A model generated the notes under the pieces. That model worked only from the letters and a program-made list of their open reading frames with translations. It did not search any database and was not told the DNA's origin. Made by a program: the position numbers and the translations under genes. This document shows, piece by piece, positions 1 through 64,000 of a DNA stretch of 64,000 nucleotides. Origin of the DNA: an uncultured virus (IMG/VR IMGVR_UViG_3300046002_006897) (lineage: Duplodnaviria > Heunggongvirae > Uroviricota > Caudoviricetes); the IMG/VR virus record IMGVR_UViG_3300046002_006897. The stretch is one strand, 5' to 3'. Each line of letters opens with the position of its first letter. Positions within the stretch are counted from its first letter, which is position 1.

Positions 1-3
1 TCG

Positions 4-438
4 GTGTACACATTTGAACCCGACTTGGAAAATTGGCAAGCCCTTGAAAAAAATTTGGTCGGTATAAATAATATACATGCAAAAAATTGCGCGCTTGGAG
101 CAATTCCGGGAAAAGTATCAATAGATAGACTGAAACCGAATAATGTTGGAGCGCACCAAGTTAAAGATGGGGCGGACACAGAAAGAATAACTATAGATAG
201 TTTAAATTTGTCCGAAGTTAGTCTTATACAACTGGACGTGGAGGGAAGTGAACATGATGCGATATTGGGAGCAAAAGCTACTTTATTGCGAAGTAATCCT
301 ATTGTTGTATTGGAGTTAAAGGGGTTGGGAAAGCGGTATGGACATTCCGACGCAAATACGGTAAAACTGCTCGGAGAGTTGGGATTTTCTCATATAAAAA
401 CCATCAAGCGCGACTGGGTATTTTCGAAACTTTCTTGA
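4..438 (+). CDS. FkbM-family methyltransferase (5'-truncated by window)
   Basis: FEP..N, LGA and IQLDVEGSE motifs typical of FkbM. Confidence 0.8.
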   Translation: MYTFEPDLENWQALEKNLVGINNIHAKNCALGAIPGKVSIDRLKPNNVGAHQVKDGADTERITIDSLNLSEVSLIQLDVEGSEHDAILGAKATLLRSNPIVVLELKGLGKRYGHSDANTVKLLGELGFSHIKTIKRDWVFSKLS

Positions 439-468
439 CATCTAATAAAAATTATCTAAGATGGGTAT

Positions 469-915
469 ATGAAACCCAATTTATTTGTTATGGTAGGAAT
501 TAGCGGCTCTGGAAAGAGCACCTATTCCAACAAGTTGAAGACCGACTTTTCAGCCGAACTGGTCGAGACCGATGCAATTCGCGTGGAATTGAGCGGAGAT
601 GCACAAGACCAGACCCAAAATGGTCGAGTATTTTCCGTTGCCAAGGACCGCGTCGCGAAGTATTTGGCGGAGGGAAAGAATGTTATTATCGACGCGACCA
701 GTCTGTCTATCAAGGACCGTAAGGATTGGGTCGAGATTGGCAAAGCCAACTCGGCGCTCATCAATGCTTATTTTGTAGATACGCCAGTCAATGTCGCTAA
801 ACAGAGAAATTCTTCTCGTTTGCGCCAAGTTCCGGAGTGGGTTATCGACAAGCAAGCATCTAAGCTACACGCCCCGACTCGTTCTGAGGGATTTGATGCG
901 GTTTCCGTGGTATAA
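469..915 (+). CDS. AAA_33 P-loop kinase, polynucleotide-kinase-like
   Basis: MVGISGSGKST, D.IR, VIIDAT, RN..R.R.VP. Confidence 0.8.
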   Translation: MKPNLFVMVGISGSGKSTYSNKLKTDFSAELVETDAIRVELSGDAQDQTQNGRVFSVAKDRVAKYLAEGKNVIIDATSLSIKDRKDWVEIGKANSALINAYFVDTPVNVAKQRNSSRLRQVPEWVIDKQASKLHAPTRSEGFDAVSVV

Positions 916-937
916 CACCGAGTCAAACTGTTCCAAT

Positions 938-3493
938 ATGTACCAAGCTATTTACTGCGAGCACAAGACCGGCATTGTTCATCTATGGGACGATATAAAT
1001 GGATATGTAAATTTTAAACACAAGCCATACGCATATAAACGTTCCCAAAATGGGAAGTATATGTCGATTTATGGCGATAAGCTAGACCGGGTAGAGAAGT
1101 ATAATTTCAAAGACCCATCATTATTTGAATCCGACGTTCCGTGGGATACCCGCGTTCTGATTGATGCGTACACCGACAGTGATGAAATGAGCATAAATCA
1201 CCGGATTGCAATTTTGGACATTGAAACGGATTCCACCGGAGGATATCCCAACATAGAAATTCCGGAGCAAAAAATCACCGCTATTGCATTGAGGGATGAT
1301 GCGAACGACAAGTATTACTGTCTTGTTTTGGACGAGGAAAACGTTGTGGCGGACGAAGTGACCGGAAATATTAATATTTTAGGATATCGAACTGAGCAGT
1401 CACTGTTGACGGAGTTTCTTAAGAGATGGCGCAGCGTGAACCCGACGATTGCCACTGGGTGGAATACTGATGGATTTGACTTCATGTATCTATCGGCTCG
1501 ATTGGACGCCGTGTTAGGAGATGGCGCAAAAAATGGTTTATCTCCTATCAATGTTTGCTATTTCAATAAATATAAAGACAAGATGACGATTGCCGGAGTC
1601 AATTGTCTGGATTATCTTGTTCTATATAAAAAGTATAGCGGAAAGAACCTACCAAACTATCGACTAGATACCGTCGCAAAAGAGGAGTTGAAAGAGGGAA
1701 AGATTGTGTATCAAGGGTCGCTTGATAGCTTAAAACGCACAGACATTAAAAAATTCATCGAGTATAATTTACACGACGTTGTGTTAATCAAACGACTGAA
1801 TGATTCTCTCCAATTTATTGAATTGGCGATGTCGATTTGTCACGTATGTCACGTGGGTTATGAAGAGTTTCATGTGTCGTCCAAATTCTTGGAAGGCGCG
1901 TTGCTAACGTATCTTAGGAGAAAGCATTTGGTTGCACCAAACAAACGACCAAAGTCCGAAGAAGATATAGACGATTTAGCAATTTCCGACGGAGATGATG
2001 ATGACGACGACGTTGGATTTGAGGGTGCTTATGTAAAAGACCCAATCCCCGGTAGATACGATTGGATTTGTAGCGCGGACATCAATTCGCTGTATCCATC
2101 GGTTATTATGAGTTTGAATATTTCGCCCGAGACAAAGCTGGATGTTATAGCCGAGTGGAGTCCTGAGAAATTAATCAAGAAGTCTGCCGATACAATTCAA
2201 TTTGCCGGTGACCCATATACATACGCACAGTTCTCGGAAATTGTGACGGAGAACAATCTATCTGTGAGTTCAAACGGCGTAGTTTACGATCAAAACAAGC
2301 TCGGTTGTATTCCCGATATTTTGAAAACGTGGTTCGCCGAACGTCTGGAGTTTAAAACCAAGATGAAAGACGCGAGCAATCGCATGAAGAAAAGTAATTC
2401 ACCGGAGGATAAGGCTGACTACGTTTTCTGGAAGAGGCGACAACACGTGCAGAAGATTCTGTTGAATTCTCTGTATGGTGTATTGGGATTGTCTGTGTTT
2501 AGATTTTACGACTTAGACAATGCCGCCGCAGTTACATTAACTGGGCAAGATATCATTAAAACTTCGGCGAAGTACGTAAATGGTAAATTCAATAAACGTT
2601 GCAATAGTACAGACAAGGACTATGTAGTTTACATTGATACCGACTCATTGTACTTGGACATAAACTCGCTGGCAATACATGACAAAATTGTGGACATTAA
2701 ACCGTACGCAATTAAAACTATCAAAGAAGTTGAGGCGGATTTAAATAATTTTTACGTCGTCATGATGTTGAGAATGTTCAACTCGACCGACAATCGAATC
2801 AAAATCGCCGCCGATGTTGTGGCACAGTCCGCTTTCTGGGTTGTTAAAAAGCGTTATGCCATGCATAAAGTGTATAACATGGAAGAAAGCAAAGACATGG
2901 ACGACATTGAAATCAAGGGACTAGACGTTGTTAGGTCGTCTTATCCGAGGAAATTCCGAGATTTCATGAGTTCTGTATTGTCCGATATTCTCAAAGGTAC
3001 TACTAATTTGGCTCTAAACACTAAGGTATTGGAGTTCAAGCGAACAATGCCATCATTCAATTTAGAGGACGTGGCAAAAAATACATCCGTTAGATTCATC
3101 TCAAATACTGCCGCTAAGACAAACTTTAATCCACCAAGCCGGGAGCCATTCCAGTTTGTGTATGGGGCCACGGCACAATGTAAAGCTTCACTTGCATATA
3201 ACGACATGTTGAAGAATTATAATGAGGGTGGAACCGAGCCGATATTGAGCGGAGGAAAAATCAAGTGGGTTTATCTCAGAGACAATCCATTTGGGTTGAA
3301 TGGTATGGCGTTCAAAGATGACGGAAAAGACCCACAAGTAATAATGGATTTTATTTTGACATACATCGACCGAGAAGCTATATGGAACTCGGAATTGGAA
3401 AAGAAATTGAAAGCATTCTACGAAGCATTGCGTTGGGATTTTTATTGCGACGAAATTGAGGCCGTTCAACAATTTTTCACATTTGACGATTAA
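938..3493 (+). CDS. Family B DNA polymerase (T4 gp43-like)
   Basis: DIETD exonuclease motif, DINSLYPS, KILLNSLYG, YIDTDS; probable start is the ATG at 938, after the kinase stop. Confidence 0.95.
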   Translation: MYQAIYCEHKTGIVHLWDDINGYVNFKHKPYAYKRSQNGKYMSIYGDKLDRVEKYNFKDPSLFESDVPWDTRVLIDAYTDSDEMSINHRIAILDIETDSTGGYPNIEIPEQKITAIALRDDANDKYYCLVLDEENVVADEVTGNINILGYRTEQSLLTEFLKRWRSVNPTIATGWNTDGFDFMYLSARLDAVLGDGAKNGLSPINVCYFNKYKDKMTIAGVNCLDYLVLYKKYSGKNLPNYRLDTVAKEELKEGKIVYQGSLDSLKRTDIKKFIEYNLHDVVLIKRLNDSLQFIELAMSICHVCHVGYEEFHVSSKFLEGALLTYLRRKHLVAPNKRPKSEEDIDDLAISDGDDDDDDVGFEGAYVKDPIPGRYDWICSADINSLYPSVIMSLNISPETKLDVIAEWSPEKLIKKSADTIQFAGDPYTYAQFSEIVTENNLSVSSNGVVYDQNKLGCIPDILKTWFAERLEFKTKMKDASNRMKKSNSPEDKADYVFWKRRQHVQKILLNSLYGVLGLSVFRFYDLDNAAAVTLTGQDIIKTSAKYVNGKFNKRCNSTDKDYVVYIDTDSLYLDINSLAIHDKIVDIKPYAIKTIKEVEADLNNFYVVMMLRMFNSTDNRIKIAADVVAQSAFWVVKKRYAMHKVYNMEESKDMDDIEIKGLDVVRSSYPRKFRDFMSSVLSDILKGTTNLALNTKVLEFKRTMPSFNLEDVAKNTSVRFISNTAAKTNFNPPSREPFQFVYGATAQCKASLAYNDMLKNYNEGGTEPILSGGKIKWVYLRDNPFGLNGMAFKDDGKDPQVIMDFILTYIDREAIWNSELEKKLKAFYEALRWDFYCDEIEAVQQFFTFDD

Positions 3494-3538
3494 CGTTGAC
3501 AAACGTTCTTGGAAATGTAACATCGAACAATATTTATT

Positions 3539-4258
3539 ATGCAAAAAAGCAGCCTACTACGTTTTATTGAGCTATATAATCTATCCGGCACGGTAGAAAA
3601 AGTTAAGTTGGTTTCTGACGGAACCAACCTAAAAGCTAAAATTGTGACCGACGATAAAAGTTTGGCCGGATGCATCGAATACAAAAATTTACCAATCGAG
3701 GCCGGGGAATATGCAGTCCATGATACTGCACAACTCAAAAAGATGCTGAGTATTTTCGATGACACATTGAATATCGGAATCGACAAGGTAAACGGAAGAA
3801 ATGTAAGTTTTTCTTTTAAGGACAAGACAGCAGAATCTTTGTATATGTTGGCCGATTTGTCGGTTATCCCCAGAACAGTGAGTGTTCCAAACACCATTGT
3901 ATTCGACTTGGAACTTGCACTGGATGATAGTTTTATGGAAAGATTCATTCGGGCTAAGTCCGCGCTGTTGGAGGCCGAAACATTCACCATAATGATGAAT
4001 GACAAGGGAGCGGTCGAAGTAATCGTTGGACACAGTAACATCAATAGCAATAGGATTAAGTTGGTGGCAACACCAGTCGGAGTGCCCGCTCCCAAGAAGG
4101 ATATCACCTTTAATGCCAACTATTTCAAGGATATTTTGTTAAGAAACCGTGGAACGCCAAGTGTATTGAAAATCAACACCGACGGAATCGGACACGTGAA
4201 TTTCACGTGCGCAGATTATGTTGCCGATTACTATTTGTTAAAGACCGCGATTAAATAA
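3539..4258 (+). CDS. Sliding clamp (gp45/PCNA-like)
   Basis: 239 aa, lies between polymerase and clamp loader, beta-rich, ends in DYYL. Confidence 0.7.
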   Translation: MQKSSLLRFIELYNLSGTVEKVKLVSDGTNLKAKIVTDDKSLAGCIEYKNLPIEAGEYAVHDTAQLKKMLSIFDDTLNIGIDKVNGRNVSFSFKDKTAESLYMLADLSVIPRTVSVPNTIVFDLELALDDSFMERFIRAKSALLEAETFTIMMNDKGAVEVIVGHSNINSNRIKLVATPVGVPAPKKDITFNANYFKDILLRNRGTPSVLKINTDGIGHVNFTCADYVADYYLLKTAIK

Positions 4259-4259
4259 T

Positions 4260-5213
4260 ATGAGTTTTATAGAAATAGACGAAACTGCACAATCTCCAGT
4301 AGCACATACTCTCTGGGTGGAGAAGTATAGACCTATTGGACTTGACCAATATGTTGGAAACGACACACTAAAAGCAAAAATAAAACAATATATCGCGAAT
4401 AATGATATTCCACATCTGTTGTTTTATGGAAGTGCGGGAACAGGCAAGACGACATTAGCAAAACTAATTGCTAGCAGCATCAAATGTGATGTAATGTATA
4501 TCAACGCATCGGATGAAAATGGAATCGAGACGGTTCGCGTAAAAATCAAGAATTTCGCGTCTACAATTGGATTCAACAATTTGAAGATTATTATATTGGA
4601 TGAGGCCGACTATTTTACTCCAGCCGGTCAAGCTGGTTTGCGTAATACGATGGAAACTTTCAGTGAACATACTAGGTTTATATTAACCGCAAACCATCAC
4701 GAGAGAATAGTTGACCCGATTATTTCTCGCTGCCAACTATTCTCAATTACTCCACCGTCGAAAAACGAAGTGGCGATGACGCTATTAAGAATATTGACCG
4801 CAGAAAATGTGAAGTTCGAGAAAAAGGACATCGCGTTAATCGTTCAATCTCATTACCCAGATATCCGGGCGGTGATAAACACAGCCCAGCGGAATGTGAT
4901 TAGCGGCGAATTGAAAGTGGCAACGGAGGATGTTGCGCAGGGCGACCTTAAAACGAAGCTACTGGCACACTTGATGAATAAAGATACGAAACGGGCGTTC
5001 ACGGACATTCGGCAATTGATGGCGAATAATTCAATCAAAAGTTATTCCGATTTTTATACATATATGTACGAACAAGTTGAAGTATATGCACCCGAGAATG
5101 TCGTGGAAGTTGTTGTTATTCTGGCCGACAGCCAGTTCCAAGACGCACAGGTTGTAGACAAGGAAATTTGTTTCGCCGCGTGTATCAGCAAAGTTTTAAA
5201 TTCAACCAAATAA
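4260..5213 (+). CDS. Clamp loader ATPase subunit (gp44/RFC small subunit-like)
   Basis: LWVEKYRP, GSAGTGKTT, NASDE, LDEAD and SRC motifs. Confidence 0.95.
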   Translation: MSFIEIDETAQSPVAHTLWVEKYRPIGLDQYVGNDTLKAKIKQYIANNDIPHLLFYGSAGTGKTTLAKLIASSIKCDVMYINASDENGIETVRVKIKNFASTIGFNNLKIIILDEADYFTPAGQAGLRNTMETFSEHTRFILTANHHERIVDPIISRCQLFSITPPSKNEVAMTLLRILTAENVKFEKKDIALIVQSHYPDIRAVINTAQRNVISGELKVATEDVAQGDLKTKLLAHLMNKDTKRAFTDIRQLMANNSIKSYSDFYTYMYEQVEVYAPENVVEVVVILADSQFQDAQVVDKEICFAACISKVLNSTK

Positions 5214-5217
5214 AATT

Positions 5218-5619
5218 ATGTATTCAGCAGTATTATTAGACGAAAAATCTCAACTTGCTCTATCAGCATGGGCAGATAAAAATATCAAAATCAATGGCGT
5301 TAGATTACCCATTGTTGTTCGTGACAATGGTTGGAAAATGATTTGTCATCATATGACAATAAAGTTTGGCGGCACTCCCGAGTTTGTTAAACAATATCTT
5401 GGCACAGAACAAAACCTTGAAATCACTCATTATGGAATGAGTGACAAGGCTGTTGCTGTGCGTGTTGTTGGTTTTCATAGTGAAAACAAAATTCCTCATA
5501 TCACTGTGGCAGTAAATGTTAAAAATGGTGGAAAGCCAGTTGACAGCAACAAAATCACTGAATGGCTTACAGTTGAAAAAGGACCAACGCTAAAAGGCGT
5601 CGTGACAGAACTACAATGA
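5218..5619 (+). CDS. 2H phosphoesterase (cyclic phosphodiesterase-like)
   Basis: Two HxT motifs, HMT and HIT. Confidence 0.7.
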   Translation: MYSAVLLDEKSQLALSAWADKNIKINGVRLPIVVRDNGWKMICHHMTIKFGGTPEFVKQYLGTEQNLEITHYGMSDKAVAVRVVGFHSENKIPHITVAVNVKNGGKPVDSNKITEWLTVEKGPTLKGVVTELQ

Positions 5620-5834
5620 AAATCAACGACGCTGTATTCTTCACAGACAACACAACTGTTCGTCTGGAAACTGACAAGGGCAACTTTTATCTCACCGATA
5701 AAGGCAAGTTTTATAACATGCATCCGATAAACGTGATGGCAGATGAAATCAAGGTAGCAGAATTGAAAGAAATCAAATCTGTTGCCAAAAAGGGTGGATA
5801 TAAAAACGACAAAGAAGTGAAGAAATGGTTATGA
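5616..5834 (+). CDS. hypothetical protein
   Basis: ATGA overlap with the upstream gene. Confidence 0.6.
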   Translation: MKINDAVFFTDNTTVRLETDKGNFYLTDKGKFYNMHPINVMADEIKVAELKEIKSVAKKGGYKNDKEVKKWL

Positions 5835-6733
5835 ATAAAGACAATGTAAGTGGACTAATTATAGGTTCTCTTGTAGGCGATGCACTTGGAGTACCGGTAG
5901 AATTTCGTCCACGGGAAGTTTTGCGTCAAAATCCCGTCGTTGACATGCGTTCGTTTGGCACACATTTTCAACCAAAAGGAACATGGTCGGATGATGGTTC
6001 ATTACTTCTTATAACATTGGAGACGCTTATAAACAAGGAACCACCGGTCGAAGCATTGAAAAAGTTCGTGAAATGGGTCAACGAGGGATATTGGACTGCA
6101 CACGGCGACGCATTTGATATTGGAAACACCACAGCAGACGCAATAGCGGGCTTTATGCAGCACGGTAAGCCTTCCGCCCCCCATACGCCACAAAGCAACG
6201 GAAATGGCGCATTAATGAGGATTGCGCCACTTGCTCTGTTCGTGGATTCAAAGCATACAAAACCGGAAGAGTTATATAAACTCTGTGGAGAATGGTCTGC
6301 ACTTACCCATGGACATGAAATATCGGCATTTGCCTGCACTTATTATACAATGTTGATTTCTCTTATTCTAAGTGGATGTTCATTGTCGGAGGCTCACTTG
6401 TATACTTGCTCATTGACTGAAAAATTCGCACCAAAAGAATTTGATAGATTATTGAGTTCGATAAAGCACATCTCAGATTACAACCTAGAAGATATAAAGT
6501 CTGATGGGTATTGTCTACACACACTGGAAGCGGCAGTTTGGGCAGCATTCAATAGTCCATCTTACAAAGACAGTGTGTTGATGGCAGTAAATATGGGAGA
6601 AGACACGGACACGACTGCGAGCGTGTGTGGAGGAATCTTGGGGGCATATTATGGAAAATCTGCAATACCTAAAGAATGGGTACAATCTCTGGCAAGACTA
6701 AATGATATTGAAAACTTAATCGCAAAAATATGA
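5825..6733 (+). CDS. ADP-ribosylglycohydrolase (ARH/DraG family)
   Basis: GDALG, WSDD, GNGALMRIAP, GEDTDT. Confidence 0.95.
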   Translation: MVMNKDNVSGLIIGSLVGDALGVPVEFRPREVLRQNPVVDMRSFGTHFQPKGTWSDDGSLLLITLETLINKEPPVEALKKFVKWVNEGYWTAHGDAFDIGNTTADAIAGFMQHGKPSAPHTPQSNGNGALMRIAPLALFVDSKHTKPEELYKLCGEWSALTHGHEISAFACTYYTMLISLILSGCSLSEAHLYTCSLTEKFAPKEFDRLLSSIKHISDYNLEDIKSDGYCLHTLEAAVWAAFNSPSYKDSVLMAVNMGEDTDTTASVCGGILGAYYGKSAIPKEWVQSLARLNDIENLIAKI

Positions 6734-7029
6734 AATCTAAACTTGACCAAATGTACAATGAGATTGAAACCGGATGGAATGTCGGTCTAAAAAAGCTTAG
6801 AGAAGGAAGCACCCCCTTGACCGAAAGCGCACGAAAGTCGATAGAAGAAACAAGAAATAACGTTGTGGAAGACATGCGCGATGCAAACATATATAGACAC
6901 ATTGGAGTTCCGGGTGCAGCGGAATCTTCGGACCCCGGCGATGATATTGAACATTGGCAAGAAATATATGACTGGTGTTCTCGAATATTATCTATAATAG
7001 ACGAAATGTTAGCACATAAAACTATATGA
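6730..7029 (+). CDS. hypothetical protein
   Basis: Translationally coupled ORF. Confidence 0.6.
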   Translation: MKSKLDQMYNEIETGWNVGLKKLREGSTPLTESARKSIEETRNNVVEDMRDANIYRHIGVPGAAESSDPGDDIEHWQEIYDWCSRILSIIDEMLAHKTI

Positions 7030-7283
7030 ATCGTCGTAGATTTCTAACAACATTGTTTGGGTTGGCAGCGGCTCCTGTTATAGTAGCGAGAGTATTGTCG
7101 GCACCACCCAAGCCGACATTATTGGCTTTCAAAGGAAAGCGGTTTATGGAGACTGGATATGTATATGCTCCATACATTCCAATGCTTATTACACCGATGA
7201 TAGATATAAAACCAATGAGAAACTCACCACTCGGTAAAGTATTTTACATGAATAAGTATTATACAAAACATACAACCTTGTGA
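7026..7283 (+). CDS. Small protein with Tat-like signal and gp23-like segment
   Basis: MNRRRFL plus hydrophobic stretch; FKG..FMETGYVYAPYIP. Confidence 0.55.
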   Translation: MNRRRFLTTLFGLAAAPVIVARVLSAPPKPTLLAFKGKRFMETGYVYAPYIPMLITPMIDIKPMRNSPLGKVFYMNKYYTKHTTL

Positions 7284-7579
7284 TTACTGTCGTAAACAAA
7301 TACAAACACACTCCAACACCAAATGATATTTATATTGGTCGCGGCTCTGCATTTGGAAATCCATATGTGATTGGCAGTGAATATACACGAGATAAAGCAG
7401 TGGATGCATATTGTACATACTTGAATGCCAAGCGGCAATATAATGCACAATTTAGACATGAACTGCAAAAGATTGCCGACAAAGCAAAGATAAGTGACAT
7501 AAACCTCGTGTGTTATTGCAAGCCACAAAGATGTCATGGAGATATTTTGAAAGAATTGTTAGAGTCGGAGTATTTATAG
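7280..7579 (+). CDS. DUF4326 family protein
   Basis: IYIGRGS.FGNPY, L.CYCKP..CHGD. Confidence 0.85.
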   Translation: MITVVNKYKHTPTPNDIYIGRGSAFGNPYVIGSEYTRDKAVDAYCTYLNAKRQYNAQFRHELQKIADKAKISDINLVCYCKPQRCHGDILKELLESEYL

Positions 7580-7683
7580 AAATATTTCTTTATTATATAT
7601 TGACAATTTCAATATTTGAAACATAGTTATACTTCGAAGTCACCATTGTGGTGCTAGTAACTAAAATAACAAAAGGTTGAAAT

Positions 7684-8595
7684 ATGTCATATAAACATGG
7701 TATTGGTATGTCCGTTTGCATAAATGGACGAGCAACAAAGGAATATTCTAAAGATGGAACTTCCTTTATAGAAGCAAGGCATGGTACTAATTATACCGTG
7801 AAACTCAAAAACGATAATGGCTATAAAGTAATGGCTGTATTGTCGGTAGATGGATTGGATGTTGTTACAGGCAAACCAGCCGAAGACAGTAACAAAGGCT
7901 ATATTCTTGATCCATACAGCAGTGTAGAAATAAAAGGCTACAGAATCAGCGACAAAGAATCTGCGGCATTTATTTTTACAAGCAAAGGCAAGAGTTATGT
8001 ACAACAAACAAGCGGAGATGCCAGAAATTCTGGTGTAATTGGTGTAAGAGTATTTGGTGAAAAATCAAAACCTCAACCAATTTCGCAACCATATCCGGTG
8101 AGTCCGTGGAATCCATTTCCATATTCAATATCTTATGCAACAGGTAGTGGTTTTACGCAAACATATACAAACTATGTTTCTACGGGCGGTACAACTACTT
8201 GTGCAACAAATGCCGCAACATACACCACATCCAACAATACTCTTGGATGTTATGGAACAAATGCCGCAACATTTACTACCGAAACCGCAATCACAAGCAG
8301 AAATCTCGGACTAAATACCAGATCGGCAATATCAAATACATTTGATACTCCGTTGAGTTACAAACAATTTGACACTGGTACTGGTTGGGGCAAAAAGTTG
8401 GACGACAGAGTAAAAAAAGAATACTTTGATAAAGGAGAACTTCTTGCCGAGATTGTGTCTTATTATGCTTCACGCGAAGCATTGGAAACTATGGGAATTG
8501 ATTTGTCTGATAGTCCAAGAGTTACCGAAGAAGAAAAAAAGCCACAGGCATTTGGTAGCAAATATTGCCAACCACCAACTGGATGGGTCGGCTAA
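7684..8595 (+). CDS. Conserved hypothetical protein
   Basis: Long ORF behind a TTGACA-type promoter; SVDGLDV, GVIGVRVF. Confidence 0.65.
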   Translation: MSYKHGIGMSVCINGRATKEYSKDGTSFIEARHGTNYTVKLKNDNGYKVMAVLSVDGLDVVTGKPAEDSNKGYILDPYSSVEIKGYRISDKESAAFIFTSKGKSYVQQTSGDARNSGVIGVRVFGEKSKPQPISQPYPVSPWNPFPYSISYATGSGFTQTYTNYVSTGGTTTCATNAATYTTSNNTLGCYGTNAATFTTETAITSRNLGLNTRSAISNTFDTPLSYKQFDTGTGWGKKLDDRVKKEYFDKGELLAEIVSYYASREALETMGIDLSDSPRVTEEEKKPQAFGSKYCQPPTGWVG

Positions 8596-8624
8596 AAAAT
8601 AAACAATCAAATACAAAACTTTAT

Positions 8625-9317
8625 ATGAAAAAAATTATTCACGCACTAACAATCATCGACAAATCAAGCAGTATGAATCCTTATCGCTCTCGTACCATTG
8701 AAGGGATCAATGAAAATATCAACGCTCTCAAAAAAGAAGTAGATGCCGACACGGACATTCTTAATACTCAACTTCAATTCAGTGCAACTGGAAATTCTTG
8801 GGGATGGAATGGGGGAGCAAAAACCCAAGAAACGGACTTAAAGTTTGTTCGGGTTGGTCAAAAGGTACAAGAATTGACGGATATGACCAATGAACAATAT
8901 GAACCAGCGGGCGGCACTCCATTACTTGATGCTATTGGTCTTGGTATTGAAAAAGTAAAAGATTTCCACGGTGACAAGCTCGGTGAAGATAATCTCAAGA
9001 TCATTGTGACAATCTTTACTGACGGAGAAGAAAACTCGTCCATCAAGCATGATCGCGCAAGTATCAAGAAGATGATTGATCATTTTCAATCTGATGGAAA
9101 GTGGACTTTCACTTTCGTTGGCTGTGGATCGTTTGATAATGTAGCGGCAACATCTGCTGCTATGGGGATAAATGCCGCCAATACGATTGCAGTCGCTGAC
9201 AGTGACGCAGGAAGATCAGTTGCCAATGCTAAAATTGCAACCTCATATACAAACTATGTAAGGTCTGCAAAATTGGGAGTGGTTGACAACGACCTGTTTA
9301 CAGAAAAAAGTCTATAA
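8625..9317 (+). CDS. von Willebrand factor A domain protein
   Basis: MIDAS elements DKSSSM, GGTPLLDA, TDGEEN. Confidence 0.9.
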   Translation: MKKIIHALTIIDKSSSMNPYRSRTIEGINENINALKKEVDADTDILNTQLQFSATGNSWGWNGGAKTQETDLKFVRVGQKVQELTDMTNEQYEPAGGTPLLDAIGLGIEKVKDFHGDKLGEDNLKIIVTIFTDGEENSSIKHDRASIKKMIDHFQSDGKWTFTFVGCGSFDNVAATSAAMGINAANTIAVADSDAGRSVANAKIATSYTNYVRSAKLGVVDNDLFTEKSL

Positions 9318-9321
9318 TACG

Positions 9322-9347
9322 AAAACCCACCTTTCGGTGGGTTTTTT
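9322..9347 (+). terminator. Intrinsic terminator
   Basis: AAAACCCACC-TTTC-GGTGGGTTTTTT. Confidence 0.85.
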
Positions 9348-9385
9348 ATTGACTTATTGTTATTTTGGTTCATGGTAATACAATT

Positions 9386-10411
9386 ATGAGTGAACGTAAA
9401 TTAGCATCAATCCAGAAAATAACGGAAATCCTACCAATTGACGGTGCGGATAAGATTGTGTGTGTAAAAATTCTGGGGTGGCAATGCGTGGCACTAAAGA
9501 CTGAATTCAAAGTTAATGACCTTTGTGTTTTTTTTGAAATAGATAGTGTTCTTCCCATCGCACAATGGAATGATCATTTGAGAAAAGAACCAAACAAGCA
9601 ATTGCGTATAAAAACTATACGTTTGAGAGGCACATTGAGTCAAGGTCTTGCCATGCCACTTTCTATTCTTCCAGACGGACAATATGAAGTAGGTCAAGAT
9701 GTTACACAATTGGTTGGCGTAACCAAATATGAACCATTTGTTCCAGCACATCTATCTGGTGTGGCCAAAGGAAACTTTCCAGCATTTTTACACAAAACCG
9801 ATGAACCTCGTTTACAATCCAGCCCTAATGTCTTACAAGAAGCCATTGACAAAAATCTTGTGCTTGTTGGCACACTCAAAATGGACGGTACAAGTTTTAC
9901 TGCGTATCGAAGAGACGCTGATTTTGGCGTGTGTTCTCGCAACTTGGATTTGACGCAAACAGAGGACAATGCTCATTGGAAGATGGCTCGCAAGATCAAA
10001 CTTGAAGAAATTCTTCGCAGTGAATCTCGCAATCTTTGTGTACAAGGTGAAATGGTTGGTCCCGGTATTCAAGCCAACCGTCTTGGATTCAAAGAAGTTG
10101 AACTGCATTTATTCAATTTGTATGACATCGACACAGGCAAGTATTTTAGTCATAACGAATTGATTGAATTTGGAAAGAAGCACAATATAAAAGTTGTTGA
10201 AACACTTAGTGTTATTCAGTTTAGTAATGATATGGCACCCAGAGATGTTAATTATCTTTTGAACATTGCCAATGAGCTAAACTATTCCAACGGCACTCCC
10301 GCAGAAGGTATTGTTTGGCGTCCAACCGTTGAAACATACAGCGAAGTTCTTAAAGGTCGCATGAGTTTCAAGACCATCAGTAACCGTTACTTGGAAAAAT
10401 ACAAAGAATGA
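9386..10411 (+). CDS. RNA ligase, DRB0094-type
   Basis: N-terminal OB-like RKLASIQ..GAD segment, LSQGL, KTDE, KMDGTS, QGE, EGIV, SFK.IS. Confidence 0.9.
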   Translation: MSERKLASIQKITEILPIDGADKIVCVKILGWQCVALKTEFKVNDLCVFFEIDSVLPIAQWNDHLRKEPNKQLRIKTIRLRGTLSQGLAMPLSILPDGQYEVGQDVTQLVGVTKYEPFVPAHLSGVAKGNFPAFLHKTDEPRLQSSPNVLQEAIDKNLVLVGTLKMDGTSFTAYRRDADFGVCSRNLDLTQTEDNAHWKMARKIKLEEILRSESRNLCVQGEMVGPGIQANRLGFKEVELHLFNLYDIDTGKYFSHNELIEFGKKHNIKVVETLSVIQFSNDMAPRDVNYLLNIANELNYSNGTPAEGIVWRPTVETYSEVLKGRMSFKTISNRYLEKYKE

Positions 10412-10662
10412 AAACTTATAAAGGTTTTATCTTTGGACCAAATAAAATACCCAAGAAAGGCGATGCTTTGCTTTGGGTAATAGGAGACAGAGTGATCAAT
10501 GGCGAGTGGCATCTGAAGGTTTCAGCCGACAATCTCACCGCCGTTGTTCCATATACAGGCCAAACTGTTTATAACCTGCGTGCTGCTCCTTATGAGATGG
10601 GCCATGATTATAATGATGTGCTGAAAAGGGTCGAAGCGACTCTTGGCAATCAAACATACTAA
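10408..10662 (+). CDS. hypothetical protein
   Basis: Coupled ORF. Confidence 0.55.
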   Translation: MKTYKGFIFGPNKIPKKGDALLWVIGDRVINGEWHLKVSADNLTAVVPYTGQTVYNLRAAPYEMGHDYNDVLKRVEATLGNQTY

Positions 10663-10771
10663 CAAATATCTCTTCATGATATTATGAGCACTGAATTGCA
10701 TGTAAAGTTGTTATAATAAGTGATTTATGTAAAAAAATGCAAAAAAGATGATATTTTTCGAAAAAAGTGTT

Positions 10772-11025
10772 TGACAATTCATTTTTTTCCATACATAGTT
10801 CTATTTATTAAATAACAGTAATAACAAATTCAATGAGACATTATTCAATCAAATCGCAATCCGTGACCTCCAAGTGGAGTGTGCGCTTTAATGCGACACA
10901 ACCTACACTCGGAGCCAATGAAGGCGACTTGTTGGGTGGTCCGGTTGAGGAAAAGATTTTCTAAATAAAAATCAAATCCAAAACCTCCGGAACCACCCTC
11001 TAAAAAAGAAGGTGGTTTTTTAATT
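10772..11025 (+). promoter_or_regulatory. Sigma70-like promoter, 43-aa leader ORF (10833-10964) and alternative terminator/antiterminator hairpins
   Basis: TTGACA..CATAGT; 10934-10950 is complementary to 10984-10998, which overlaps the terminator stem 10991-11017 plus U-tract. Confidence 0.6.
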
Positions 11026-11484
11026 TTAGGGAAAGTAAGTAAGAAAAAGTTTGACAGAAGATAAAAAAGAGTCAAGGTGACAGAAGATAAGAAAAAGAAA
11101 GGGTAGCGAAAGAGAAAGTTAAAAAAAGTTCGAAAAGATAGTTGACAGCGAAAGATAAAAGAGTAAGATGGTCAGCGTTGTAGTAGCAAAGGCGAAACAA
11201 CAAAAAGTTTTTTCACAGTACAATTTTGACAGGTAAAAGCGCACCTAGAAAGCGTGCTAAAATAGCCACCGGCCCATTTAGGGACCGTTTTGTGGGAATC
11301 AATATCAATAAGTTCAGGTAGGGTTGAGGTTAGAGTGAGTAACTTTATTGTGAGGCCGAAGTATAAGTTATTTTTAATAAAGTTGGAGAGATCAACAATA
11401 AGATACGCAAGTAGCGTATTGAGTTGGCCTCTCCTAACAATTTCAAGTCGTTCTACTGACCGACTCTAAATAAATCAGTTATAT

Positions 11485-11563
11485 GGAAGTCAAGCTATTC
11501 GGGACGGGCACCTCCCTCTTAAGGAGAACATTCGTGTGGGTTCAACTCCCACGGCTTCCACCA
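11485..11563 (+). tRNA. tRNA-Lys(CTT)
   Basis: Cloverleaf, anticodon loop CTCTTAA, CCA end. Confidence 0.85.
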
Positions 11564-11624
11564 TTTTTTCAAAATAATTGATGTTATGTGAGTATATATT
11601 ATATTTATTTTTACACATCAAATT

Positions 11625-11957
11625 ATGAACGACCATAAAGATTTACTTGGAGAATTTCTGTCCGGTGGATGGATTGTAGCAATAATCGGAGCAGCGGGTA
11701 TGATAGCAAGATTGCTGACCGACGATGTAAAGATTACACTGATGCAACAAGTTAAAAGAATACTTGCCGCATCAATATGTTCTGTCATTACATGGTTTTT
11801 ATTAGAAAATGTAGATTTAAGTAGTCTGACTAAAGCCGTAACATACGGAGTAGTTGGAGTAATCAGTCCAGAAATTTTAGAAGGTTTGTCGAAGTTGGGA
11901 AAGAGTTTTGCAAAAAATCCTTTCAAATTCTTCAGGCGGACAAAAAAGATTGAGTAA
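11625..11957 (+). CDS. Small membrane protein, holin-like
   Basis: Three hydrophobic segments and a basic C-terminus. Confidence 0.55.
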   Translation: MNDHKDLLGEFLSGGWIVAIIGAAGMIARLLTDDVKITLMQQVKRILAASICSVITWFLLENVDLSSLTKAVTYGVVGVISPEILEGLSKLGKSFAKNPFKFFRRTKKIE

Positions 11958-11961
11958 TAGT

Positions 11962-12038
11962 GCGGGGTTGATGTTTAACGGTTAGCATACGAGTTTTCCA
12001 AACTTGATGTGGGGGTTCGAATCCCCCACCCCGCTCCA
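11962..12038 (+). tRNA. tRNA-Gly(TCC)
   Basis: Loop TTTCCAA, TCCA end. Confidence 0.95.
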
Positions 12039-12115
12039 ATTTGTACTAGGTTTGGTGTTCCAACCATTCCGAAGATATATAGCAAACACTAAATACGCAG
12101 TACAGCAAATTTTTT

Positions 12116-12201
12116 GGCTTATTATACCGCTAAGGACGCGGTTCGCACTGTAAATGCGAAGCCCTCGGGCTGGGTTGGTTCGATACCGACATAAGCCACC
12201 A
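12116..12201 (+). tRNA. tRNA-Tyr(GTA)
   Basis: Loop CTGTAAA, long variable arm, CCA. Confidence 0.9.
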
Positions 12202-12208
12202 TTTTTAT

Positions 12209-12284
12209 CCGCTTATAGCTCAATTGGCAGAGCACGCTCTTTATAGGGGCATGGTTGTGGGTTCAACTCCTACTGGGCGGACCA
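12209..12284 (+). tRNA. tRNA-Ile(TAT)
   Basis: Loop TTTATAG, CCA. Confidence 0.85.
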
Positions 12285-12295
12285 ATTTATAATAC

Positions 12296-12383
12296 GGAAA
12301 GTTGGCAGAGTGGTCTAATGCAGGACTTTGCTAAAGTCCCGATCCGAAAGGGTCCATAGGTTCGAATCCTATATTTTCCGCCA
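12296..12383 (+). tRNA. tRNA-Ser(GCT)
   Basis: Loop TTGCTAA, long variable arm, GCCA. Confidence 0.95.
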
Positions 12384-12448
12384 AATTTAGATTCTTGCAA
12401 GACGGTGTTCCTTTGAATTGCAATTCAATCGAAGTGACCGCAGCTGAA

Positions 12449-12532
12449 GTCAGTGGTGAATGATATAATGGCATTATTTCTCCCATAAAGGAGAATATCT
12501 GGGTTCGACTCCCAGTTTACCGAAAAGCTGAC
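12449..12532 (+). ncRNA. tRNA-like core with no CCA, extended by a GTCAG/CTGAC helix
   Basis: T-arm CTGGG-TTCGACT-CCCAG; TCTCC/GGAGA stem with a 6-nt loop. Confidence 0.55.
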
Positions 12533-12549
12533 ATGAGGCAAAACTTTAC

Positions 12550-12624
12550 GCCGAATAAACATAAATGGTAATGTGCTAGTCTTGTAAACTAGATAAGCGG
12601 GTTCGATTCCCGCATTTGGCTCCA
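12550..12624 (+). tRNA. tRNA-Thr(TGT)
   Basis: Loop CTTGTAA, CCA. Confidence 0.95.
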
Positions 12625-12709
12625 ATTTGTAGGTCGCAATATTCTGAATTATAATTCAGCGAAGATATTCCAATTATTGCGTTAGTGGAATTCGCCTATA
12701 ACAATTTAT

Positions 12710-12785
12710 GCCGTGTGACATAGCTGGTTGTGATGACTCCTCTGCAAAAGGATGGAGATTGGTTCGATTCCAATACGCGGCTCCA
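12710..12785 (+). tRNA. tRNA-Cys(GCA)
   Basis: Loop CTGCAAA, TCCA. Confidence 0.85.
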
Positions 12786-12793
12786 ATTTATAT

Positions 12794-12867
12794 GCGGGAT
12801 TAGTTTAGTGGTAGAATGTGACATTGCCAATGTCGATACGGGAGTTCGATTCTCCCATCCCGCACCA
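12794..12867 (+). tRNA. tRNA-Gly(GCC)
   Basis: Loop TTGCCAA, CCA. Confidence 0.95.
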
Positions 12868-13004
12868 CTTTGACAGGATGGAATGGGCGTCGTATAGTTG
12901 GTAAATCAACTTGCAGTCCAACGTGAACCAACCCAGCAGCAACGAAGCGTGAGAAAAGTTGAGTTCTCATGTGAAGCTAGTAGAAGTTCTGTCAATAATT
13001 TTAT

Positions 13005-13082
13005 GGCCATGTGACGTAACTGGATAAACGTGTTAGTTTTAGAAACTAAATTCTGTGGGTTCGAGTCCCACCTTGGCTACCA
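13005..13082 (+). tRNA. tRNA-Leu(TAG), short variable loop
   Basis: Loop TTTAGAA, 5-nt variable loop, CCA. Confidence 0.8.
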
Positions 13083-13298
13083 TTTTAGGTCGAAACAATG
13101 AGTTGCATAAATTCAATGAAACGGTTGGTTAATAACCAACAGCCACTTTTCTTGGCGCGACTTTTAATTTTGATAGTGTATGTGTTTTCGTCTCTAAAAT
13201 CTTACGGCACATGGAAGACGTGTAACGGGTTCAAAGTCCGACCACTTTGCATTGAGCAGAGTGAGTAAGCCAACCATATACATTATCAAAAAATTTAT

Positions 13299-13374
13299 GG
13301 GAGTTTGGTGAAGGCGGTCCTCACGTCGCACTGAAGATGCGAAGAAGTTGGTTCAATTCCAACAGCTCCCACCA
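13299..13374 (+). tRNA. tRNA-Phe(GAA)
   Basis: Loop CTGAAGA, CCA. Confidence 0.9.
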
Positions 13375-13380
13375 TTTTAT

Positions 13381-13454
13381 TGAGATATGTTGTAGTGGTA
13401 GCAACGGAGTCTTTGAAACTCTTAGTCTTGGTTCGATTCCAAGTATCTCAGCCA
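13381..13454 (+). tRNA. tRNA-Gln(TTG) copy 1
   Basis: Loop CTTTGAA, GCCA. Confidence 0.95.
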
Positions 13455-13603
13455 GTTTGAGAAACCTATACCAATAGGTGTATAAGCCGAACGGCCCGAG
13501 AGGGATGGACGTGAGCTATAGCATGGATGTGTAATCGAAAGAGTATCCACCAAGACTTGTTCTTGGCGCAAAAATCCATTGTGACAACACCTCAAACATT
13601 TAT

Positions 13604-13679
13604 CGGAGTGTGGTGACAAAGGTTGTCGATTCGTTTTGGAAACGAAATTATGCAGGTTCGAGTCCTGTCACTCCGACCA
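13604..13679 (+). tRNA. tRNA-Pro(TGG)
   Basis: Loop TTTGGAA, CCA. Confidence 0.9.
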
Positions 13680-13686
13680 CTTTTAT

Positions 13687-13760
13687 TGAGATATGTTGTA
13701 GTGGTAGCAACGGAGTCTTTGAAACTCTTAGTCTTGGTTCGATTCCAAGTATCTCAGCCA
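13687..13760 (+). tRNA. tRNA-Gln(TTG) copy 2
   Basis: Identical to 13381-13454. Confidence 0.95.
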
Positions 13761-13767
13761 TTTTTAT

Positions 13768-13842
13768 TGCGATATAGTGTTAAGGTAGCACAGCCCGACT
13801 GTTAATCGGGAAGTGATGGTTCAAGTCCATCTTTCGCAGCCA
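13768..13842 (+). tRNA. tRNA-Asn(GTT)
   Basis: Loop CTGTTAA, GCCA. Confidence 0.95.
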
Positions 13843-14007
13843 TTTTATTATACAACAACTGCGGAGATAGTAATTCCAAAAAAGTTGTTACTGTATGAGT
13901 AGAAGATATCGTGAATTAATTACTATGTCACGTGAAGCGAAAAATATAGGATAATATAAAGGTGAAGCCTCATCTTGAATGGGTTAAATTCCCAAAGGCA
14001 TTTTTAT

Positions 14008-14085
14008 TCTCATCGGGCTGGCATGGTGTTAAGCACGTGACTGTTAATCACGATAAGCGTGGATCGTTACCACGGGTGGGAGCCA
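14008..14085 (+). tRNA. tRNA-Asn(GTT)
   Basis: Loop CTGTTAA, atypical T-loop, GCCA. Confidence 0.85.
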
Positions 14086-14219
14086 ATTTAATGTAGCTGA
14101 GAACGGATGCAAGCGGTATACCGAAACGCCGAAAGGTTGACCTTGGAAACAAGCGGTATGTGTCGATACAAAAGTATCATAACAGAGTGGAACTCACACT
14201 CTCATTAAAAATTTTATAT

Positions 14220-14298
14220 GGAACTAAAGCCACAGTGGACGGGCAGCGGTCTTTTAAACCGTTAATTCGTGTGGGTTCAACTCCCACTGGTTCCACCA
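14220..14298 (+). tRNA. tRNA-Lys(TTT)
   Basis: Loop CTTTTAA, CCA. Confidence 0.9.
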
Positions 14299-14358
14299 TT
14301 TTGTTAGCTTTTTTGTACATATGAGTTATATTTATAGAAATACCACCATTATTTACAT

Positions 14359-14784
14359 ATGAAAAAAAGCGAACTTAAAGATATTATAGCCGAATGCGTT
14401 ACCGAAGTCATTCAAGAACAAGGTTTACCAGAAGGTTGGGGACAAGACATGTTGAAAGGTTTGAAGAAGACCTTCACGGGCGATGGTCCAGACAGTGGAG
14501 CAGCACATTATGATAGAAATGCAAAAATGCACAATAAACGCGTGGATTACAGTAAAGCATCTATCGGAGATAAGTCTAAGATGCGGGCCGGAGCAAGAAA
14601 AACGGTAGAGGCTTCGAAACAAGAATTTGAAACTAAGTTAAAAGAAATGCTGCGCAGTGCATTCGTAGAAGCCGAATCAGTCGGAATGAAGCGCGAAGAC
14701 GTAACAAAAGCATTTCGTTCCGCAATCACGAGTATTTTTAACAAATATAAAAGACTCGAAGAGATAGCAGAAGAACAACAATAA
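14359..14784 (+). CDS. hypothetical protein with MKKSELK..I.E leader
   Basis: ORF preceded by TATATTTATA. Confidence 0.7.
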   Translation: MKKSELKDIIAECVTEVIQEQGLPEGWGQDMLKGLKKTFTGDGPDSGAAHYDRNAKMHNKRVDYSKASIGDKSKMRAGARKTVEASKQEFETKLKEMLRSAFVEAESVGMKREDVTKAFRSAITSIFNKYKRLEEIAEEQQ

Positions 14785-14936
14785 TTTTTAGGTGATGTGT
14801 GAGGTTTCACTGACTCACACTTAGTCGAGAAGCTCGATAACCTTTTGGGTGTGAGGGGCGACTATCGTGTCGCCGACATCTTTGGTCCCCACCAATTTGT
14901 CGCAATGGGGCAATACCTCACACATATAATTTATAT

Positions 14937-15019
14937 AGCAGAGACAAGCCAAGGGACGCTGAGTGCGCTCATAACGCATCCGAAAGGTATGATGGATTCG
15001 ATTTCCATCTCTGCTACCA
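14937..15019 (+). tRNA. tRNA-Met(CAT), atypical with an extra variable hairpin
   Basis: Loop CTCATAA, CC-GAAA-GG arm, CCA. Confidence 0.75.
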
Positions 15020-15108
15020 ATTTCGTATTCGTGTTTCGGACCAAAAGAATATAGAGTGACATACGACTCTTTCAATTGGAAAAATCAGAGCACCCAATTT
15101 ATTTTTAT

Positions 15109-15184
15109 CAGTGTGTGGTGCAAGAGGTTGGCGATTCCGCTTGGAACGGAAATTATGTAGGTTCGAGTCCTATCACACTGACCA
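15109..15184 (+). tRNA. tRNA-Pro(TGG)
   Basis: Loop CTTGGAA, CCA. Confidence 0.9.
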
Positions 15185-15249
15185 ATTTTTAACATACACA
15201 GTAGTCCTCTTGATTTATATCAATGTCAATAATGGCTGTGTGAAACTTT

Positions 15250-15326
15250 GGAGTGGGAGCTTATGAAGCACAAGCAATAGATTGTCAATCTATAGAAAGT
15301 CGGTGCAAATCCGATGCACTCCGCCA
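15250..15326 (+). tRNA. tRNA-Asp(GTC)
   Basis: Loop TTGTCAA, GCCA. Confidence 0.8.
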
Positions 15327-15453
15327 ATTTTACGATTTGAATATGGACGCATATTCATTCGTCGCGTCTGATTCAAGGTGACTGGCAGTCCTTGTGGCTG
15401 GGTTCTAGACTAAGTTGTTTCGACTACAACGGCGCGACATATTTAAATTTTAT

Positions 15454-15529
15454 GGTGTTATAGTGTAAAGGTCGCACTGGCTGATTGTCAATCAGCAAGA
15501 CGGGGTTCGAGTTCCCCGTAACACCGCCA
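15454..15529 (+). tRNA. tRNA-Asp(GTC)
   Basis: Loop TTGTCAA, GCCA. Confidence 0.9.
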
Positions 15530-15570
15530 CTTTGAGTCGCAATATGGAAACATATATGCCGATTTTATAT

Positions 15571-15646
15571 GCGCACGTCGTCCAACTGGATAGGACATCA
15601 GATTACGAATCTGAGAATTAGGGTTCGAATCCCTACGAGCGCACCA
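15571..15646 (+). tRNA. tRNA-Arg(ACG)
   Basis: Loop TTACGAA, CCA. Confidence 0.95.
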
Positions 15647-15652
15647 TTTTAT

Positions 15653-15729
15653 GGAGACGCTGGCAAAGTAGAGCCGACCTCGCTTCGAACGAGTTATAAC
15701 TATAGGTTAGAGTCCTATCGCCTCCACCA
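15653..15729 (+). tRNA. tRNA-Arg(TCG)
   Basis: Loop CTTCGAA, CCA. Confidence 0.8.
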
Positions 15730-16400
15730 ATTTTTGAGCGGCAGCGTGGAAGGACATACAGCCTTGAGAAGTTCTATTACGCACAGTATAGTGTACATAA
15801 AGCTGTGCCTCTGAAACGAAGCGATGACTACCTAATAGATCGGGTCAGATTCAATGTCATCAATAGGTATCAATTCCTATCCGACTCAAATTAATTTTGA
15901 ATAGCAGCTCGGAGTGTAGAAAAGTTTTTCCCTTTTCGGTACGAGCATGGGGTTAAACCATCAGCGGAAAAATAAGCAACGAAAAGCCTCTAAGTTCATA
16001 ACAATATGTTAAATGGGAAAATAATAACATGTTGGAATTTATGCGCAAACAGGAAACTCGCTATAGTGTAGATATATAAAGCAAAACTACATCTATTCAA
16101 AAATTTTTGGATATGTTGCGGAACGTCTAGACAATTAACGCAAAGCTAGTCAAAGAGAATTAACATTCTTGATTGTAAGTTCAAATCTTACCTATCCAAA
16201 TTTTTTAATTTACAGAGAGTTAAGGGTACAGCCATTGGAATATCGCAGTGGGTTCATGTAGCGTAATAAGCACTCTTGACCAAACACTTTCTAATATTTG
16301 GACAGAAGTCTAGTTGTTTGTAAAACAGGAGTCGGTGTAATCATATTGATGTTTTTCAACAGGCAACCGTGCGCGGAATAATCGGGTGCTGTTCATTTTT

Positions 16401-16476
16401 GGCCCTATAGAATAATGGTTGAGTTCGCCTGCCTTTCAAGCAGGAGAGCCGGGATCGTGACCCGGTGGGGCTACCA
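16401..16476 (+). tRNA. tRNA-Glu(TTC)
   Basis: Loop CTTTCAA, CCA. Confidence 0.9.
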
Positions 16477-16606
16477 ATTTGTCATCATTGAGGGCAGAAA
16501 TATGAAATAGCAGTGGTGTAATGGTAGCACAGGGACAGCAAATCTTGCGATATGGTTCGATTCCATGCAGTGAAAAATAAGTCTGAGCGACCTGAAATGA
16601 CAAAAA

Positions 16607-16879
16607 TTTTTGTTGAGGAGGTTGGTCTAGAGGCAGCAATCCTATAATGAGTAGAGTCCGTACTCCAAGCTAGTAAAAGTGCAGCGATGAATTCTCGAAT
16701 TCTGCATTTCCCATTACCAACTATAATGGTTCGCGTGGAGGCAATTCAGACGCGAACCGATAAGAACTACGGAATTGACCTTAGCTCGGTGCCGAAAATG
16801 TAAGCGCAAATATAGTTGTTATATATTTGGCCGCGAAACGGTGTTAGCTCTTTTGGCGTAATAGCACACTCTTCAAAAA
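16607..16879 (+). ncRNA. Structured RNA containing a 23S rRNA H43/H44 (L11-binding domain)-like module
   Basis: AGGAGGTTGGTCTAGAGGCAGCAATCCTATAATGAGT ... GCGTAATAGCACACT, closed by a terminal helix. Confidence 0.75.
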
Positions 16880-16888
16880 TATTTAAAT

Positions 16889-16967
16889 GGCGATATCGTC
16901 TATGTTTGGAAAGGACAGGATATTCTCAATATTCAAAGGTCGGTTCGACTCCCGACTATCGCCACCA
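16889..16967 (+). tRNA. tRNA-Glu(CTC)
   Basis: Loop TTCTCAA, CCA. Confidence 0.85.
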
Positions 16968-16969
16968 TT

Positions 16970-18328
16970 TTATGTTTTCCATTTACGAATTAAGTTTTTC
17001 AACTTGATTCTGTGCTCGCGGATTTTTTGCTTACTGCGCAATCTGATATAATTAGCAACTTCCTCCGCGCCACCAAAAGTTAACATTTCAACTATATCGT
17101 TAATATCTTTTGGAATAAATTTTTCTTGGGTCTGTGGGTCGGCGAACATGTATGTTTGATTTGAAGAATTTCGATATGCTTGATATTTTTTCATCGCATT
17201 CCCTAACACACTTTCTAGATTGAAATCGGATAATCTCACCAAGTTTTCGTAACTAGAATCGTCCAATACACCGCGAACAATATTTGACATTGGTTTGCCG
17301 TAAGTTTTAATATTCACAACGTGTGTTATAGCGTTGGTGATTTGGTCGAGATAATCTCCGTCGTAACTTTTCAAGAACTTGGTCAAATCTTTAGAGAGGA
17401 ATACACCATTGTCTCTTCCATGATGAAAGATGCACCACCACGCTAAGTTTTTTCCCAGCGCATCGTAATCTTCGGTTCCTAGATATTCTTCTAGGTCGTC
17501 CTCTATACGACCGTCGTCTAGGATGTTATAATGTTCTGCTATTAGCGTAGACAGTTTAGGAACAAACTCGTCGCCATGATCTTTTACCCACTCTTCGTTT
17601 TTCTTTTCTTCCACTTCTTGCTGTCTGTCTGAAATATTGCTTTCATCGTCATCAAGGTATTCCGTTAATTTTTCCATTGCTTCTTCCGGCAATATTTCTG
17701 ATAAATATTCCCCCGGTCTAGACATGGTATGGTCCTGAGAATTATACAATGTCCAATCACGACTGTTCGCCCCGGACGGAGAGAGCAACGCCAATCGAGC
17801 CATTGGTTTTTCAGATTCTCGGTCATGTATAAGAATTACGGTGTTTTCAGAGTAGTAATCCTGCCAATAATCTTCGCTGCTTGAAATACACCAGTTGGTT
17901 TTTCCGGCTGCAAAATTTCCAACTGCATCTTGTGAGCGCGGACCGACAATTAAAAATCTGTCATCTTCGTAAATCAGTTCGGTGTCTGCGGCTAATTTTT
18001 CTCTGTTGCTAAGTTTCTTCGCGGCTTCGTCGGTGGCTCGGACAAACTCTTCATAAGTTTTGTACTTGTTGATGTCAATGCTTGATAGCTTGTTGAAGTG
18101 CACCTTAATTCTCTGTAACAAATCATTAGCGAACACTTTGTTTTCAATTTTGTCGGATACGGTGACGATCTTTCCAAGCCAGTCGAGATACTTCTTGTTG
18201 GCGGTAAAGTCGCCATCTATAAGTAAGTTCTGCATCCATAATGGGAGGTTTACGTATTTCTCTTGAAAGTCAGAAACTCGACTTTCCAGCAATAAATATG
18301 GCAATAAAGATGATAATTTGATGTGCAT
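16970..18328 (-). CDS. hypothetical protein (contains the WCIS motif seen in large-phage proteins)
   Basis: 452-aa ORF; TATATTTATA upstream on the minus strand. Confidence 0.75.
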   Translation of the reverse strand: MHIKLSSLLPYLLLESRVSDFQEKYVNLPLWMQNLLIDGDFTANKKYLDWLGKIVTVSDKIENKVFANDLLQRIKVHFNKLSSIDINKYKTYEEFVRATDEAAKKLSNREKLAADTELIYEDDRFLIVGPRSQDAVGNFAAGKTNWCISSSEDYWQDYYSENTVILIHDRESEKPMARLALLSPSGANSRDWTLYNSQDHTMSRPGEYLSEILPEEAMEKLTEYLDDDESNISDRQQEVEEKKNEEWVKDHGDEFVPKLSTLIAEHYNILDDGRIEDDLEEYLGTEDYDALGKNLAWWCIFHHGRDNGVFLSKDLTKFLKSYDGDYLDQITNAITHVVNIKTYGKPMSNIVRGVLDDSSYENLVRLSDFNLESVLGNAMKKYQAYRNSSNQTYMFADPQTQEKFIPKDINDIVEMLTFGGAEEVANYIRLRSKQKIREHRIKLKNLIRKWKT

Positions 18329-18392
18329 TAGTAATTATAAATATAATGCAGTGATTATAATAAACGATTTTACAGAATTTGATTTATAATAT

Positions 18393-18467
18393 GGTGTGGT
18401 AGAACAATGGTAGTTCAACGTCTTGATAAGGCGAAGGTTGTGGGTTCGACTCCCACCCGCACCACCA
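18393..18467 (+). tRNA. tRNA-Ile(GAT)
   Basis: Loop TTGATAA, CCA. Confidence 0.9.
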
Positions 18468-18471
18468 ATTT

Positions 18472-18547
18472 GAAGAAGTAGCTCAGAGAAAGAGCGCCGG
18501 TGTTTCAACGTCTGTGAGGTCGGTGGTTCAAGTCCACCCTTCTTCGA
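18472..18547 (+). pseudogene. tRNA-like element with disrupted anticodon arm and no CCA
   Basis: Perfect acceptor GAAGAAG/CTTCTTC, D- and T-arms present, anticodon stem poorly paired. Confidence 0.6.
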
Positions 18548-18555
18548 TATTTTAT

Positions 18556-18632
18556 GGGGTCGCATGTACTAAGGATAGCGACGGATACTTGCAATATCTG
18601 TGATGTGAGTTCGATTCTCACCGATTCCACCA
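18556..18632 (+). tRNA. tRNA-Ala(TGC)
   Basis: G3:U70, loop CTTGCAA, CCA. Confidence 0.9.
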
Positions 18633-18634
18633 AT

Positions 18635-20197
18635 TTAACTTGGATCATATCCAAACTCATGAAGACTATCGCCTGTAGTAAATAAATGCATAGCCGAAAC
18701 AGTCTTTGTTAAGATTTTATAATCTCCCATAAGAGTATTTCTGCCGTGACTAATAGCGTATCTTTTATTTATTGTCACCCAATCACCGGGATTGATTTTT
18801 AAACCTTTCAATTTCTTCGATTTGAGCGCGTCCATCTCAGCAAACAATTTTTCAAGCAAAGCGTCTTTGTTATATTTTAACTCGGGATATAAATCGGAAT
18901 ATTTACTGCCTACTGGTAAAAATCCAAATTTCATGATGTACCCGGCAACGGTTGATATATCTTTAATTTTATTATCCGTGTCTTTGTTTAAGTTTGGTAC
19001 TGCCCTGTATATTCTAACTTGCTTGTTGGGGTTTCCTCTTGCACTTTGTATTATAGATACGGTCTCAGCATCACTGTATTCAGTTGATCGATCCCCATAA
19101 TATTGTTCGGCCTTCGATGAATAAACATCGTCTGGATAAATTTTTGTTAAATCGTGCAATGGTGCTCCGCCATCTTTATCTGGCGCACGGTGTTGACCTT
19201 TATAATCTTCTTGTTCAGACAATTTTAATTGGTCACGCTGGTCGTTTGATATAGCGTTTTTACTTTTTAGTTTATCAAAGAACAACTTCACTCTTGGGTC
19301 GGATGATAATAAACTATCGGATGCTGCCTCTTCCATCCAGTGTTCTAATAAAGTTGTCAAATCCTCGCGGTTGACGGCGTTGTTAATCAAAATATTTTTG
19401 TCTTTTATATCACCCTTAAATCTCATTGGAACATTTGATCCCACTTTTTTATATCCAATTTTTTCTAATTGATTGGATATTTTTTCCGGAACTGCAAAAA
19501 TAGCCGGTGTGGATGAGTGTAGCAAATCCAATAGCATATCTATACCAGTTTTACCAGTCTCGGGTGCAAAATGCGAAACGGCAAATGTATCACCGATGAA
19601 TTGACCAACGAGATAATCTTTGGAGTTATATGGATTATAAATAGTCCCATGTCCGCTTTGTAAATGTGAAATTAAATCGGTAGGATTTATACCTGCACGA
19701 ACCGCGTATTTTTCGTAGTTATCTTGAATAGTATGTGCTTCTTCTTCACCTGTAACATCTCTAAAATTTGAAGATAGCCGAGTATCGGATTGCGGCAACT
19801 TAGTTACTGTATATGCCTCAGATACCTTACTTGTATTTATTTTTTCCGATTTTATTATTTTTATTTGCCGTGGAGAAAATACAAAACAGTCAAATTGACC
19901 ATCAGCGTCTTTGAGGATTACTCCATCAAATCCATTACCTTTAATCTGACCAAGACCAAGCTTGTCGTATTCATCCCACCCAGCAGGATTATTAATGGTG
20001 ACTTCGGCAGTAATTAGGTAACCTTTACCTTGTGCACCCGCTTCGTTTGACAATATTTTGTTTTTATCAGACGTAAACCATATAATACCTTGAGTAGTTT
20101 TTTTCAAGTCAAACTTTTTAAATTTTGAACCTGTTCCATGATACACAGTCAATGGTTTCGACTGAATCTCGTTAAGTAAATCTTTTAATTTAATCAT
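18635..20197 (-). CDS. Multidomain protein with an ADP-ribosyltransferase-like (ART-PolyVal-like) domain
   Basis: VYHGT..F..FD, GIIWFTS and GFDGVI at the N-terminus; IYRAVP..INPGDWVT..YA..HG at the C-terminus. Confidence 0.65.
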   Translation of the reverse strand: MIKLKDLLNEIQSKPLTVYHGTGSKFKKFDLKKTTQGIIWFTSDKNKILSNEAGAQGKGYLITAEVTINNPAGWDEYDKLGLGQIKGNGFDGVILKDADGQFDCFVFSPRQIKIIKSEKINTSKVSEAYTVTKLPQSDTRLSSNFRDVTGEEEAHTIQDNYEKYAVRAGINPTDLISHLQSGHGTIYNPYNSKDYLVGQFIGDTFAVSHFAPETGKTGIDMLLDLLHSSTPAIFAVPEKISNQLEKIGYKKVGSNVPMRFKGDIKDKNILINNAVNREDLTTLLEHWMEEAASDSLLSSDPRVKLFFDKLKSKNAISNDQRDQLKLSEQEDYKGQHRAPDKDGGAPLHDLTKIYPDDVYSSKAEQYYGDRSTEYSDAETVSIIQSARGNPNKQVRIYRAVPNLNKDTDNKIKDISTVAGYIMKFGFLPVGSKYSDLYPELKYNKDALLEKLFAEMDALKSKKLKGLKINPGDWVTINKRYAISHGRNTLMGDYKILTKTVSAMHLFTTGDSLHEFGYDPS

Positions 20198-20203
20198 GAT
20201 ATA

Positions 20204-20749
20204 TTATTCTTCGTAAGTTATATCAAATTGTCGATTTTGGTCCACTACTTCATCGAGCTTGCCGGACAGTGTTGGTTGGAGACTTGCTGATAATTTCTTT
20301 TTTAGGCCATCTTTTAAAGCTAACAGATGTTTGCAAAGTCCCGGACGATTTTCCGGATTTAACATATCTGCTGGCATTCCATTAGATTTATTCAAACTAT
20401 TGAATCCTAATGGACTTGCTCCTTTTTTATTGTTAGCGTATGCCCAACGAAATTTATAATCTGGACATCCACAATCAACTTCGCACATGAGTCTATCTGG
20501 GCGAGTAACTTCTTTAGATTTTGGAAATGTAATTCTACCTTTCCAAGATTTACCCGTGGTGTTATTATCTGGCGCACTTCTAAAAGAGAAATTCCAGTAT
20601 CTTTCATCTCTGTTAGACAGAACGGGCAATGTTTGTACTTTCATATTCTTCGCTCGGTTCTTTCTGGACGGCGTGGACGAATTGAATAATTGGTAAAAAC
20701 TCATTCTCTCGGTCAATAGGCTGCGAGCAAGGTTTGCTAGTGAAATCAT
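20204..20749 (-). CDS. SWIM zinc-finger protein
   Basis: CGCPD...CKH. Confidence 0.75.
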   Translation of the reverse strand: MISLANLARSLLTERMSFYQLFNSSTPSRKNRAKNMKVQTLPVLSNRDERYWNFSFRSAPDNNTTGKSWKGRITFPKSKEVTRPDRLMCEVDCGCPDYKFRWAYANNKKGASPLGFNSLNKSNGMPADMLNPENRPGLCKHLLALKDGLKKKLSASLQPTLSGKLDEVVDQNRQFDITYEE

Positions 20750-20791
20750 ATGTATAAATATAGGTTAGATGTTATAAAATGTAAAGATAAC

Positions 20792-20867
20792 GGGGAAATA
20801 GCTCAATTGGTAGAGCACCGCATTTGCAATGCGAAGGTTGTGGGTTCGAGCCCCATTTTCTCCACCA
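20792..20867 (+). tRNA. tRNA-Ala(TGC)
   Basis: Loop TTTGCAA, CCA. Confidence 0.95.
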
Positions 20868-20895
20868 TTTATAGTAAACAGTATGCGTGCTTATT

Positions 20896-21213
20896 ATGCA
20901 AAACATATACTATAATCCAAAAGAATGCGGTTTAGAAATTGTCGATGTACTTGACGACCCTCAAGACTACGCGTTTAATACTCTATTGATAGTTCGGGCG
21001 ACCGACACCAATCGAGTGTATTACGCAGCAAGTGCGGGGTGTTCTTGTCCCGTCCCGTTCGAAGAATATCATTATGCTTCGGCTGATGATAACGATTTGA
21101 ACGAGGTGACATATGAGACGTTAGACAGCTTCATTAATGTAGTGAATAATTTTCCTGTTTCCATTGATGAAAGAAAAGATGCTATCCGCAAGGTTGAAGC
21201 ACTATTAAAGTAA
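20896..21213 (+). CDS. hypothetical phage protein
   Basis: YY.P..GL and GCSCP.PFE motifs. Confidence 0.7.
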   Translation: MQNIYYNPKECGLEIVDVLDDPQDYAFNTLLIVRATDTNRVYYAASAGCSCPVPFEEYHYASADDNDLNEVTYETLDSFINVVNNFPVSIDERKDAIRKVEALLK

Positions 21214-21244
21214 ACATCGGAGTCGAGGGAGAAATCCCTTTTTT

Positions 21245-21320
21245 GGTCTTATAGCTCAATCGGTAGAGCAGGAAGCTTTTAACTTCTTGGTTCGGGGTTC
21301 GAGTCCCCGTGGGACCACCA
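21245..21320 (+). tRNA. tRNA-Lys(TTT)
   Basis: Loop CTTTTAA, CCA. Confidence 0.95.
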
Positions 21321-21372
21321 TTTACATTAAATATAATAAGTAAATTTAAAATTGAAGTATATATTTATATTT

Positions 21373-21834
21373 ATGAAAAAATCCGAATTAAAATCTTTGA
21401 TAAAAGAAGTAATACAAGAAATCGAGCTTAACCCTGAATATAGTGTGAATTCAGACGAACAGGTAAGAATTGCAATAAGACGCAGTTATAAACCCTTCCC
21501 AAAAGCGAAATTTTCCTCCCCCAACGAGGAATTATTTCAAAAATATCTTCGAGCCGCACAAGCTTGGGCTGCTCAAAATTTAGCGGATTCGAAAAACGGT
21601 GCATTGTTATCAAAGCAAGGAAAATTACACACGAGAATAAGACCAGACGCTAAAGATAGTGACCTAGTTTTACGGTTTGACGACGGATATGAAAATTTTG
21701 ATGAGTTTCTATTAGACTACGACCAAAAACAAATAAGTCAGCATGAATATATATGGATTTCGCCGCGACATATTGCAAAATACGTAATGGGAGAAGTGGC
21801 GGACAGAATCGTAATTCCGGGAGAAACAAAATAA
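21373..21834 (+). CDS. hypothetical protein with MKKSELKSLIKEVIQE leader
   Basis: ORF preceded by TATATTTATA. Confidence 0.7.
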   Translation: MKKSELKSLIKEVIQEIELNPEYSVNSDEQVRIAIRRSYKPFPKAKFSSPNEELFQKYLRAAQAWAAQNLADSKNGALLSKQGKLHTRIRPDAKDSDLVLRFDDGYENFDEFLLDYDQKQISQHEYIWISPRHIAKYVMGEVADRIVIPGETK

Positions 21835-21845
21835 TAAAATTTTAT

Positions 21846-21921
21846 GCTGGGGTAGCATAGTGGCTAATGCAGCGCGTTTACATCGCGCCTATCGGGGGTT
21901 CGAGTCCCTTCTCCAGTACCA
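21846..21921 (+). tRNA. tRNA-Val(TAC)
   Basis: Loop TTTACAT, CCA. Confidence 0.95.
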
Positions 21922-22058
21922 ATTTCAATATAAAAAACCAGTATAGCCCAAAGATAATTCAGCGGTCTGGGGTGATGCATCACTTGTCTGTTTGGGATAT
22001 TGAAACTAATTTAATGTGATGAGCCCTAGTTTTTGTATTTGGTATATATTTATATTAC

Positions 22059-22448
22059 ATGATAAAATTGAAAGACTTGATCGGAACACCGTTTGCAGTG
22101 TTTGTTTTAGCCAAAGCAAATGGTGGATATGCTGCTACAACTCGTGCAGCTGATCGCAATGAGCAAGGAAGAATTGGATTGCCCGGTGGAAAAGTTGATA
22201 TTGGCGAATCGCCAGTTGAAGCAGTAACAAGAGAAGCTAAAGAAGAAGGATGGGAAGTAAAAGTAACAAACACAACACCCATACACACACAATTGGTTGA
22301 TGGAAAACTTGTGCATTGGTATGCTGGAGAATCTGCCATAAAATTGAATAATTTCAAAGAAAAGGGAAGAATAACTCCCATAGTTGCAACTCGTGAACAG
22401 ATTTTATCTTCTGGTTATGGAAATGAAAATCTGTACAATCATATATAA
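22059..22448 (+). CDS. NUDIX hydrolase
   Basis: PGGKVDIGESPVEAVTREAKEEG Nudix box. Confidence 0.9.
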   Translation: MIKLKDLIGTPFAVFVLAKANGGYAATTRAADRNEQGRIGLPGGKVDIGESPVEAVTREAKEEGWEVKVTNTTPIHTQLVDGKLVHWYAGESAIKLNNFKEKGRITPIVATREQILSSGYGNENLYNHI

Positions 22449-22449
22449 T

Positions 22450-22850
22450 TTAGCAGTTACGACGTTCTGAAACAAACGATCCAGCCTACTGTTCCGCTGT
22501 AACCCGAGCAGTTGCATTTTTGGTAAACGTGAAAAGAAATAGTAAAGAATAGAACACGAGTCATCGTACTTGTGTCACACTAGGCTATCCATCTAGCTCC
22601 TTAATAGGAATAAATTTACAACCATCTTCTTTCAGTATAACAAGTGCTCAAAACTTGTTCGTTCATATGTTTTCGTAAAAGCATATCAACAGAAGCAGTG
22701 GATTGGTTCAATCGTTAGTTCTTTTGCGTAAAAAGACAATATTTGTCACTCAATGCCTCTTAACAATGCACAATTTTAAGTGAGTTTTACGGCAGTTACA
22801 GGGGTAGCCCCTTGGGTGGGAGGCGCACACCAAATCACGCCTATTCTATT
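22450..22850 (+). ncRNA. Candidate large structured RNA
   Basis: ORF-free, with several long-range complementarities. Confidence 0.5.
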
Positions 22851-22892
22851 TTTATTGACATTGCATGATATTTATGTAGTGTTATAGTTTAT

Positions 22893-22968
22893 CGGAGTGT
22901 AGCGTAACTTGGTAGCGCACTCGCTTTGGGAGCGAGCGGTCCGGGTTCAAATCCCGGCACTCCGACCA
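22893..22968 (+). tRNA. tRNA-Pro(TGG)
   Basis: Loop TTTGGGA, CCA. Confidence 0.95.
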
Positions 22969-22974
22969 TTTTAT

Positions 22975-23050
22975 GGCGTTTATAGTGTAGTGGTTCGCAC
23001 GGAAGTTTGTGAAACTTTCAGGACGATTTCGAATATCGTTAGACGCCCCA
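22975..23050 (+). tRNA. tRNA-His(GTG)
   Basis: G-1:C73, loop TTGTGAA. Confidence 0.9.
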
Positions 23051-23178
23051 ATTTGTAAGTTTTATAAGATGTAGCCAATGCTTCCAAGCGAGGATCATGT
23101 GCTGTAAGTTCTTACCTGTCGCAATGGTGCAAAATAGAAACATCGAGCATTAGAGTTGGTAGCTTACAAAAATTTTAT

Positions 23179-23264
23179 AGAGTGGTCGCATAATGGTATT
23201 GCAGAAGTCTCCAAAACTTCCGTTTTAAAAAACATTGTCGGTTCGAGTCCGACCCACTCTGCCA
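23179..23264 (+). tRNA. tRNA-Trp(CCA) with long variable arm
   Basis: Loop CTCCAAA, 16-nt variable region, GCCA. Confidence 0.85.
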
Positions 23265-23272
23265 ATTTTTAC

Positions 23273-23348
23273 GCCAATGTAGTCTAAAGAATAGGCACCA
23301 GTTTCCTAAACTGTTTATATGTAGGTTTGAGTCCTATCATTGGCACCA
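23273..23348 (+). tRNA. tRNA-Arg(CCT)
   Basis: Loop TTCCTAA, CCA. Confidence 0.85.
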
Positions 23349-23356
23349 ATTTATAT

Positions 23357-23447
23357 AGAAAGGTAGCCAAGTGGTTTACGGCACTACATTGGAAGTGTAG
23401 CGGGTTCTAAACAAGCCCCGCGAGTTCGAATCTCGCCCTTTCTGCCA
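23357..23447 (+). tRNA. tRNA-Ser(GGA)
   Basis: Loop TTGGAAG, long variable arm, GCCA. Confidence 0.9.
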
Positions 23448-23492
23448 TTTATATGTTGACACAAGACAAAAAATATCCAAGATAGAAACCAC

Positions 23493-23831
23493 ATGATAAA
23501 TAAAACCAAAAAATTCGAAATTGAGGGAGTTGATTGGAAAATCCAAGTAGAATTGGACTCATTGGTATACACGGACACGGCAACGAGACTATTTGTGGCA
23601 GGCGCGATGGCGATTGAACATATGAGTACCGGGTCCACAGGATGTAATCTAGGTGCAATCGTTTTGGTGACTGAAAAAGACGGAAAGAATATTACGTTCG
23701 GAGTGAATTCGTACATTTGCTTAAATCGTGTGGGAGACTATGAGTCTGCAAAAATTTTAAGAAAAAATTACAGGGATATGTCAGGCCAAGATTTGTCAGA
23801 AGATTTAAAAGGATATCACAAATGCAAATAA
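23493..23831 (+). CDS. hypothetical protein
   Basis: ORF following a TTGACA promoter. Confidence 0.65.
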   Translation: MINKTKKFEIEGVDWKIQVELDSLVYTDTATRLFVAGAMAIEHMSTGSTGCNLGAIVLVTEKDGKNITFGVNSYICLNRVGDYESAKILRKNYRDMSGQDLSEDLKGYHKCK

Positions 23832-23874
23832 ATTCCGCTATTTTTACTTATTATATATATATTTATAACAATAT

Positions 23875-24759
23875 ATGAGTATATTACAATCTACGTTTGA
23901 TAAGCATAAGAAGTTGATGTTGGAGAGTGTTGTACAAGATAGATTGCGTGATGAGGCGGCGCTTGAACAAAAAAAACAGCAACTGCTTGCGAGTGGATTA
24001 AGAGTCGTTCCAATGCAAGGTGGGGAAGACAAAAAATACTTTGCATATACATCGGGGAGATACATTGTGTTGATTGATATGGGAAATATAAAACTTCCAT
24101 TTTATTGTTCTTCCGGAGAAGGAGGAAAAGCAAATGTTCCTTCTGGAAAATGGTATCCGATTTTTGGAATAAGCAAAGCGGGTTGGCTCAACAAGGGCAC
24201 AGAAGAACAAATTAACAATTATTATGGAAGCAGTGCTGCAAAATCTGTGGCCAAGAAGTTAGACGAGGTATTGGGAGATATGCGAGAAATGTTTTCGATG
24301 AAACATTTCGTGGGTGTAGACAAGGTATTGCCTATTATAAATCAAGATTTGAATCCACCCGACCAACGCCCCACCCCAGAAAGATCAAAAGAATATATGG
24401 AAATATATAGAGCGAATGTTAGAAACGTTTTGCAGAAAATAGGAGGGAACGCGGGACCAGTTCCAATAAAAAATAAGTTAACATTAACACACAACGGTAA
24501 AAATGTTGTGGAAGCAAATATTTCAGCAAACATTGGCCGAGCAATCGTCCAAAAACACGGCGACGACGCCAAATATTTTAGTAGTGAACAATTTCAAATT
24601 CAAAAACAAAAAGATGATACGTGGAAATTGATTCATAACAAAGCTGCCACGAATATAACAACCATTGATGGTAAAGAAGTAACCGAGCCAACAACACTTG
24701 TCAAAGGAATGAAGATTGCGCTAGGAAAAACTGGCAAATTTCCAATGGAAGTTGGCTAA
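23875..24759 (+). CDS. Protein with C-terminal FHA-like domain
   Basis: IGR..S..QF.I...TN.T.IDG...L..G..I.LG. Confidence 0.65.
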   Translation: MSILQSTFDKHKKLMLESVVQDRLRDEAALEQKKQQLLASGLRVVPMQGGEDKKYFAYTSGRYIVLIDMGNIKLPFYCSSGEGGKANVPSGKWYPIFGISKAGWLNKGTEEQINNYYGSSAAKSVAKKLDEVLGDMREMFSMKHFVGVDKVLPIINQDLNPPDQRPTPERSKEYMEIYRANVRNVLQKIGGNAGPVPIKNKLTLTHNGKNVVEANISANIGRAIVQKHGDDAKYFSSEQFQIQKQKDDTWKLIHNKAATNITTIDGKEVTEPTTLVKGMKIALGKTGKFPMEVG

Positions 24760-24978
24760 TATAATTTTCTATAGTGACAAAAAGGGCGGCAGACTCTGAA
24801 TCTGTTGTTTGAAGCGTTGGGGTTGCTCCCAACTCAGTAAACGGCACTGAGGGTGGTTTAACCTAACCACGAAAGATGCTAAAGTGAGATAGCTGTGGGA
24901 CAGCTTGACTATAGAAAAATTTTTGATATAAATAGTAGTGGTTCATCGCTTTTGTCTTGATTCAATATATTTATTGAT

Positions 24979-25737
24979 ATGGAACAAAAAATTTGTGAAC
25001 TTGGGTGTGGTAAAATTGCTATTCATCAACTGAAAAGTGGGAAGTGGATTTGTGATACATCCGCAAACAAATGTGAAGTTATGCGAAAGAAAAATTCTGA
25101 CGCTACCCTTGGAATAGAAAAGCCTTGGATGAGAGGAGAAAACCACCCCAGACCGATGTTAGGAAAAAAATCTTGGAACTCAGGATTAACAAAGGAGACG
25201 AGTCCAATAGTTATGGCTCAGTCAAATAAAATGAAGGGGACAGTTTCAAAGTTTGGTGGCCGAGCATCAACCGCCGAAAAAGAAAAATTAAGAAAAGAGA
25301 ATATTTCTAAATCTATGAAAGGTGTTGGTGGGGGATTTAGAATGAAAAGTGGTAGAGGTAAAAAAGGTTGGTATAAAGGATATTTTTGTAGTAGTTCGTG
25401 GGAATTGGCGTGGGTCATTTACTCATTAGAGCATGGAGTAAAATTTGAGAGAAACAAAATTGGATTTCCATATGAATTTAATGGAAAACGGAAAAAATAT
25501 TATCCCGATTTTATTGTTGATAAAAATTATGTGGAGATAAAGGGATACGATTCTCCACAGTGGGAAGAGAAGAAAAAGCAGTTCAACAATAATTTGATTG
25601 TTCTTGGGAAAAATGAGATAAAACCATACATAGAATACACAGAAACAAAGTATGGAAAAGATTTTGTTAGGTTATATGAAGATGGAAAGGTGGCAGAGCG
25701 GTCTATTGCGGAAATCTTGAAAATTTCTAATCCTTAA
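24979..25737 (+). CDS. Putative homing endonuclease (NUMOD-like repeats plus PD-(D/E)xK/TnsA-like domain)
   Basis: WNSGLTKET, S.WE, YYPDF..YVEIKG. Confidence 0.75.
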   Translation: MEQKICELGCGKIAIHQLKSGKWICDTSANKCEVMRKKNSDATLGIEKPWMRGENHPRPMLGKKSWNSGLTKETSPIVMAQSNKMKGTVSKFGGRASTAEKEKLRKENISKSMKGVGGGFRMKSGRGKKGWYKGYFCSSSWELAWVIYSLEHGVKFERNKIGFPYEFNGKRKKYYPDFIVDKNYVEIKGYDSPQWEEKKKQFNNNLIVLGKNEIKPYIEYTETKYGKDFVRLYEDGKVAERSIAEILKISNP

Positions 25738-25773
25738 ACGGGTTCGTGGGTTCGATTCCCACCCTTTCCTCCA
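25684..25773 (+). tRNA. tRNA-Ser(TGA)
   Basis: Loop CTTGAAA, long variable arm, CCA. Confidence 0.9.
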
Positions 25774-25839
25774 TTTTATGGCGTCCACTTGAGGATGAAC
25801 CATAGAGTGCGGGTAGATGAATCGCACACGCCAATTTTC

Positions 25840-25915
25840 GCCGCCGAAGTTCATATGGGTGAACGTCTGTTTCGTAAATAGAATGTAGCTGGTTCGATTC
25901 CAGCCGGTGGCTCCA
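25840..25915 (+). tRNA. tRNA-Thr(CGT)
   Basis: Loop TTCGTAA, CCA. Confidence 0.9.
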
Positions 25916-25958
25916 TTTTACATAATATAGTTCATTGTATATTATATTTATTGGTAGT

Positions 25959-26630
25959 ATGAAAACCAATATTATAATAAACGGTCAGACATTCAACAAG
26001 TCTGATACATTCAATCCAAACACAGAAAATTTACAAACAGATGGATTGTCAGTTCTGTGTTTCAGTCAAAATGATAATTGTAAAGTAAACGACTGTATCA
26101 TAGATGGCGAAGATGCTCGTTGGGGAGGCAAAGCCTCATTGACATTCGATCTTGAATATACCAAATGTACTTTTAAAAATGGTACTGCGCGTGCCTTTGA
26201 CATGGTTCGTGGCGGCAATGTTACATTTACAGATTGTATATTTGAGAACAATGTCAGAAACAAAGTTAAATCTCAATATAGTTTAACAGAGTTGTGTGAT
26301 CTTGGAATCAAAGGTGGTGTGCATGATGTAACATTTCATAGTTGCGTGTTTAATGACATTTTGATTGGCGATTATAGTATTTACGATCAACGAGATAGAC
26401 CAAAAGCTCGTCGCTTTACTTTTATCAATTGTAAGAATATAGATGGCGGTCCAATCATTATTCGTGGCAGATATGTAGATAAAGATTCTATCAGTTTGAT
26501 TGGTACAAATGCAAAAATGTGGGTTTGGCCAACAATTTTTACTAAACTATATTGGATGTATAATCGCAAGTTTGGCGATACTCGCAAGCCAGATGGCTGG
26601 AATGTATATGATCCCAGAGAACTGATCTGA
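25959..26630 (+). CDS. hypothetical protein, beta-helix-like repeats
   Basis: Repeated V.F..C.F motifs. Confidence 0.6.
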   Translation: MKTNIIINGQTFNKSDTFNPNTENLQTDGLSVLCFSQNDNCKVNDCIIDGEDARWGGKASLTFDLEYTKCTFKNGTARAFDMVRGGNVTFTDCIFENNVRNKVKSQYSLTELCDLGIKGGVHDVTFHSCVFNDILIGDYSIYDQRDRPKARRFTFINCKNIDGGPIIIRGRYVDKDSISLIGTNAKMWVWPTIFTKLYWMYNRKFGDTRKPDGWNVYDPRELI

Positions 26631-27062
26631 TCAAGCGTCTTTGGAAAGTTCTCCGCGAGCAATCAAAATCTTTTTATTGGTTTGGTGAGCTTCTTGAACC
26701 AACTCTTTATTTTCACCAAGATAAGCCACGGCATAGTTGTTTTCAATTAGCCACTTATTTATATTTGTTCCATCGTCTAATATAAACTCTCCAAGAATAC
26801 GACCAAACTTGTCGTCGTTGTTATCATCCTTGGTGGTGTTTATTTTTTGATAGCTACCAATCGGTAGTTTTTCTGTTAATTTTTTCTTGGAAAGCATACC
26901 ACGAGTTTTTTCCTCTTTGTTGTTTGTTCTTGACTCTGGCGTATCTACGCCGGATAGCCTCACACGTTGATTGGATAATATTATATTAAATCCAAGGTCC
27001 AAGTCTATCTCAACGGTGTCGCCGTCGACGATTTTGTTTATTTTGCATTTATATTGATACAT
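26631..27062 (-). CDS. Thermonuclease (SNase) family nuclease
   Basis: VDGDT, RVRLSGVDTPE, DKFGRILG. Confidence 0.9.
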   Translation of the reverse strand: MYQYKCKINKIVDGDTVEIDLDLGFNIILSNQRVRLSGVDTPESRTNNKEEKTRGMLSKKKLTEKLPIGSYQKINTTKDDNNDDKFGRILGEFILDDGTNINKWLIENNYAVAYLGENKELVQEAHQTNKKILIARGELSKDA

Positions 27063-27086
27063 AGAGTATAATATATATCAATTCGC

Positions 27087-27160
27087 TGGGAAATGATGTA
27101 GTGGTAGCATATTTGTCTCTGAAACAAATCGCGTTGGTTCGATTCCAACTCTCCCATCCA
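27087..27160 (+). tRNA. tRNA-Gln(CTG)
   Basis: Loop CTCTGAA, CCA. Confidence 0.9.
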
Positions 27161-27276
27161 ATTATTATATCTTATAAAAGCTTATTATAAAAATTTTTGT
27201 CTTGTAAAAGTCATATATATCTGTTCTAATTGAACATATATCGTCCTTGAAAGAGGATGTAATTTGAAAAATAACT

Positions 27277-29211
27277 ATGAATAATAATAAAAATACAAGA
27301 AATAACTCGGTCTGGAACAAGCTTATTGTTTTGTTCTGCCTGTTTGCTACTGTTGCGTTTGGACTGCCGTCCATCGAAACAAGTAATTTACAAGCTACAC
27401 CGGGCGTAACGCTATCACAAGCCGGTACATCGCTAGTGGTCACATCACCAAATAAATCCGTTCTGACGTGGCAGAATTTTGGTAGTGGCACCGATACCAT
27501 CGCCAGCGGAGATAGTATAAATTATACGTTACCATCCTCCAATTCTTCGGTTTTAAATATAGTAACTGGCGGAAACAATACTACTATCAATGGAAGCATT
27601 TCTTCGAATGGAAATGTATACATTCTGAATCCGAACGGAATAATAATTGGAAGTAATGCTCGTATTGACACCAATGCAATTTATGCAAGTACTGCTGATG
27701 GTACATCAATTGGCTCTAACTATTTTCTAGCAAATGGAAAATTGCCAAGTCAAGATGGATTGGTTTTGGGCGGAAGCAGCATAACTGTTAAACCCGGCGC
27801 AACAATCACCGCCGTATCTAACAATATTTATTTGGCGTCCAATGGATTGGATTTGCAAGCGGGTTCAATCAATGGAAACTTGACAGTAAATGCAACTGGG
27901 ACTGTGGGTCTAAGCACACTCGGAACAACCTTTATCGCGGGAGATTTGACCGTAAATAATTCGTATGGAACAACAACACTTGCCACGCCCGGAAATACCT
28001 TGGCCGTGAGTGGAGTCGCAACCGTCAATACCGTTGCTGGAACTGTGATTAATACGGCAGGAAGTTCTTTGAATGCCCGCTCCGTCGTTATAAATGCTGG
28101 CATTGGCGAAATTTCGGTGGCAAAAGTGGTATCTTCTACTGTAACTGCCACCGGTAAAAATGTTTCCATTACATATGGACAAAATGCGCCGGTCACATTC
28201 GTCGGTTCTGCGGCAAATAACATTTCCGTAAATGCTCCGGGAGCACTGACACTCTCTGATGTATCTAATACCGGAACAGGCACAGCAACTTTTGTTTCGG
28301 GAGATAGATTATCTCTTGGAAAGATTCATCTCAATGGAACCGGCGGCGCATCCTTTACTGGAACTTCCGTGGTCGATACAATTGGTAATGCATTTGTATA
28401 TGGCGGAACCTCTTTCACTGCAAACTCCGGTGGAGATATTTCTATCACAAAGACCGGAAATAGCTTTGGACCAGTGAGTGTTACCACAACCGGTAATGCC
28501 ACCATCAACGAATCCGCGACACTTAATTTGAATGTAATCAATGTTGGAAATGTTCTCGCGTTGTCTAGCCTCGGAGAAAACATTTTTCAAACTTCGACTA
28601 CTGGCACAATCACAAATGCGTCGCCCGTTGTTTCTGCTGTTGGCAGCATTCAATTGCTTGCTCCAAGCAATACATTTAACACAATTGCTGTAAATGGAAC
28701 TGATGTATCGTTGGTCACCGCCAATGCATTAACACTTGATAATATTTCGGCCAACGGTCAATTGTCGATTACAAGCGGCGGAGCAATTTCCCAAAAAGTT
28801 GGAGCGACTGTTAAATCTTTCTCGGATACAACTTTCAATACGACGAATAACAACATTACCTTGGCTAACACCGGCAATAACTTCGGTGGATTGACTTTGA
28901 ATGCTGGCAATGGAAACATTTCCGTTGTTGAAAGTTCTACTATAAGACTTCTTGGTGTCGGTGGAAGTACCGTGGTATTGAAGAGTGGTGGAGATATCAT
29001 CAATTCCGGGGCAGGTGCAATTACCACTCGGACATTGAATCTTGAAGCTGGTGTGGGGATTGTCCTGACAAATGCGGCCACAATTTCTACTTCGTTGCTG
29101 TTCAAGGCCGTTGGTACTGTCGATTTGAGTGCTCTAAGTTTGGCAACAAATCTAAATAGCGTAGTTCCCGTGAATAATGGGGCTGGTACTTATACGCCCC
29201 CAACTCCTTAA
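27277..29211 (+). CDS. Filamentous haemagglutinin-like secreted protein (TPS N-terminal domain)
   Basis: Signal peptide, W..F, VLN.V, ING..SNG.VYILNPNGI, G/N/T-rich beta-helix repeats. Confidence 0.85.
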   Translation: MNNNKNTRNNSVWNKLIVLFCLFATVAFGLPSIETSNLQATPGVTLSQAGTSLVVTSPNKSVLTWQNFGSGTDTIASGDSINYTLPSSNSSVLNIVTGGNNTTINGSISSNGNVYILNPNGIIIGSNARIDTNAIYASTADGTSIGSNYFLANGKLPSQDGLVLGGSSITVKPGATITAVSNNIYLASNGLDLQAGSINGNLTVNATGTVGLSTLGTTFIAGDLTVNNSYGTTTLATPGNTLAVSGVATVNTVAGTVINTAGSSLNARSVVINAGIGEISVAKVVSSTVTATGKNVSITYGQNAPVTFVGSAANNISVNAPGALTLSDVSNTGTGTATFVSGDRLSLGKIHLNGTGGASFTGTSVVDTIGNAFVYGGTSFTANSGGDISITKTGNSFGPVSVTTTGNATINESATLNLNVINVGNVLALSSLGENIFQTSTTGTITNASPVVSAVGSIQLLAPSNTFNTIAVNGTDVSLVTANALTLDNISANGQLSITSGGAISQKVGATVKSFSDTTFNTTNNNITLANTGNNFGGLTLNAGNGNISVVESSTIRLLGVGGSTVVLKSGGDIINSGAGAITTRTLNLEAGVGIVLTNAATISTSLLFKAVGTVDLSALSLATNLNSVVPVNNGAGTYTPPTP

Positions 29212-29234
29212 TAATTAACAAGTTGTAAGACTTC

Positions 29235-29263
29235 AAGCCCAACCATAAAAAGGTTGGGCTTTT
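29235..29263 (+). terminator. Intrinsic terminator
   Basis: AAGCCCAACC...GGTTGGGCTTTT. Confidence 0.8.
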
Positions 29264-29300
29264 CATTTATAATTAATTTTGATATATATTTATTAAACAT

Positions 29301-29567
29301 ATGACAAAATCAGAACTTAAAGCATTAATCAAAGAAGTAATACAAGAAACTCAGTTTGCAGAAGAAGTGGAATTGAATCCAGAAAAGCAAGAACATATGA
29401 CAACGACCCAGTTGAATGGATTGAATCAAAAATCCGAAAAGATGCTAGAAATAATGCAATCTGAGAATATTAAACTTGAGCCTTGGATGATTGATTTAAT
29501 CAGCCAAGCATATCATAATATTGATGCGGTCGCGAACAAACTCATGTTCGGTCAGAAGAAAGATTGA
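29301..29567 (+). CDS. hypothetical protein with MTKSELKALIKEVIQE leader
   Basis: TATATTTAT upstream. Confidence 0.7.
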   Translation: MTKSELKALIKEVIQETQFAEEVELNPEKQEHMTTTQLNGLNQKSEKMLEIMQSENIKLEPWMIDLISQAYHNIDAVANKLMFGQKKD

Positions 29568-29732
29568 GAAAGTTATTGACTTTGGATAAAATTCTGGCAC
29601 TCTCTTACTCAAGAAAAGGGTGGAGTGAAAACGACTCCACGGAGGTAACGGGTAGGATTTCCTCCGAAGGACACGAACCGCAATATGTGCCTTCCTCTAG
29701 CTTATTTTGTTGATTGACAGTATTTAGATTTT

Positions 29733-29807
29733 CCTCTCGTAGCTTAATGGTAGAGCTGGCTCTTTATAGGGGCATGGTTGTGGGTTCGAGTCCTACCGGG
29801 AGGACCA
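29733..29807 (+). tRNA. tRNA-Ile(TAT)
   Basis: Loop TTTATAG, CCA. Confidence 0.85.
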
Positions 29808-30225
29808 TTTGTTCGTTCAGTTCAATGTACCGTGAAAAGCAATGGCCACAATGAGTCAACCGTGCTGAGTAATTTAGCGAGACGCAGGGTAAGGGAAACA
29901 CTCAAGATAACTTACTATCAGGTATTACGACAACCCCTAAGTTAAAAGGTGGAATGAACAAAAACTTTGAGAATAAAAAAGGCACTTGGCCCGATGATAA
30001 TTGTGACGCTTGCAACCTCGCTAGAGGGAAATTGGTAGGCAAGCTGCGTCAGTCCGAAAGGATTGGTCGTCTAACTACGAGGTAATGCTCATCTTAGATG
30101 TAGATGTACAAGCACATCGTATAATAGCAGATTTCAGCACAGCCAAGAGGTAGAATGTCTGGCGGTTGATAGACACCTACTGAAAGATCATCATCCTAGG
30201 TTAGCAACTAGGTATTCTCGAAAAC

Positions 30226-30596
30226 TTTCGAAGTAAGCGACCTTGCGCTGGTGACTATAGCTGAGTTAAGATGCCATCCATAATACGGTAATCAACCCGT
30301 TGAGACGAATGGATGTAAAATTCTCAAAAATTAAAATTCTATAATTACTAGAGGAAGTTCGCCCCTGCATAACACGGCGAGGCAGAGCAAACGCAGAGCA
30401 GAACACGTTGTTGGGTCTCGGGTCCAACCGAGATAGTTGACAATTGAGGACGCTCGCTCTTAGCGGCTCGTTATCGACCTCACGCAAGCAGCAACCTCAA
30501 AACGTCAAAGTGTGGGTGTTACACGTTGTAAAGGCAGGTAGAGGGCTTAGACAAATGCAAGGATAAAACAGAAGGGCGGCTACGGCTGCTTCGAAA
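30226..30596 (+). ncRNA. rnpB: RNase P RNA (divergent)
   Basis: P4 halves GAGGAAGTTCGCCC and AACAGAAGGGCGGCTA; P2 CCTTGC/GCAAGG; P1 TTTCGAAG/CTTCGAAA; AGACAAATG. Confidence 0.8.
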
Positions 30597-30610
30597 AACT
30601 TTAGTAAAAT

Positions 30611-30696
30611 GCAAGGGTAGGTAAGTGGCTAAAACAGGAAGTTTCATAAGCTTTCGCCGTAAGGCTTCGCGGGTTCGAATCCCGCCTCTTGCACCA
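30611..30696 (+). tRNA. tRNA with CAT anticodon and a long variable arm
   Basis: Loop TTCATAA, GCC-GTAA-GGC arm, CCA. Confidence 0.8.
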
Positions 30697-30705
30697 ACTT
30701 TAGAT

Positions 30706-30780
30706 GCCGACAAAACATAAATGGTGATGTGCGAACTTGGTAAGTTCGAAAAATGGGTCCGATTCCCATTGTTGGCTCCA
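30706..30780 (+). tRNA. tRNA-Thr(GGT)
   Basis: Loop TTGGTAA, CCA. Confidence 0.9.
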
Positions 30781-30786
30781 ACTTAT

Positions 30787-30863
30787 GCCGATGAAAGACA
30801 CTTGATTCTGTATGTCAGGTATTCGTCGTAACGTACCCAGTTCGATTCTGGGCATCGGCTCCA
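30787..30863 (+). pseudogene. tRNA-Thr-like element with aberrant D and anticodon arms
   Basis: Perfect GCCGATG/CATCGGC acceptor, T-arm and TCCA end; anticodon arm irregular. Confidence 0.6.
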
Positions 30864-30867
30864 ATTT

Positions 30868-31047
30868 ATGAAAATTGAAACAATCGAAGATATAGCAAAA
30901 GTTATAGTAAACCTTCCATCCGATTTAAGAGAGTACTTGATAAGTAATGTTACTCCGTCTACTTTTGTGTCATGTCTTCTTTTATTGGGGGCAGGAGGAA
31001 ATATAAAAGATTTCGCCTCCGCACTCAAAGAACATATGGTTATATGA
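30868..31047 (+). CDS. hypothetical 59-aa protein
   Basis: MKIETIED...; ATGA overlap with the next gene. Confidence 0.55.
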   Translation: MKIETIEDIAKVIVNLPSDLREYLISNVTPSTFVSCLLLLGAGGNIKDFASALKEHMVI

Positions 31048-31475
31048 AGAAGATACTAATAATGGGACTACCCGGCGCAGGAAAAACAACACTGGCCAAA
31101 GAATTGGCCAAGATGTTGAATGCAGTTCATTTCAACGCCGATGAAATTCGCCGAGAGGTGAACAAAGACCTGAAATTCGAGTTAGTTGACCGTATAGAAC
31201 ACGCTAGGCGCATGGGAGTGCTATGTGACATTGTCGTAAGAAGCGGACATTATGCAATTGCAGATTTTGTTTGTCCAACCAGAGAAACGCGAAAGGCATT
31301 CGGCGCGGACAAATCATTTATAATATGCATGGATAGAATTGAAGCTGGTAGGTACGAGGATACAAATAAATTGTTTGAATATCCAGCAATGTGCAATGTT
31401 CGAGTTGGAAATACAGGAACAGCCGAAGAATGGGTGAATAAAATTTATCATAAATTAGCAAGTGCAGGTCAGTGA
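31044..31475 (+). CDS. Adenylyl-sulfate kinase-like P-loop protein
   Basis: MGLPGAGKTT, NADEIR, DL.F...DR, FVCP. Confidence 0.75.
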   Translation: MKKILIMGLPGAGKTTLAKELAKMLNAVHFNADEIRREVNKDLKFELVDRIEHARRMGVLCDIVVRSGHYAIADFVCPTRETRKAFGADKSFIICMDRIEAGRYEDTNKLFEYPAMCNVRVGNTGTAEEWVNKIYHKLASAGQ

Positions 31476-31528
31476 TATATATAGTATTTTTATAAGAACC
31501 AGTCTGTTCTGTTATATTTATTATAACT

Positions 31529-32188
31529 ATGAGCAAACACACCACCATCAGTATAGAAGATTTGGAAAAAACTATTTTGTTTTTAGAAACTCCTCGCCCA
31601 ATATTGAAACGGGTGATAAAATTGTGTGAAGTCAGAGAATATCCAACCGGCGTATTCATCATAACGGAAAATGAATGCAGTCAGTTTATGTTTATACTAA
31701 TTTCAGGAACGGTTGACTTGATCAAGGGAAATAAATCAAAGAAGATAGCAACTCTTGGCGCTGGAAGTATAATAGGAGAAGGAACTTTGATTTCTGGTGC
31801 GCCTAGAAGTGCAACAATAGTAACTGCTTCACATGTAAAAGTTGCAATAATCAATAAAGATTCATTTGATAAAATGTTGACTATGCATCCTTCAATTCCT
31901 ATTGCATTGATGAAACTACATTCAAGTAGATGCAAGTCTGTTGTGGCAAATGTTAATATATTCAAGTCTTATGGGTTTATGGTTATTGCAGCGTTGTTTG
32001 GTTTGATGACATTGAAAAATTCACATAGTGTTATAGATATAGAGTCAATCAGTCCTGTGTTGAAGCAGTTGGCTGGATTGATACCAGACCAATATATGTC
32101 AGTTTGTGGACCAGCCGCTTTGCTTGCATTCGTAAAATCTCAGAAGATGGATATTAATAGTATACAAGCAAAATTAGAGAAAATTTGA
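31529..32188 (+). CDS. Cyclic-nucleotide-binding domain protein with C-terminal hydrophobic helices
   Basis: II.E.E, FILISG.V, G.IIGE..L....PRSATIV. Confidence 0.85.
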   Translation: MSKHTTISIEDLEKTILFLETPRPILKRVIKLCEVREYPTGVFIITENECSQFMFILISGTVDLIKGNKSKKIATLGAGSIIGEGTLISGAPRSATIVTASHVKVAIINKDSFDKMLTMHPSIPIALMKLHSSRCKSVVANVNIFKSYGFMVIAALFGLMTLKNSHSVIDIESISPVLKQLAGLIPDQYMSVCGPAALLAFVKSQKMDINSIQAKLEKI

Positions 32189-32247
32189 TGAAATTGTAGT
32201 TGACGAACAACAGAATGTGTGTATAGTCATTGTTGTTCTTTTGATAC

Positions 32248-32338
32248 GGCTGTGTGGCGGAATTGGCTATACGCACTTCGCTTAGAACGAAGCACCTATA
32301 AAAAAGGTATATGGGTTCGACTCCCTTCGCAGCCACCA
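32248..32338 (+). tRNA. tRNA-Leu(TAG)
   Basis: Loop CTTAGAA, long variable arm, CCA. Confidence 0.9.
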
Positions 32339-32752
32339 AATAAAAATAGTAATCGCGATGATCAAAGATGAATTTTGCTACAAATATACTTGACAGTATC
32401 AAATAATAATCTATAGTCATTCTTGTTCTTTTAAATACTTTTTTCTGGTCGTAAATACTTTGGGTCTCGTAAACCCATTTACTGGTTGGTATACAATGAC
32501 AAACACGTAGTAAATGTTGATTGAAATTCCTCTGCTTCCGAAGCGCGGGCCTGATATTATAGTTAGGTTAGAGCACTTGAGACATTTACTTGATTGTATA
32601 TCGAAGGGGAGCATAGCTGCTGTGCATACCGAGAGATTACCAACTCAACAAGCAGTCAGAAAAAAAATAAGTGCTGACATTGGGGATGACTCACCTGCTG
32701 ATGAACCAATGGCGCGGAGACGCAGGTCACTACCGCCAGCACTTCACTTTAC

Positions 32753-32838
32753 GGGCATGTGGATAAAGGAAACTGGTCACAACTATTTGTTTTAAAAACA
32801 AACACCCTCTGTGAGTTCGAATCTCACCATGCCCACCA
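32753..32838 (+). tRNA. tRNA-Leu(TAA), expanded D region and short variable loop
   Basis: Loop TTTAAAA, CCA. Confidence 0.75.
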
Positions 32839-32843
32839 ATTTT

Positions 32844-33017
32844 ATGGATACTCAAAACACATCAAACTATGATGGTGCAAAAATCGCAAAGCGTGAAGCA
32901 ATGCGTAAAGAACTAAAGCGAATGAAGCTGGAAAAGATGATTGCACTAAATCAAACAATCAGTGAGAAGGCTGATGTTATTGCACAGCGTTGGATTACTG
33001 AGTTGAAACAACAATAA
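32844..33017 (+). CDS. hypothetical small protein
   Basis: ORF between tRNAs. Confidence 0.55.
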   Translation: MDTQNTSNYDGAKIAKREAMRKELKRMKLEKMIALNQTISEKADVIAQRWITELKQQ

Positions 33018-33024
33018 TTTTTAT

Positions 33025-33110
33025 GGCAGTGTAGGAGAATTGGTATATCCACCCGACTCAAAATCGGAGGGCGCAAGCCATTGTCGGTTCGAGTCCGACC
33101 ACTGCTACCA
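33025..33110 (+). tRNA. tRNA-Leu(CAA)
   Basis: Loop CTCAAAA, variable arm, CCA. Confidence 0.9.
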
Positions 33111-33116
33111 ATTTAT

Positions 33117-33201
33117 GCGCATGTGGATGAGGGAAGCTGGCACAACCGTTTGACTTAAAATCAAATATCCTATATGGGTTCGAATCCCTTCGTGCGCACC
33201 A
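33117..33201 (+). tRNA. tRNA-Leu(TAA), expanded D region and short variable loop
   Basis: Loop CTTAAAA, CCA. Confidence 0.75.
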
Positions 33202-33205
33202 AAAC

Positions 33206-33361
33206 ATGAAACAAAAAACAGAATGTGAGCAATTGATTAGAATTATTCTGACCGGTAATGAGGTCGGGCCAAATATCTACCAATTGATGGAGGCAATGGG
33301 AAAGGAACGAGTTCTGGAAAGGATAAAATATTTCCAACAAGTTATGGCATTGACAAAATAG
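33206..33361 (+). CDS. 51-aa protein resembling the GluRS/class I LysRS C-terminal anticodon-binding helices
   Basis: IRIILTGNEVGPNIYQLMEAMGKERVLERI. Confidence 0.6.
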   Translation: MKQKTECEQLIRIILTGNEVGPNIYQLMEAMGKERVLERIKYFQQVMALTK

Positions 33362-33385
33362 GTAAAATGCCCTATAGTTATAAGC

Positions 33386-34165
33386 ATGAAAAAATTCTTA
33401 TTACTTGTTCTAATGTCAGTTTCATTGTTAGCCGCAGATAAAAAGAACCCGGCGAGCAAAGCGTATATTACTGACGTAGAAGGACAAGCAACAGTTTTTG
33501 TCGGTGAAGGACGAATTGAAGATTCCAAGAAACGCGAAGTTTACGCCGCCGAAGGAATTGTATTAGAAACAGAAAAGAAGTCGAACCAATCTTTAGTTTT
33601 ATCGAATGGTACGGGAATTTACATGGACGAAGTTACTCACCTTGAAGTAAAAAAATTTGTACAAGAACCATTTACGCCGAATCGAAGTGACCTTGACATG
33701 GAACCATCCATTTCTCAAACGGGCGGGCTTATATCACACGGTTACGTTGCTATCTGCACTCCAAAAATTGTGGCAGGAAGCCGAATGGTGTACACTACTC
33801 CACACGGAGAAATTAAACTTTTCAATAACAAGGTTGCAATCAACGTGGGCGACAATGCAACAGAAGTCATCCCAGTCGAAGGTGAATTTAAAGTAGAACT
33901 GCGCTCTGGTCACTTTGAAATTATAAAGGTTGGTGATAGGGTCATATTTGACGGACAGATAATTACAACGCGCAAAGCCGACAAAAAAGAAATGGACAAA
34001 GCAACCGAGAACGTGGCAATCGCGTGTAATGCACGGAAAACAGTGTACTTTGATGTTGTGAAAAGATATGAATCTGACGGAGTTATTGAAATATTAGTCG
34101 CGTATCCAGTAACCCAGATAAAGCTGCCGACCGAATTTACAGTAAGTCCCGCCACAATCAAATAA
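33386..34165 (+). CDS. Exported FecR-like beta-rich protein
   Basis: Signal peptide, L.LSNGT.I, TPHG, T.V..VEG. Confidence 0.6.
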   Translation: MKKFLLLVLMSVSLLAADKKNPASKAYITDVEGQATVFVGEGRIEDSKKREVYAAEGIVLETEKKSNQSLVLSNGTGIYMDEVTHLEVKKFVQEPFTPNRSDLDMEPSISQTGGLISHGYVAICTPKIVAGSRMVYTTPHGEIKLFNNKVAINVGDNATEVIPVEGEFKVELRSGHFEIIKVGDRVIFDGQIITTRKADKKEMDKATENVAIACNARKTVYFDVVKRYESDGVIEILVAYPVTQIKLPTEFTVSPATIK

Positions 34166-34332
34166 TTTTATGCTAAAATCATTCTGGAGAATATGGGCTA
34201 AATCGCTCGGAGAAAAAGCGAGTGCAAATAATTGCGAAGCAGACAAAGTTGCTTTGGTTCGCACACTTATTGTGCTTTGTTATGTTATTACGAATATATT
34301 CATTGTTGCTGGTGTAATTAGACATTGGTAAT

Positions 34333-34782
34333 ATGAATGAAAAGTATTTGGAGAACGACAACCACTGGACGGCTGCACCTTACCCACTACGACCATGTAC
34401 AGAAGAAGTTGAGATATACAAAAATAATTTGTTGTCTGGAAAAACTTTGTTGCTTGGATGCACGGCACCGTTACTTGACATTTGCGACGAGGCAATAGAT
34501 TTAGTTGTAAGAGTTCAGAATCCAAAAATACGACAGGGTGATTGGTATAATATATCTGGATTTTATGACAACATTATTACCGATGGAGCAATCAATCTTA
34601 CTGGCCCATCGCTAATAGATGCCGTAAAACCACATTGCAAACAGCTTATAAGCAGAGTATTTTCTAGGAAATTTTCGTATATGAAATATGCAAAATTATT
34701 TTATACCGAGTTTCCCAATGCAACAAAAATAGCAGAAATAAACGAATCATGTCCGATTTTCATCTGGAAGTTTACAAGTTAG
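34333..34782 (+). CDS. hypothetical protein, methyltransferase-like fold
   Basis: LLLGCT, GDW, YDNIITDG. Confidence 0.5.
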   Translation: MNEKYLENDNHWTAAPYPLRPCTEEVEIYKNNLLSGKTLLLGCTAPLLDICDEAIDLVVRVQNPKIRQGDWYNISGFYDNIITDGAINLTGPSLIDAVKPHCKQLISRVFSRKFSYMKYAKLFYTEFPNATKIAEINESCPIFIWKFTS

Positions 34783-35768
34783 TAAAAGCATTGGAAGAAA
34801 ACCAATACAAAGAGCGTGATATATCAAAGTTGATACCAGCGTGCAATATTCTCACTAGAGAAAATTTACAGAAGATTCCAATAGATAAGTCACAGCCATT
34901 TTGTTCTACTAGCGGCGCAACTGGCCAACCCGTGTTTGTTCAAAAATTTACGGCCCAACATGTTTGGTATTGGGCGACAAACATGCGAGAATTGATTTGG
35001 AGAAAATGGGACACATCATTGACATTGGCAGTCATCAATGCACCGGTTTCAGAAGAAAAAATAACACCTTGGCCAACGAATCCATATTTGTTTCCGAATA
35101 AGGTTGGAAAATGCCATATGCATCCAACAAGAGGAGATTTGCAAGGATGGCTGAACAGAGTGCAGCCAGATTATTTGCATACATATCCATCAATCGCCGC
35201 CACACTTGATACATCTAAACTAAAAGATGTAAAAACAACAAGTGAAAGAGGTGGTAGTAATTATAGTTCGGAAGAAGTGGGTACGATTGGCCTAGAATGT
35301 CCAGATAATCCAGATGTATATCATATTATGGAGAACATTGTTTTAGAAATCGTAGATGACAATGATATTGTGTTGACCGATCTTACGCACCCATATATCA
35401 AGAGATACAGGATAGGAGACAAAGGAGAGTTTTCTACATGCAGTTGTGGAAGAAAACTGCAAACTATCAACCGAAATGTGCTTGGTAGAGTTCGCAATAT
35501 GGTGAAATATCCAGATGGAACAACCGCATGGCCATTGTTTGCTAGCAATACAATAAGAAATGCATGTGATACAATAAAAAGATTTCAATGCATACAAGAA
35601 TCATACTCGGATATCACAGTAAAGATTCAAGGAACTGTACCAGCTGATAAAATTGAAGATGTAAAAAATTTGATATTGAAGAGACTCAATTATCCGTTCA
35701 ATCTAAAGATACAGATTGTTGATAGTTTCCCAGAAGGAAAATTTGAAGAGTTTGTCTGTAAGATATAA
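34749..35768 (+). CDS. Phenylacetate-CoA ligase/CapK-like adenylate-forming enzyme
   Basis: TSGATGQP, YSSEE, RYRIGD, CSCGR, GR. Confidence 0.8.
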   Translation: MSDFHLEVYKLVKALEENQYKERDISKLIPACNILTRENLQKIPIDKSQPFCSTSGATGQPVFVQKFTAQHVWYWATNMRELIWRKWDTSLTLAVINAPVSEEKITPWPTNPYLFPNKVGKCHMHPTRGDLQGWLNRVQPDYLHTYPSIAATLDTSKLKDVKTTSERGGSNYSSEEVGTIGLECPDNPDVYHIMENIVLEIVDDNDIVLTDLTHPYIKRYRIGDKGEFSTCSCGRKLQTINRNVLGRVRNMVKYPDGTTAWPLFASNTIRNACDTIKRFQCIQESYSDITVKIQGTVPADKIEDVKNLILKRLNYPFNLKIQIVDSFPEGKFEEFVCKI

Positions 35769-35774
35769 TTTTAT

Positions 35775-35854
35775 GCTACCGTATGCCGTCTGCCTTCTAA
35801 GCAGAAGAAAGCTAATTGGAACACATGTAGGTTCGAGTCCTATCGGTAGCACCA
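35775..35854 (+). tRNA. tRNA-Arg(TCT) lacking a canonical D-arm
   Basis: Perfect acceptor stem, TCTGC-CTTCTAA-GCAGA, T-arm, CCA. Confidence 0.75.
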
Positions 35855-35858
35855 TTTT

Positions 35859-35950
35859 GGAAGATTAACCAGTCAGGGTCACTGGAACCGCCTCGAAAAC
35901 GGATTGCTCGGCGAAAGCCGAGTGAGTTTCGATTACTCAGTTTTCCGCCA
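35859..35950 (+). tRNA. tRNA-Ser(CGA)
   Basis: Loop CTCGAAA, long variable arm, GCCA. Confidence 0.85.
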
Positions 35951-36357
35951 CGTTGGTCCATGAGTACATGGAGTATGAAATGCATATATATGGAATGGGT
36001 AAAAATGAGAGATGCAATAAACCGTTCCCCAATGAACAATTTCTCCAACTTTATTATAAATCTAGCGTTTTGTTGGCGTTGACATCTTTTATATAAATAT
36101 TAAAGCAATTATATTACATTGATTATAATAAGTAGATAAATTCATCTTATTGTAACAAAATACTTGACTTCTTATAAAGATTGAGTCATAGTTATGAGTT
36201 CAGTTAGAGAACAGCCTCCTATCCTACGGGATGAGGGCTTTAGATATACGAAAGGAACATATTATGGTTATCGCTATAGCATGTTGGACAGCCTTGGGAT
36301 TATTAATCATTACAGAAAGTGATTATCGTCCAAAGAACTGATAAAAAAGAAAACTAT

Positions 36358-36390
36358 AAGCGGGGTGGAGAAATCCACCCCGCTTTTTTT
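36358..36390 (+). terminator. Strong intrinsic terminator at the end of the RNA array region
   Basis: AAGCGGGGTGGA-GAAA-TCCACCCCGCTTTTTTT. Confidence 0.9.
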
Positions 36391-36420
36391 ATGCCCAAAG
36401 ACATTTGCGGAAAAATAATG

Positions 36421-37134
36421 TTACACCAAAAACGGTAGATAAATTTTTCTCAGGGTTTCGTTGGCCAACGCCAAATCAAATTCATATGTAAATTTTCTAC
36501 TATTATACGATAGCTTAACAGCCGCCTCGGAAGCATCAAACATTTCGTTTAATTTTTCTTTTGTGTACTTCTCTGGCTCGGTTTTTATAGAAAACAAATG
36601 TGCCCAAGTCTTCTCATCGGCTAATTTTAGATTTACTGGAAAATATCCATGTTGAAAAAGAGTTTTTCCACAAAACGCAAGTCTTAATAGTTGAGTAGCG
36701 TTTTTTGGGGAAAATCCATATTTATCCAATTGTGCTTTACGCTTACTACCAAGTTGACCAGTTCTCTCACCATTTGCCAATCTTCGTTCACCTTGCATAT
36801 AACCAAGTAAGCATCGAAACATCTTGTCTGTGTCAACAAACTTAAACTTGTTGGATCGTATTTCTTCAAATGCATCACTTGTTTGAAGAAAGTCTTCAGA
36901 AAAGAGTATTTCAATCGCACCTGTGTTACCATTGCGCAGAAGTTCAAAAAACTTGCGAAGTTCGTAATAAACTATGTCGTCTGTTTCTTGTTTCTGTATA
37001 TGATCGAGCTTTTCCAATCCAAGTATCTTGGACGGCTCTGTGTTTATGAATACACCTCTGTAATCAAGATCGGACTCGGGAGTATTAAGTCCATATGCTG
37101 TGCTGCCCCCCAAAGCTTTTACTAACATTTTCAT
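36421..37134 (-). CDS. Pol-beta superfamily nucleotidyltransferase (RlaP/YcgL-like)
   Basis: GGSTAYGLNTPESDLDYRGVF, GN..AIE. Confidence 0.85.
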   Translation of the reverse strand: MKMLVKALGGSTAYGLNTPESDLDYRGVFINTEPSKILGLEKLDHIQKQETDDIVYYELRKFFELLRNGNTGAIEILFSEDFLQTSDAFEEIRSNKFKFVDTDKMFRCLLGYMQGERRLANGERTGQLGSKRKAQLDKYGFSPKNATQLLRLAFCGKTLFQHGYFPVNLKLADEKTWAHLFSIKTEPEKYTKEKLNEMFDASEAAVKLSYNSRKFTYEFDLALANETLRKIYLPFLV

Positions 37135-37172
37135 ATTATAAATACTGAAATTATTTTTTAAGAAGTCAAGTA

Positions 37173-37682
37173 TCAATTAGCATCCAATCGATATATAATT
37201 ACATCACTGGGATAGTCGGTAAAAGCAACTTCTATTAGACGTTCGACTATTCGGAAATCTCCACCCCCTCTGTCGGAACCCATTTTATAAGGAAATCCAA
37301 CAGATGGAGCCGGAAGATCCATGCCATTTTCTGTCAACTCATTTGCCATACCTTCCAATGCAGAATATAAAGCATCATAATTGGTTTGTCTTGTGCCTTT
37401 TCCAAATAAATTTTGACCATACAAGTTATAGATAAGAGCAATTTGATTGTCGTGTTTATTTGCACCGCTAGTAAATGGAATATAACCAACAGAAAAATTT
37501 CCTAGAGTATTTGTCTTTGATAACGTGGCTGCACAGTCTGCTTTATATGCGTCTGGATACATTTCACGAATAGTACGAGCAATACCACTGCCAAATGTAT
37601 TTTGACAGTTTGCTTGATGGCCAATGACTTGTACATCTTTTGCGAAAAGTAGATTGCCATCTTTATAAATAAGAGATTTCAT
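37173..37682 (-). CDS. Macrodomain protein (ADP-ribose hydrolase-like)
   Basis: GNLL, HQANC...GSGIA, NLYGQ, FPY.MGS.RGGG. Confidence 0.9.
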   Translation of the reverse strand: MKSLIYKDGNLLFAKDVQVIGHQANCQNTFGSGIARTIREMYPDAYKADCAATLSKTNTLGNFSVGYIPFTSGANKHDNQIALIYNLYGQNLFGKGTRQTNYDALYSALEGMANELTENGMDLPAPSVGFPYKMGSDRGGGDFRIVERLIEVAFTDYPSDVIIYRLDAN

Positions 37683-37756
37683 ATTTTTAAATAATGCTAA
37701 AATTTCATAGAATGTCAACATTTTTTATCGCGTTTTGTTCAATTTTATAATACTTA

Positions 37757-38200
37757 TTGTATATGAGTATCATACCCGGTCCAAATAACGAATTAATGAC
37801 AGCCTCGGTAGCTCCGTCTTATGGTTCAACAGCGAATGTAGCACAAGCAACGGCGTCTTCCGTGTATGTAAGCTCTTCCTATAGTTTTCCTTATCCAGTA
37901 ATTAGTGCGTCGATTACTACAACCGGAAATCCGGTGTTCATAGCCTGTTCTGGCGACGCCAATCCAATTTCAATAGGGGGTCTTGGAACAATCCAACTGT
38001 ATAGAGACAGCACTGCTATAGGAACTCGGGTACAATACGAAGGGTCGGCAGCAAATGAAAACAATCCATATTGTTTAACTTGTATAGATAGTCAACCGGC
38101 GGGAACATATACATACTATTTGAAATCGGTGTCTCAGAGCGGACACACTCAATTTGGAGAAGTATCGGGACCAAGTCTTTCGATGGCGGAGTTGAGATAA
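37757..38200 (+). CDS. hypothetical, virion-structural-like protein
   Basis: S/T-rich; D..PAGTYTYYL motif typical of phage tail proteins. Confidence 0.55.
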   Translation: MYMSIIPGPNNELMTASVAPSYGSTANVAQATASSVYVSSSYSFPYPVISASITTTGNPVFIACSGDANPISIGGLGTIQLYRDSTAIGTRVQYEGSAANENNPYCLTCIDSQPAGTYTYYLKSVSQSGHTQFGEVSGPSLSMAELR

Positions 38201-38247
38201 TTTTGAAAGTTTACACTATTTATAACATAATAACCACATAACAAATC

Positions 38248-38889
38248 ATGAGTACAACAATAACATACATAACCAACGGGAATCTTGTCTTAACAGAATC
38301 AAAGGCCGTGACCATATCGTGCGTCGGTGCCGGTGGTCGTGGAAACTTTACAGGAAACGGTGGTTCTGGTGGCGCATTCGCTAAAGCAACTAAAACCTTA
38401 CAATCTGGGTCATATCCCGTAGTAGTCGGCCTAGCATCTGCGCACGACGGCGGCAATTCATATGTAACATCGGCCAGCGTGGTGATTGTTCGAGCGCCGG
38501 GAGGAAAACAAGACGGCACAATTACACACCAAACTGCATTGCTAACTGGTAGCGTAGCAACATACTACGGCGGGCACGGAAGCCCAGATTTTGATGGATA
38601 TAGTGCATATAATGGTTCCGGCGGCGGAGAAGCTGGTAATGTGCTAGGCAACGGTCAAGATGGTCAAAGCGCATACTATTCCACTGCGTTTGCCCCAGCT
38701 TCCGGGGGATACTCTTACGCCACCGGTAGTGGTGGTGCCGGTGCATACTATTACGCCGGGTCCAAGGTCAATCAAGTATTCGTCGCAGCCGGTGGAACAT
38801 TTCCGGGCGGCGGCGGCGGAGGCTCTTATGACTACGGTACTGACAGTTCTGGTGCCGGTGCCAATGGGTCTGTGGTAGTAACTTACTAA
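38248..38889 (+). CDS. Glycine-rich virion-like protein
   Basis: VGAGG..GGSGG, PGGGGGG, GANGSVVVTY. Confidence 0.65.
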   Translation: MSTTITYITNGNLVLTESKAVTISCVGAGGRGNFTGNGGSGGAFAKATKTLQSGSYPVVVGLASAHDGGNSYVTSASVVIVRAPGGKQDGTITHQTALLTGSVATYYGGHGSPDFDGYSAYNGSGGGEAGNVLGNGQDGQSAYYSTAFAPASGGYSYATGSGGAGAYYYAGSKVNQVFVAAGGTFPGGGGGGSYDYGTDSSGAGANGSVVVTY

Positions 38890-38907
38890 TATAAAACAAC
38901 TTAACGC

Positions 38908-38942
38908 AAAAAACCCCGCTATTATGGCGGGGTTTTTGTTTT
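38908..38942. terminator. Bidirectional terminator
   Basis: A-tract/CCCCGC...GCGGGG/T-tract between convergent genes. Confidence 0.8.
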
Positions 38943-39588
38943 ATACATCCGGACTATGATGATCCGGGGCAACTGCGGTTCTATTCTTTAATTCTCGATG
39001 AACTTCTTCCCATTCAACTGGCCGACGTTTCCATTCCCAGCCAACGTCCAACCGTTTCAGGCCAACATCCTCTTTAAGATTTCTGTGACAGTGGCCGTGA
39101 ATATTGTATCCACCCTTCGACATATGATTCCACGAAGCAATTGGATAGTGCGTTAACACAACCGGAACTTTATCAATGAAGATTTCAGCATAATGGCCGA
39201 GAAATGTAAACGTGGAGTTTGGATAATTCAATGGATACACTTCAATGTCGGCATGAAACTGCATTTCATCCAATGTGGCGTCATACAACTGTTGCATGCC
39301 AGCGTTATGATTGCCCCAAATAAAATATTGATGCTTACACGGCAAACGAATCAACCGCTTTGCATAGTCCAATGAATTTGCGCCAGCACCAATCACTGCA
39401 TCGCCAAGATTGAATACAATATCATTTAATCCAATATGGTCGCTCAACATTTGATATGTGTGAGCATATGCTTCATTGACATTTTGATAATTGCGTGGAC
39501 CAAGAATAAATGGCTTGTCGTGACCTAAATGTAGGTCAGATATAAACCAAATCTTTTGGTCGGTTGATTTTAGACTAATCTTTTTCAT
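38941..39588 (-). CDS. Calcineurin-like metallophosphoesterase
   Basis: SDLHLGH, LGD, GNH, THYP, HGHCH. Confidence 0.9.
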   Translation of the reverse strand: MKKISLKSTDQKIWFISDLHLGHDKPFILGPRNYQNVNEAYAHTYQMLSDHIGLNDIVFNLGDAVIGAGANSLDYAKRLIRLPCKHQYFIWGNHNAGMQQLYDATLDEMQFHADIEVYPLNYPNSTFTFLGHYAEIFIDKVPVVLTHYPIASWNHMSKGGYNIHGHCHRNLKEDVGLKRLDVGWEWKRRPVEWEEVHRELKNRTAVAPDHHSPDV

Positions 39589-39955
39589 GAAAGAATTTGG
39601 GACGATTTATTTTAAAATTTTCGAGATATCCAATGATATTTTCTTTACCAATTGGATTTAAGCTATGAACTTGATATTCTGGCAACGGTAGTTCATATTC
39701 CATGCAATATTCAACCAGCCATTTGGCACATTCATATCCGGTCTTTTCTTTATATTGATTATACCCCGCACCACCAGTATAATGTTCGTCGGCAAGATCA
39801 TGATCAAAGCTCACAAACAATGGTGAGCCATGTTTCATAATATATTTTACAAAATCATCATAGCTTCGCACTATAATCCAAGGACCAAGTGGCATTTGCA
39901 TCCACCTAACATCTTTTGGCAACCGAATATCATCAAGAAATAATTTGTAGCTCAT
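39575..39955 (-). CDS. Cyclic-phosphate-processing receiver domain protein
   Basis: LFLDDIR, SFDHDL, TGYE, HS.NP.G. Confidence 0.8.
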   Translation of the reverse strand: MSYKLFLDDIRLPKDVRWMQMPLGPWIIVRSYDDFVKYIMKHGSPLFVSFDHDLADEHYTGGAGYNQYKEKTGYECAKWLVEYCMEYELPLPEYQVHSLNPIGKENIIGYLENFKINRPKFFHEKD

Positions 39956-40119
39956 ACTATTGCAGTATTATAGGCATCAAGATACTTGTCAATCAGTAAT
40001 TTTGCAACCTTTACACCTTCTTTATTGCCAGTTTTTTCAAAGTGTGCAAGTTTTTTACGCCAATATTCCAAGTCTTGTTTTATACCAGACTTGGTGTGAC
40101 TTATTTTATCTGTTTCCAT
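39952..40119 (-). CDS. hypothetical 55-aa protein
   Basis: METDKISHTK...; ATGA overlap with the next gene. Confidence 0.55.
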   Translation of the reverse strand: METDKISHTKSGIKQDLEYWRKKLAHFEKTGNKEGVKVAKLLIDKYLDAYNTAIV

Positions 40120-40597
40120 TGGGAATGGGAGTTTGAGAAATCAAAGCGTGTACGAGTTGTCGTTCATATTGATACAAATCTTTGAGATTGCGCTGTAGAA
40201 TATCATGAATTTTAAAGAATCCAACTGGTCCGAGGTATTTGAATTCACGATCATATCCATATGAAGTCCATAGATCGCCTCGCCAAAAGTCAGGACCGCC
40301 GCAGTTGTCCCAATACCAACCAAAGTGAAGATACGGATGAGCGGCCTTGTCATCAGTAACAATTCCAGTTGGTTTGCGAAAGTTTAGCACATAACCATCT
40401 TCTGCAACATTGCCCCACTCGGTAAAGGTCCAGCCATTCTTGTTCAAGAACGATGCAACTTTATCGTTGGCTTTTACTCTGGCGATGGCATCTTTTCTAG
40501 TCATGTCATATCCCAACATGCTGGTAAACCGAGTCACGTTGTTTGATTCTGCCCAAGTGGGCAATTTAAATGTTTTCATTGTTTTCATTGTTTTCAT
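40106..40597 (-). CDS. hypothetical protein
   Basis: ORF; N-terminus MKTMKTMKT arises from a 9-nt tandem repeat. Confidence 0.65.
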   Translation of the reverse strand: MKTMKTMKTFKLPTWAESNNVTRFTSMLGYDMTRKDAIARVKANDKVASFLNKNGWTFTEWGNVAEDGYVLNFRKPTGIVTDDKAAHPYLHFGWYWDNCGGPDFWRGDLWTSYGYDREFKYLGPVGFFKIHDILQRNLKDLYQYERQLVHALISQTPIPNGNR

Positions 40598-40872
40598 TGC
40601 AATCTTCCTCCACCAACCAACACATTACGAAGTGTGCTAGATTGTCCTTTGCGACTGGTCTTGGCTTTGAAGTCGGCAAATGTGTCTGGCAGCATAACTT
40701 GCAAACTTCCAGCCGTCTTGTGTTCAAAGACCATAGCACCCATATATCTAGATTGAGATACGCCACGCTTTGCACAACTTAGGCAAACACGCAGGCCAAG
40801 TTCTGCACGCGCAGACTCAATAGCCTCGGAGCAACAAGAGCAAGGATTTTTATGTAGAGTAAAACCATTCAT
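40594..40872 (-). CDS. C4 zinc-finger protein, DksA/TraR-like finger
   Basis: CSCCSEAIESARAELGLRVCLSC. Confidence 0.55.
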   Translation of the reverse strand: MNGFTLHKNPCSCCSEAIESARAELGLRVCLSCAKRGVSQSRYMGAMVFEHKTAGSLQVMLPDTFADFKAKTSRKGQSSTLRNVLVGGGRLQ

Positions 40873-41191
40873 GCGATTAATGATGCAGTAAGTATATAAA
40901 AAGTCAACCAGAATCTTAATTTTTTGAAAAAAGTTTTGAATAAAAAAGTTGACAATCGAAGAGTTTGTGATACTTATATTCGTAGTTCTTTGACACAACA
41001 ATTTAAGCAGACGGCACTAGCCCCTGAAGGGCGAACAGGATTGAGATTAATGGCTGGATATGTCATATCACAGCACTTCCCCAAAACACTAAGTAGGTAT
41101 CTACGCCATCGGCGTTTTTGATTACCGAAGTTACGGGATAGGATGTTTCCTCCGAAATGGAAACCATTCTTGTGCCGCCTGTCTTTTTCAT

Positions 41192-41583
41192 GGGCTCGTT
41201 TTTAGATTCTACTCTATAGAATGAGTACAAGCCGCAAGCACAGAGTCTAATGTCTCTGTATAATACCCGTTGGAAAACATAAATGCTAAGAGAAATCTTG
41301 CAAAGAAGAGCTTCCTCACCGTTCGCAAGAACGCTGAAGTTGAGCTTCTAGCCGCAGCCTAATAAAATAGGCTGTCCGTTGTCCTTGTGACACAGATAAC
41401 AAGTCAACAACGTTCATCATCTGGCCGTTTGTGTGAGATAGAAGATGGTAGCACAAATCAAATACTAAACTTCAACTTCAATATGGTGCTCTACCAAATA
41501 TTGATGTATTATAAGAGATAAGCTTGTATATGTTTGTAAGCTTTTTATATAGCACCCGGGTGCAACTCCCGGCGAGTCCACCA
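41192..41583 (+). ncRNA. ssrA: tmRNA
   Basis: GGGCTCG/CGAGTCC-ACCA acceptor with G3:U, T-arm, ATAAAT-GCT resume site, tag AKRNLAKKSFLTVRKNAEVELLAAA*. Confidence 0.9.
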
Positions 41584-41664
41584 TTTTTTTATATTGACAA
41601 AAATATTTTTTGTTCTATAGTTATGTCCACTTTGCAATAATCGCAAAGAAAAATATAATAAAAT

Positions 41665-42381
41665 ATGACAAAGAAAATCCTATTAATGATTACGGCATTA
41701 ATCGCCGCTGTTACGCTGAGTGCAGCCCCAATCGGGTTGACTGCAAATGCAACATACTATACCAAGTATCTAGATAATGGCTTGGTTGCATTTGAAGATG
41801 TTGCCGTTGCCGGTGTTACGCTAGAAGCATACAATTTTGTTGCTGGCGTCAACACGTTCAACACCATCAAAGACACAACAACAGGTAAATACACAGCAAG
41901 TGCTGGACTGTTCAAACGTGTTGACCTGTCGCTTGGATACAAGTTTACATCTCCATTGGCAAATTTGACTTTGGGCGGTACATATAAAACTTATAGCAAG
42001 AGTGTATCAAATATTGCAAGTAACACTGAGCCATTTGCGCTATTGAATGGTTCTCTGTTCGGCACCCGTGCAACTTGGGATGCACGCTATCGCGCAGACC
42101 TAAAGAATCATACCAATAACACAGAAGCAAATCTACGTCTACCATTTGGTTTCCAACATGTAAAGCTTGTTCCAGCAATTGGATATGGCTTTAATGATCT
42201 CGGTGCCGATACGATTGTAAAGTATAGATTTAGCAAGCAATATGCTGTTGTTGGCGCAGGTATTGGCTATTATGCAAAGAATGCCACACTGTCTGTTGAC
42301 TTTACTCAACGCCGCGACGGTTTGTTAACCGCAGGAACAACTGTAAATAGTGTTTCGGGTGGGATTGCAGTAAAGTTCTAA
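41665..42381 (+). CDS. Outer-membrane beta-barrel-like protein
   Basis: Signal peptide, alternating aromatic beta strands, C-terminal Phe. Confidence 0.7.
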   Translation: MTKKILLMITALIAAVTLSAAPIGLTANATYYTKYLDNGLVAFEDVAVAGVTLEAYNFVAGVNTFNTIKDTTTGKYTASAGLFKRVDLSLGYKFTSPLANLTLGGTYKTYSKSVSNIASNTEPFALLNGSLFGTRATWDARYRADLKNHTNNTEANLRLPFGFQHVKLVPAIGYGFNDLGADTIVKYRFSKQYAVVGAGIGYYAKNATLSVDFTQRRDGLLTAGTTVNSVSGGIAVKF

Positions 42382-42400
42382 TACTCGATTAGTTCTATCA

Positions 42401-42431
42401 AAAAGGACACCGTAACTGGTGTCCTTTTTTT
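42401..42431 (+). terminator. Intrinsic terminator
   Basis: AAAGGACACC...GGTGTCCTTTTTTT. Confidence 0.85.
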
Positions 42432-42475
42432 ATTGTACTGTTGACAAGCGCAGATAAAAGTGCATGATCTATTGC

Positions 42476-43417
42476 ATGATTCTACCATCTAACATCACTC
42501 CGTCTCTTTGCTGCATTCACACAGGATTGCAGGAGCAAAGCGTCAAGTTCAATGTCATGACTTATGCTCAATATACTAAACTGGGCAAGGAAACAGCAAT
42601 GAAAATTCTCGCTGACCGTTCGCTGAACAATATCAAAACTATCCACGCCATCATCAAAGAATGCGCAAAAAATGGATGGAATTATCGCATCGGTAGTAAT
42701 GTGTTCCCTCTGATGACACATCCCGATCTAAATTTCACCGTTGATGATTTTTACAATTTCTCAGATATTATGGCCGAGTTTAGCGCATGTGCCAATACTA
42801 TTAGACAAAACAAAGTACGTTGCAGCATGCATCCCGATCAGTTTGTTGTTCCGGCAAGTCCAAAAGACGGCGTTGCCGAAAACTCTATTCGCGACCTTGA
42901 ACAACATGCTATGATTATGGATTTGCTTCAACTGCCACAATCATACGAGGCACCAATCAATATTCACATGAACTGTTATAATGACGGCAAGTTTGGTGAA
43001 GTTGTTGATAGATTGGAAAAAGTTCTCAAACGCATGTCAAAATCCGTAACAAGTAGACTTGTCTTTGAGAACGAAGACAAACTAAAAAGTTGGACCGTAT
43101 ACAACCTACATGAATATCTTTACAAACGCACTAGTATTCCGATTACATTCGATAATCTGCACCACAAATGCAATCCAGATGCCATGAGCGAACAGAAAGC
43201 ATTTGAAATGGCAGTATCCACTTGGCCGAATGGTATTATTCCGTTGTTCCATTTCAGCGAATCTCTCGTCGGTAACAATCCTCGTGCTCATGCCGACTTT
43301 CCAACTTTCCTTCCTGAGATTTATGCTAATTACAAAAGTGATCTACACCTCGACTTCGAGTTCAAGCACAAAGAGCTTGCTATACACAAAGTAAAACAAG
43401 AAAAGGTAATTTTATAA
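42476..43417 (+). CDS. uvsE: UV-damage endonuclease
   Basis: YRIGS..FP, SMHPDQF, NIH, ENED, FDNLHH, HFSES, RAHAD, E.K.KE.A. Confidence 0.9.
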   Translation: MILPSNITPSLCCIHTGLQEQSVKFNVMTYAQYTKLGKETAMKILADRSLNNIKTIHAIIKECAKNGWNYRIGSNVFPLMTHPDLNFTVDDFYNFSDIMAEFSACANTIRQNKVRCSMHPDQFVVPASPKDGVAENSIRDLEQHAMIMDLLQLPQSYEAPINIHMNCYNDGKFGEVVDRLEKVLKRMSKSVTSRLVFENEDKLKSWTVYNLHEYLYKRTSIPITFDNLHHKCNPDAMSEQKAFEMAVSTWPNGIIPLFHFSESLVGNNPRAHADFPTFLPEIYANYKSDLHLDFEFKHKELAIHKVKQEKVIL

Positions 43418-43423
43418 TCGATC

Positions 43424-43630
43424 ATGAAAAATAAACCATTGTCAAAAAAACAACGCAAAGATTTGATTTCTGCTTGGGCAGGAATGAATTGTTTATGTGC
43501 ATACCTAAAAGATTACAAGACGAAGCCGGAAAATTTTGGTGACAAGTTTGACCCTCACGCTTATGCCAGAGACATATATAAACTACTTGATTCGGTAATA
43601 AACAATGTTGATGATTCGGATTTATATTGA
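43424..43630 (+). CDS. hypothetical protein
   Basis: ORF. Confidence 0.55.
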   Translation: MKNKPLSKKQRKDLISAWAGMNCLCAYLKDYKTKPENFGDKFDPHAYARDIYKLLDSVINNVDDSDLY

Positions 43631-43663
43631 CCTTTTATAAAAAGTTGTCATAGTATATTCATT

Positions 43664-44779
43664 ATGAAAATTGATCTACAGTCTATTGATCCTGAGTCAT
43701 TCATGGTTCATCAACATTTTATTGGAGAACATGAATGCTATTTGGTCCAGCCAGTTCATATTGGTACTTCTTGGAACAAGGACAACCTCATTTATCGTTC
43801 GTCTCTTTGGGACAAAGAAGGCAATCCTGTTTCGCTTTCGTTCAAAAAGTTCTTCAATTACGACGAAAAGCCTGATATTTTTCCTGCTCCTTCTAATCTA
43901 ACTGATGCGAAGTTGATGGAAAAGTTGGACGGCTCCACTTTGATTTTTTCTCGCTACAAGGGCCAGACTGTTATTCGCACACGCGGAACTGTTGATGCTC
44001 GCAAGCAAGCAAATGGACATGAGATTGACTATTTGTGCAAAAAGTACAAGAAGTTCATTGCATATCTTGAAATGCTAGAAACTAGCAATGAGTCTTTTGT
44101 ACTGGAATGGTTGAGTCCAACCAATCGCATTGTATTGAACTATGGCGACGAACCTGACATGGTTTTGACTGCTGTAATCAATCACAATGATTATTCCTTG
44201 ATGTGCCAATCTCAATTGGACTATTTTGCATCTGATATTAAGCTGCGTCGTCCCCGCACATTCTCTTACAACTCTGTTGAAGAAATGAAGTCGGCGGTTG
44301 AAGTATTGCGTGATCAAGAAGGTTTGTGTGTATATTATGGTAACGAACAACAAATTCGTAAAGTAAAAGCCGCACAATATCTTTTTTTACATCGTGCAAA
44401 GTCCGAAATTTCTAGTATAGAAAAAGTCATTGATGTGTATATTGATTGGTTTATGGATCGGTACAATCTTTCTCACGAACCAACTGGTTATGTAGAATTC
44501 TTTGAGTATCTTACTGAAAAGTTTGATTTTGAAATTGCTACAATGGCAACTGGACATGCTTCGCGTATCTGTGATGCTATGAAAGAAGTATCAAAGATCA
44601 TGAATGCATTGTTTGAGTTTGCATCTGCTCGTATGTATATTGCTCGTAATATTGCTGCCAAAGAAATCTTACAAGCATATGGCAGCACAGGCAGAAGCGC
44701 AATTATATTCAAGATGTTGGACCGCAAGACCATTGGAGCAGATGATTATAAAAAGTTGTTATACCAAGTATTAAAATGA
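43664..44779 (+). CDS. RNA ligase, T4 Rnl1-like
   Basis: F.KFFN, EKLDGS, TRG, E..SP.NRIV, EG, KVK..QY. Confidence 0.85.
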   Translation: MKIDLQSIDPESFMVHQHFIGEHECYLVQPVHIGTSWNKDNLIYRSSLWDKEGNPVSLSFKKFFNYDEKPDIFPAPSNLTDAKLMEKLDGSTLIFSRYKGQTVIRTRGTVDARKQANGHEIDYLCKKYKKFIAYLEMLETSNESFVLEWLSPTNRIVLNYGDEPDMVLTAVINHNDYSLMCQSQLDYFASDIKLRRPRTFSYNSVEEMKSAVEVLRDQEGLCVYYGNEQQIRKVKAAQYLFLHRAKSEISSIEKVIDVYIDWFMDRYNLSHEPTGYVEFFEYLTEKFDFEIATMATGHASRICDAMKEVSKIMNALFEFASARMYIARNIAAKEILQAYGSTGRSAIIFKMLDRKTIGADDYKKLLYQVLK

Positions 44780-45036
44780 TCACTCCATCACAAGGTGCCG
44801 AACGCACACAACTAGTCAAGTGGGCAACTCCGCGCTTGCTCCGTTACTTTAAGTCACGGCGCAAGAGCATGATCATTTACCACAATGCGATTTGTGGTTG
44901 GGATGCTGGCAACGTAAAGATGGAAGATATGGCCACGAAACAAGAGATGCAGACTTGGGCTGCAATGCAAGCCGAACTTGATTTCATTCAGAACATTCTT
45001 TATACTCGCGCACACGTTCAAAAACATAGGGCTTGA
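44776..45036 (+). CDS. hypothetical protein
   Basis: Coupled ORF. Confidence 0.55.
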   Translation: MITPSQGAERTQLVKWATPRLLRYFKSRRKSMIIYHNAICGWDAGNVKMEDMATKQEMQTWAAMQAELDFIQNILYTRAHVQKHRA

Positions 45037-45067
45037 CTTTACATAGTTCAAGCCCTATTCTATTTTT

Positions 45068-45352
45068 ATGAATCCAAATAAACAAAGAATTGCTATTGCG
45101 GAAGCGTGTAGATGGACTAGACAATCAGACGATAGCATGTGGTTTGACGACCCAACGAACTCTTTTCAAGTGCATGAACAGGATATTCCAGATTATCTCA
45201 ATGATTTGAACGCTATGCATGAGGCGGAGAAGGTGCTATACAAGGGCATCATTAACCAAGAGTATTGGCAAAAGGGATATGGTAGATTTACCACAACCCT
45301 CGCTGAAATATGCGTTACTCCTTATAGCGCGACAGCAGCCCAACGAGCCTAG
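45068..45352 (+). CDS. hypothetical phage protein, possibly truncated by a TAG
   Basis: IAIAEAC.W, PDYLNDLNAMHEAE, ATAAQRA. Confidence 0.65.
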   Translation: MNPNKQRIAIAEACRWTRQSDDSMWFDDPTNSFQVHEQDIPDYLNDLNAMHEAEKVLYKGIINQEYWQKGYGRFTTTLAEICVTPYSATAAQRA

Positions 45353-45387
45353 GCTTTTTTACGAACAATCGGAAAATGGGAAAAACT

Positions 45388-45774
45388 ATGAAAACTTGGA
45401 AAAATAAAATTAACGACCCATTTCATGGAATATGCACGGTTAAAGAATGCACGACCAAGATTGCACCAATCAGTCATGGATTTGTAAATCTATACAAAGG
45501 AAATAAATGGATTGACTTTTGCGGAGTCAACTATGCTAAAAAACATATTATTAAACATAAAATGAAACCTAAGCAACGCCAAAAAGACGGTAGAAAATAT
45601 ATGCTTGTTGGTCGTGTTGGTATATTTGGACCAGAACTATTATGGGGCGACACTATTAACGATTTTCGTGCGTGCGATTTAAGCGATGTCAGCGATGGAA
45701 ATGCATTGCTATTGGCATCTAAAGATGGTAACGTCGTTAGAATTAAATGCAATGGAGCAAAATGGTACGCATAA
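45388..45774 (+). CDS. hypothetical protein
   Basis: ORF. Confidence 0.45.
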   Translation: MKTWKNKINDPFHGICTVKECTTKIAPISHGFVNLYKGNKWIDFCGVNYAKKHIIKHKMKPKQRQKDGRKYMLVGRVGIFGPELLWGDTINDFRACDLSDVSDGNALLLASKDGNVVRIKCNGAKWYA

Positions 45775-45775
45775 T

Positions 45776-46009
45776 ATGAAAATTATAAACAGCAAAGAAG
45801 AATTTAATAAGTTTTACTATTATAGTAAATCCGGTTATAAACCAAAGAAATATCCGACTGAATATCCATGCGTTTGTAAAATTGAAACCGGCGGCGGTGG
45901 ATTGGCAGGGGAATATGAAGCACACTATGCTGTTTATTTTCCAAAAACAGAATCGGTAACGGACGCATTTATATCTGGATTAAATACAGAATGGGAATAT
46001 ATTTGCTGA
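45776..46009 (+). CDS. hypothetical protein
   Basis: ORF. Confidence 0.55.
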   Translation: MKIINSKEEFNKFYYYSKSGYKPKKYPTEYPCVCKIETGGGGLAGEYEAHYAVYFPKTESVTDAFISGLNTEWEYIC

Positions 46010-46021
46010 TATTTATACTAT

Positions 46022-46213
46022 ATGACAAAAACACAAAACTACGTTGAAAAAGCAGCAAAGCGATTGGTTATTGGTGACAAAGTGCTTAGTTCATCAGGTA
46101 AAACACTAACAGTGTCACTTATCGTGAATAAAGGAAACAAAACCATCGTCTTGTTCGACGGCGATATGGAGGTCGATGTTGATCCATACCTTCAAGTCAA
46201 AGTTCTTACATAA
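46022..46213 (+). CDS. hypothetical protein
   Basis: ORF preceded by ATATTTATA. Confidence 0.55.
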   Translation: MTKTQNYVEKAAKRLVIGDKVLSSSGKTLTVSLIVNKGNKTIVLFDGDMEVDVDPYLQVKVLT

Positions 46214-46284
46214 AGTGTAAGAAAAGTCTTGACTTTTTATAAAAAGCACACCATAGTTATAGGTGTATAAAGGATGTTATAAAA

Positions 46285-46947
46285 ATGAATGTTATCAATC
46301 AACCAGTATTATCTCTAAATGCAAATTGGATGGCTCTTGGAACCAAGACTGTCAAAGATGCTCTAATCTCTATGCTTGGCGGAGACAGCGGCAATAATCC
46401 GCCAGCCGTTGCCATCGACATGGACTTTGCCGTTGGTGCCGATGGCAATGTTGATTGGGACAATCCAACAAGCACAATTCCGGTTGGTTGGGATGTGTGG
46501 AAAACATTGCCTGTGCGTGATTATGATCTGGCAATTCACACTGCCAATATGGTCATTCGTGCTCCACGGGTCATTATTCAGCCCAACTATGGCAAAATGC
46601 CTATGGTTGAGCCTCGTCCTACAAAAGAAGCCATTCGCAAGCGTGATGGTGGCATAGACCAATACACAGGAAAAGTTCTGTCTTGGAAAGATGGCAACAT
46701 TGACCATGTTATTCCACGTGCTCAAGGTGGCAAAAACACGTTTGAAAACATGGTGTGGTGTCATAAAGATATCAACAGTAAAAAGGCTGATAAAACACCC
46801 GAGCAGGCTGGTCTAAAGCTTATTCGCAAGCCATATGCACCAAAGTCAATTCCTGTCAGCGCAACAATAAATATTGCACATCATCCAAGTTGGGTTTATT
46901 TCATGGACAATGTAACAGAGGTTCGAGAGCCGAAGTTAAGCATTTAA
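46285..46947 (+). CDS. HNH endonuclease
   Basis: RD...QYTG, IDHVIPRAQGG, N..K. Confidence 0.9.
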   Translation: MNVINQPVLSLNANWMALGTKTVKDALISMLGGDSGNNPPAVAIDMDFAVGADGNVDWDNPTSTIPVGWDVWKTLPVRDYDLAIHTANMVIRAPRVIIQPNYGKMPMVEPRPTKEAIRKRDGGIDQYTGKVLSWKDGNIDHVIPRAQGGKNTFENMVWCHKDINSKKADKTPEQAGLKLIRKPYAPKSIPVSATINIAHHPSWVYFMDNVTEVREPKLSI

Positions 46948-47005
46948 GTAGAATAACATTGACAACCACGAAGTGTCGCAATATGATTGCGACACTTCTT
47001 ATTAT

Positions 47006-47452
47006 ATGAATAGCAATATAAAATACTACATATCTGGCGCGTTGCTGGGATTTACAATCTTTGCGGCAATACAACTGCCAAGCGTCTGGTTAGCTGATAT
47101 AATCCTACTCGATATTTTGGCAGCACTTTTTTATCTATATTTACAACTAAAACGGAGAATATCCGAAGAGTTTGAGAAATATAACATCAAGTTTGTAGAG
47201 TCGGGAAATGCAATCACAGACACGTTGAAGGTTGCGTTCGACAATATAAAAAAAACAAGTACTGAACAACAAAAATTAAATGCAAAACTTAGGGAATATA
47301 ATTCAAAATTACATCGGGTCGAGCAACACCAGCATAGACTGGCTAGTATCGGAATCAAAAAAGGAATTGACGCCCGAGATAAATTGTCTGAAGAGACGAG
47401 AACTTCTCGCCCGGACGAAGTTCAATCACAGAGACGTGGTCGAACTGAGTGA
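47006..47452 (+). CDS. Membrane protein with coiled coil
   Basis: Two N-terminal hydrophobic helices. Confidence 0.6.
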   Translation: MNSNIKYYISGALLGFTIFAAIQLPSVWLADIILLDILAALFYLYLQLKRRISEEFEKYNIKFVESGNAITDTLKVAFDNIKKTSTEQQKLNAKLREYNSKLHRVEQHQHRLASIGIKKGIDARDKLSEETRTSRPDEVQSQRRGRTE

Positions 47453-47517
47453 CCAATTAAAATCTCTTACAAAGCTTTGTAAAAAACTAAACATAAACAT
47501 TGATAATTTATACGTAA

Positions 47518-47733
47518 ATGAAAACAAACTCGGATAGTCCAACAATGGTAGAATTTGGAAAGCTTGATGCCGGAAATAAATTCTTTTTGTCCAACCCAAT
47601 TGGACTCGAAGACCGTGCATCTTATATAAAAATGACAAGTCAAAAAGACAAGGATGGTAGGTGGTCAAACGCCAAGAACCCATTTGGTATAGTAATATTC
47701 GTGCAATATGACAAACGCGTGTGGGTAAAATGA
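47518..47733 (+). CDS. hypothetical protein
   Basis: ORF. Confidence 0.55.
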   Translation: MKTNSDSPTMVEFGKLDAGNKFFLSNPIGLEDRASYIKMTSQKDKDGRWSNAKNPFGIVIFVQYDKRVWVK

Positions 47734-48140
47734 AAATTGTAATAAGCAAATGTTATGGTGGATTTAGTCTTTCACCCAAAGCAGTCAAATGGCTCGCAGA
47801 CAAACGTGGACAACAGTGCCACTTTTTTCAGTCCAAGTATGTCGATGGAAAGCATGCGTATGTTCCATTTGATGGCGAATTCCCAGAGGGTTTGTTCTGG
47901 GTTGCTTTTAGTACAGACAATCCAACAAATGAAAATTATAGCAAATATCGTTTGGACAATCACCCACGTGACCGAGCCGACCCATTACTTGTCCAAGTTG
48001 TTGAAGAGTTGGGCGAAGAAGCAAATGGTTCTGCCGCAGAACTAAAGGTTGTTGACATACCAGATGGTATTGAATATACAATTGAAGAATATGATGGCAT
48101 GGAAACTATCCACGAAGCCCATCGCGTGTGGGGAGATTGA
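47730..48140 (+). CDS. Conserved phage hypothetical protein
   Basis: KCYGGFSLS, R.DP.LVQVVEELG, IEEYDG.E. Confidence 0.75.
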   Translation: MKIVISKCYGGFSLSPKAVKWLADKRGQQCHFFQSKYVDGKHAYVPFDGEFPEGLFWVAFSTDNPTNENYSKYRLDNHPRDRADPLLVQVVEELGEEANGSAAELKVVDIPDGIEYTIEEYDGMETIHEAHRVWGD

Positions 48141-48951
48141 TCGGTTCAGATTTGGGAATTTTGTGATTGTGCCTGTATTTTGTATGGCAAGAAGACCCGC
48201 AAAACAAAAACTTCCCGCCTTTATTCCAAGACTTCAATACAGTTTTTTCTTTCCCACAACAAATACATTTATAAGTTAGATACGCTGTTTCTTTTTTGTA
48301 TTGATTGAAACATTGTCGGTCACAAAAATGATCTTCATTTGGTCCTTTATACCTATTCTTTTCTATATTTTTTGTTTTTCCACACATTTTACACTGAATA
48401 TCTATTCTTGCGTTTTTTTGTTTTAGTTTTATTCCACATGGTTTGGAACAGCATTTTTGAGTTTTTACTTTATTATGAGATGATGGAATAGTAAATGTTT
48501 TCCCGCATATTACACAATCAGATGTATAGTATTCTGTTGTTGATTCAACCGATTTTCTATAACAAGAAAAACTACAAAACTTTGTTTTTTCTTTATTATG
48601 TCTGCTTTCTGTAACGTTGAATAGTTTTCCACAATAATCACAAGTTGAATGAACCCGCTTGAATAGTTTTTTGCGAAGCCATCCATAAAGTTTGTTATTC
48701 CTTTTTTGACCCCCATTCGCCGTACACATCATATTGGCAGCAAACAAGATATTGCGATTGTCTGGATATATTTTTACCAAAAGTTGATGGCATACATAAT
48801 GTTCTTCGGGTGTGAGTGATACTATGTTTTCACCTTCATCATTTCCTCCCAAACATTTCGGTATTATATGATGCTGTTCATACAAATCTTCGTTTGGACT
48901 TCTCGACTTTGCTCTTTCAACTATTCGGTGATATATTTCGGGGTAGTTCAT
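48106..48951 (-). CDS. HNH homing endonuclease with tandem Zn-ribbon repeats
   Basis: HHIIPKCLGG..N..LTPEEH..CH; four CxxCG...CxxxC repeats. Confidence 0.85.
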   Translation of the reverse strand: MNYPEIYHRIVERAKSRSPNEDLYEQHHIIPKCLGGNDEGENIVSLTPEEHYVCHQLLVKIYPDNRNILFAANMMCTANGGQKRNNKLYGWLRKKLFKRVHSTCDYCGKLFNVTESRHNKEKTKFCSFSCYRKSVESTTEYYTSDCVICGKTFTIPSSHNKVKTQKCCSKPCGIKLKQKNARIDIQCKMCGKTKNIEKNRYKGPNEDHFCDRQCFNQYKKETAYLTYKCICCGKEKTVLKSWNKGGKFLFCGSSCHTKYRHNHKIPKSEPINLPTRDGLRG

Positions 48952-49193
48952 TTTTTGTTTTTTAGTTCATAGTATTTTTGTAACTTTTTCTTTTTTATCT
49001 CTTCCTTGTGGAGTTGATAATATTTGTTGGCGCGAACACGACTTTCTTCAAGAACTTGTTCGTAGGTTTTGTTATGTGATTTTCTTCCCATGTGAATAAA
49101 TATAAAATAAAAAAAGAAAAACGCAGGAAAATGCTATTTATAACAAACATCTTGTTGACATATATCCGCACTATTGTATAGTTGGTAAATAAT

Positions 49194-49658
49194 ATGGCAA
49201 AAATAAAAAATGAAGTTGACAAAAAACCAAAGACTAAAAGTTTATTTGATCACCTCAATGAAATCCGTGTGGGAAAAAATCCTAAATACTTTGAAACTCT
49301 GTCTGAAACGGATAAAAAGACTTGGAGTAATTATATGGTATGCAGATTTTTAAGCATGCAACCATTGCTGGTAGAAACGATAAATGATATGCAATCATAC
49401 CAAGATAAGTTAGAGCCTAAAGATTTCTATCGACTGTGTTCGGAGACAGTGCCGCGAGGCCGGGGATATTATCCATATATAAAAAACACAGCGGAAAAAT
49501 ATAATAAATCTTTGCTGTCATTGCTTTGTATACATTTTAAAGAATGTGAGAGAAATGTGTTGCAGTATATTGGACTCCTGACCCAAGAGGATTTGCGGGC
49601 GATAGTAAAATTGTACGGATATTCAGACAAACAAGCAGATGAGTTAATTATAACTTGA
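49194..49658 (+). CDS. Clamp loader small subunit (gp62-like)
   Basis: LFD.LN.I, YM..RFLS, P..R...PY.K. Confidence 0.6.
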   Translation: MAKIKNEVDKKPKTKSLFDHLNEIRVGKNPKYFETLSETDKKTWSNYMVCRFLSMQPLLVETINDMQSYQDKLEPKDFYRLCSETVPRGRGYYPYIKNTAEKYNKSLLSLLCIHFKECERNVLQYIGLLTQEDLRAIVKLYGYSDKQADELIIT

Positions 49659-49689
49659 CGTTATTCGTGTGCTCTGTACCATTTGATAT

Positions 49690-50328
49690 ATGAGTAATAA
49701 ACGTGTAATTGGGATAGGAGGCGTGGCAAGGGCTGGAAAAGACACCTTCGCCTCTATATTAACCAATCAATTGAAGGCGGCGGGAAAAACGGTAGATAGG
49801 TTTGCGTTTGCGGACGCATTGAAAGAGGACTGTGAGGCGTTTTGTGTAGAGAAACTCGGAGTGACCGCGTTCACGCAAATACCAGAGGAAAAGATTTTAA
49901 TTCGGCCATTGCTTGTTTGGTATGGCGATGCAAAAAGAAAGCAGACCAATGGAAGATATTGGGTAGATATTATAGATAAACAAGTGAAAGCGTCAACCGC
50001 CGATTTTTGTATTGTTACCGACGTTCGTTATGACTTCTACGAGCGTGATGAAATCAATTGGGTCAAACAAGAGTGTCATGGTCTTGTGGTGCACGTGAGT
50101 CGGTGGAGCAGGCCGAGCATTCTAAATGCAATCGGGGATAGAACTTTGAGATACTATGTGCAACCAGCCAATGACCACGAAAAAGAGAATAACCCAAAGG
50201 TAAAAGCCAAAGCTGATCGCGTCGTTGAATGGGAAAACGTAGACGGTTTAACTATGGAACAACTGACATTTGCTCCGTCCCTAGTAGCCCACGTAGACGA
50301 GTTTATATTTAAATCCCGACTGGTTTAA
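49690..50328 (+). CDS. Deoxynucleoside monophosphate kinase
   Basis: GVARAGKDT, FADALK, R.LL..YG, TDVRY. Confidence 0.8.
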   Translation: MSNKRVIGIGGVARAGKDTFASILTNQLKAAGKTVDRFAFADALKEDCEAFCVEKLGVTAFTQIPEEKILIRPLLVWYGDAKRKQTNGRYWVDIIDKQVKASTADFCIVTDVRYDFYERDEINWVKQECHGLVVHVSRWSRPSILNAIGDRTLRYYVQPANDHEKENNPKVKAKADRVVEWENVDGLTMEQLTFAPSLVAHVDEFIFKSRLV

Positions 50329-50756
50329 TCTTCGTCGGAATCTTCGTCGGAATCTTCTCCGTTGTCAAATTCCTCATTCAATTTTAAGAAATCTTGTTGT
50401 GTTAATTTTAAGTTGTGTATAATAGCGGTAATTAACATAGCAAGTTGACGGGTATCAAACTTTTGCGATTTAATACTTTGACAAAATTTTTCGGATATTC
50501 CGATAATTTTTTTGTCAAGTTTTGCTCCACCCGACGGGTATATTATACCGGGGATAGGATTATTCGCATCGTGCATATCAGACAACTTATCCAGTTCCTC
50601 TTTGAGTAACTGATTATATTCGTCCTCACTCGCCGCGACTGTCTTTATTAATTTTTTCAACTCGTCTATATCATTTTTCTTGACAATCTTAGCAACAGAG
50701 AAATTTTTTAGTATCCCGGATTGCTGCAAAACGTGGGTGTAAGTTTGATTTGACAT
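50325..50756 (-). CDS. hypothetical protein with acidic tail
   Basis: ORF preceded by TATATTTAT. Confidence 0.65.
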   Translation of the reverse strand: MSNQTYTHVLQQSGILKNFSVAKIVKKNDIDELKKLIKTVAASEDEYNQLLKEELDKLSDMHDANNPIPGIIYPSGGAKLDKKIIGISEKFCQSIKSQKFDTRQLAMLITAIIHNLKLTQQDFLKLNEEFDNGEDSDEDSDED

Positions 50757-50831
50757 TATTATACTGTATTTAAGATAAATATAAACGTATTTCGTTTGAC
50801 ACCAAAGATTATCGGTATATTGTGATTGAAT

Positions 50832-51839
50832 ATGGCAACAGAAGAATTCCTCGTAGAAGACGCTGCAACTCCACCCGAACCTACAAAAGTAGTCGCGGAG
50901 AAGAAGCAAAAACATGTCAGTTTTAGCCAGTATGCTAAATGGTTGAAATGTCCCCAAGATTGGAAGTTGTCGTACATCGACAAACTTTCTCCGTACGACT
51001 CAACCATACACACAGTATTTGGAACTGCCATTCATGGTGCGATTCAAGCGTATCTTAAGATTCTATATACTGTGGGAGCGCCGGAGGCGGATGAATTTGA
51101 TACAATTGGAGAGTTTAAGAAGGGATACAAGAAAGAACTACTGCAATTGAAGATTGCCACACCGGAACAAGAGAAGCTATCCGAAGAAGAATTGAAATCG
51201 CTGAAATTAGTGACTGAGGCAACCATATCAGAATTTGAATCGGACGGAAAAACGATACTCAATCACATGCTCGACTATTCCACCAGAACAAAACATTTCC
51301 CGTCCAAGCGATACGAACTGGTAGGCATTGAGCTTCCGTTGGAAATCCCACTGAGAAAATCAACTCTGTTATATAAAGGATTCTTGGATATTGTGCTCAA
51401 GGATAAACAGACCAACAAAATATTGATATTGGACTTTAAGACCTCAACCAATGGATGGAATAAGTACCAGAAGGTTGACCGAACCAAGATTGACCAGCTA
51501 TTGCTGTATAAACGGTTTTACAGCCAAACGTTCAAAGTTGCGATGGACGAGATAGAAGTTGAATTCTTTGTGCTTAAACGCAAGCTGATGGAGGATGTGA
51601 CGTTCCCACAACAACGCATTCAACGTATATCTCCACCGGACGGAAAAAAGAGCATGGCCGAAGTTGAGGCATCGTTTTTAGATTTTATAAAAAGTGGATT
51701 TGACGACCAAGGAAATTATAACAAAGACGGGGCGTTTCCTAAAACTCCCGGCAAAGCAAAAAAGAATTGTAAATATTGCTTTTTCAAGACCCACAAGAAT
51801 GAAAAGGGAGAATTGTATTGTAACGGAAAGGAAGGCTGA
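50832..51839 (+). CDS. PD-(D/E)xK nuclease, Cas4/RecB-like
   Basis: S.SQ...CP, FGTAIH, GFLD, DFKTS, QL..Y, C..C...C. Confidence 0.85.
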   Translation: MATEEFLVEDAATPPEPTKVVAEKKQKHVSFSQYAKWLKCPQDWKLSYIDKLSPYDSTIHTVFGTAIHGAIQAYLKILYTVGAPEADEFDTIGEFKKGYKKELLQLKIATPEQEKLSEEELKSLKLVTEATISEFESDGKTILNHMLDYSTRTKHFPSKRYELVGIELPLEIPLRKSTLLYKGFLDIVLKDKQTNKILILDFKTSTNGWNKYQKVDRTKIDQLLLYKRFYSQTFKVAMDEIEVEFFVLKRKLMEDVTFPQQRIQRISPPDGKKSMAEVEASFLDFIKSGFDDQGNYNKDGAFPKTPGKAKKNCKYCFFKTHKNEKGELYCNGKEG

Positions 51840-51840
51840 C

Positions 51841-52083
51841 ATGACCATCAATTACGGTATCATTGCATATACATTAAAGGGCGAAAAAGAATCACCCACG
51901 CTATCAATTCTGCATTTTTGCGGATATGCGGAACCTCCCACACAAGCAGACATTGAATCGTTGTCCAAAGAATTAAACACCGACCCCGAATTTGGATTGG
52001 TAGGAAAGATTGGAACCGAGACATTTTTGATGGAAGCAACTCCCGATATTATAAAAAAGTTTAAAGAATTGCCGCCAGTTTGA
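51841..52083 (+). CDS. hypothetical protein
   Basis: ORF. Confidence 0.55.
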   Translation: MTINYGIIAYTLKGEKESPTLSILHFCGYAEPPTQADIESLSKELNTDPEFGLVGKIGTETFLMEATPDIIKKFKELPPV

Positions 52084-52140
52084 TTTTTATATATATGGAA
52101 AATCTAATTTCATATATATGTATATAGGAAATATCATACT

Positions 52141-52350
52141 ATGAAATTAAAATCAAATCACGAAACTAGCTTCACTTCCGTCCATGTGTTCAAGGACAAA
52201 TATACCCTATTCAAAGAATCTGGTGTAAGTAGCGGAATGACGCTCCAAAAATTGGTCAATCGTTGCGTATATCTTTATATCAACGACCCCGAATTCAAAA
52301 AGAAGGTAGACGGAGAATCTGCATTACAAAGCAGTGGATCAGCATTTTAA
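52141..52350 (+). CDS. Small DNA-binding-like protein (ribbon-helix-helix-like)
   Basis: TSVHV...Y..FK...TLQKLVNR..YLY. Confidence 0.5.
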   Translation: MKLKSNHETSFTSVHVFKDKYTLFKESGVSSGMTLQKLVNRCVYLYINDPEFKKKVDGESALQSSGSAF

Positions 52351-52396
52351 TTATAAGTTGACAAACGCAAAAATTAAAGCATAATACGAAAATTAT

Positions 52397-53872
52397 ATGG
52401 TAAAAGATTATATTCCACAAAAAGATAGAAAAAAAATAATACTATTATGCGACGATTTGCGTATGCATTCTGGTATTGCCACAATGGCTAGAGAATTTGT
52501 CACTGGTCTTGCTCATAAATATAATTGGGTACAATTGGCCGGAAGCGTTCAGCACCCAGACAAAGGTAAGATTTTTAATCTCGATGCCGCCACAAATGCA
52601 ACCACCGGATTAACGGACTCTTATGTGCGACTATACCCTATTGATGGGTACGGCAACTCAGACGTATTAAATGAAGTTATAAAACTAGAAAACCCCGATG
52701 CTCTCCTACATTTTACAGACCCTAGATTCTGGATTTGGTTATATCAAATCGAGCGTGAGTTGCGTCAAAAGCTACCTATTGGCTTTTATAGTATATGGGA
52801 CGACCTACCATATCCTATGTATAATAGACCTTATTATGAGAGTTGCGATTGGATAGGTTGTATCAGTAAGCAGACCGAGAATATCGTAAAGGGAGTTCTT
52901 GGCTCCAATCTAAACAAACCGACCACGGTGACTTATGTTCCACATGGAATGAACACGAAAATGTTCAGACCGCTCGTCACAGAGGCGGAGCTAAAGGAGC
53001 TTGATATAGTTAAGAAGCAAATTCTAAAGAAAGAATATAGCTACGTTATTTTCTATAATAATAGAAACATTCGTCGCAAGCAAACTTCCACGATAATGTT
53101 GGCCTATCGCAATTTCTGCGATAACCTATCAAAAGAAGAAGCGGCCAAATGTGTGTTGCTCATGCATACACACCCGATAGATGAAGCTGGTACCGATCTG
53201 CTAGCAGTGAAGGAAGCATTTTGTAAAGAATATGACGTAGTATTTAGCACGGATAAGATTGCCCCGGAGCGGTTGAATCAATATTATAATATCGCAGACG
53301 TAACGGTAAATCTCTCCGACAATGAAGGATTTGGAATAGCCACAGCAGAAAGTCTTGCGGCTGGCACGCCGATTATAGTTTCTGTAACCGGGGGTTTGCA
53401 AGATCAATGCGGGTTTACAGACGCCAACGGTAAGCCAGTGGAATTCAATGAGAGTTGGGGCAGTAACCACGATGGTAGATATAAAAATCACGGTAAATGG
53501 GTAACCCCAATATATCCGGGAGCCAGAATGTTGCAAGGTAGCATTCCGACGCCATACATTATCGCAGACTACGCTAGATGGGAAGACTGCGCCGAAGCGA
53601 TGATGTATTGGTATATCTTGGGCAGAGAAAAGCGTAAAGAATGCGGTGAGGCTGGACGTGATTGGCTGAGTGGAGATGGTGGATTAAGTTCCGAGAGCAT
53701 GTGTGAAAAGATGGCGGACGGTCTAGACTCTATGATTGCAAACTGGAAAGGTCGCGAGAGATTTAATCTACATCGCCACGACGAGCACGTCGGACATACT
53801 ATGCCTAATAATCAACTCGGAATTATCTTGCCAAAGATAGATAAAGCTGTAGTATTGAGCAAATACAATTAA
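52397..53872 (+). CDS. Glycosyltransferase (GT4-like)
   Basis: SG.A, PHG, RN.RRK, EGFG...AES. Confidence 0.9.
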   Translation: MVKDYIPQKDRKKIILLCDDLRMHSGIATMAREFVTGLAHKYNWVQLAGSVQHPDKGKIFNLDAATNATTGLTDSYVRLYPIDGYGNSDVLNEVIKLENPDALLHFTDPRFWIWLYQIERELRQKLPIGFYSIWDDLPYPMYNRPYYESCDWIGCISKQTENIVKGVLGSNLNKPTTVTYVPHGMNTKMFRPLVTEAELKELDIVKKQILKKEYSYVIFYNNRNIRRKQTSTIMLAYRNFCDNLSKEEAAKCVLLMHTHPIDEAGTDLLAVKEAFCKEYDVVFSTDKIAPERLNQYYNIADVTVNLSDNEGFGIATAESLAAGTPIIVSVTGGLQDQCGFTDANGKPVEFNESWGSNHDGRYKNHGKWVTPIYPGARMLQGSIPTPYIIADYARWEDCAEAMMYWYILGREKRKECGEAGRDWLSGDGGLSSESMCEKMADGLDSMIANWKGRERFNLHRHDEHVGHTMPNNQLGIILPKIDKAVVLSKYN

Positions 53873-53878
53873 AGTAGT

Positions 53879-54232
53879 ATGAAACAACCAATGATGAACG
53901 ATGAAGAGTTTGCGACTATGATGCGGAAGCGCAAAATAGAATTTAAGGGGCCAAAATCCGAAATTTTGGACTACATGAACAAAACGTATCCATTGAAATC
54001 GACTCGACCAATGGAGATTGCGGCGGGAGACCGGTGGATTATTGATGATAACCTCACATACGAGAAACAGTTGGAGAACAACACTCGCAATATTGTGTTT
54101 CTGTTCTTTTTGGAATACGCGTCAATTAAGAAGTCTTCCGAGAATGAGGTGACGGAGACGTGGGACGTGGCGAGGGAATATATGCCGACCATATCGCTCA
54201 TGTTGCAATCGGTAATCGTGGAAATTGTTTAA
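53879..54232 (+). CDS. hypothetical protein
   Basis: ORF in operon. Confidence 0.6.
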   Translation: MKQPMMNDEEFATMMRKRKIEFKGPKSEILDYMNKTYPLKSTRPMEIAAGDRWIIDDNLTYEKQLENNTRNIVFLFFLEYASIKKSSENEVTETWDVAREYMPTISLMLQSVIVEIV

Positions 54233-54247
54233 TTAAATATAAATTGT

Positions 54248-54550
54248 ATGAAATCATCGACTAGAAGTGTTCCGGGGAGAATTAAAGAGTGGGTGATGGG
54301 AGTCTGGTGGAATATTAGATATTATAGATTGCGCAAGCGTTTCATTCGAAATGTAAATCATGTTGCCGGAACTGCACAATCCCCCATCACAATAAAAATG
54401 GTTGATGGACAACGGCACAGTGTGCGGACTTATGATGCAACCGCCGCAATCGGGTATAATCAACGGAAACAATGGTTGGACCAAGTTAGTAAGCGAGACC
54501 GAGAGCTTTCAGCGATAAGAGAAGAATACAATTCAAAGAACTTAAACTAA
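54248..54550 (+). CDS. hypothetical protein
   Basis: ORF in operon. Confidence 0.55.
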   Translation: MKSSTRSVPGRIKEWVMGVWWNIRYYRLRKRFIRNVNHVAGTAQSPITIKMVDGQRHSVRTYDATAAIGYNQRKQWLDQVSKRDRELSAIREEYNSKNLN

Positions 54551-54556
54551 AAAATT

Positions 54557-54748
54557 ATGTCAAAAACATTAACTAAAGACGAAGCAGAAGCAAAAGTATA
54601 CGAGCTAACAAAACAGCTCGCCGAAATCAAGAAGGAAAAGAAGATGGCAAATGCCGATTTCAAGGACCGTATCAACGATGTTGAGGCGGAAATCGAAGCT
54701 GTCATTCAAGAACAAGAAGATCAGAATACTCCCGGCACGGCTCCATAA
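54557..54748 (+). CDS. Small coiled-coil protein
   Basis: Heptad pattern. Confidence 0.6.
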   Translation: MSKTLTKDEAEAKVYELTKQLAEIKKEKKMANADFKDRINDVEAEIEAVIQEQEDQNTPGTAP

Positions 54749-54751
54749 TAA

Positions 54752-55060
54752 ATGAAGAAAACGCCGTTTACGGACGATCAATTGAGGTATGCCGCCCGCT
54801 CCCGCTGTGAATGCGGAGCCGGGTTGGCGTATCCAAACAATCCCACAATGCGACAAATGAAAGAGTGGGAGAATGAAAACAGTCCATTTGCAATGTGGAG
54901 TTTTTGGGACTGTTCGGATATATTAACGGGAAGAGCAATTCTAAAGGGACAAGAAGGATCAAAGATGCATACCGGTAGATTACCATTTGCATTTTATGAA
55001 ATAAAGAGTGAAGACCAACTATCGGCTAATGGGACAACGACGCGACCAACGGGAAAGTAA
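54752..55060 (+). CDS. hypothetical Cys-containing protein
   Basis: CECGAGLAY...WDCS. Confidence 0.6.
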   Translation: MKKTPFTDDQLRYAARSRCECGAGLAYPNNPTMRQMKEWENENSPFAMWSFWDCSDILTGRAILKGQEGSKMHTGRLPFAFYEIKSEDQLSANGTTTRPTGK

Positions 55061-55137
55061 AAAATACCAGAGTAATACTGCTTGACAAACAATCTAATGT
55101 ATAGAATAATAACAGAAACAAATTCGAATATAAAACT

Positions 55138-56439
55138 ATGAGTAATGAAATAAAACCTGTATGCGTGATCCAAGGACCAGTGGCTTCTCGGAGTGGTTAT
55201 GGCGACCACACTTTTTCTATTTGTGACGCATTAATCAACAGTAACAAGTTTGATGTAAAGATCATTCCTATGCGTTGGGGCGCATGCCCTAACACAATGC
55301 TTGATGATGAAACTGTACCAATGGTAAAAGAAATCAAGAGAAGAATTATAAACAACTTGGCGACACAGCCAGAGTTATTTATTCAAGTATCTATTCCCAA
55401 CGAGTTCAAACCAATTGGAAAGTATAATATTGGCGTCACAGCTGGTATCGAAAGTACCGTACCAAAGGCCGAATGGATCGAGGGAATAAATCGCATGAAT
55501 TTAACAGTGGTTCCTTCAAACTTCACGAAGTCTGTGTTCTTAGATACTATCTATAATAAGAGACACGACAATGGACAGGAAGAAAAAATATCGGTCACGC
55601 GACCGATTGAAGTGGCATTCGAGGGAGTAGATACCTCGATATATAAGAAAACCTCAGAACCATCTCCAGAAATAGATATTGCAATCAATGCTATTCCAGA
55701 AGATTTTTGTTATTTGTTCGTTGGACACTGGATTCAAGGTGAGCTAGGAGCGGACCGCAAAGATATTGGTATGTTGGTAAAGGTATTTAGTGAAGTATTC
55801 AAGAACAAAAAGAATAAGCCAGCATTGGTGTTGAAGACCAGCGGAGCTACATTCTCCAAGATGGATAAGGCGGAAATATTAAAGAAAATTGACGACATTC
55901 GAAAGCCGTTGTCCGGAGATTTGCCCAACATATATTTGATTCATGGTGAGTTGACTCCCGGAGAATTGAATCGTTTATACAATCATCCGAAGATTAAAAA
56001 TCACGTGAGTTTCACTCACGGTGAAGGATTCGGGCGTCCATTGTTGGAATCCACTTTAAGTGGAAAGCCGCTATTGACTACCAATTGGAGCGGACATGTG
56101 GATTTCTTGCCTCAAGACTTGGCAAATCTACTGCCGGGGACTCTTGGAAATATACCGCCTAGCGCATGCAATGAATGGCTGATAAAAGAGGCAAGATGGT
56201 TCAATGTGAACTATAGCGTTGCGGCACAAAAGTTGGAAGACATGTTCACTAATTATATTAACTATATTCCAAAGGCCGAGAAGCTGCGGCAACAAAACAG
56301 TGAAAAGTTTACACTTGAAGCAGGAAACGAAGTGTTCATGAACATTTTGAACAAGAACTTGCCGACATTTGAAAAGAAAGTGGCAATTACTCTTCCAAAG
56401 TTCAAGAAAATTACACCAACAGCACCAGTCACAGGATGA
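55138..56439 (+). CDS. Glycosyltransferase (GT4-like)
   Basis: SRSGYG, RK, GEGFGRPLLE, WSGH.DF. Confidence 0.9.
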   Translation: MSNEIKPVCVIQGPVASRSGYGDHTFSICDALINSNKFDVKIIPMRWGACPNTMLDDETVPMVKEIKRRIINNLATQPELFIQVSIPNEFKPIGKYNIGVTAGIESTVPKAEWIEGINRMNLTVVPSNFTKSVFLDTIYNKRHDNGQEEKISVTRPIEVAFEGVDTSIYKKTSEPSPEIDIAINAIPEDFCYLFVGHWIQGELGADRKDIGMLVKVFSEVFKNKKNKPALVLKTSGATFSKMDKAEILKKIDDIRKPLSGDLPNIYLIHGELTPGELNRLYNHPKIKNHVSFTHGEGFGRPLLESTLSGKPLLTTNWSGHVDFLPQDLANLLPGTLGNIPPSACNEWLIKEARWFNVNYSVAAQKLEDMFTNYINYIPKAEKLRQQNSEKFTLEAGNEVFMNILNKNLPTFEKKVAITLPKFKKITPTAPVTG

Positions 56440-57119
56440 AAATCAGTTATTTAGTGACTGTTCACAACGAGACACTTGAGCTTCTTCAACTGATTGAGAA
56501 GCTCAAGACTCATATCGACTTTGTTACTCCAAACGATGAAGTTGTTATATTGGACGATTTCTCCGACAATCCAGACACCATAAAAATTTTGGATAAAGCA
56601 AAAAGTTATGGGTTCGCCGTGGTTCAACATGCACTAAACAAAAACTTTGCAGATCACAAGAACTATGGTAGTAAGCGTTGCGTGGGTGATTATATTGTAC
56701 AATGTGACGCAGACGAATATTTGTATCCGGTACTATTAAATAATATGCACGAGTTGATAGAGTCGAATCCAACGGTTGAATTGTATAGAGTTCCAAGAGT
56801 CAATATTGTACGAGGTGCCACAGACGATGATGCCAGAAACTGGGGATGGCACATGATGAGACTGCCAGAGTTTGGTGACTTACCTATTATAAATTGGGGC
56901 AATGGAGGAGACTATCAATCTCGCATTTATAAAAATAGTTTAAAGATACAATGGCAAAAATCATTACACGAAACAATTGTGGGAGCATCTATTGTGGCAC
57001 ATCTTCCAAAAGATGTGGAATGGTCAATAATACACGATAAAACGATTGACAGGCAGAGAGCACAAAACGAATTTTACAACAAAAATTGGTCAATAAAGGC
57101 CAATATGGGACAAGGATAA
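56436..57119 (+). CDS. Glycosyltransferase (GT2-like)
   Basis: V.NE, DD.S, DADE, DYQ.R, LHE. Confidence 0.85.
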   Translation: MKISYLVTVHNETLELLQLIEKLKTHIDFVTPNDEVVILDDFSDNPDTIKILDKAKSYGFAVVQHALNKNFADHKNYGSKRCVGDYIVQCDADEYLYPVLLNNMHELIESNPTVELYRVPRVNIVRGATDDDARNWGWHMMRLPEFGDLPIINWGNGGDYQSRIYKNSLKIQWQKSLHETIVGASIVAHLPKDVEWSIIHDKTIDRQRAQNEFYNKNWSIKANMGQG

Positions 57120-57123
57120 ACTT

Positions 57124-57696
57124 ATGGCACATCACTTCTTAGACATTGGCGCAAACAGTGGAAACACTTTCGGGTTATTTTTAAATAATAACCCTAAATA
57201 TCATGGAAGCACCGTATGGTGTTTTGAACCATCTCCTCAGCACTTTAATGCATTACTGATGAACGCGAGGATTGCTTCTAATCTATATCAAGTAATAGTA
57301 TGTCCGTTTGGCGTGGGCGGCAAGACAGAATTGCTTCCATTCTATGAAATGGTGAATAATACGGTATCGGATTCATTGTTCAAGGATGTTGGTGGAACTA
57401 TTGACCCAAATCCAAGATATCAAATATTGGCATCTGTCGTATCTATATCGGATTTCATATCTAAATTTATACCAGAAGGAGATACGATTACAATGAAAGT
57501 GGATTGTGAAGGAGCGGAGTATGACATATATGAATCGCTTATACAAAATCCACATCTACTCAATAAAATTGAATGTATTTACAATGAGTGGCATCCGGGA
57601 TGGGACGGTATGGATAATTCTAGAAAGCAGAGGATTCTGTCCATCGTTACACGGCTGGCGGAGCACGGTAAAGTGTTAAAAGATTGGGCATTTTAA
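57124..57696 (+). CDS. FkbM-family methyltransferase
   Basis: DIGANSG, FEP, KVDCEGAEY. Confidence 0.85.
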   Translation: MAHHFLDIGANSGNTFGLFLNNNPKYHGSTVWCFEPSPQHFNALLMNARIASNLYQVIVCPFGVGGKTELLPFYEMVNNTVSDSLFKDVGGTIDPNPRYQILASVVSISDFISKFIPEGDTITMKVDCEGAEYDIYESLIQNPHLLNKIECIYNEWHPGWDGMDNSRKQRILSIVTRLAEHGKVLKDWAF

Positions 57697-57699
57697 TTT

Positions 57700-58344
57700 A
57701 TGATATACAACGAAAAAATAACAAAAATAGAGAGAAAATTCCCACTCGATTACATCAAAAATCTTAGGGATAAAACCCCAAACTTTACGTTGATTGATGT
57801 TGGAATATGTGCCAATGCATGGACTAGAGAATATGCCACGCACGGAGTTGACATCCAAAAATATGATATAAATATTAAACAATTTACAGGAAATATATCA
57901 GACTTCACCGTTTGGGATGAAATATTGGATTATGTTAAAGAACATGGAAAATTTGATTTTTTGACATGCACTCACACTCTTGAAGATATATCTTCTGCGG
58001 TTATGGTATGTAACATGTTTTCTAGAATAGCCAAGGAAGGATTCATAGCAGTTCCAAGTAAGTTCTGGGAACTCAATAGGCACGAAGGACACTGGCGAGG
58101 ATTCATTCACCATCGTTGGGTATACGAGGTAAAAGATGGAAAATTTAAAGGTTATCCTAAGCAATCTTTCTTGGAAAATTCTGACTATATAGAATCGTGG
58201 ACAAAAAGTAATCCGGCACGACCTGAAAATCTAGAATTGCAGTTCTTCTGGAAAGACGAAGTCAAGCTTGATGTCGTAAATCAAGATTTGCTCGGTCCGT
58301 CGATTGACCATGTAATTCAATATTATAGAGAATTGGTAAAATGA
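57700..58344 (+). CDS. Class I SAM methyltransferase-like protein
   Basis: IDVG, FDF..CTHTLED. Confidence 0.7.
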   Translation: MIYNEKITKIERKFPLDYIKNLRDKTPNFTLIDVGICANAWTREYATHGVDIQKYDINIKQFTGNISDFTVWDEILDYVKEHGKFDFLTCTHTLEDISSAVMVCNMFSRIAKEGFIAVPSKFWELNRHEGHWRGFIHHRWVYEVKDGKFKGYPKQSFLENSDYIESWTKSNPARPENLELQFFWKDEVKLDVVNQDLLGPSIDHVIQYYRELVK

Positions 58345-59282
58345 AGATAGGTCTGCACGCAAACCAACTCGACCACAGGGGAAATAGCACGGTTATTTAT
58401 GATTATGCAAGCGCATTGAAGAATTATTTTGGATATGATGTTCATATTATAACATCGAAACCGAAGTCCACTCATCCTATGGATAAGTTCTCAAAGTTTG
58501 GATATTCAATGTACGAAAATGTATCGGAACTAGAGTGTCTGGTAGACAAGGAAAAAATAGATGTATTATATATGACAAAGGCCGGAAACATTGATAAAAT
58601 ATGTCCGACCAACTGTAAAACTGCGATACATTGTGTGTTTGACATGAGAGAGCCTCATGGTTCCGTGTATGCGGGAGTAAGTGAATGGCTGGCACAATAT
58701 TATAAAAAAGAACTATGGGTTCCTCATATAATTGATATAAAAAAGACTAATAGCACATTGCACCACGAACTTGGTATTCCAAAAACCGCGTTTATTGTTG
58801 GAAGATTAGGCGGCTACGAGCAATTTGATCTACCATTCGTGCATTCTGCTATAAAGTCAGCTTTGAATGCTCGCCAAGACCTTTATACAGTGTTTCTTAA
58901 CACCAAACCATTCATCGACCACCCAAGAGCCAAATTCATCCCATTTCAACCAGAATTGGAATTTAAAGGTAATTTTATCAGCACTTGCGATGCCATGATT
59001 CATGGTAGGTCCGACGGTGAGACATTTGGGTTGGCGGTGGCAGAATTCTCTTCGATGAATAAACCGATTTTGACTTATGATGCTCCGTATTGGTGGTATA
59101 TGCGCAGCCATTTACATATTTTGGGAGAAAAAGCAATAACATATAAAAACGAGGAAGAATTACTTTCATACTTATTACAGATTGACAAAGAGTATGTAAG
59201 AGATATAGACTGGGATTGTTACTCAACCAGATTCTCTCCTGCGAATGTAATAGAGAGATTTAATACTATATTTATCAAATGA
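58341..59282 (+). CDS. Glycosyltransferase (GT-B-like)
   Basis: CDAMIHGRSDGETFGLAVAEF. Confidence 0.75.
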   Translation: MKIGLHANQLDHRGNSTVIYDYASALKNYFGYDVHIITSKPKSTHPMDKFSKFGYSMYENVSELECLVDKEKIDVLYMTKAGNIDKICPTNCKTAIHCVFDMREPHGSVYAGVSEWLAQYYKKELWVPHIIDIKKTNSTLHHELGIPKTAFIVGRLGGYEQFDLPFVHSAIKSALNARQDLYTVFLNTKPFIDHPRAKFIPFQPELEFKGNFISTCDAMIHGRSDGETFGLAVAEFSSMNKPILTYDAPYWWYMRSHLHILGEKAITYKNEEELLSYLLQIDKEYVRDIDWDCYSTRFSPANVIERFNTIFIK

Positions 59283-59848
59283 TATTAGCAAAACAATTTT
59301 TATCGAGCCTTCCAATGAAGAGTTCGCATATCGACAAACATCTATCCGAAATGGCGATGTATTATTCCAGCGCAATTGGAATGGAGCATTATAGATTATT
59401 GACCGCGTTGAGTATGATGAATAGAAACTCTATTATATTGGATATAGGTACATACAAAGGAGCATCGGCACTTGCGCTGAGTACAAATCCAACCAACAAA
59501 GTTATATCATACAATATAGTTAACCAACTCGATGTTGACTTTTCCGATATTCCAAATATAGAATTTAAGATTAAGGACATATACACGGAATCCAAGGAGT
59601 TGATTTTATCGTCGAATTTTATTTTATATGACATTTCACCACATAATGGAAAAGACGAACTCCGCTTCTACGAATTCGTGAAGGGCTTGGGATATACCGG
59701 AACAATTATATTTGATGATATTCATTTGAATGGTGGAATGAAAGAATTTTGGACAAAAGTCGATTCAAATAAATCCGACTTTACGTGTGTTGGGCATGGG
59801 TCTGGCACCGGCGTAGTGTTTTTTGGGGAGGAAATTATAATACAATGA
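59279..59848 (+). CDS. Class I SAM methyltransferase-like protein
   Basis: DIGTYKGASA, FDDI, GH.SGTG. Confidence 0.75.
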   Translation: MILAKQFLSSLPMKSSHIDKHLSEMAMYYSSAIGMEHYRLLTALSMMNRNSIILDIGTYKGASALALSTNPTNKVISYNIVNQLDVDFSDIPNIEFKIKDIYTESKELILSSNFILYDISPHNGKDELRFYEFVKGLGYTGTIIFDDIHLNGGMKEFWTKVDSNKSDFTCVGHGSGTGVVFFGEEIIIQ

Positions 59849-60393
59849 TTGTTGGTAAATACACATATGGTACAGAATTTATTGATGCTAGGGATTACGG
59901 GTCCAACTCTCAGTTAATTATTGGTGGTTTTTGTAGTATAGCACATAATATTACTATATTTCTTGGGGGAAATCATAGAAGCGATTTATTTTCGACATAC
60001 AAGTTTGGATTGGATGGGCAAAATAATATTTTTAATAAATTTGGACCCGAGGGCTCGGACGGAAAAGGAGTGTTGACTTCGAATGGTGATGTTATTATTG
60101 GAAACGACGTTTGGATTGGATTTGGTTCTACAATTATGTCTGGTGTGACTATTGGAGATGGTGCGATAATAGCTGCAAAATCGGTTGTAACAAAAAATGT
60201 AGAACCGTATACAATCGTAGGAGGAAATCCAGCCAAGCTTATTAAAAAAAGATTTTCTGATGAATCTATAGAAAAACTTTTAAAAATAAAGTGGTGGGAC
60301 TGGCCAGATGCTAAAATAAGCAATAACATGAGAGAAATATGTTCTAATAATGTAGAAAATTTAGATAAGCTTTTATTGGAATCAACTATATGA
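59845..60393 (+). CDS. CatB/Vat-related hexapeptide O-acetyltransferase
   Basis: IGNDVWIG, VGGNPA, WWDW. Confidence 0.9.
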   Translation: MIVGKYTYGTEFIDARDYGSNSQLIIGGFCSIAHNITIFLGGNHRSDLFSTYKFGLDGQNNIFNKFGPEGSDGKGVLTSNGDVIIGNDVWIGFGSTIMSGVTIGDGAIIAAKSVVTKNVEPYTIVGGNPAKLIKKRFSDESIEKLLKIKWWDWPDAKISNNMREICSNNVENLDKLLLESTI

Positions 60394-61007
60394 ATTATTT
60401 TATACATTTACTTGGGCGTCTTAAGTCCAGAGGAAACTACCCGAAGGTATTGTTTGACGTTGGTGCCCATTTTGGGGAAACCAACGAGATGATGCGGTCG
60501 GCATTCCCCGACAGCAGAATTATATCATTTGAGGCGAATCCAAATTGCATCCCAATCCTAGAGTCAAGGGGAATTGAATTCGTGCCGTGTCTATTAGGAC
60601 GAGAGAACGTGGAAAGTGTAAAATTTTACACAAACCCGGATGACCCGGTGTCTACGGGATGTTCTATATTTAAAGAGAATACCGTTCACTTTTCTAATGC
60701 CAAAGTAATAGAACTCCCAATGTATCGACTGGATTATATAGTTCCGCCCGAAATAGTGCCAGAGTTTTTGAAAATGGACGTACAAGGGGCGGAACTGTCT
60801 GTGCTGGATGGGGCGGAAAAACTTTTGCCGTCTATTCGTTGGATTTACTTGGAAGTGTCATTCGTGAGTTGTAACGACGGGGCTCCAATGTTCAAGGAAG
60901 TCGCCGACCACCTATACGCCCGTGGCTATAGCATAACTGATATGTGCGATTCAACGTACATAGACAATCAATTGGTGCAGTCTAATTTCCTATTTGAAAG
61001 AAAATGA
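60390..61007 (+). CDS. FkbM-family methyltransferase
   Basis: DVGAH.G, FEANP, KMDVQGAEL. Confidence 0.9.
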   Translation: MNYFIHLLGRLKSRGNYPKVLFDVGAHFGETNEMMRSAFPDSRIISFEANPNCIPILESRGIEFVPCLLGRENVESVKFYTNPDDPVSTGCSIFKENTVHFSNAKVIELPMYRLDYIVPPEIVPEFLKMDVQGAELSVLDGAEKLLPSIRWIYLEVSFVSCNDGAPMFKEVADHLYARGYSITDMCDSTYIDNQLVQSNFLFERK

Positions 61008-61879
61008 AGGTTTTATTTATATCCAAAGGCGATTTGCCGGACTACCAGTCGGACACTATTATTCACGGGGGGAGAAGTGTATTGGGAGAAAATTTTGTTG
61101 ATGCCAATTTTCCTTGGTACATGTATAAGAAAGAAAAGGTTAAGTTCTGGAATACACGCGTGCCGGATGGTGGCAATAGTTATGGTAGAGGATTCACTCT
61201 ACATGGTACCCTAGACGACATAAAAATAGACCGAGAGGATATCCGAGATAAAATATCAGCCAGATTCTTTGATTACATAATATATGGGTCAATTACTCGG
61301 TGTGACGATTATGTAAACGAGGTGATAGCGCACTATCCCAAAGAAAAGATATTCATAGTTGATGGCGAGGATGGTCAGCAAATAAGACATCAAAATCCAA
61401 ATACCGTAACTCTGTTCAAGCGTGAACTGGACGTTGGTGGATATTGGGTCAGACCGATAAGTTTCGGTGCCCCGAAAGAGAAGATTGTGAATTCTGTTCC
61501 CATCAAGACACAAGAATGGGGGAGTGTGATTCCCGGAAAAATTGAGACATATACTTTTACCGAAGAATCTTCTTATTATGCAGATTATCAAAAGTCGTAT
61601 TTTGCATTGACTCATAAAAAGGGTGGGTGGGATTGTATGCGACATTATGAAATATTAATGAACGGATGTGTTCCATACTTCCCAGATATCGACGGTTGCC
61701 CAGCAAGAACACTCGCGGACTTTCCAAAGGATTTGTGCCGCGAGGCGAACCTTATGGTAAAATCTGGGGAATTGTCGGACGATTTATACTATACATTAGC
61801 TGATAAATTTTTAAAATATACGAAAGAAAGATTGACAACCGACGCAGTTTTCTCTAATATGTTAAGTATATTAAAATGA
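61004..61879 (+). CDS. Glycosyltransferase-like protein
   Basis: DGED, FKREL, KKGGWDCMRHYEI. Confidence 0.6.
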   Translation: MKVLFISKGDLPDYQSDTIIHGGRSVLGENFVDANFPWYMYKKEKVKFWNTRVPDGGNSYGRGFTLHGTLDDIKIDREDIRDKISARFFDYIIYGSITRCDDYVNEVIAHYPKEKIFIVDGEDGQQIRHQNPNTVTLFKRELDVGGYWVRPISFGAPKEKIVNSVPIKTQEWGSVIPGKIETYTFTEESSYYADYQKSYFALTHKKGGWDCMRHYEILMNGCVPYFPDIDGCPARTLADFPKDLCREANLMVKSGELSDDLYYTLADKFLKYTKERLTTDAVFSNMLSILK

Positions 61880-62676
61880 ATAAAATAGTATTGTATTGTA
61901 AATCATACAGGGGGGATGTGAATCGAATCAAAGTTCTGTTTGAAAGTATTCAAAAATATAATAGAGATAATATACCTTTCTATATCTCATGTCCAAACAA
62001 TGACATTGGCATTTTCAAACAAGCGTTGGGTTCTTCCGGGTACACCATAATATCGGACGAGAGTATATGCGGACAATCCGGAGTAGAAGATTGGACAAGT
62101 CAACAAATTGTGAAAAGTTCGCTCTGGAAAATAGACGTGTGTGAAAATTACTTAGTGTTAGACAGCGATAGTTATTTCATACGCCCGTTCTATGTAAAAG
62201 ATTTCATTGCTCCGAATGGAGAACCCTACGTTGTAATGCACGAGCAAAAAGAATTGTTCAATTGGACCTGCAACAAGGCCCACTTATTAGGATTTGACCC
62301 GTCAATAAGCTTTGGGGAATGTAGACAAAAAGTCATGGATGTGTTCGGGAGAGTTGGGAGATATTATGATTTTGGTCCCAGTCCGGTTATATGGAACTGT
62401 AACATTTGGAAACAATTTAAAGACAATTACCTCGTCCCAAATAAATTAACAATGAGTGATGTTATAAGAATTGTACCGAGCGAATTTTCTTGGTATGGCG
62501 AATGGTTGATGACATACGAGAAGCACATGCTGCCAATTGAACCACTGTTCAAAGTGTTTCATTATGGAGCACAATACCACGAACTAAAGTATCAGGGATA
62601 CACCGAACAAAATCTTTCGACTATTTACATGGGAATTGTCATGCAAAGCAATGCTTCAATCCCGCTAAAATATTAA
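61876..62676 (+). CDS. DUF6492-like/GT-A-like protein
   Basis: W..QQIVK, LDSD, E..WYG. Confidence 0.6.
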   Translation: MNKIVLYCKSYRGDVNRIKVLFESIQKYNRDNIPFYISCPNNDIGIFKQALGSSGYTIISDESICGQSGVEDWTSQQIVKSSLWKIDVCENYLVLDSDSYFIRPFYVKDFIAPNGEPYVVMHEQKELFNWTCNKAHLLGFDPSISFGECRQKVMDVFGRVGRYYDFGPSPVIWNCNIWKQFKDNYLVPNKLTMSDVIRIVPSEFSWYGEWLMTYEKHMLPIEPLFKVFHYGAQYHELKYQGYTEQNLSTIYMGIVMQSNASIPLKY

Positions 62677-62679
62677 ACT

Positions 62680-63270
62680 ATGGAAACACTTCAACAAATA
62701 TATGATAAGTTAATAAAAGAATACCCAACTCGACTCACGGATAAGGGTGCTGGTGCGTATGGACCAATTGAAGGTGGGCCGGGGCACACTTATGCCCAAT
62801 TCTACGACATACTATTCGGTAAATTTAGAGACAAGCCGATAAATATCCTCGAAATAGGCGTAAATAGAGGCGGCAGTTTGATGATGTGGCGTAGATTCTT
62901 CAATAATCCAGAAACTCGCGTATATGGAATTGATATTGTTAAGTCATTTGACGACTTTCCACCGGAAGAGAACATAAACGCGTATGTGTTCGACGCCGGA
63001 AGTCCGGGATTGTTTCAACAACATCTACAAGACACAAAATTTGACATTATTATAGACGATGGAGCACACGAAAAAGAGTCTCAAGTCAAGATATACAATC
63101 TGTTGAAAAATAGAGTGAAGTCGGATGGATTATATGTCATCGAAGATATCTTTGAGGTACACAATAACATAGAATATTTCTTGGAGAGAGTGACGCCGGT
63201 GCCAACTGTGATAGATAGACGTTGGATAAATGAGCAATTGGACGATGTTATGTTAGTATTCAGGTTTTGA
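62680..63270 (+). CDS. Sugar O-methyltransferase-like class I SAM methyltransferase
   Basis: DK..H.Y..FY, LEIGV..GGS, IIDDGAH, YVIED. Confidence 0.85.
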   Translation: METLQQIYDKLIKEYPTRLTDKGAGAYGPIEGGPGHTYAQFYDILFGKFRDKPINILEIGVNRGGSLMMWRRFFNNPETRVYGIDIVKSFDDFPPEENINAYVFDAGSPGLFQQHLQDTKFDIIIDDGAHEKESQVKIYNLLKNRVKSDGLYVIEDIFEVHNNIEYFLERVTPVPTVIDRRWINEQLDDVMLVFRF

Positions 63271-63337
63271 TATCGGCAAATATCCGTGGACATTGGTATT
63301 GACATCTGTGGACATTGGCGTATGATTTGTTCACATT

Positions 63338-64000
63338 ATGGCAAAAATCAACTTAAGCATGTTCGATTCGTTCAAGAAACTGGACGAATATAAAAGCCTG
63401 ACGAAGCTTCAACAAAAGTTCTTTAAGGATTTTTTCTCTGGCCGCAATATTTTTCTTACCGGCCCCGCTGGAACAGGCAAATCGTTCTGTGTGAATCTGT
63501 TATTCAAGTTCTTGGACCTACATTCCATATTTTATGGAAAGACCGCAACAACTGGCGTGGCGGCACTAAATATAGGAGGAACCACACTCCATTCTTGGTC
63601 TGGAATGGGATTGGCCGAAGAAGACGGCATGGATTTGCTGGATAAAGTATCGGAAAACAAGAAAGCCGTAGACCGTATAAAAAGTTCCAAGGTTTTGATT
63701 GTTGATGAAATATCAATGGCGCAGTCTAATCTGCTAGATAAGCTTGATATTGTATGCCAATTCATCAGAAATAAAGAGAAACCATTCGGTGGTATGCAAG
63801 TTGTATTTGTCGGAGATTTCATGCAACTTCCGCCAGTATTCAAGAACTATCAGAACGAGGAATTTGCATTCGACTCGCAGGCATGGAAGGACGCGGGGGT
63901 TAAGACAATTCACTTGACGGAGATTGTTCGTCAACACGACGAGCCACATTTTGCAAAACTTTTGAACGAAGTTAGACTCGGTTCGGCCAAAGATTTTTCA
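63338..64000 (+). CDS. PIF1-like helicase (3'-truncated by window)
   Basis: TGPAGTGKS, TGVAA..IGG.TLHS, DEISM, PFGG, GDF.QLPPV, RQ. Confidence 0.9.
   Translation, partial: MAKINLSMFDSFKKLDEYKSLTKLQQKFFKDFFSGRNIFLTGPAGTGKSFCVNLLFKFLDLHSIFYGKTATTGVAALNIGGTTLHSWSGMGLAEEDGMDLLDKVSENKKAVDRIKSSKVLIVDEISMAQSNLLDKLDIVCQFIRNKEKPFGGMQVVFVGDFMQLPPVFKNYQNEEFAFDSQAWKDAGVKTIHLTEIVRQHDEPHFAKLLNEVRLGSAKDFS

What the first reader, a model, noticed from the sequence alone, without database searches (positions are those of the whole stretch)
11382..36049. Cassette array of about 25 unannotated structured RNAs interleaved with the tRNAs
Seen: most ORF-free gaps between tRNAs are closed by their own 6-17 bp terminal helix and flanked by the same short AATTT(T)AT-type linkers that flank the tRNAs. 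Examples: 11382-11438; 12042-12104 (TGTACT/AGTACA); 12627-12701; 12870-12995 (TTGACAG/CTGTCAA); 13168-13291 (TTTTGATAGTGTATGTG/CATATACATTATCAAAA); 13455-13597 (GTTTGAG/CTCAAAC); 14087-14209; 14795-14925 (ATGTGTGAGGT/ACCTCACACAT); 15335-15448; 15733-15890; 15895-16102 (TTTTGAATAG/CTATTCAAAA); 16106-16200; 16209-16324; 16478-16604; 16607-16879; 21923-22005; 23052-23170; 24765-24918; 25779-25833; 29808-29962; 29966-30222; 32438-32667; 32669-32744; 35952-36049. The interiors have unrelated sequences, are richer in GC than the linkers, and contain hairpins, several with GNRA loops. G-U pairs in the closing stems point to selection on the + strand RNA. The RNase P RNA at 30226 has exactly the same packaging, which works as an internal positive control. 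Inference: a polycistronic precursor cut into a library of small stable RNAs (decoys, mimics, ribozymes), i.e. an RNA-level accessory arsenal that standard annotation misses.
Basis: partly seen in the sequence, partly recalled or inferred. Interest (0 to 1): 0.9.

Follow-up and report, generated by a model that had tools for sequence, protein, structure and literature searches.

The report
Folded RNA modules in phage tRNA array
Between the roughly 48 tRNA genes of this uncultured lake-water giant phage lie some two dozen separate, self-closing RNA modules of unknown function, several clearly kept by evolution and matching no described RNA family, plus what looks like the phage's own copy of the tRNA-trimming ribozyme RNase P.

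Summary
The window is part of a 74-kb IMG/VR phage fragment with at least 48 same-strand tRNA genes. An unbiased test on 81 tRNA-tRNA gaps from the window and related phages agrees.

Units are discrete evolutionary modules. Homology with about 40 related viral contigs breaks at unit borders (127 of 184 breakpoints). Units are 75-99% identical where a neighbouring ligase gene is 73-77%.

Three families show strong compensatory covariation with many G-U pairs, so they are plus-strand RNAs: 15895-16102, 32438-32667 and 16209-16299. No unit matches Rfam or is a tRNA.

The 30226-30597 unit has RNase P hallmarks (CR-I/CR-V P4, and a P2 that covaries with a second phage copy). It scores far below Rfam thresholds.

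Eight units have no homologue. One reader boundary (16324) is wrong.

Processing into free stable RNAs, and any decoy or ribozyme role, remain inferred. RNA-library contigs cover some units, but that is weak evidence.

The closest known are T4 RNAC and RNAD. The scan has noted similar arrays in other phages.

The parts
11485..35950 (+). tRNA gene array with at least 48 tRNA genes, all on +, separated by (A/T)TTT...ATTT(T)AT linkers
   Evidence: ARAGORN finds 44; Rfam adds 15250-15323 and 35775-35851; relaxed ARAGORN adds 32753-32838 and 35859-35950; linker counts
11382..11438 (+). Hairpin unit upstream of the first tRNA
   Evidence: z -6.1; 5' part about 75% conserved in 8 locus rows; may be a leader element and not a cassette
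12042..12104 (+). Unit closed by TGTACT/AGTACA
   Evidence: 6 bp; only its first 35 nt are conserved, at 86-89%, in 5 locus rows
12627..12701 (+). Unit with 8-bp closing helix
   Evidence: one 97% homologue, in G009
12870..12995 (+). Unit with 10-bp closing helix
   Evidence: no homologue found
13168..13291 (+). Unit with 17-bp closing helix and a nearly invariant interior that includes a T-arm-like hairpin
   Evidence: z -4.3; 8 distinct homologues; matching 2-nt deletions on both helix strands in 2 of 9 sequences; an RNA-library contig covers it together with tRNA-Phe (X19 record 16)
13455..13597 (+). Unit with 7-bp closing helix and two predicted GNRA loops
   Evidence: no homologue found
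14087..14209 (+). Unit with 7-bp closing helix and two predicted GAAA loops
   Evidence: no homologue found; an RNA-library contig covers 14003-14151 (X20 record 25)
14795..14925 (+). Unit with 11-bp closing helix, 50% GC
   Evidence: z -5.8; no homologue found
15190..15246 (+).
   Evidence: read; conserved beside unit 15895 in other contigs; joined to unit 16607 in an RNA-library contig (X20 record 26)
15335..15448 (+). Unit with a T-arm-like hairpin next to an inner helix
15733..15890 (+). Unit with 6-bp closing helix
   Evidence: 7 distinct homologues at 96-99%; an RNA-library contig covers 15732-15913 with 2 differences (X19 record 18)
15895..16102 (+). 208-nt multi-helix RNA family, the best supported unit
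   Evidence: 19 distinct sequences; 54 pairs, 99.6% paired against 31-39% when slid; 11 pairs changed on both sides; 104 of 1026 cells are G-U; present in 32 viral loci
16106..16200 (+). Cloverleaf-like unit with a T-arm-like hairpin directly before the 3' strand of the closing helix and a 4-nt loop where the anticodon would be
   Evidence: MFE fold, T-arm scan; not called a tRNA; one homologue at 96-99%
16209..16299 (+). Module with corrected 3' border, closed by 16214-16220/16286-16292
   Evidence: 7 sequences; 7 of 22 pairs changed on both sides; 99.4% paired against 31-57% when slid
16300..16394 (+). Further module, closed by GGACAG/CTGTTC (GAACAG in relatives)
   Evidence: alignment; in L014 a tRNA occupies this place; an RNA-library contig covers 16297-16414 (X19 record 19)
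16478..16604 (+). Unit with 8-bp closing helix around an internal tRNA-like core
   Evidence: tRNA model 17.8 bits, E 4; T-arm; one homologue at 84-86%; z +0.6
16607..16879 (+). 273-nt, very highly conserved unit
   Evidence: 7 distinct homologues at 92-96%; too conserved for covariation, 2 of 80 pairs; RNA-library contigs cover it in X19 and X20
21923..22005 (+). Unit with 9-bp closing helix
   Evidence: no homologue found
23052..23170 (+). Unit with 10-bp closing helix
   Evidence: no homologue found; z -0.1
24765..24918 (+). Unit with 11-bp closing helix, lying between two ORFs
   Evidence: z -3.2; one 93% homologue, in G005, whose match starts at the unit's first base and runs about 11 nt past its 3' end
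25779..25833 (+). Short unit with 6-bp ends
   Evidence: the MFE fold does not close with them; no homologue found. Weak.
29808..29962 (+). Unit with 11-bp closing helix
   Evidence: one 74.6% homologue, in G005, whose match stops at the unit border
29966..30222 (+). 257-nt unit with 10-bp closing helix
   Evidence: z -2.7; one 96% homologue, in G002, whose match ends at both unit borders
30226..30597 (+). RNase P RNA-like unit: P1 at the ends, P2 30241-30246/30557-30562, CR-I 30351-30365, CR-IV-like 30551-30557, CR-V 30568-30582
   Evidence: below Rfam thresholds
32438..32667 (+). 230-nt multi-helix RNA family
   Evidence: 5 sequences at 77-85% (4 distinct homologues over 32438-32744); 13 of 71 pairs changed on both sides, one of them in the closing helix; 97.7% paired against 37-46% when slid
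32669..32744 (+). 76-nt unit with 8-bp closing helix
   Evidence: 99% identical in G001 and G002; 87% partial match in G005 and G006
35952..36049 (+). Unit with only 5-bp ends
   Evidence: no homologue found. The weakest of the list.

Best explanation
The non-tRNA gaps of this phage's tRNA operon hold genes for discrete structured RNAs. Each is an independent module whose 5' and 3' ends pair in a unit-specific helix.

The modules are transcribed on the + strand together with the tRNAs. The closing helix folds each one into its own domain, so the flanking tRNAs stay spaced as if joined by the standard short linker. Inferred step: the modules are released like tRNAs, by a cut at the 5' side of each module and trimming of the U-rich 3' tail back to the helix. 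The cut would be made by RNase P, possibly helped by the phage's own RNase P-like RNA, or by an RNase E-type cut in the AU-rich linker. The products would be small stable RNAs like T4 RNAC and RNAD.

Shown: helix-closed architecture, conservation, covariation, strand, modular shuffling at linkers.

Inferred: co-transcription, excision, stability. What the individual RNAs do is unknown. My guess is roles in tRNA or translation upkeep, or in countering host attack on tRNAs, given the RNA-repair genes around the array.
For: Helices are specific to each unit.

Three families have compensatory covariation far above the slid and shuffled controls:
- Unit 15895: 11 of 54 pairs, 0 of 500 shuffles reach it.
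- Unit 32438: 13 of 71 pairs.
- Module 16209-16299: 7 of 22 pairs.
Unit 13168 shows matching deletions on both strands of its helix.

Strand: 104 of 1026 cells in unit 15895 are G-U and only 4 are unpaired. On the minus strand those G-U cells would be mismatches.

Unpaired stretches of unit 15895 are invariant in 19 sequences while its stems vary.

Units are 75-99% identical to relatives whose ligase gene is 73-77% identical.

Homology breakpoints fall within 8 nt of a module border in 127 of 184 cases, against 18.6% at random.

Unit 15895 lies on the tRNA strand in all 30 of 32 loci that hold tRNAs, in 19 different contexts. In 2 loci it has no tRNA nearby, so it is a gene of its own.

No plus-strand terminator-like site lies in 10400-18400.

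RNA-library contigs cover whole units (15732-15913, 16605-16877) and bridge unit-tRNA junctions (13166-13381, 14003-14151) in two runs of two studies.

No unit is a tRNA or a member of any Rfam family.

T4 carries two annotated small stable RNAs in the same genomic setting (PMC3014915 and PMC9697503, passages read).
Against: Eight of 25 units have no homologue in the fetched DNA.

Mean folding z is only -1.9 and is similar on the reverse strand.

Unit 16607 is too conserved to show covariation.

High identity could reflect recent exchange of modules and not purifying selection.

Contigs cannot show RNA ends or strand, and RNA libraries can hold DNA.

Most units end in AAA, not CCA, and only 4 of 25 have a T-arm-like hairpin, so recognition by RNase P is not evident from sequence.

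The covariance model of unit 15895 finds nothing in the more distant relatives, so no module is universal.
Confidence: 0.6

Rival explanations
1. The units are structured spacers. They fold on themselves only to keep neighbouring tRNAs from misfolding and to present the processing sites, and they are degraded after the cuts. They have no function as free RNAs.
For: The closing helix places the upstream CCA and the downstream leader side by side. Eight of 25 units are lineage-specific. Folding z-scores are modest.
Against: Internal helices covary and unpaired stretches are invariant, which a mere insulator does not need. Unit 15895 also occurs where no tRNA is nearby. Units are kept at 84-99% identity in most comparisons with relatives whose ligase gene is 73-77% identical.
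Confidence: 0.17
2. The units are decayed or rearranged tRNA genes and patchworks of such remnants, with the acceptor stem surviving as the terminal helix.
For: T-arm-like hairpins occur in 4 of 25 units. The tRNA model scores 17.8 bits inside 16478-16604. Unit 16106-16200 folds as a cloverleaf.
Against: ARAGORN calls none of the 25 units a tRNA, even at relaxed thresholds or with introns allowed. The covarying folds of units 15895, 32438 and 16209 are not cloverleaves. Decaying sequence would not be more conserved than coding DNA.
Confidence: 0.1
3. The units are DNA-level mobile cassettes. Their inverted ends (TTTG...CAAA) and the duplicated ATTT linker would be recombination or insertion sites, and the RNA folds a by-product.
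For: Unit ends are inverted repeats flanked by repeated ATTT. Homology breaks at unit borders. Arrays are mosaics, with 19 contexts for one unit.
Against: The paired ends differ from unit to unit beyond TTT/AAA. G-U pairs are tolerated on one strand only. Helices deep inside the units covary too. No transposase or integrase was seen among the array's ORFs. Recombination at shared linkers explains the shuffling without a dedicated element.
Confidence: 0.08

Closest known systems
Phage T4 RNAC and RNAD (species 1 and 2 RNAs) in the T4 tRNA gene cluster
   Same: They are small non-tRNA RNA genes that sit directly against tRNA genes on the same strand. The T4 record annotates them as small, stable RNAs of 139 and 119 nt. 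Their function is still unknown (PMC3014915 and PMC9697503, passages read). In its predicted fold, RNAC has end-to-end pairing and a T-arm next to its 3' strand, like unit 16106-16200.
   Different: There is no sequence similarity beyond T-arm matches to tRNAs. T4 has two such RNAs; this window has about 25, from 55 to 372 nt, most without tRNA-like parts. They are shuffled as cassettes among relatives. Processing and stability are shown for T4 but not here.
RNase P RNA (Rfam clan CL00002: bacterial type A RF00010, archaeal RF00373)
   Same: Unit 30226-30597 has a CR-I-like GAGGAAGTTCGCCC that can pair with a CR-V ACAGAAGGGCGGCTA to form P4 with a bulged U. It also has a CR-IV-like AGACAAATG, an AGAGCAAAC block, and P1 and P2 at the expected places. 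That these motifs correspond to the E. coli RNA is my own recalled knowledge.
   Different: It scores 22.3 bits against a gathering score of 84 for RF00373, and the Rfam alignment does not use the P4 proposed here. RF00010 gives no match. The specificity-domain motifs CR-II and CR-III were not identified. A long AU-rich stretch precedes P4. It is encoded by a phage. My two paper searches gave no paper on a phage-encoded RNase P RNA (two unrelated papers; none of the 10 papers listed contains 'rnpB'; listings only).
GOLLD and ROOL RNAs
   Same: They are large structured RNAs of unknown function that often lie near tRNAs and in prophages (PMC5737381, ROOL section read).
   Different: No Rfam match to either. 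Those are single RNAs of about 600-800 nt. Here there are many small modules of 55-370 nt, each with its own closing helix.
Leader-trailer processing stalks of rRNA operons and RNase III sites of phage T7 early RNA (recalled)
   Same: Ends of a functional RNA pair across its whole length within a polycistronic transcript.
   Different: Those stalks are about 20 bp or more and are cut by RNase III. Here the helices are 5-17 bp, mostly 6-11, and they are part of the conserved unit itself.

Membership tests
T4 RNAC/RNAD-type small stable RNAs of phage tRNA clusters | Non-tRNA RNA gene inside a phage tRNA cluster, on the tRNA strand | tested here: met
   (strand from G-U pairs)
T4 RNAC/RNAD-type small stable RNAs of phage tRNA clusters | Co-transcribed with tRNAs and processed to a discrete stable RNA | tested here: inconclusive
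   RNA-library contigs cover units and bridge junctions, but they show neither ends nor strand, and DNA cannot be excluded
T4 RNAC/RNAD-type small stable RNAs of phage tRNA clusters | Sequence homology to T4 rnaC or rnaD | tested here: not met
   blastn finds only T-arm matches to tRNAs, E 0.47 or worse
RNase P RNA | P4 helix formed by CR-I and CR-V with a bulged U | tested here: met
   30351-30365 pairs with 30568-30582 by reading the sequence; the same two motifs occur in L143
RNase P RNA | P1 and P2 helices at the canonical places, supported by covariation | tested here: met
   P2 is CCTTGC/GCAAGG in the window and ACGTTC/GAACGT in L143, in both directly after AAATG; two sequences only
RNase P RNA | Score at or above the Rfam gathering threshold | tested here: not met
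   RF00373 22.3 bits against 84; RF00010 no match even at E 10
RNase P RNA | Specificity domain (CR-II/CR-III) and catalytic activity | not tested
   motifs not identified by eye; activity needs an assay
tRNA (RF00005) | Cloverleaf with anticodon loop, recognised by tRNA models | tested here: not met
   none of the 25 units is called; the best is 17.8 bits inside 16478-16604
GOLLD, ROOL, Y RNA, self-cleaving ribozymes and all other Rfam 15 families | Match to the family's covariance model | tested here: not met
   no match at E 5 or below in 3408 nt of gaps apart from two tRNA hits; none at E 10 in 29800-30620 apart from the RNase P hit and a chance-level one
RNase III processing stalks | Closing duplex of about two helical turns | tested here: not met
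   5-17 contiguous pairs, median 8

The most novel reading that the evidence does not exclude
A clade of lake-water giant phages carries an RNA toolkit built as exchangeable cassettes. It comprises its own reduced RNase P ribozyme, which matures a roughly 50-tRNA operon independently of the host, and dozens of new structured RNA classes. Some of these are new ribozymes or tRNA-shaped decoys that blunt host nucleases and other defences aimed at tRNAs.
Probability: 0.2. Interest if true: 0.9.

Novelty: new variant of a known kind. Interest (0 to 1): 0.7.

Why it matters
Phage genome annotation counts tRNAs and proteins and leaves the rest of tRNA regions blank. Here about as much DNA in the densest part of the array encodes unknown structured RNAs as encodes tRNAs.

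Several of these RNAs are conserved as strictly as tRNAs. They show the hallmarks of sophisticated RNAs: invariant loops, covarying stems, multi-way junctions. The two T4 RNAs of this kind have had no known function for fifty years. A clade with dozens of such families, present or absent in different combinations, offers comparative leverage on that old question.

A phage-encoded RNase P RNA, if active, would be a new kind of viral independence from the host's RNA-processing machinery.

Tried and rejected
Rfam. The gathering scan of the window and the E-value scans of 11000-37000, of 20 separate gap loci and of 29800-30620 gave no family for any unit. The exceptions were the weak RNase P hit and a 17.8-bit tRNA-like hit. 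RF00010 searched in G000, G001, G002, G003 and G005 gave nothing.

GenBank phages. A distant blastn of 11000-17000 matched only tRNAs.

Relatives of the RNase P-like unit. blastn found none in 10 related records. The 15-mer scan gave 62 loci: three plausible (two identical copies and L143), the rest chance or coding matches. The two-block pattern found only the identical copies in viral contigs and nothing in metagenome contigs.

The 14-mer for unit 32438 was too unspecific. It returned at least 116 loci and added no new distinct homologue.

Covariance model R1 of unit 15895 found no distant members in 26 further loci, including the T4 tRNA region.

Promoter-like sites are not above chance, 27 against 21 +/- 5.

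ARAGORN with introns gave only two implausible calls with introns of over 1 kb.

Read laying. Parts of the stretch without cover in the RNA runs are not used as evidence. X17 and X18 are probably DNA.

Papers. Searches for a phage-encoded RNase P RNA returned nothing relevant (listings only). One search gave no paper on structured RNAs in phage tRNA arrays.

No Ro/TROVE protein was seen among 63 ORFs scanned against Pfam, so a Y-RNA reading was dropped.

Failed calls. One script timed out on a bug and one stopped on an error; both were rewritten.

Full report
Setting.
The window is bases 7207-71206 of a 74.4-kb IMG/VR viral record that CheckV rates 34% complete. DNA runs that hold it are labelled lake water. 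ARAGORN finds 44 tRNA genes between 11485 and 33201, all on the + strand. Rfam adds two more tRNAs and a tmRNA at 41192-41583. Relaxed ARAGORN adds two further tRNAs. Pfam shows a phage replication and RNA-repair setting: family B DNA polymerase, clamp loader, two RNA ligases, RlaP, macro, NUDIX and a cyclic-phosphate receiver domain.

The observation.
- Of the 44 tRNAs, 42 end in an encoded CCA. The CCA is followed by (A/T)TTT, with T at +3 in 42 of 44.
- tRNAs are preceded by ATTT(T)AT, with A at -2 and T at -1 in 35 of 44 each. Relatives G001 and G005 show the same.
- Most units start TTT(G) just after that CCA-A and end (C)AAA just before the next ATTT(T)AT. Three pairs of each helix therefore come from the linker itself.
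- Beyond those three pairs, the paired sequences are unique to each unit.

For 600 mismatched combinations of the same 5' and 3' ends the mean is 3.7 (p 1e-16). There were 81 unique tRNA-tRNA gaps of 45-330 nt, 12 from the window and 69 from related contigs. A helix of 8 bp or more joins the first and last 22 nt in 29 of 81 gaps, against 8.6% of mismatched pairs. For 10 bp or more it is 12 of 81 against 0.8% (p 3e-8).

Minimum-energy folds close with the terminal helix in 23 of 25 units. Mean z is -1.9, with 8 of 25 below -2. The reverse strand gives -1.7, so thermodynamics alone is mild evidence and does not name the strand. GNRA loops make up 6 of 25 predicted tetraloops.

Relatives.
The RNA ligase upstream of the array found 27 viral loci at 74-100% protein identity, among them a 297-kb record rated complete. 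An 18-mer of unit 15895 found 32 loci. I extended ten records. The arrays are mosaics.
- Units recur at 75-99% identity where the ligase gene is 73-77% identical at the DNA level.
- Matches stop at unit borders. Of 184 distinct breakpoints in 11380-16970, 127 lie within 8 nt of a module border, against 18.6% for random points. For breakpoints in or next to units it is 49 of 72 against 26%.
- Eight of 25 units had no homologue: 12870, 13455, 14087, 14795, 21923, 23052, 25779 and 35952.

Are they RNAs?
- Unit 15895-16102: 19 distinct sequences give a nine-helix fold with 54 pairs. Of all cells, 99.6% are paired, against 31-39% when partners are slid. Eleven pairs change on both sides, against 0-3 when slid. 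No shuffle of 500 reaches the observed values. G-U pairs fill 104 of 1026 cells and only 4 cells are unpaired, so the RNA is the + strand. Long unpaired stretches are invariant while the stems vary.
- Unit 32438-32667: 5 sequences at 77-85%. Thirteen of 71 pairs change on both sides, one of them in the closing helix. Paired cells are 97.7% against 37-46% when slid.
- Unit 16209: the conserved module ends at about 16299 and is closed by 16214-16220/16286-16292. Seven of 22 pairs change on both sides.
- Unit 13168: it keeps its 17-bp helix through matching 2-nt deletions on both strands in 2 of 9 sequences.
- Unit 16607-16879: it is 92-96% identical in 8 sequences, too conserved to test (2 of 80 pairs).

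No unit matches any Rfam family, even with lax filters. None is called a tRNA at relaxed thresholds or with introns allowed. Four of 25 carry a T-arm-like hairpin: 13168, 15335, 16106 and 16478. Unit 16106-16200 folds as a cloverleaf with a 4-nt loop in place of the anticodon loop.

Independence from tRNAs.
In all 30 of the 32 loci that hold tRNAs, unit 15895 lies on the tRNA strand. It has 19 different combinations of nearest tRNAs. Two loci have no tRNA at all and three have only 1-3. There it sits between protein genes, next to other modules such as the one at window 15190-15246. This fits an RNA gene, not a spacer.

Expression.
No plus-strand terminator-like site lies in 10400-18400. Two runs on record as RNA, from two studies, hold contigs that cover whole units:
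- X19 record 18 covers 15732-15913 with 2 differences.
- X19 record 20 covers 16605-16877.
- X20 record 26 covers 16651-16877.
Other contigs bridge unit-tRNA junctions:
- X19 record 16 covers 13166-13381.
- X20 record 25 covers 14003-14151.
Contigs cannot show ends, strand or level, and DNA can contaminate RNA libraries. This is weak support only.

The RNase P candidate.
Rfam gives only 22.3 bits to the archaeal model, whose gathering score is 84, and nothing to the bacterial type A model. Read directly, the sequence shows the following.
- GAGGAAGTTCGCCC at 30351 can pair with ACAGAAGGGCGGCTA at 30568, forming a P4 with a bulged U.
- AGACAAATG (CR-IV-like) lies just before a 6-nt strand, GCAAGG at 30557, that pairs with CCTTGC at 30241. 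That is P2 at its canonical place.
- The ends form P1.
- An AGAGCAAAC block follows P4.

A 205-kb viral contig (L143) has the same CR-I and CR-V motifs in its own tRNA array, with the same linker packaging. Its P2 is ACGTTC/GAACGT: all six positions differ and all are still complementary. That these motifs correspond to E. coli RNase P RNA is my recalled knowledge.

I rate it about 75% likely to be an RNase P RNA homologue with a reduced specificity domain. Activity is untested. My paper searches (listings only) showed no report of a phage-encoded RNase P RNA. That is not proof of absence.

Mechanism.
The best reading is that each gap holds one or more RNA genes built as self-closing modules inside a polycistronic tRNA transcript. 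The closing helix isolates each fold. It also brings the upstream CCA and the downstream leader together. A cut at each module's 5' side plus 3' trimming to the helix would then release both tRNAs and modules. This step is inferred. Most units lack a CCA and a T-arm, so recognition by RNase P is not evident. Shared linkers would let recombination shuffle modules, which fits the mosaic arrays. What the RNAs do is unknown.

Rival readings are scored in their own section: passive spacers, decayed tRNAs and DNA-level cassettes. Covariation of internal helices, invariant loops, one-strand G-U tolerance and occurrence away from tRNAs argue against each of them for the well-sampled units. They remain open for the orphan units.

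Comparison with what is known.
The closest known are T4 RNAC and RNAD. They are annotated as small stable RNAs beside tRNA-Arg. Their role is unknown (PMC3014915 and PMC9697503, passages read). RNAC is predicted to fold with paired ends and a T-arm. They share no sequence with the units. GOLLD and ROOL share the habit of lying near tRNAs in prophages (PMC5737381, ROOL section read), but do not match.

Earlier notes of this scan describe folded spacer RNAs in tRNA arrays of other uncultured phages. The theme is therefore recurrent. I did not test those notes.

Verdict.
This is a new, much larger and modular variant of a known kind.

Noticed in passing
41192-41583: A full-length tmRNA gene on the + strand (77.8 bits, E 1.7e-28), about 5 kb beyond the tRNA array.
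   Followed up: no
18471-18547: A tRNA with anticodon TCA, called tRNA-SeC by ARAGORN (44 bits with the tRNA model). It may be an opal (TGA) suppressor. ORFs in the window are long under code 11, so recoding is not evident here.
   Followed up: no
12454-12523: A tRNA-like gene with a shortened anticodon loop. ARAGORN gives a 2-nt 'anticodon'; the Rfam tRNA model scores 38.9 bits when the gap is searched alone.
   Followed up: partly
30787-30865: A perfect T-arm (CCCAG TTCGATT CTGGG) followed by CATCGGCTCCAA, which pairs with GCCGATG just after tRNA-Thr. This looks like a further tRNA that neither ARAGORN nor Rfam calls.
   Followed up: partly
L143:401-735 and 948-1212: An unrelated-looking 205-kb viral contig holds a second RNase P-like RNA inside its own tRNA array with the same CCA-ATTT linkers. 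It is followed by a weak match to the phage-associated manA RNA motif (24.7 bits against a gathering score of 55).
   Followed up: partly
9365-10411, 36421-37721, 39575-39955, 43664-44779: RNA-repair genes ring the array: an Rnl2-like RNA ligase, RlaP nucleotidyltransferase, a macro domain, a cyclic-phosphate receiver domain and a T4 Rnl1-like ligase. This fits a phage that defends its tRNA pool.
   Followed up: no
13381-13454 and 13687-13760: Two tRNA-Gln(TTG) genes with identical Rfam scores, part of an internal duplication of about 94 nt at 97% identity (self-matches).
   Followed up: no
18635-20197 (-) and 27277-29211 (+): Protein genes embedded in the array: an ART-PolyVal ADP-ribosyltransferase domain protein on the opposite strand, and a 644-aa protein with TPS and DUF5649 repeats.
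   Followed up: no
15530-15570: A 41-nt gap between tRNA-Asp and tRNA-Arg that reads as a small hairpin with a GAAA loop.
   Followed up: no

Follow-up and report, generated by a model that had tools for sequence, protein, structure and literature searches.

The analysed stretch of DNA (64,000 nt, hereafter the window) carries a gene for an RNase P RNA (RPR) inside an array of tRNA genes on a fragment of a T4-like phage. That this RNA is a phage-encoded RPR is strongly supported by its helices and conserved positions, and comparison with other viral sequences identifies it as one member of a widespread phage family, not a one-off. The gene, its fold and its conservation define a reduced, phage-specific RPR class. 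With a probability of about 0.65 we propose that the RNA serves as a trans-acting 5′-maturation ribozyme for the phage pre-tRNAs and borrows the host protein RnpA. The positions of its parts are listed in Table 1.

Table 1. Parts of the phage RPR gene and the surrounding tRNA genes (window coordinates)
Feature	Position	Strand	Details and basis
Whole RPR gene, P1 to P1	30227..30595	+	369 nt; covariance-model match and helix reading
P1 5′ strand	30227..30239	+	pairs with 30583-30595, 8 + 3 bp, bulged A; helix reading
P2 5′ strand (30241-46) and single-G J2/3	30241..30247	+	P2 pairs with 30557-30562, 6/6; J2/3 as E. coli G19
P3, extended, 104 nt	30248..30351	+	single-hairpin fold; base 7/7 paired
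CR-I and P4 5′ strand	30351..30364	+	bulged U at 30359 = E. coli U69
P5 5′ strand	within 30365..30375	+	pairs with 30488-30491, 4/4
P6 5′ strand	30370-30375	+	pseudoknot with 30516-30521, 6/6
Reduced specificity domain	30377..30487	+	P7-like stem, internal loop, P12-like hairpin
J5/15 CAA	30492..30494	+	= E. coli C247, A248, A249; register alignment
P15 (4 bp), L15, P16 (3 bp), P17 (4 bp), L17	30495..30544	+	P15 4/4, P16 3/3, P17 4/4
J15/2 with CR-IV (30549-57), then P2 3′ strand	30545..30562	+	without P18
J2/4 without P19, CR-V, P4 3′ strand (30567-30582)	30563..30582	+	register alignment
tRNA array, 44 tRNAs	11485..33201	all +	ARAGORN; presumed substrates
Next gene, tRNA with CAT anticodon, 86-nt body	30611..30696	+	15 nt downstream of the RPR

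The source record is linear, comprises 74,405 bases and is ~34% complete. It encodes a family B DNA polymerase, a clamp loader, RNA ligases and a holin-like protein; together with the 44 tRNAs and a tmRNA these genes therefore indicate a T4-like large phage whose host is probably bacterial. The nearest DNA polymerase in GenBank is that of Microcystis phage Mel-JY01 (41% identical). Identical copies of the RPR are carried by two IMG/VR contigs, which show 0 differences across the 5 kb surrounding it. The tmRNA (41192-41583, + strand, 77.8 bits) contains an insertion in its tag-coding part and was missed by ARAGORN.

The catalytic domain is complete in the E. coli register: P1–P6, P15–P17, the bulged U, the A248 equivalent and the L15 GGU are all in place, and the register against E. 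coli rnpB is kept at J2/3, CR-I, J5/15, L15, CR-IV and CR-V. P4 forms 8/8 pairs, 3 + 5 around the bulged U, and six of the eight are unlike the E. coli pairs. The preliminary description had reported two P4 halves with a compensatory swap, and these are present (5′ half from 30351, 3′ half at 30567-30582), as are P1, P2, the P5-CAA element (30488-94) and CR-IV, all of which it had named; its P3 of about 100 nt was measured at 104 nt and folds as one hairpin. It had not recorded the P6 pseudoknot, P15–P17, the GGU of L15 (30537-30539, corresponding to E. coli 292-294) or the loss of P18 and P19. The 3′ strand of P6 is carried by L17. The window contains a single copy of the fully paired, two-part P4 motif, and of 200 shuffled windows one had such a motif; the folding energy of the whole molecule (z -1.32) corresponds to a stability that is not unusual.

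Helices P8–P11, P13, P14, P18 and P19 are absent from the window RPR. The interdigitated T-loops of canonical CR-II and CR-III, already described as unrecognisable in the specificity domain, are indeed missing, and a loop of 2 x 7-8 nt is found instead. The P7-like stem is paired at 5/6 positions with one C-A mismatch, the internal loop (30383-84 / 30470-77) has one base more than the family consensus, and the P12-like hairpin is long (30385-30469) with a base paired 4/4. That this odd domain is a conserved module of the family had likewise escaped the first reading.

A search with the Rfam RNase P models had been proposed as a check. At the gathering cut-off no RNase P model, RF00010 included, matched the window RPR; below it RF00373 matches the 3′ half (30429-30593) with 22.3 bits (E 2.7e-4; cut-off 84). 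A family model built from 20 cores, the window not among them, matches 30356-30584 with 69.7 bits (E 2.2e-18), the runner-up reaching 11.4. The identical copy L122 scores 91 bits on the family model with default filters; the E. coli RPR reaches only 12.8 bits on this model. BLAST of the window region returned no full-length relative among GenBank phages or plasmids, the best non-tRNA piece among the phages being 55 nt long (LR756511.1).

Five pattern scans of viral sequences (IMG/VR) yielded at least 501 loci, of which at least 163, with at least 91 distinct cores, remained once they had been filtered on P4, CR-IV and the altered base in P4. Scans with a single motif gave mostly chance matches: both P4 halves were found in 1 of 120 loci in one case, and 3 of 62 loci were RPRs in another, two of these being identical copies. 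P4 pairing was tested on 120 loci not selected on pairing (110 with a fixed 5′ anchor, 87 distinct). All four variable P4 positions are paired in 85 of the 87 distinct relatives, which show 34 different P4 types; 500 shuffles gave a mean of 11.3 and a maximum of 21. For the covariation analysis we aligned 30 of 88 trimmed RNAs, mostly the shortest, the window not being a row. A structure-free scan of this alignment returned pairs of P1, P2, P3, P4, P5, P6, P15 and P16 amid many chance pairs. In the drawn structure, which was derived from the same alignment on which pairing was counted, 90.1% of the cells are paired, compared with 63.2% after shuffling and 32-44% after sliding. Two-sided changes occur in 42 of 50 pairs, both pseudoknots among them; P5 and P6 covary, and the weakest helices are the P7-like and P12-like ones (76-77%). 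The family model recovers 94 of 96 sources and all 24 whole records given to it (149-735 kb), every one of them picked as a known carrier. Two carriers in GenBank, the cultured Stenotrophomonas phage DLP6 (KU682439.2), where the RPR lies in a tRNA cluster at about 105.77-106.02 kb, and the 735-kb phage LR756501.1, contain an unannotated family RPR.

The catalytic positions are near invariant. An alignment of 95 matches retains the U69 equivalent in 93, the A248 and A249 equivalents in 93 and 94, the CR-IV bases in 93-95 and the ACAG of CR-V in 95; G, G and U of L15 are kept in 70, 69 and 68, with 14-19 rows gapped there. In most members only a stem, a conserved loop and a hairpin of free length lie between P6 and P5. 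The loop reads G-R-A on its 5′ side and G-Y-U-N-N-N-A-C on its 3′ side (G 77, U 74, A 86, C 86 of the same 95 matches, 9 rows gapped). The shortest family RPRs measure ~190 nt, the stretch between the P5 strands going down to 40 nt in the shortest members, and P3 is usually a short hairpin in the relatives. Because a metagenome scan for close relatives gave a single locus, with an RPR that reads like L483, the long P3 and P12 extensions of the window RPR stand without covariation support. The U and the A of the loop, five positions apart, fit the T-loop consensus, so that the UNNNA loop may be one surviving T-loop. In canonical RPRs the corresponding module of the specificity domain stacks on tRNA G19:C56 (PMC12974513).

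We envisage that the RPR would be transcribed along with the tRNA array, then cut out, and that it would act in trans on the phage pre-tRNAs and probably on the pre-tmRNA too. The centre of P4 and the bulged U would bind catalytic metals, the L15 GGU would pair with the RCCA end of the tRNA, and A248 would cap the +1/+72 pair. Host RnpA would be borrowed, since no protein subunit gene accompanies the RPR. More tentatively, the UNNNA loop could, as a single T-loop, still stack on the tRNA elbow. The gain would likely lie in extra or host-independent tRNA maturation while dozens of phage tRNAs are made. A 5′-maturation ribozyme of the phage's own had been suggested beforehand; the RPR identity in that suggestion now has strong support, and the maturation role we infer from the invariant catalytic and substrate-binding positions. 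Isolated catalytic domains of the E. coli and P. furiosus RPRs cleave without a specificity domain, and P6 matters for this while P18 does not (PMC5839562), a pattern that fits the parts kept and lost in the phage RPR. Several points speak against this reading: hosts already have an RNase P, CR-II and CR-III are gone, the scores lie far below the Rfam cut-offs, and an inactive camelpox RNA sets a precedent (PMC3001073). T4 pre-tRNAs, too, are processed by host RNase P (PMC11143913). A broader reading, which we regard as possible and put forward with reserve, is that large phages carry a minimal RNase P class, its specificity domain consisting of one stem and a single T-loop, which would capture host RnpA and take over or redirect 5′ processing, so that the phage tRNA supply would survive host shut-off or defence.

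The presumed substrates of the window RPR are mostly canonical tRNAs. CCA is encoded by 42 of the 44 tRNAs and U stands at -1 in 35. The share of -1 U is weak support, because a share of ~60% is common among bacteria and A248 is likely to stack on, rather than pair with, position -1 (PMC10465520). A canonical T-loop is found in 35 of the 42 CCA-ending tRNAs; the proportion is the same for tRNAs near reduced RPRs (80 of 99) and for those near full type A RPRs of phages (59 of 75). Tuning of the enzyme to aberrant tRNAs thus finds no support. The CAT tRNA downstream is likely co-transcribed with the RPR and is a candidate substrate. Transcript data neither show nor exclude expression of the RPR, as they consist of assembled contigs: 17 RNA runs cover only small shares of the region, the RPR body (30294-30535) is uncovered in the four examined, and one contig from a relative reaches 30545-30588 with 6 differences at depth 4. 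A promoter scan stayed at chance level (4 found, 4.0 expected).

The RNA could also be a catalytic RPR whose main targets are not ordinary phage pre-tRNAs, its specificity having shifted or relaxed towards tRNA-like phage ncRNAs or host RNAs. The module that would read the tRNA elbow is remodelled across the whole family, the upstream cassette, whose end lies 5 nt before the RPR, has a terminal stem and a T-arm-like hairpin, and many non-tRNA substrates of RNase P are known (PMC4919922). Moreover, 25 of the 58 loci with enough flank have no tRNA within ~650 nt, which also counts against the maturation reading; in favour of that reading, the other 33 do have one, and all 104 nearby tRNAs share the strand of the RPR. 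We consider shifted targets unlikely, however, as the neighbouring tRNAs are mostly canonical, and equally so beside reduced and full RPRs, the CCA-binding GGU is retained and no target was identified.

A decoy role appears improbable; here the RNA would lack catalytic activity but bind host RnpA or pre-tRNA, and would thereby reduce or redirect the processing of tRNAs by the host. Such a use has been proposed for the camelpox virus RNA, the one viral RNA likened to RPR that our literature search turned up, which shows some structural similarity only and is inactive (PMC3001073), and loss of the specificity domain could cripple activity in the phage RNA as well. The phage RNA differs from the camelpox RNA in having every conserved catalytic region together with covariation. 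Its bulged U, CR-I, CR-V and A248 are near invariant amid drift elsewhere, the 44 tRNAs of the phage require 5′ maturation, and phage tRNA arrays also hold full type A RPRs.

Borrowing of the host protein was weighed against an enzyme that is free of it and acts in the cell either as RNA alone or together with a phage protein that has gone unrecognised. rnpA (PF00825) was not found in the 74-kb record, in line with the preliminary description, nor in any of the 25 carriers searched, which include 12 IMG/VR records at least 90% complete and two GenBank genomes (control 10/14); the Pop5 family was found in none of 20 carriers searched. No carrier searched thus has a known RNase P protein, and many ORFs around the RPR are of unknown function; a divergent phage RNase P protein could escape Pfam. 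On the other hand, a given protein family recurs beside the RPR at no more than 4 of the 91 loci, most of which have short flanks. At cellular Mg2+ levels bacterial RPRs depend on RnpA, and CR-IV and CR-V, the protein-contact region, are conserved in the phage RNAs. We therefore hold independence from host RnpA to be quite improbable. Least probable is that the family functions while the window copy is decaying: its AT-rich 104-nt P3, the extra specificity-loop base, the C-A mismatch in the P7-like stem and the 3-bp P16 might suggest so, but the core helices are all fully paired, the insertions are placed at the tips of helices, which are variable throughout the family, an 8-nt loop with the extra base is shared by the distant phage L168, and the family model gives the sequence its 91 bits.

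By descent and core fold the window RNA is best classed as an RNase P RNA that stands outside type A and type T as these are defined. With bacterial type A RPR (RF00010; E. coli M1 RNA) it shares the catalytic plan and register, the single-G J2/3, the 8-bp P4 with its bulged U, P5, the P6 pseudoknot, the CAA linker, the 4-bp P15, the L15 GGU, P16 and P17. Unlike type A it is viral, lacks P8–P11, P13, P14, P18 and P19, has a changed P4 base and carries a small loop in place of CR-II/III. In the archaeal type T RPR of Thermoproteaceae the catalytic domain is likewise retained, most of the specificity domain is lost, P18 is absent, and Rfam models missed the RNA (PMC3579882). However, according to the same source P2 of type T has 3 bp, its P15 is shortened and its P5/P15 linker has 2 nt, where the window RPR has 6 bp, 4 bp and 3 nt; the window RPR also keeps a P12-like hairpin and has no P8/P9, and its carriers are without an archaeal protein subunit. 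The likeness to type T is most likely convergent. DPANN archaeal RPRs (RF00373) have the changed P4 base, a near-identical CR-IV and no P18; the weak RF00373 match is explained by the P4 base and CR-IV, which are common to both. The DPANN sequences that we read differ in keeping canonical CR-II/III, in a longer J2/3 and in lacking P16/P17, those tested reach 15-44 bits on the phage-family model, and the phage tmRNA indicates a bacterial host. RPRs of CPR bacteria are also found only below Rfam thresholds and miss helices; they are cellular, mostly without P13/14/16/17 and often without the CCA-binding motif that the window RPR keeps, a comparison of descriptions (PMC8172020). Theta ribozymes of gut phages are phage ribozymes linked to tRNA maturation as well, but these are small and self-cleaving, act in cis on 3′ trailers and have an unrelated fold (PMC10879173).

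Reduction of the specificity domain is graded among the phage RPRs. The relative L409/L241 has the family P4 together with a complete type A specificity domain, which includes P8, P9, P10/11, P13, P14 and P18, and it passes RF00010 with 191 bits. From a scan for the canonical P4 we accepted 55 of 113 loci (45 distinct), some of which look like host fragments while many lie in tRNA arrays. RF00010 was passed by 7 of 10 IMG/VR loci picked from those with a canonical P4, and phage tRNA arrays thus also contain full type A RPRs. At L694 and L635 a reduced domain is found together with a canonical P4. The simplest reading, drawn from such features alone, is that phages captured a bacterial type A rnpB which was then reduced, perhaps more than once. 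An archaeal origin, raised by the RF00373 match and the DPANN look-alikes, was rejected on the basis of J2/3, P16/P17, P18 in the full-length relatives and the tmRNA.

A scan of GTDB with one narrow pattern returned 45 loci, 18 with paired P4: 3 of phage type, 11 archaeal, 3 from Mycoplasmataceae and 1 spurious. The phage-type match L502 lies on a 546-kb contig with a T4-like capsid gene in a Bacteriovoracaceae MAG; this is a jumbo phage contig binned into that MAG. For the second match capsid genes are found in the same MAG on other contigs, and the third lies on a 3-kb contig. At least one of the three phage-type loci from this pattern is thus on a phage contig, and a cellular home for the family, which had been considered, appears unlikely. 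Five near-identical, GC-rich canonical type A RPRs without a tRNA nearby (L643, L683, L696, L719, L730) were seen among the viral records; these may be host fragments or mark an integration site beside rnpB. Microcystis phage MaAM05 (MW495066.1; locus L733, 1462-1861) contains an unannotated full type A RPR (251.8 bits) that stands among host-like genes outside any tRNA array and may be host DNA in the assembly.

Among the papers listed in searches of the open literature, none reports an RPR encoded by a phage. RNase P is not mentioned in the papers on DLP6 (PMC5349666), huge phages (PMC7162821) and phage group II introns (PMC12350094) or in a 2026 jumbo-phage review (PMC13282480), and a 2026 paper on RNase P evolution (PMC12974513) does not mention phages. 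In their accessible parts, a 2024 review describes only host processing of phage tRNAs (PMC11143913) and PMC6582537 deals with host rnpB. An earlier passing mention of a phage RPR is plausible, because the full-length phage RPRs pass Rfam; it is less likely that the reduced class was noticed before. RPR is regarded as a cellular gene, and a widespread phage class would add 5′ tRNA maturation to the translation functions encoded by phages. If the minimal-class reading is true, these RNAs would represent a viral RNase P with catalytic activity and a naturally minimal form of the enzyme. The dozens of natural, strongly covarying minimal RPRs allow a test of how much specificity domain the enzyme needs, and since DLP6 is cultured, expression and function are directly testable. 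The presence of an RPR serves as a completeness check for cellular genomes (PMC8172020); phage contigs binned into MAGs can mislead such rnpB-based checks.

Further observations concern the surroundings of the RPR. The cassette directly upstream (29966-30222, + strand; 10-bp terminal stem, fold z -2.47) had no match in an Rfam search and is a candidate RNase P substrate. Contigs from 4/4 RNA-library runs (four studies) cover it fully or partly with 3-6 differences; one contains a back-joint (circular or tandem), and in another the upstream tRNA is followed immediately by the cassette. Between tRNA-Ile and this cassette lies a second one (29809-29961, + strand), the ends of which are complementary; it gives only a chance-level RAGATH-32 match (E 8.2) and is missing from the contig of one relative. 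The CAT tRNA and a tRNA with a CCA anticodon (23179-23264, + strand) both have 86-nt bodies, which suggests a long variable arm, their amino-acid identity being uncertain. A tRNA-like gene with a TCA anticodon (18471-18547, + strand) does not encode CCA and is possibly an opal suppressor or a pseudogene. A 520-aa ORF within the tRNA array (18635-20197, - strand) contains an ART-PolyVal domain and a ParB-like part. In the phage of locus L168 a weak manA RNA match (L168 2748-3012; 24.7 bits vs 55.2) follows directly downstream of the RPR. The 488-kb record G006 (locus L433) carries two RPR copies ~330 nt apart on the - strand (L433 220-352 and 686-890), the second with a different P4.
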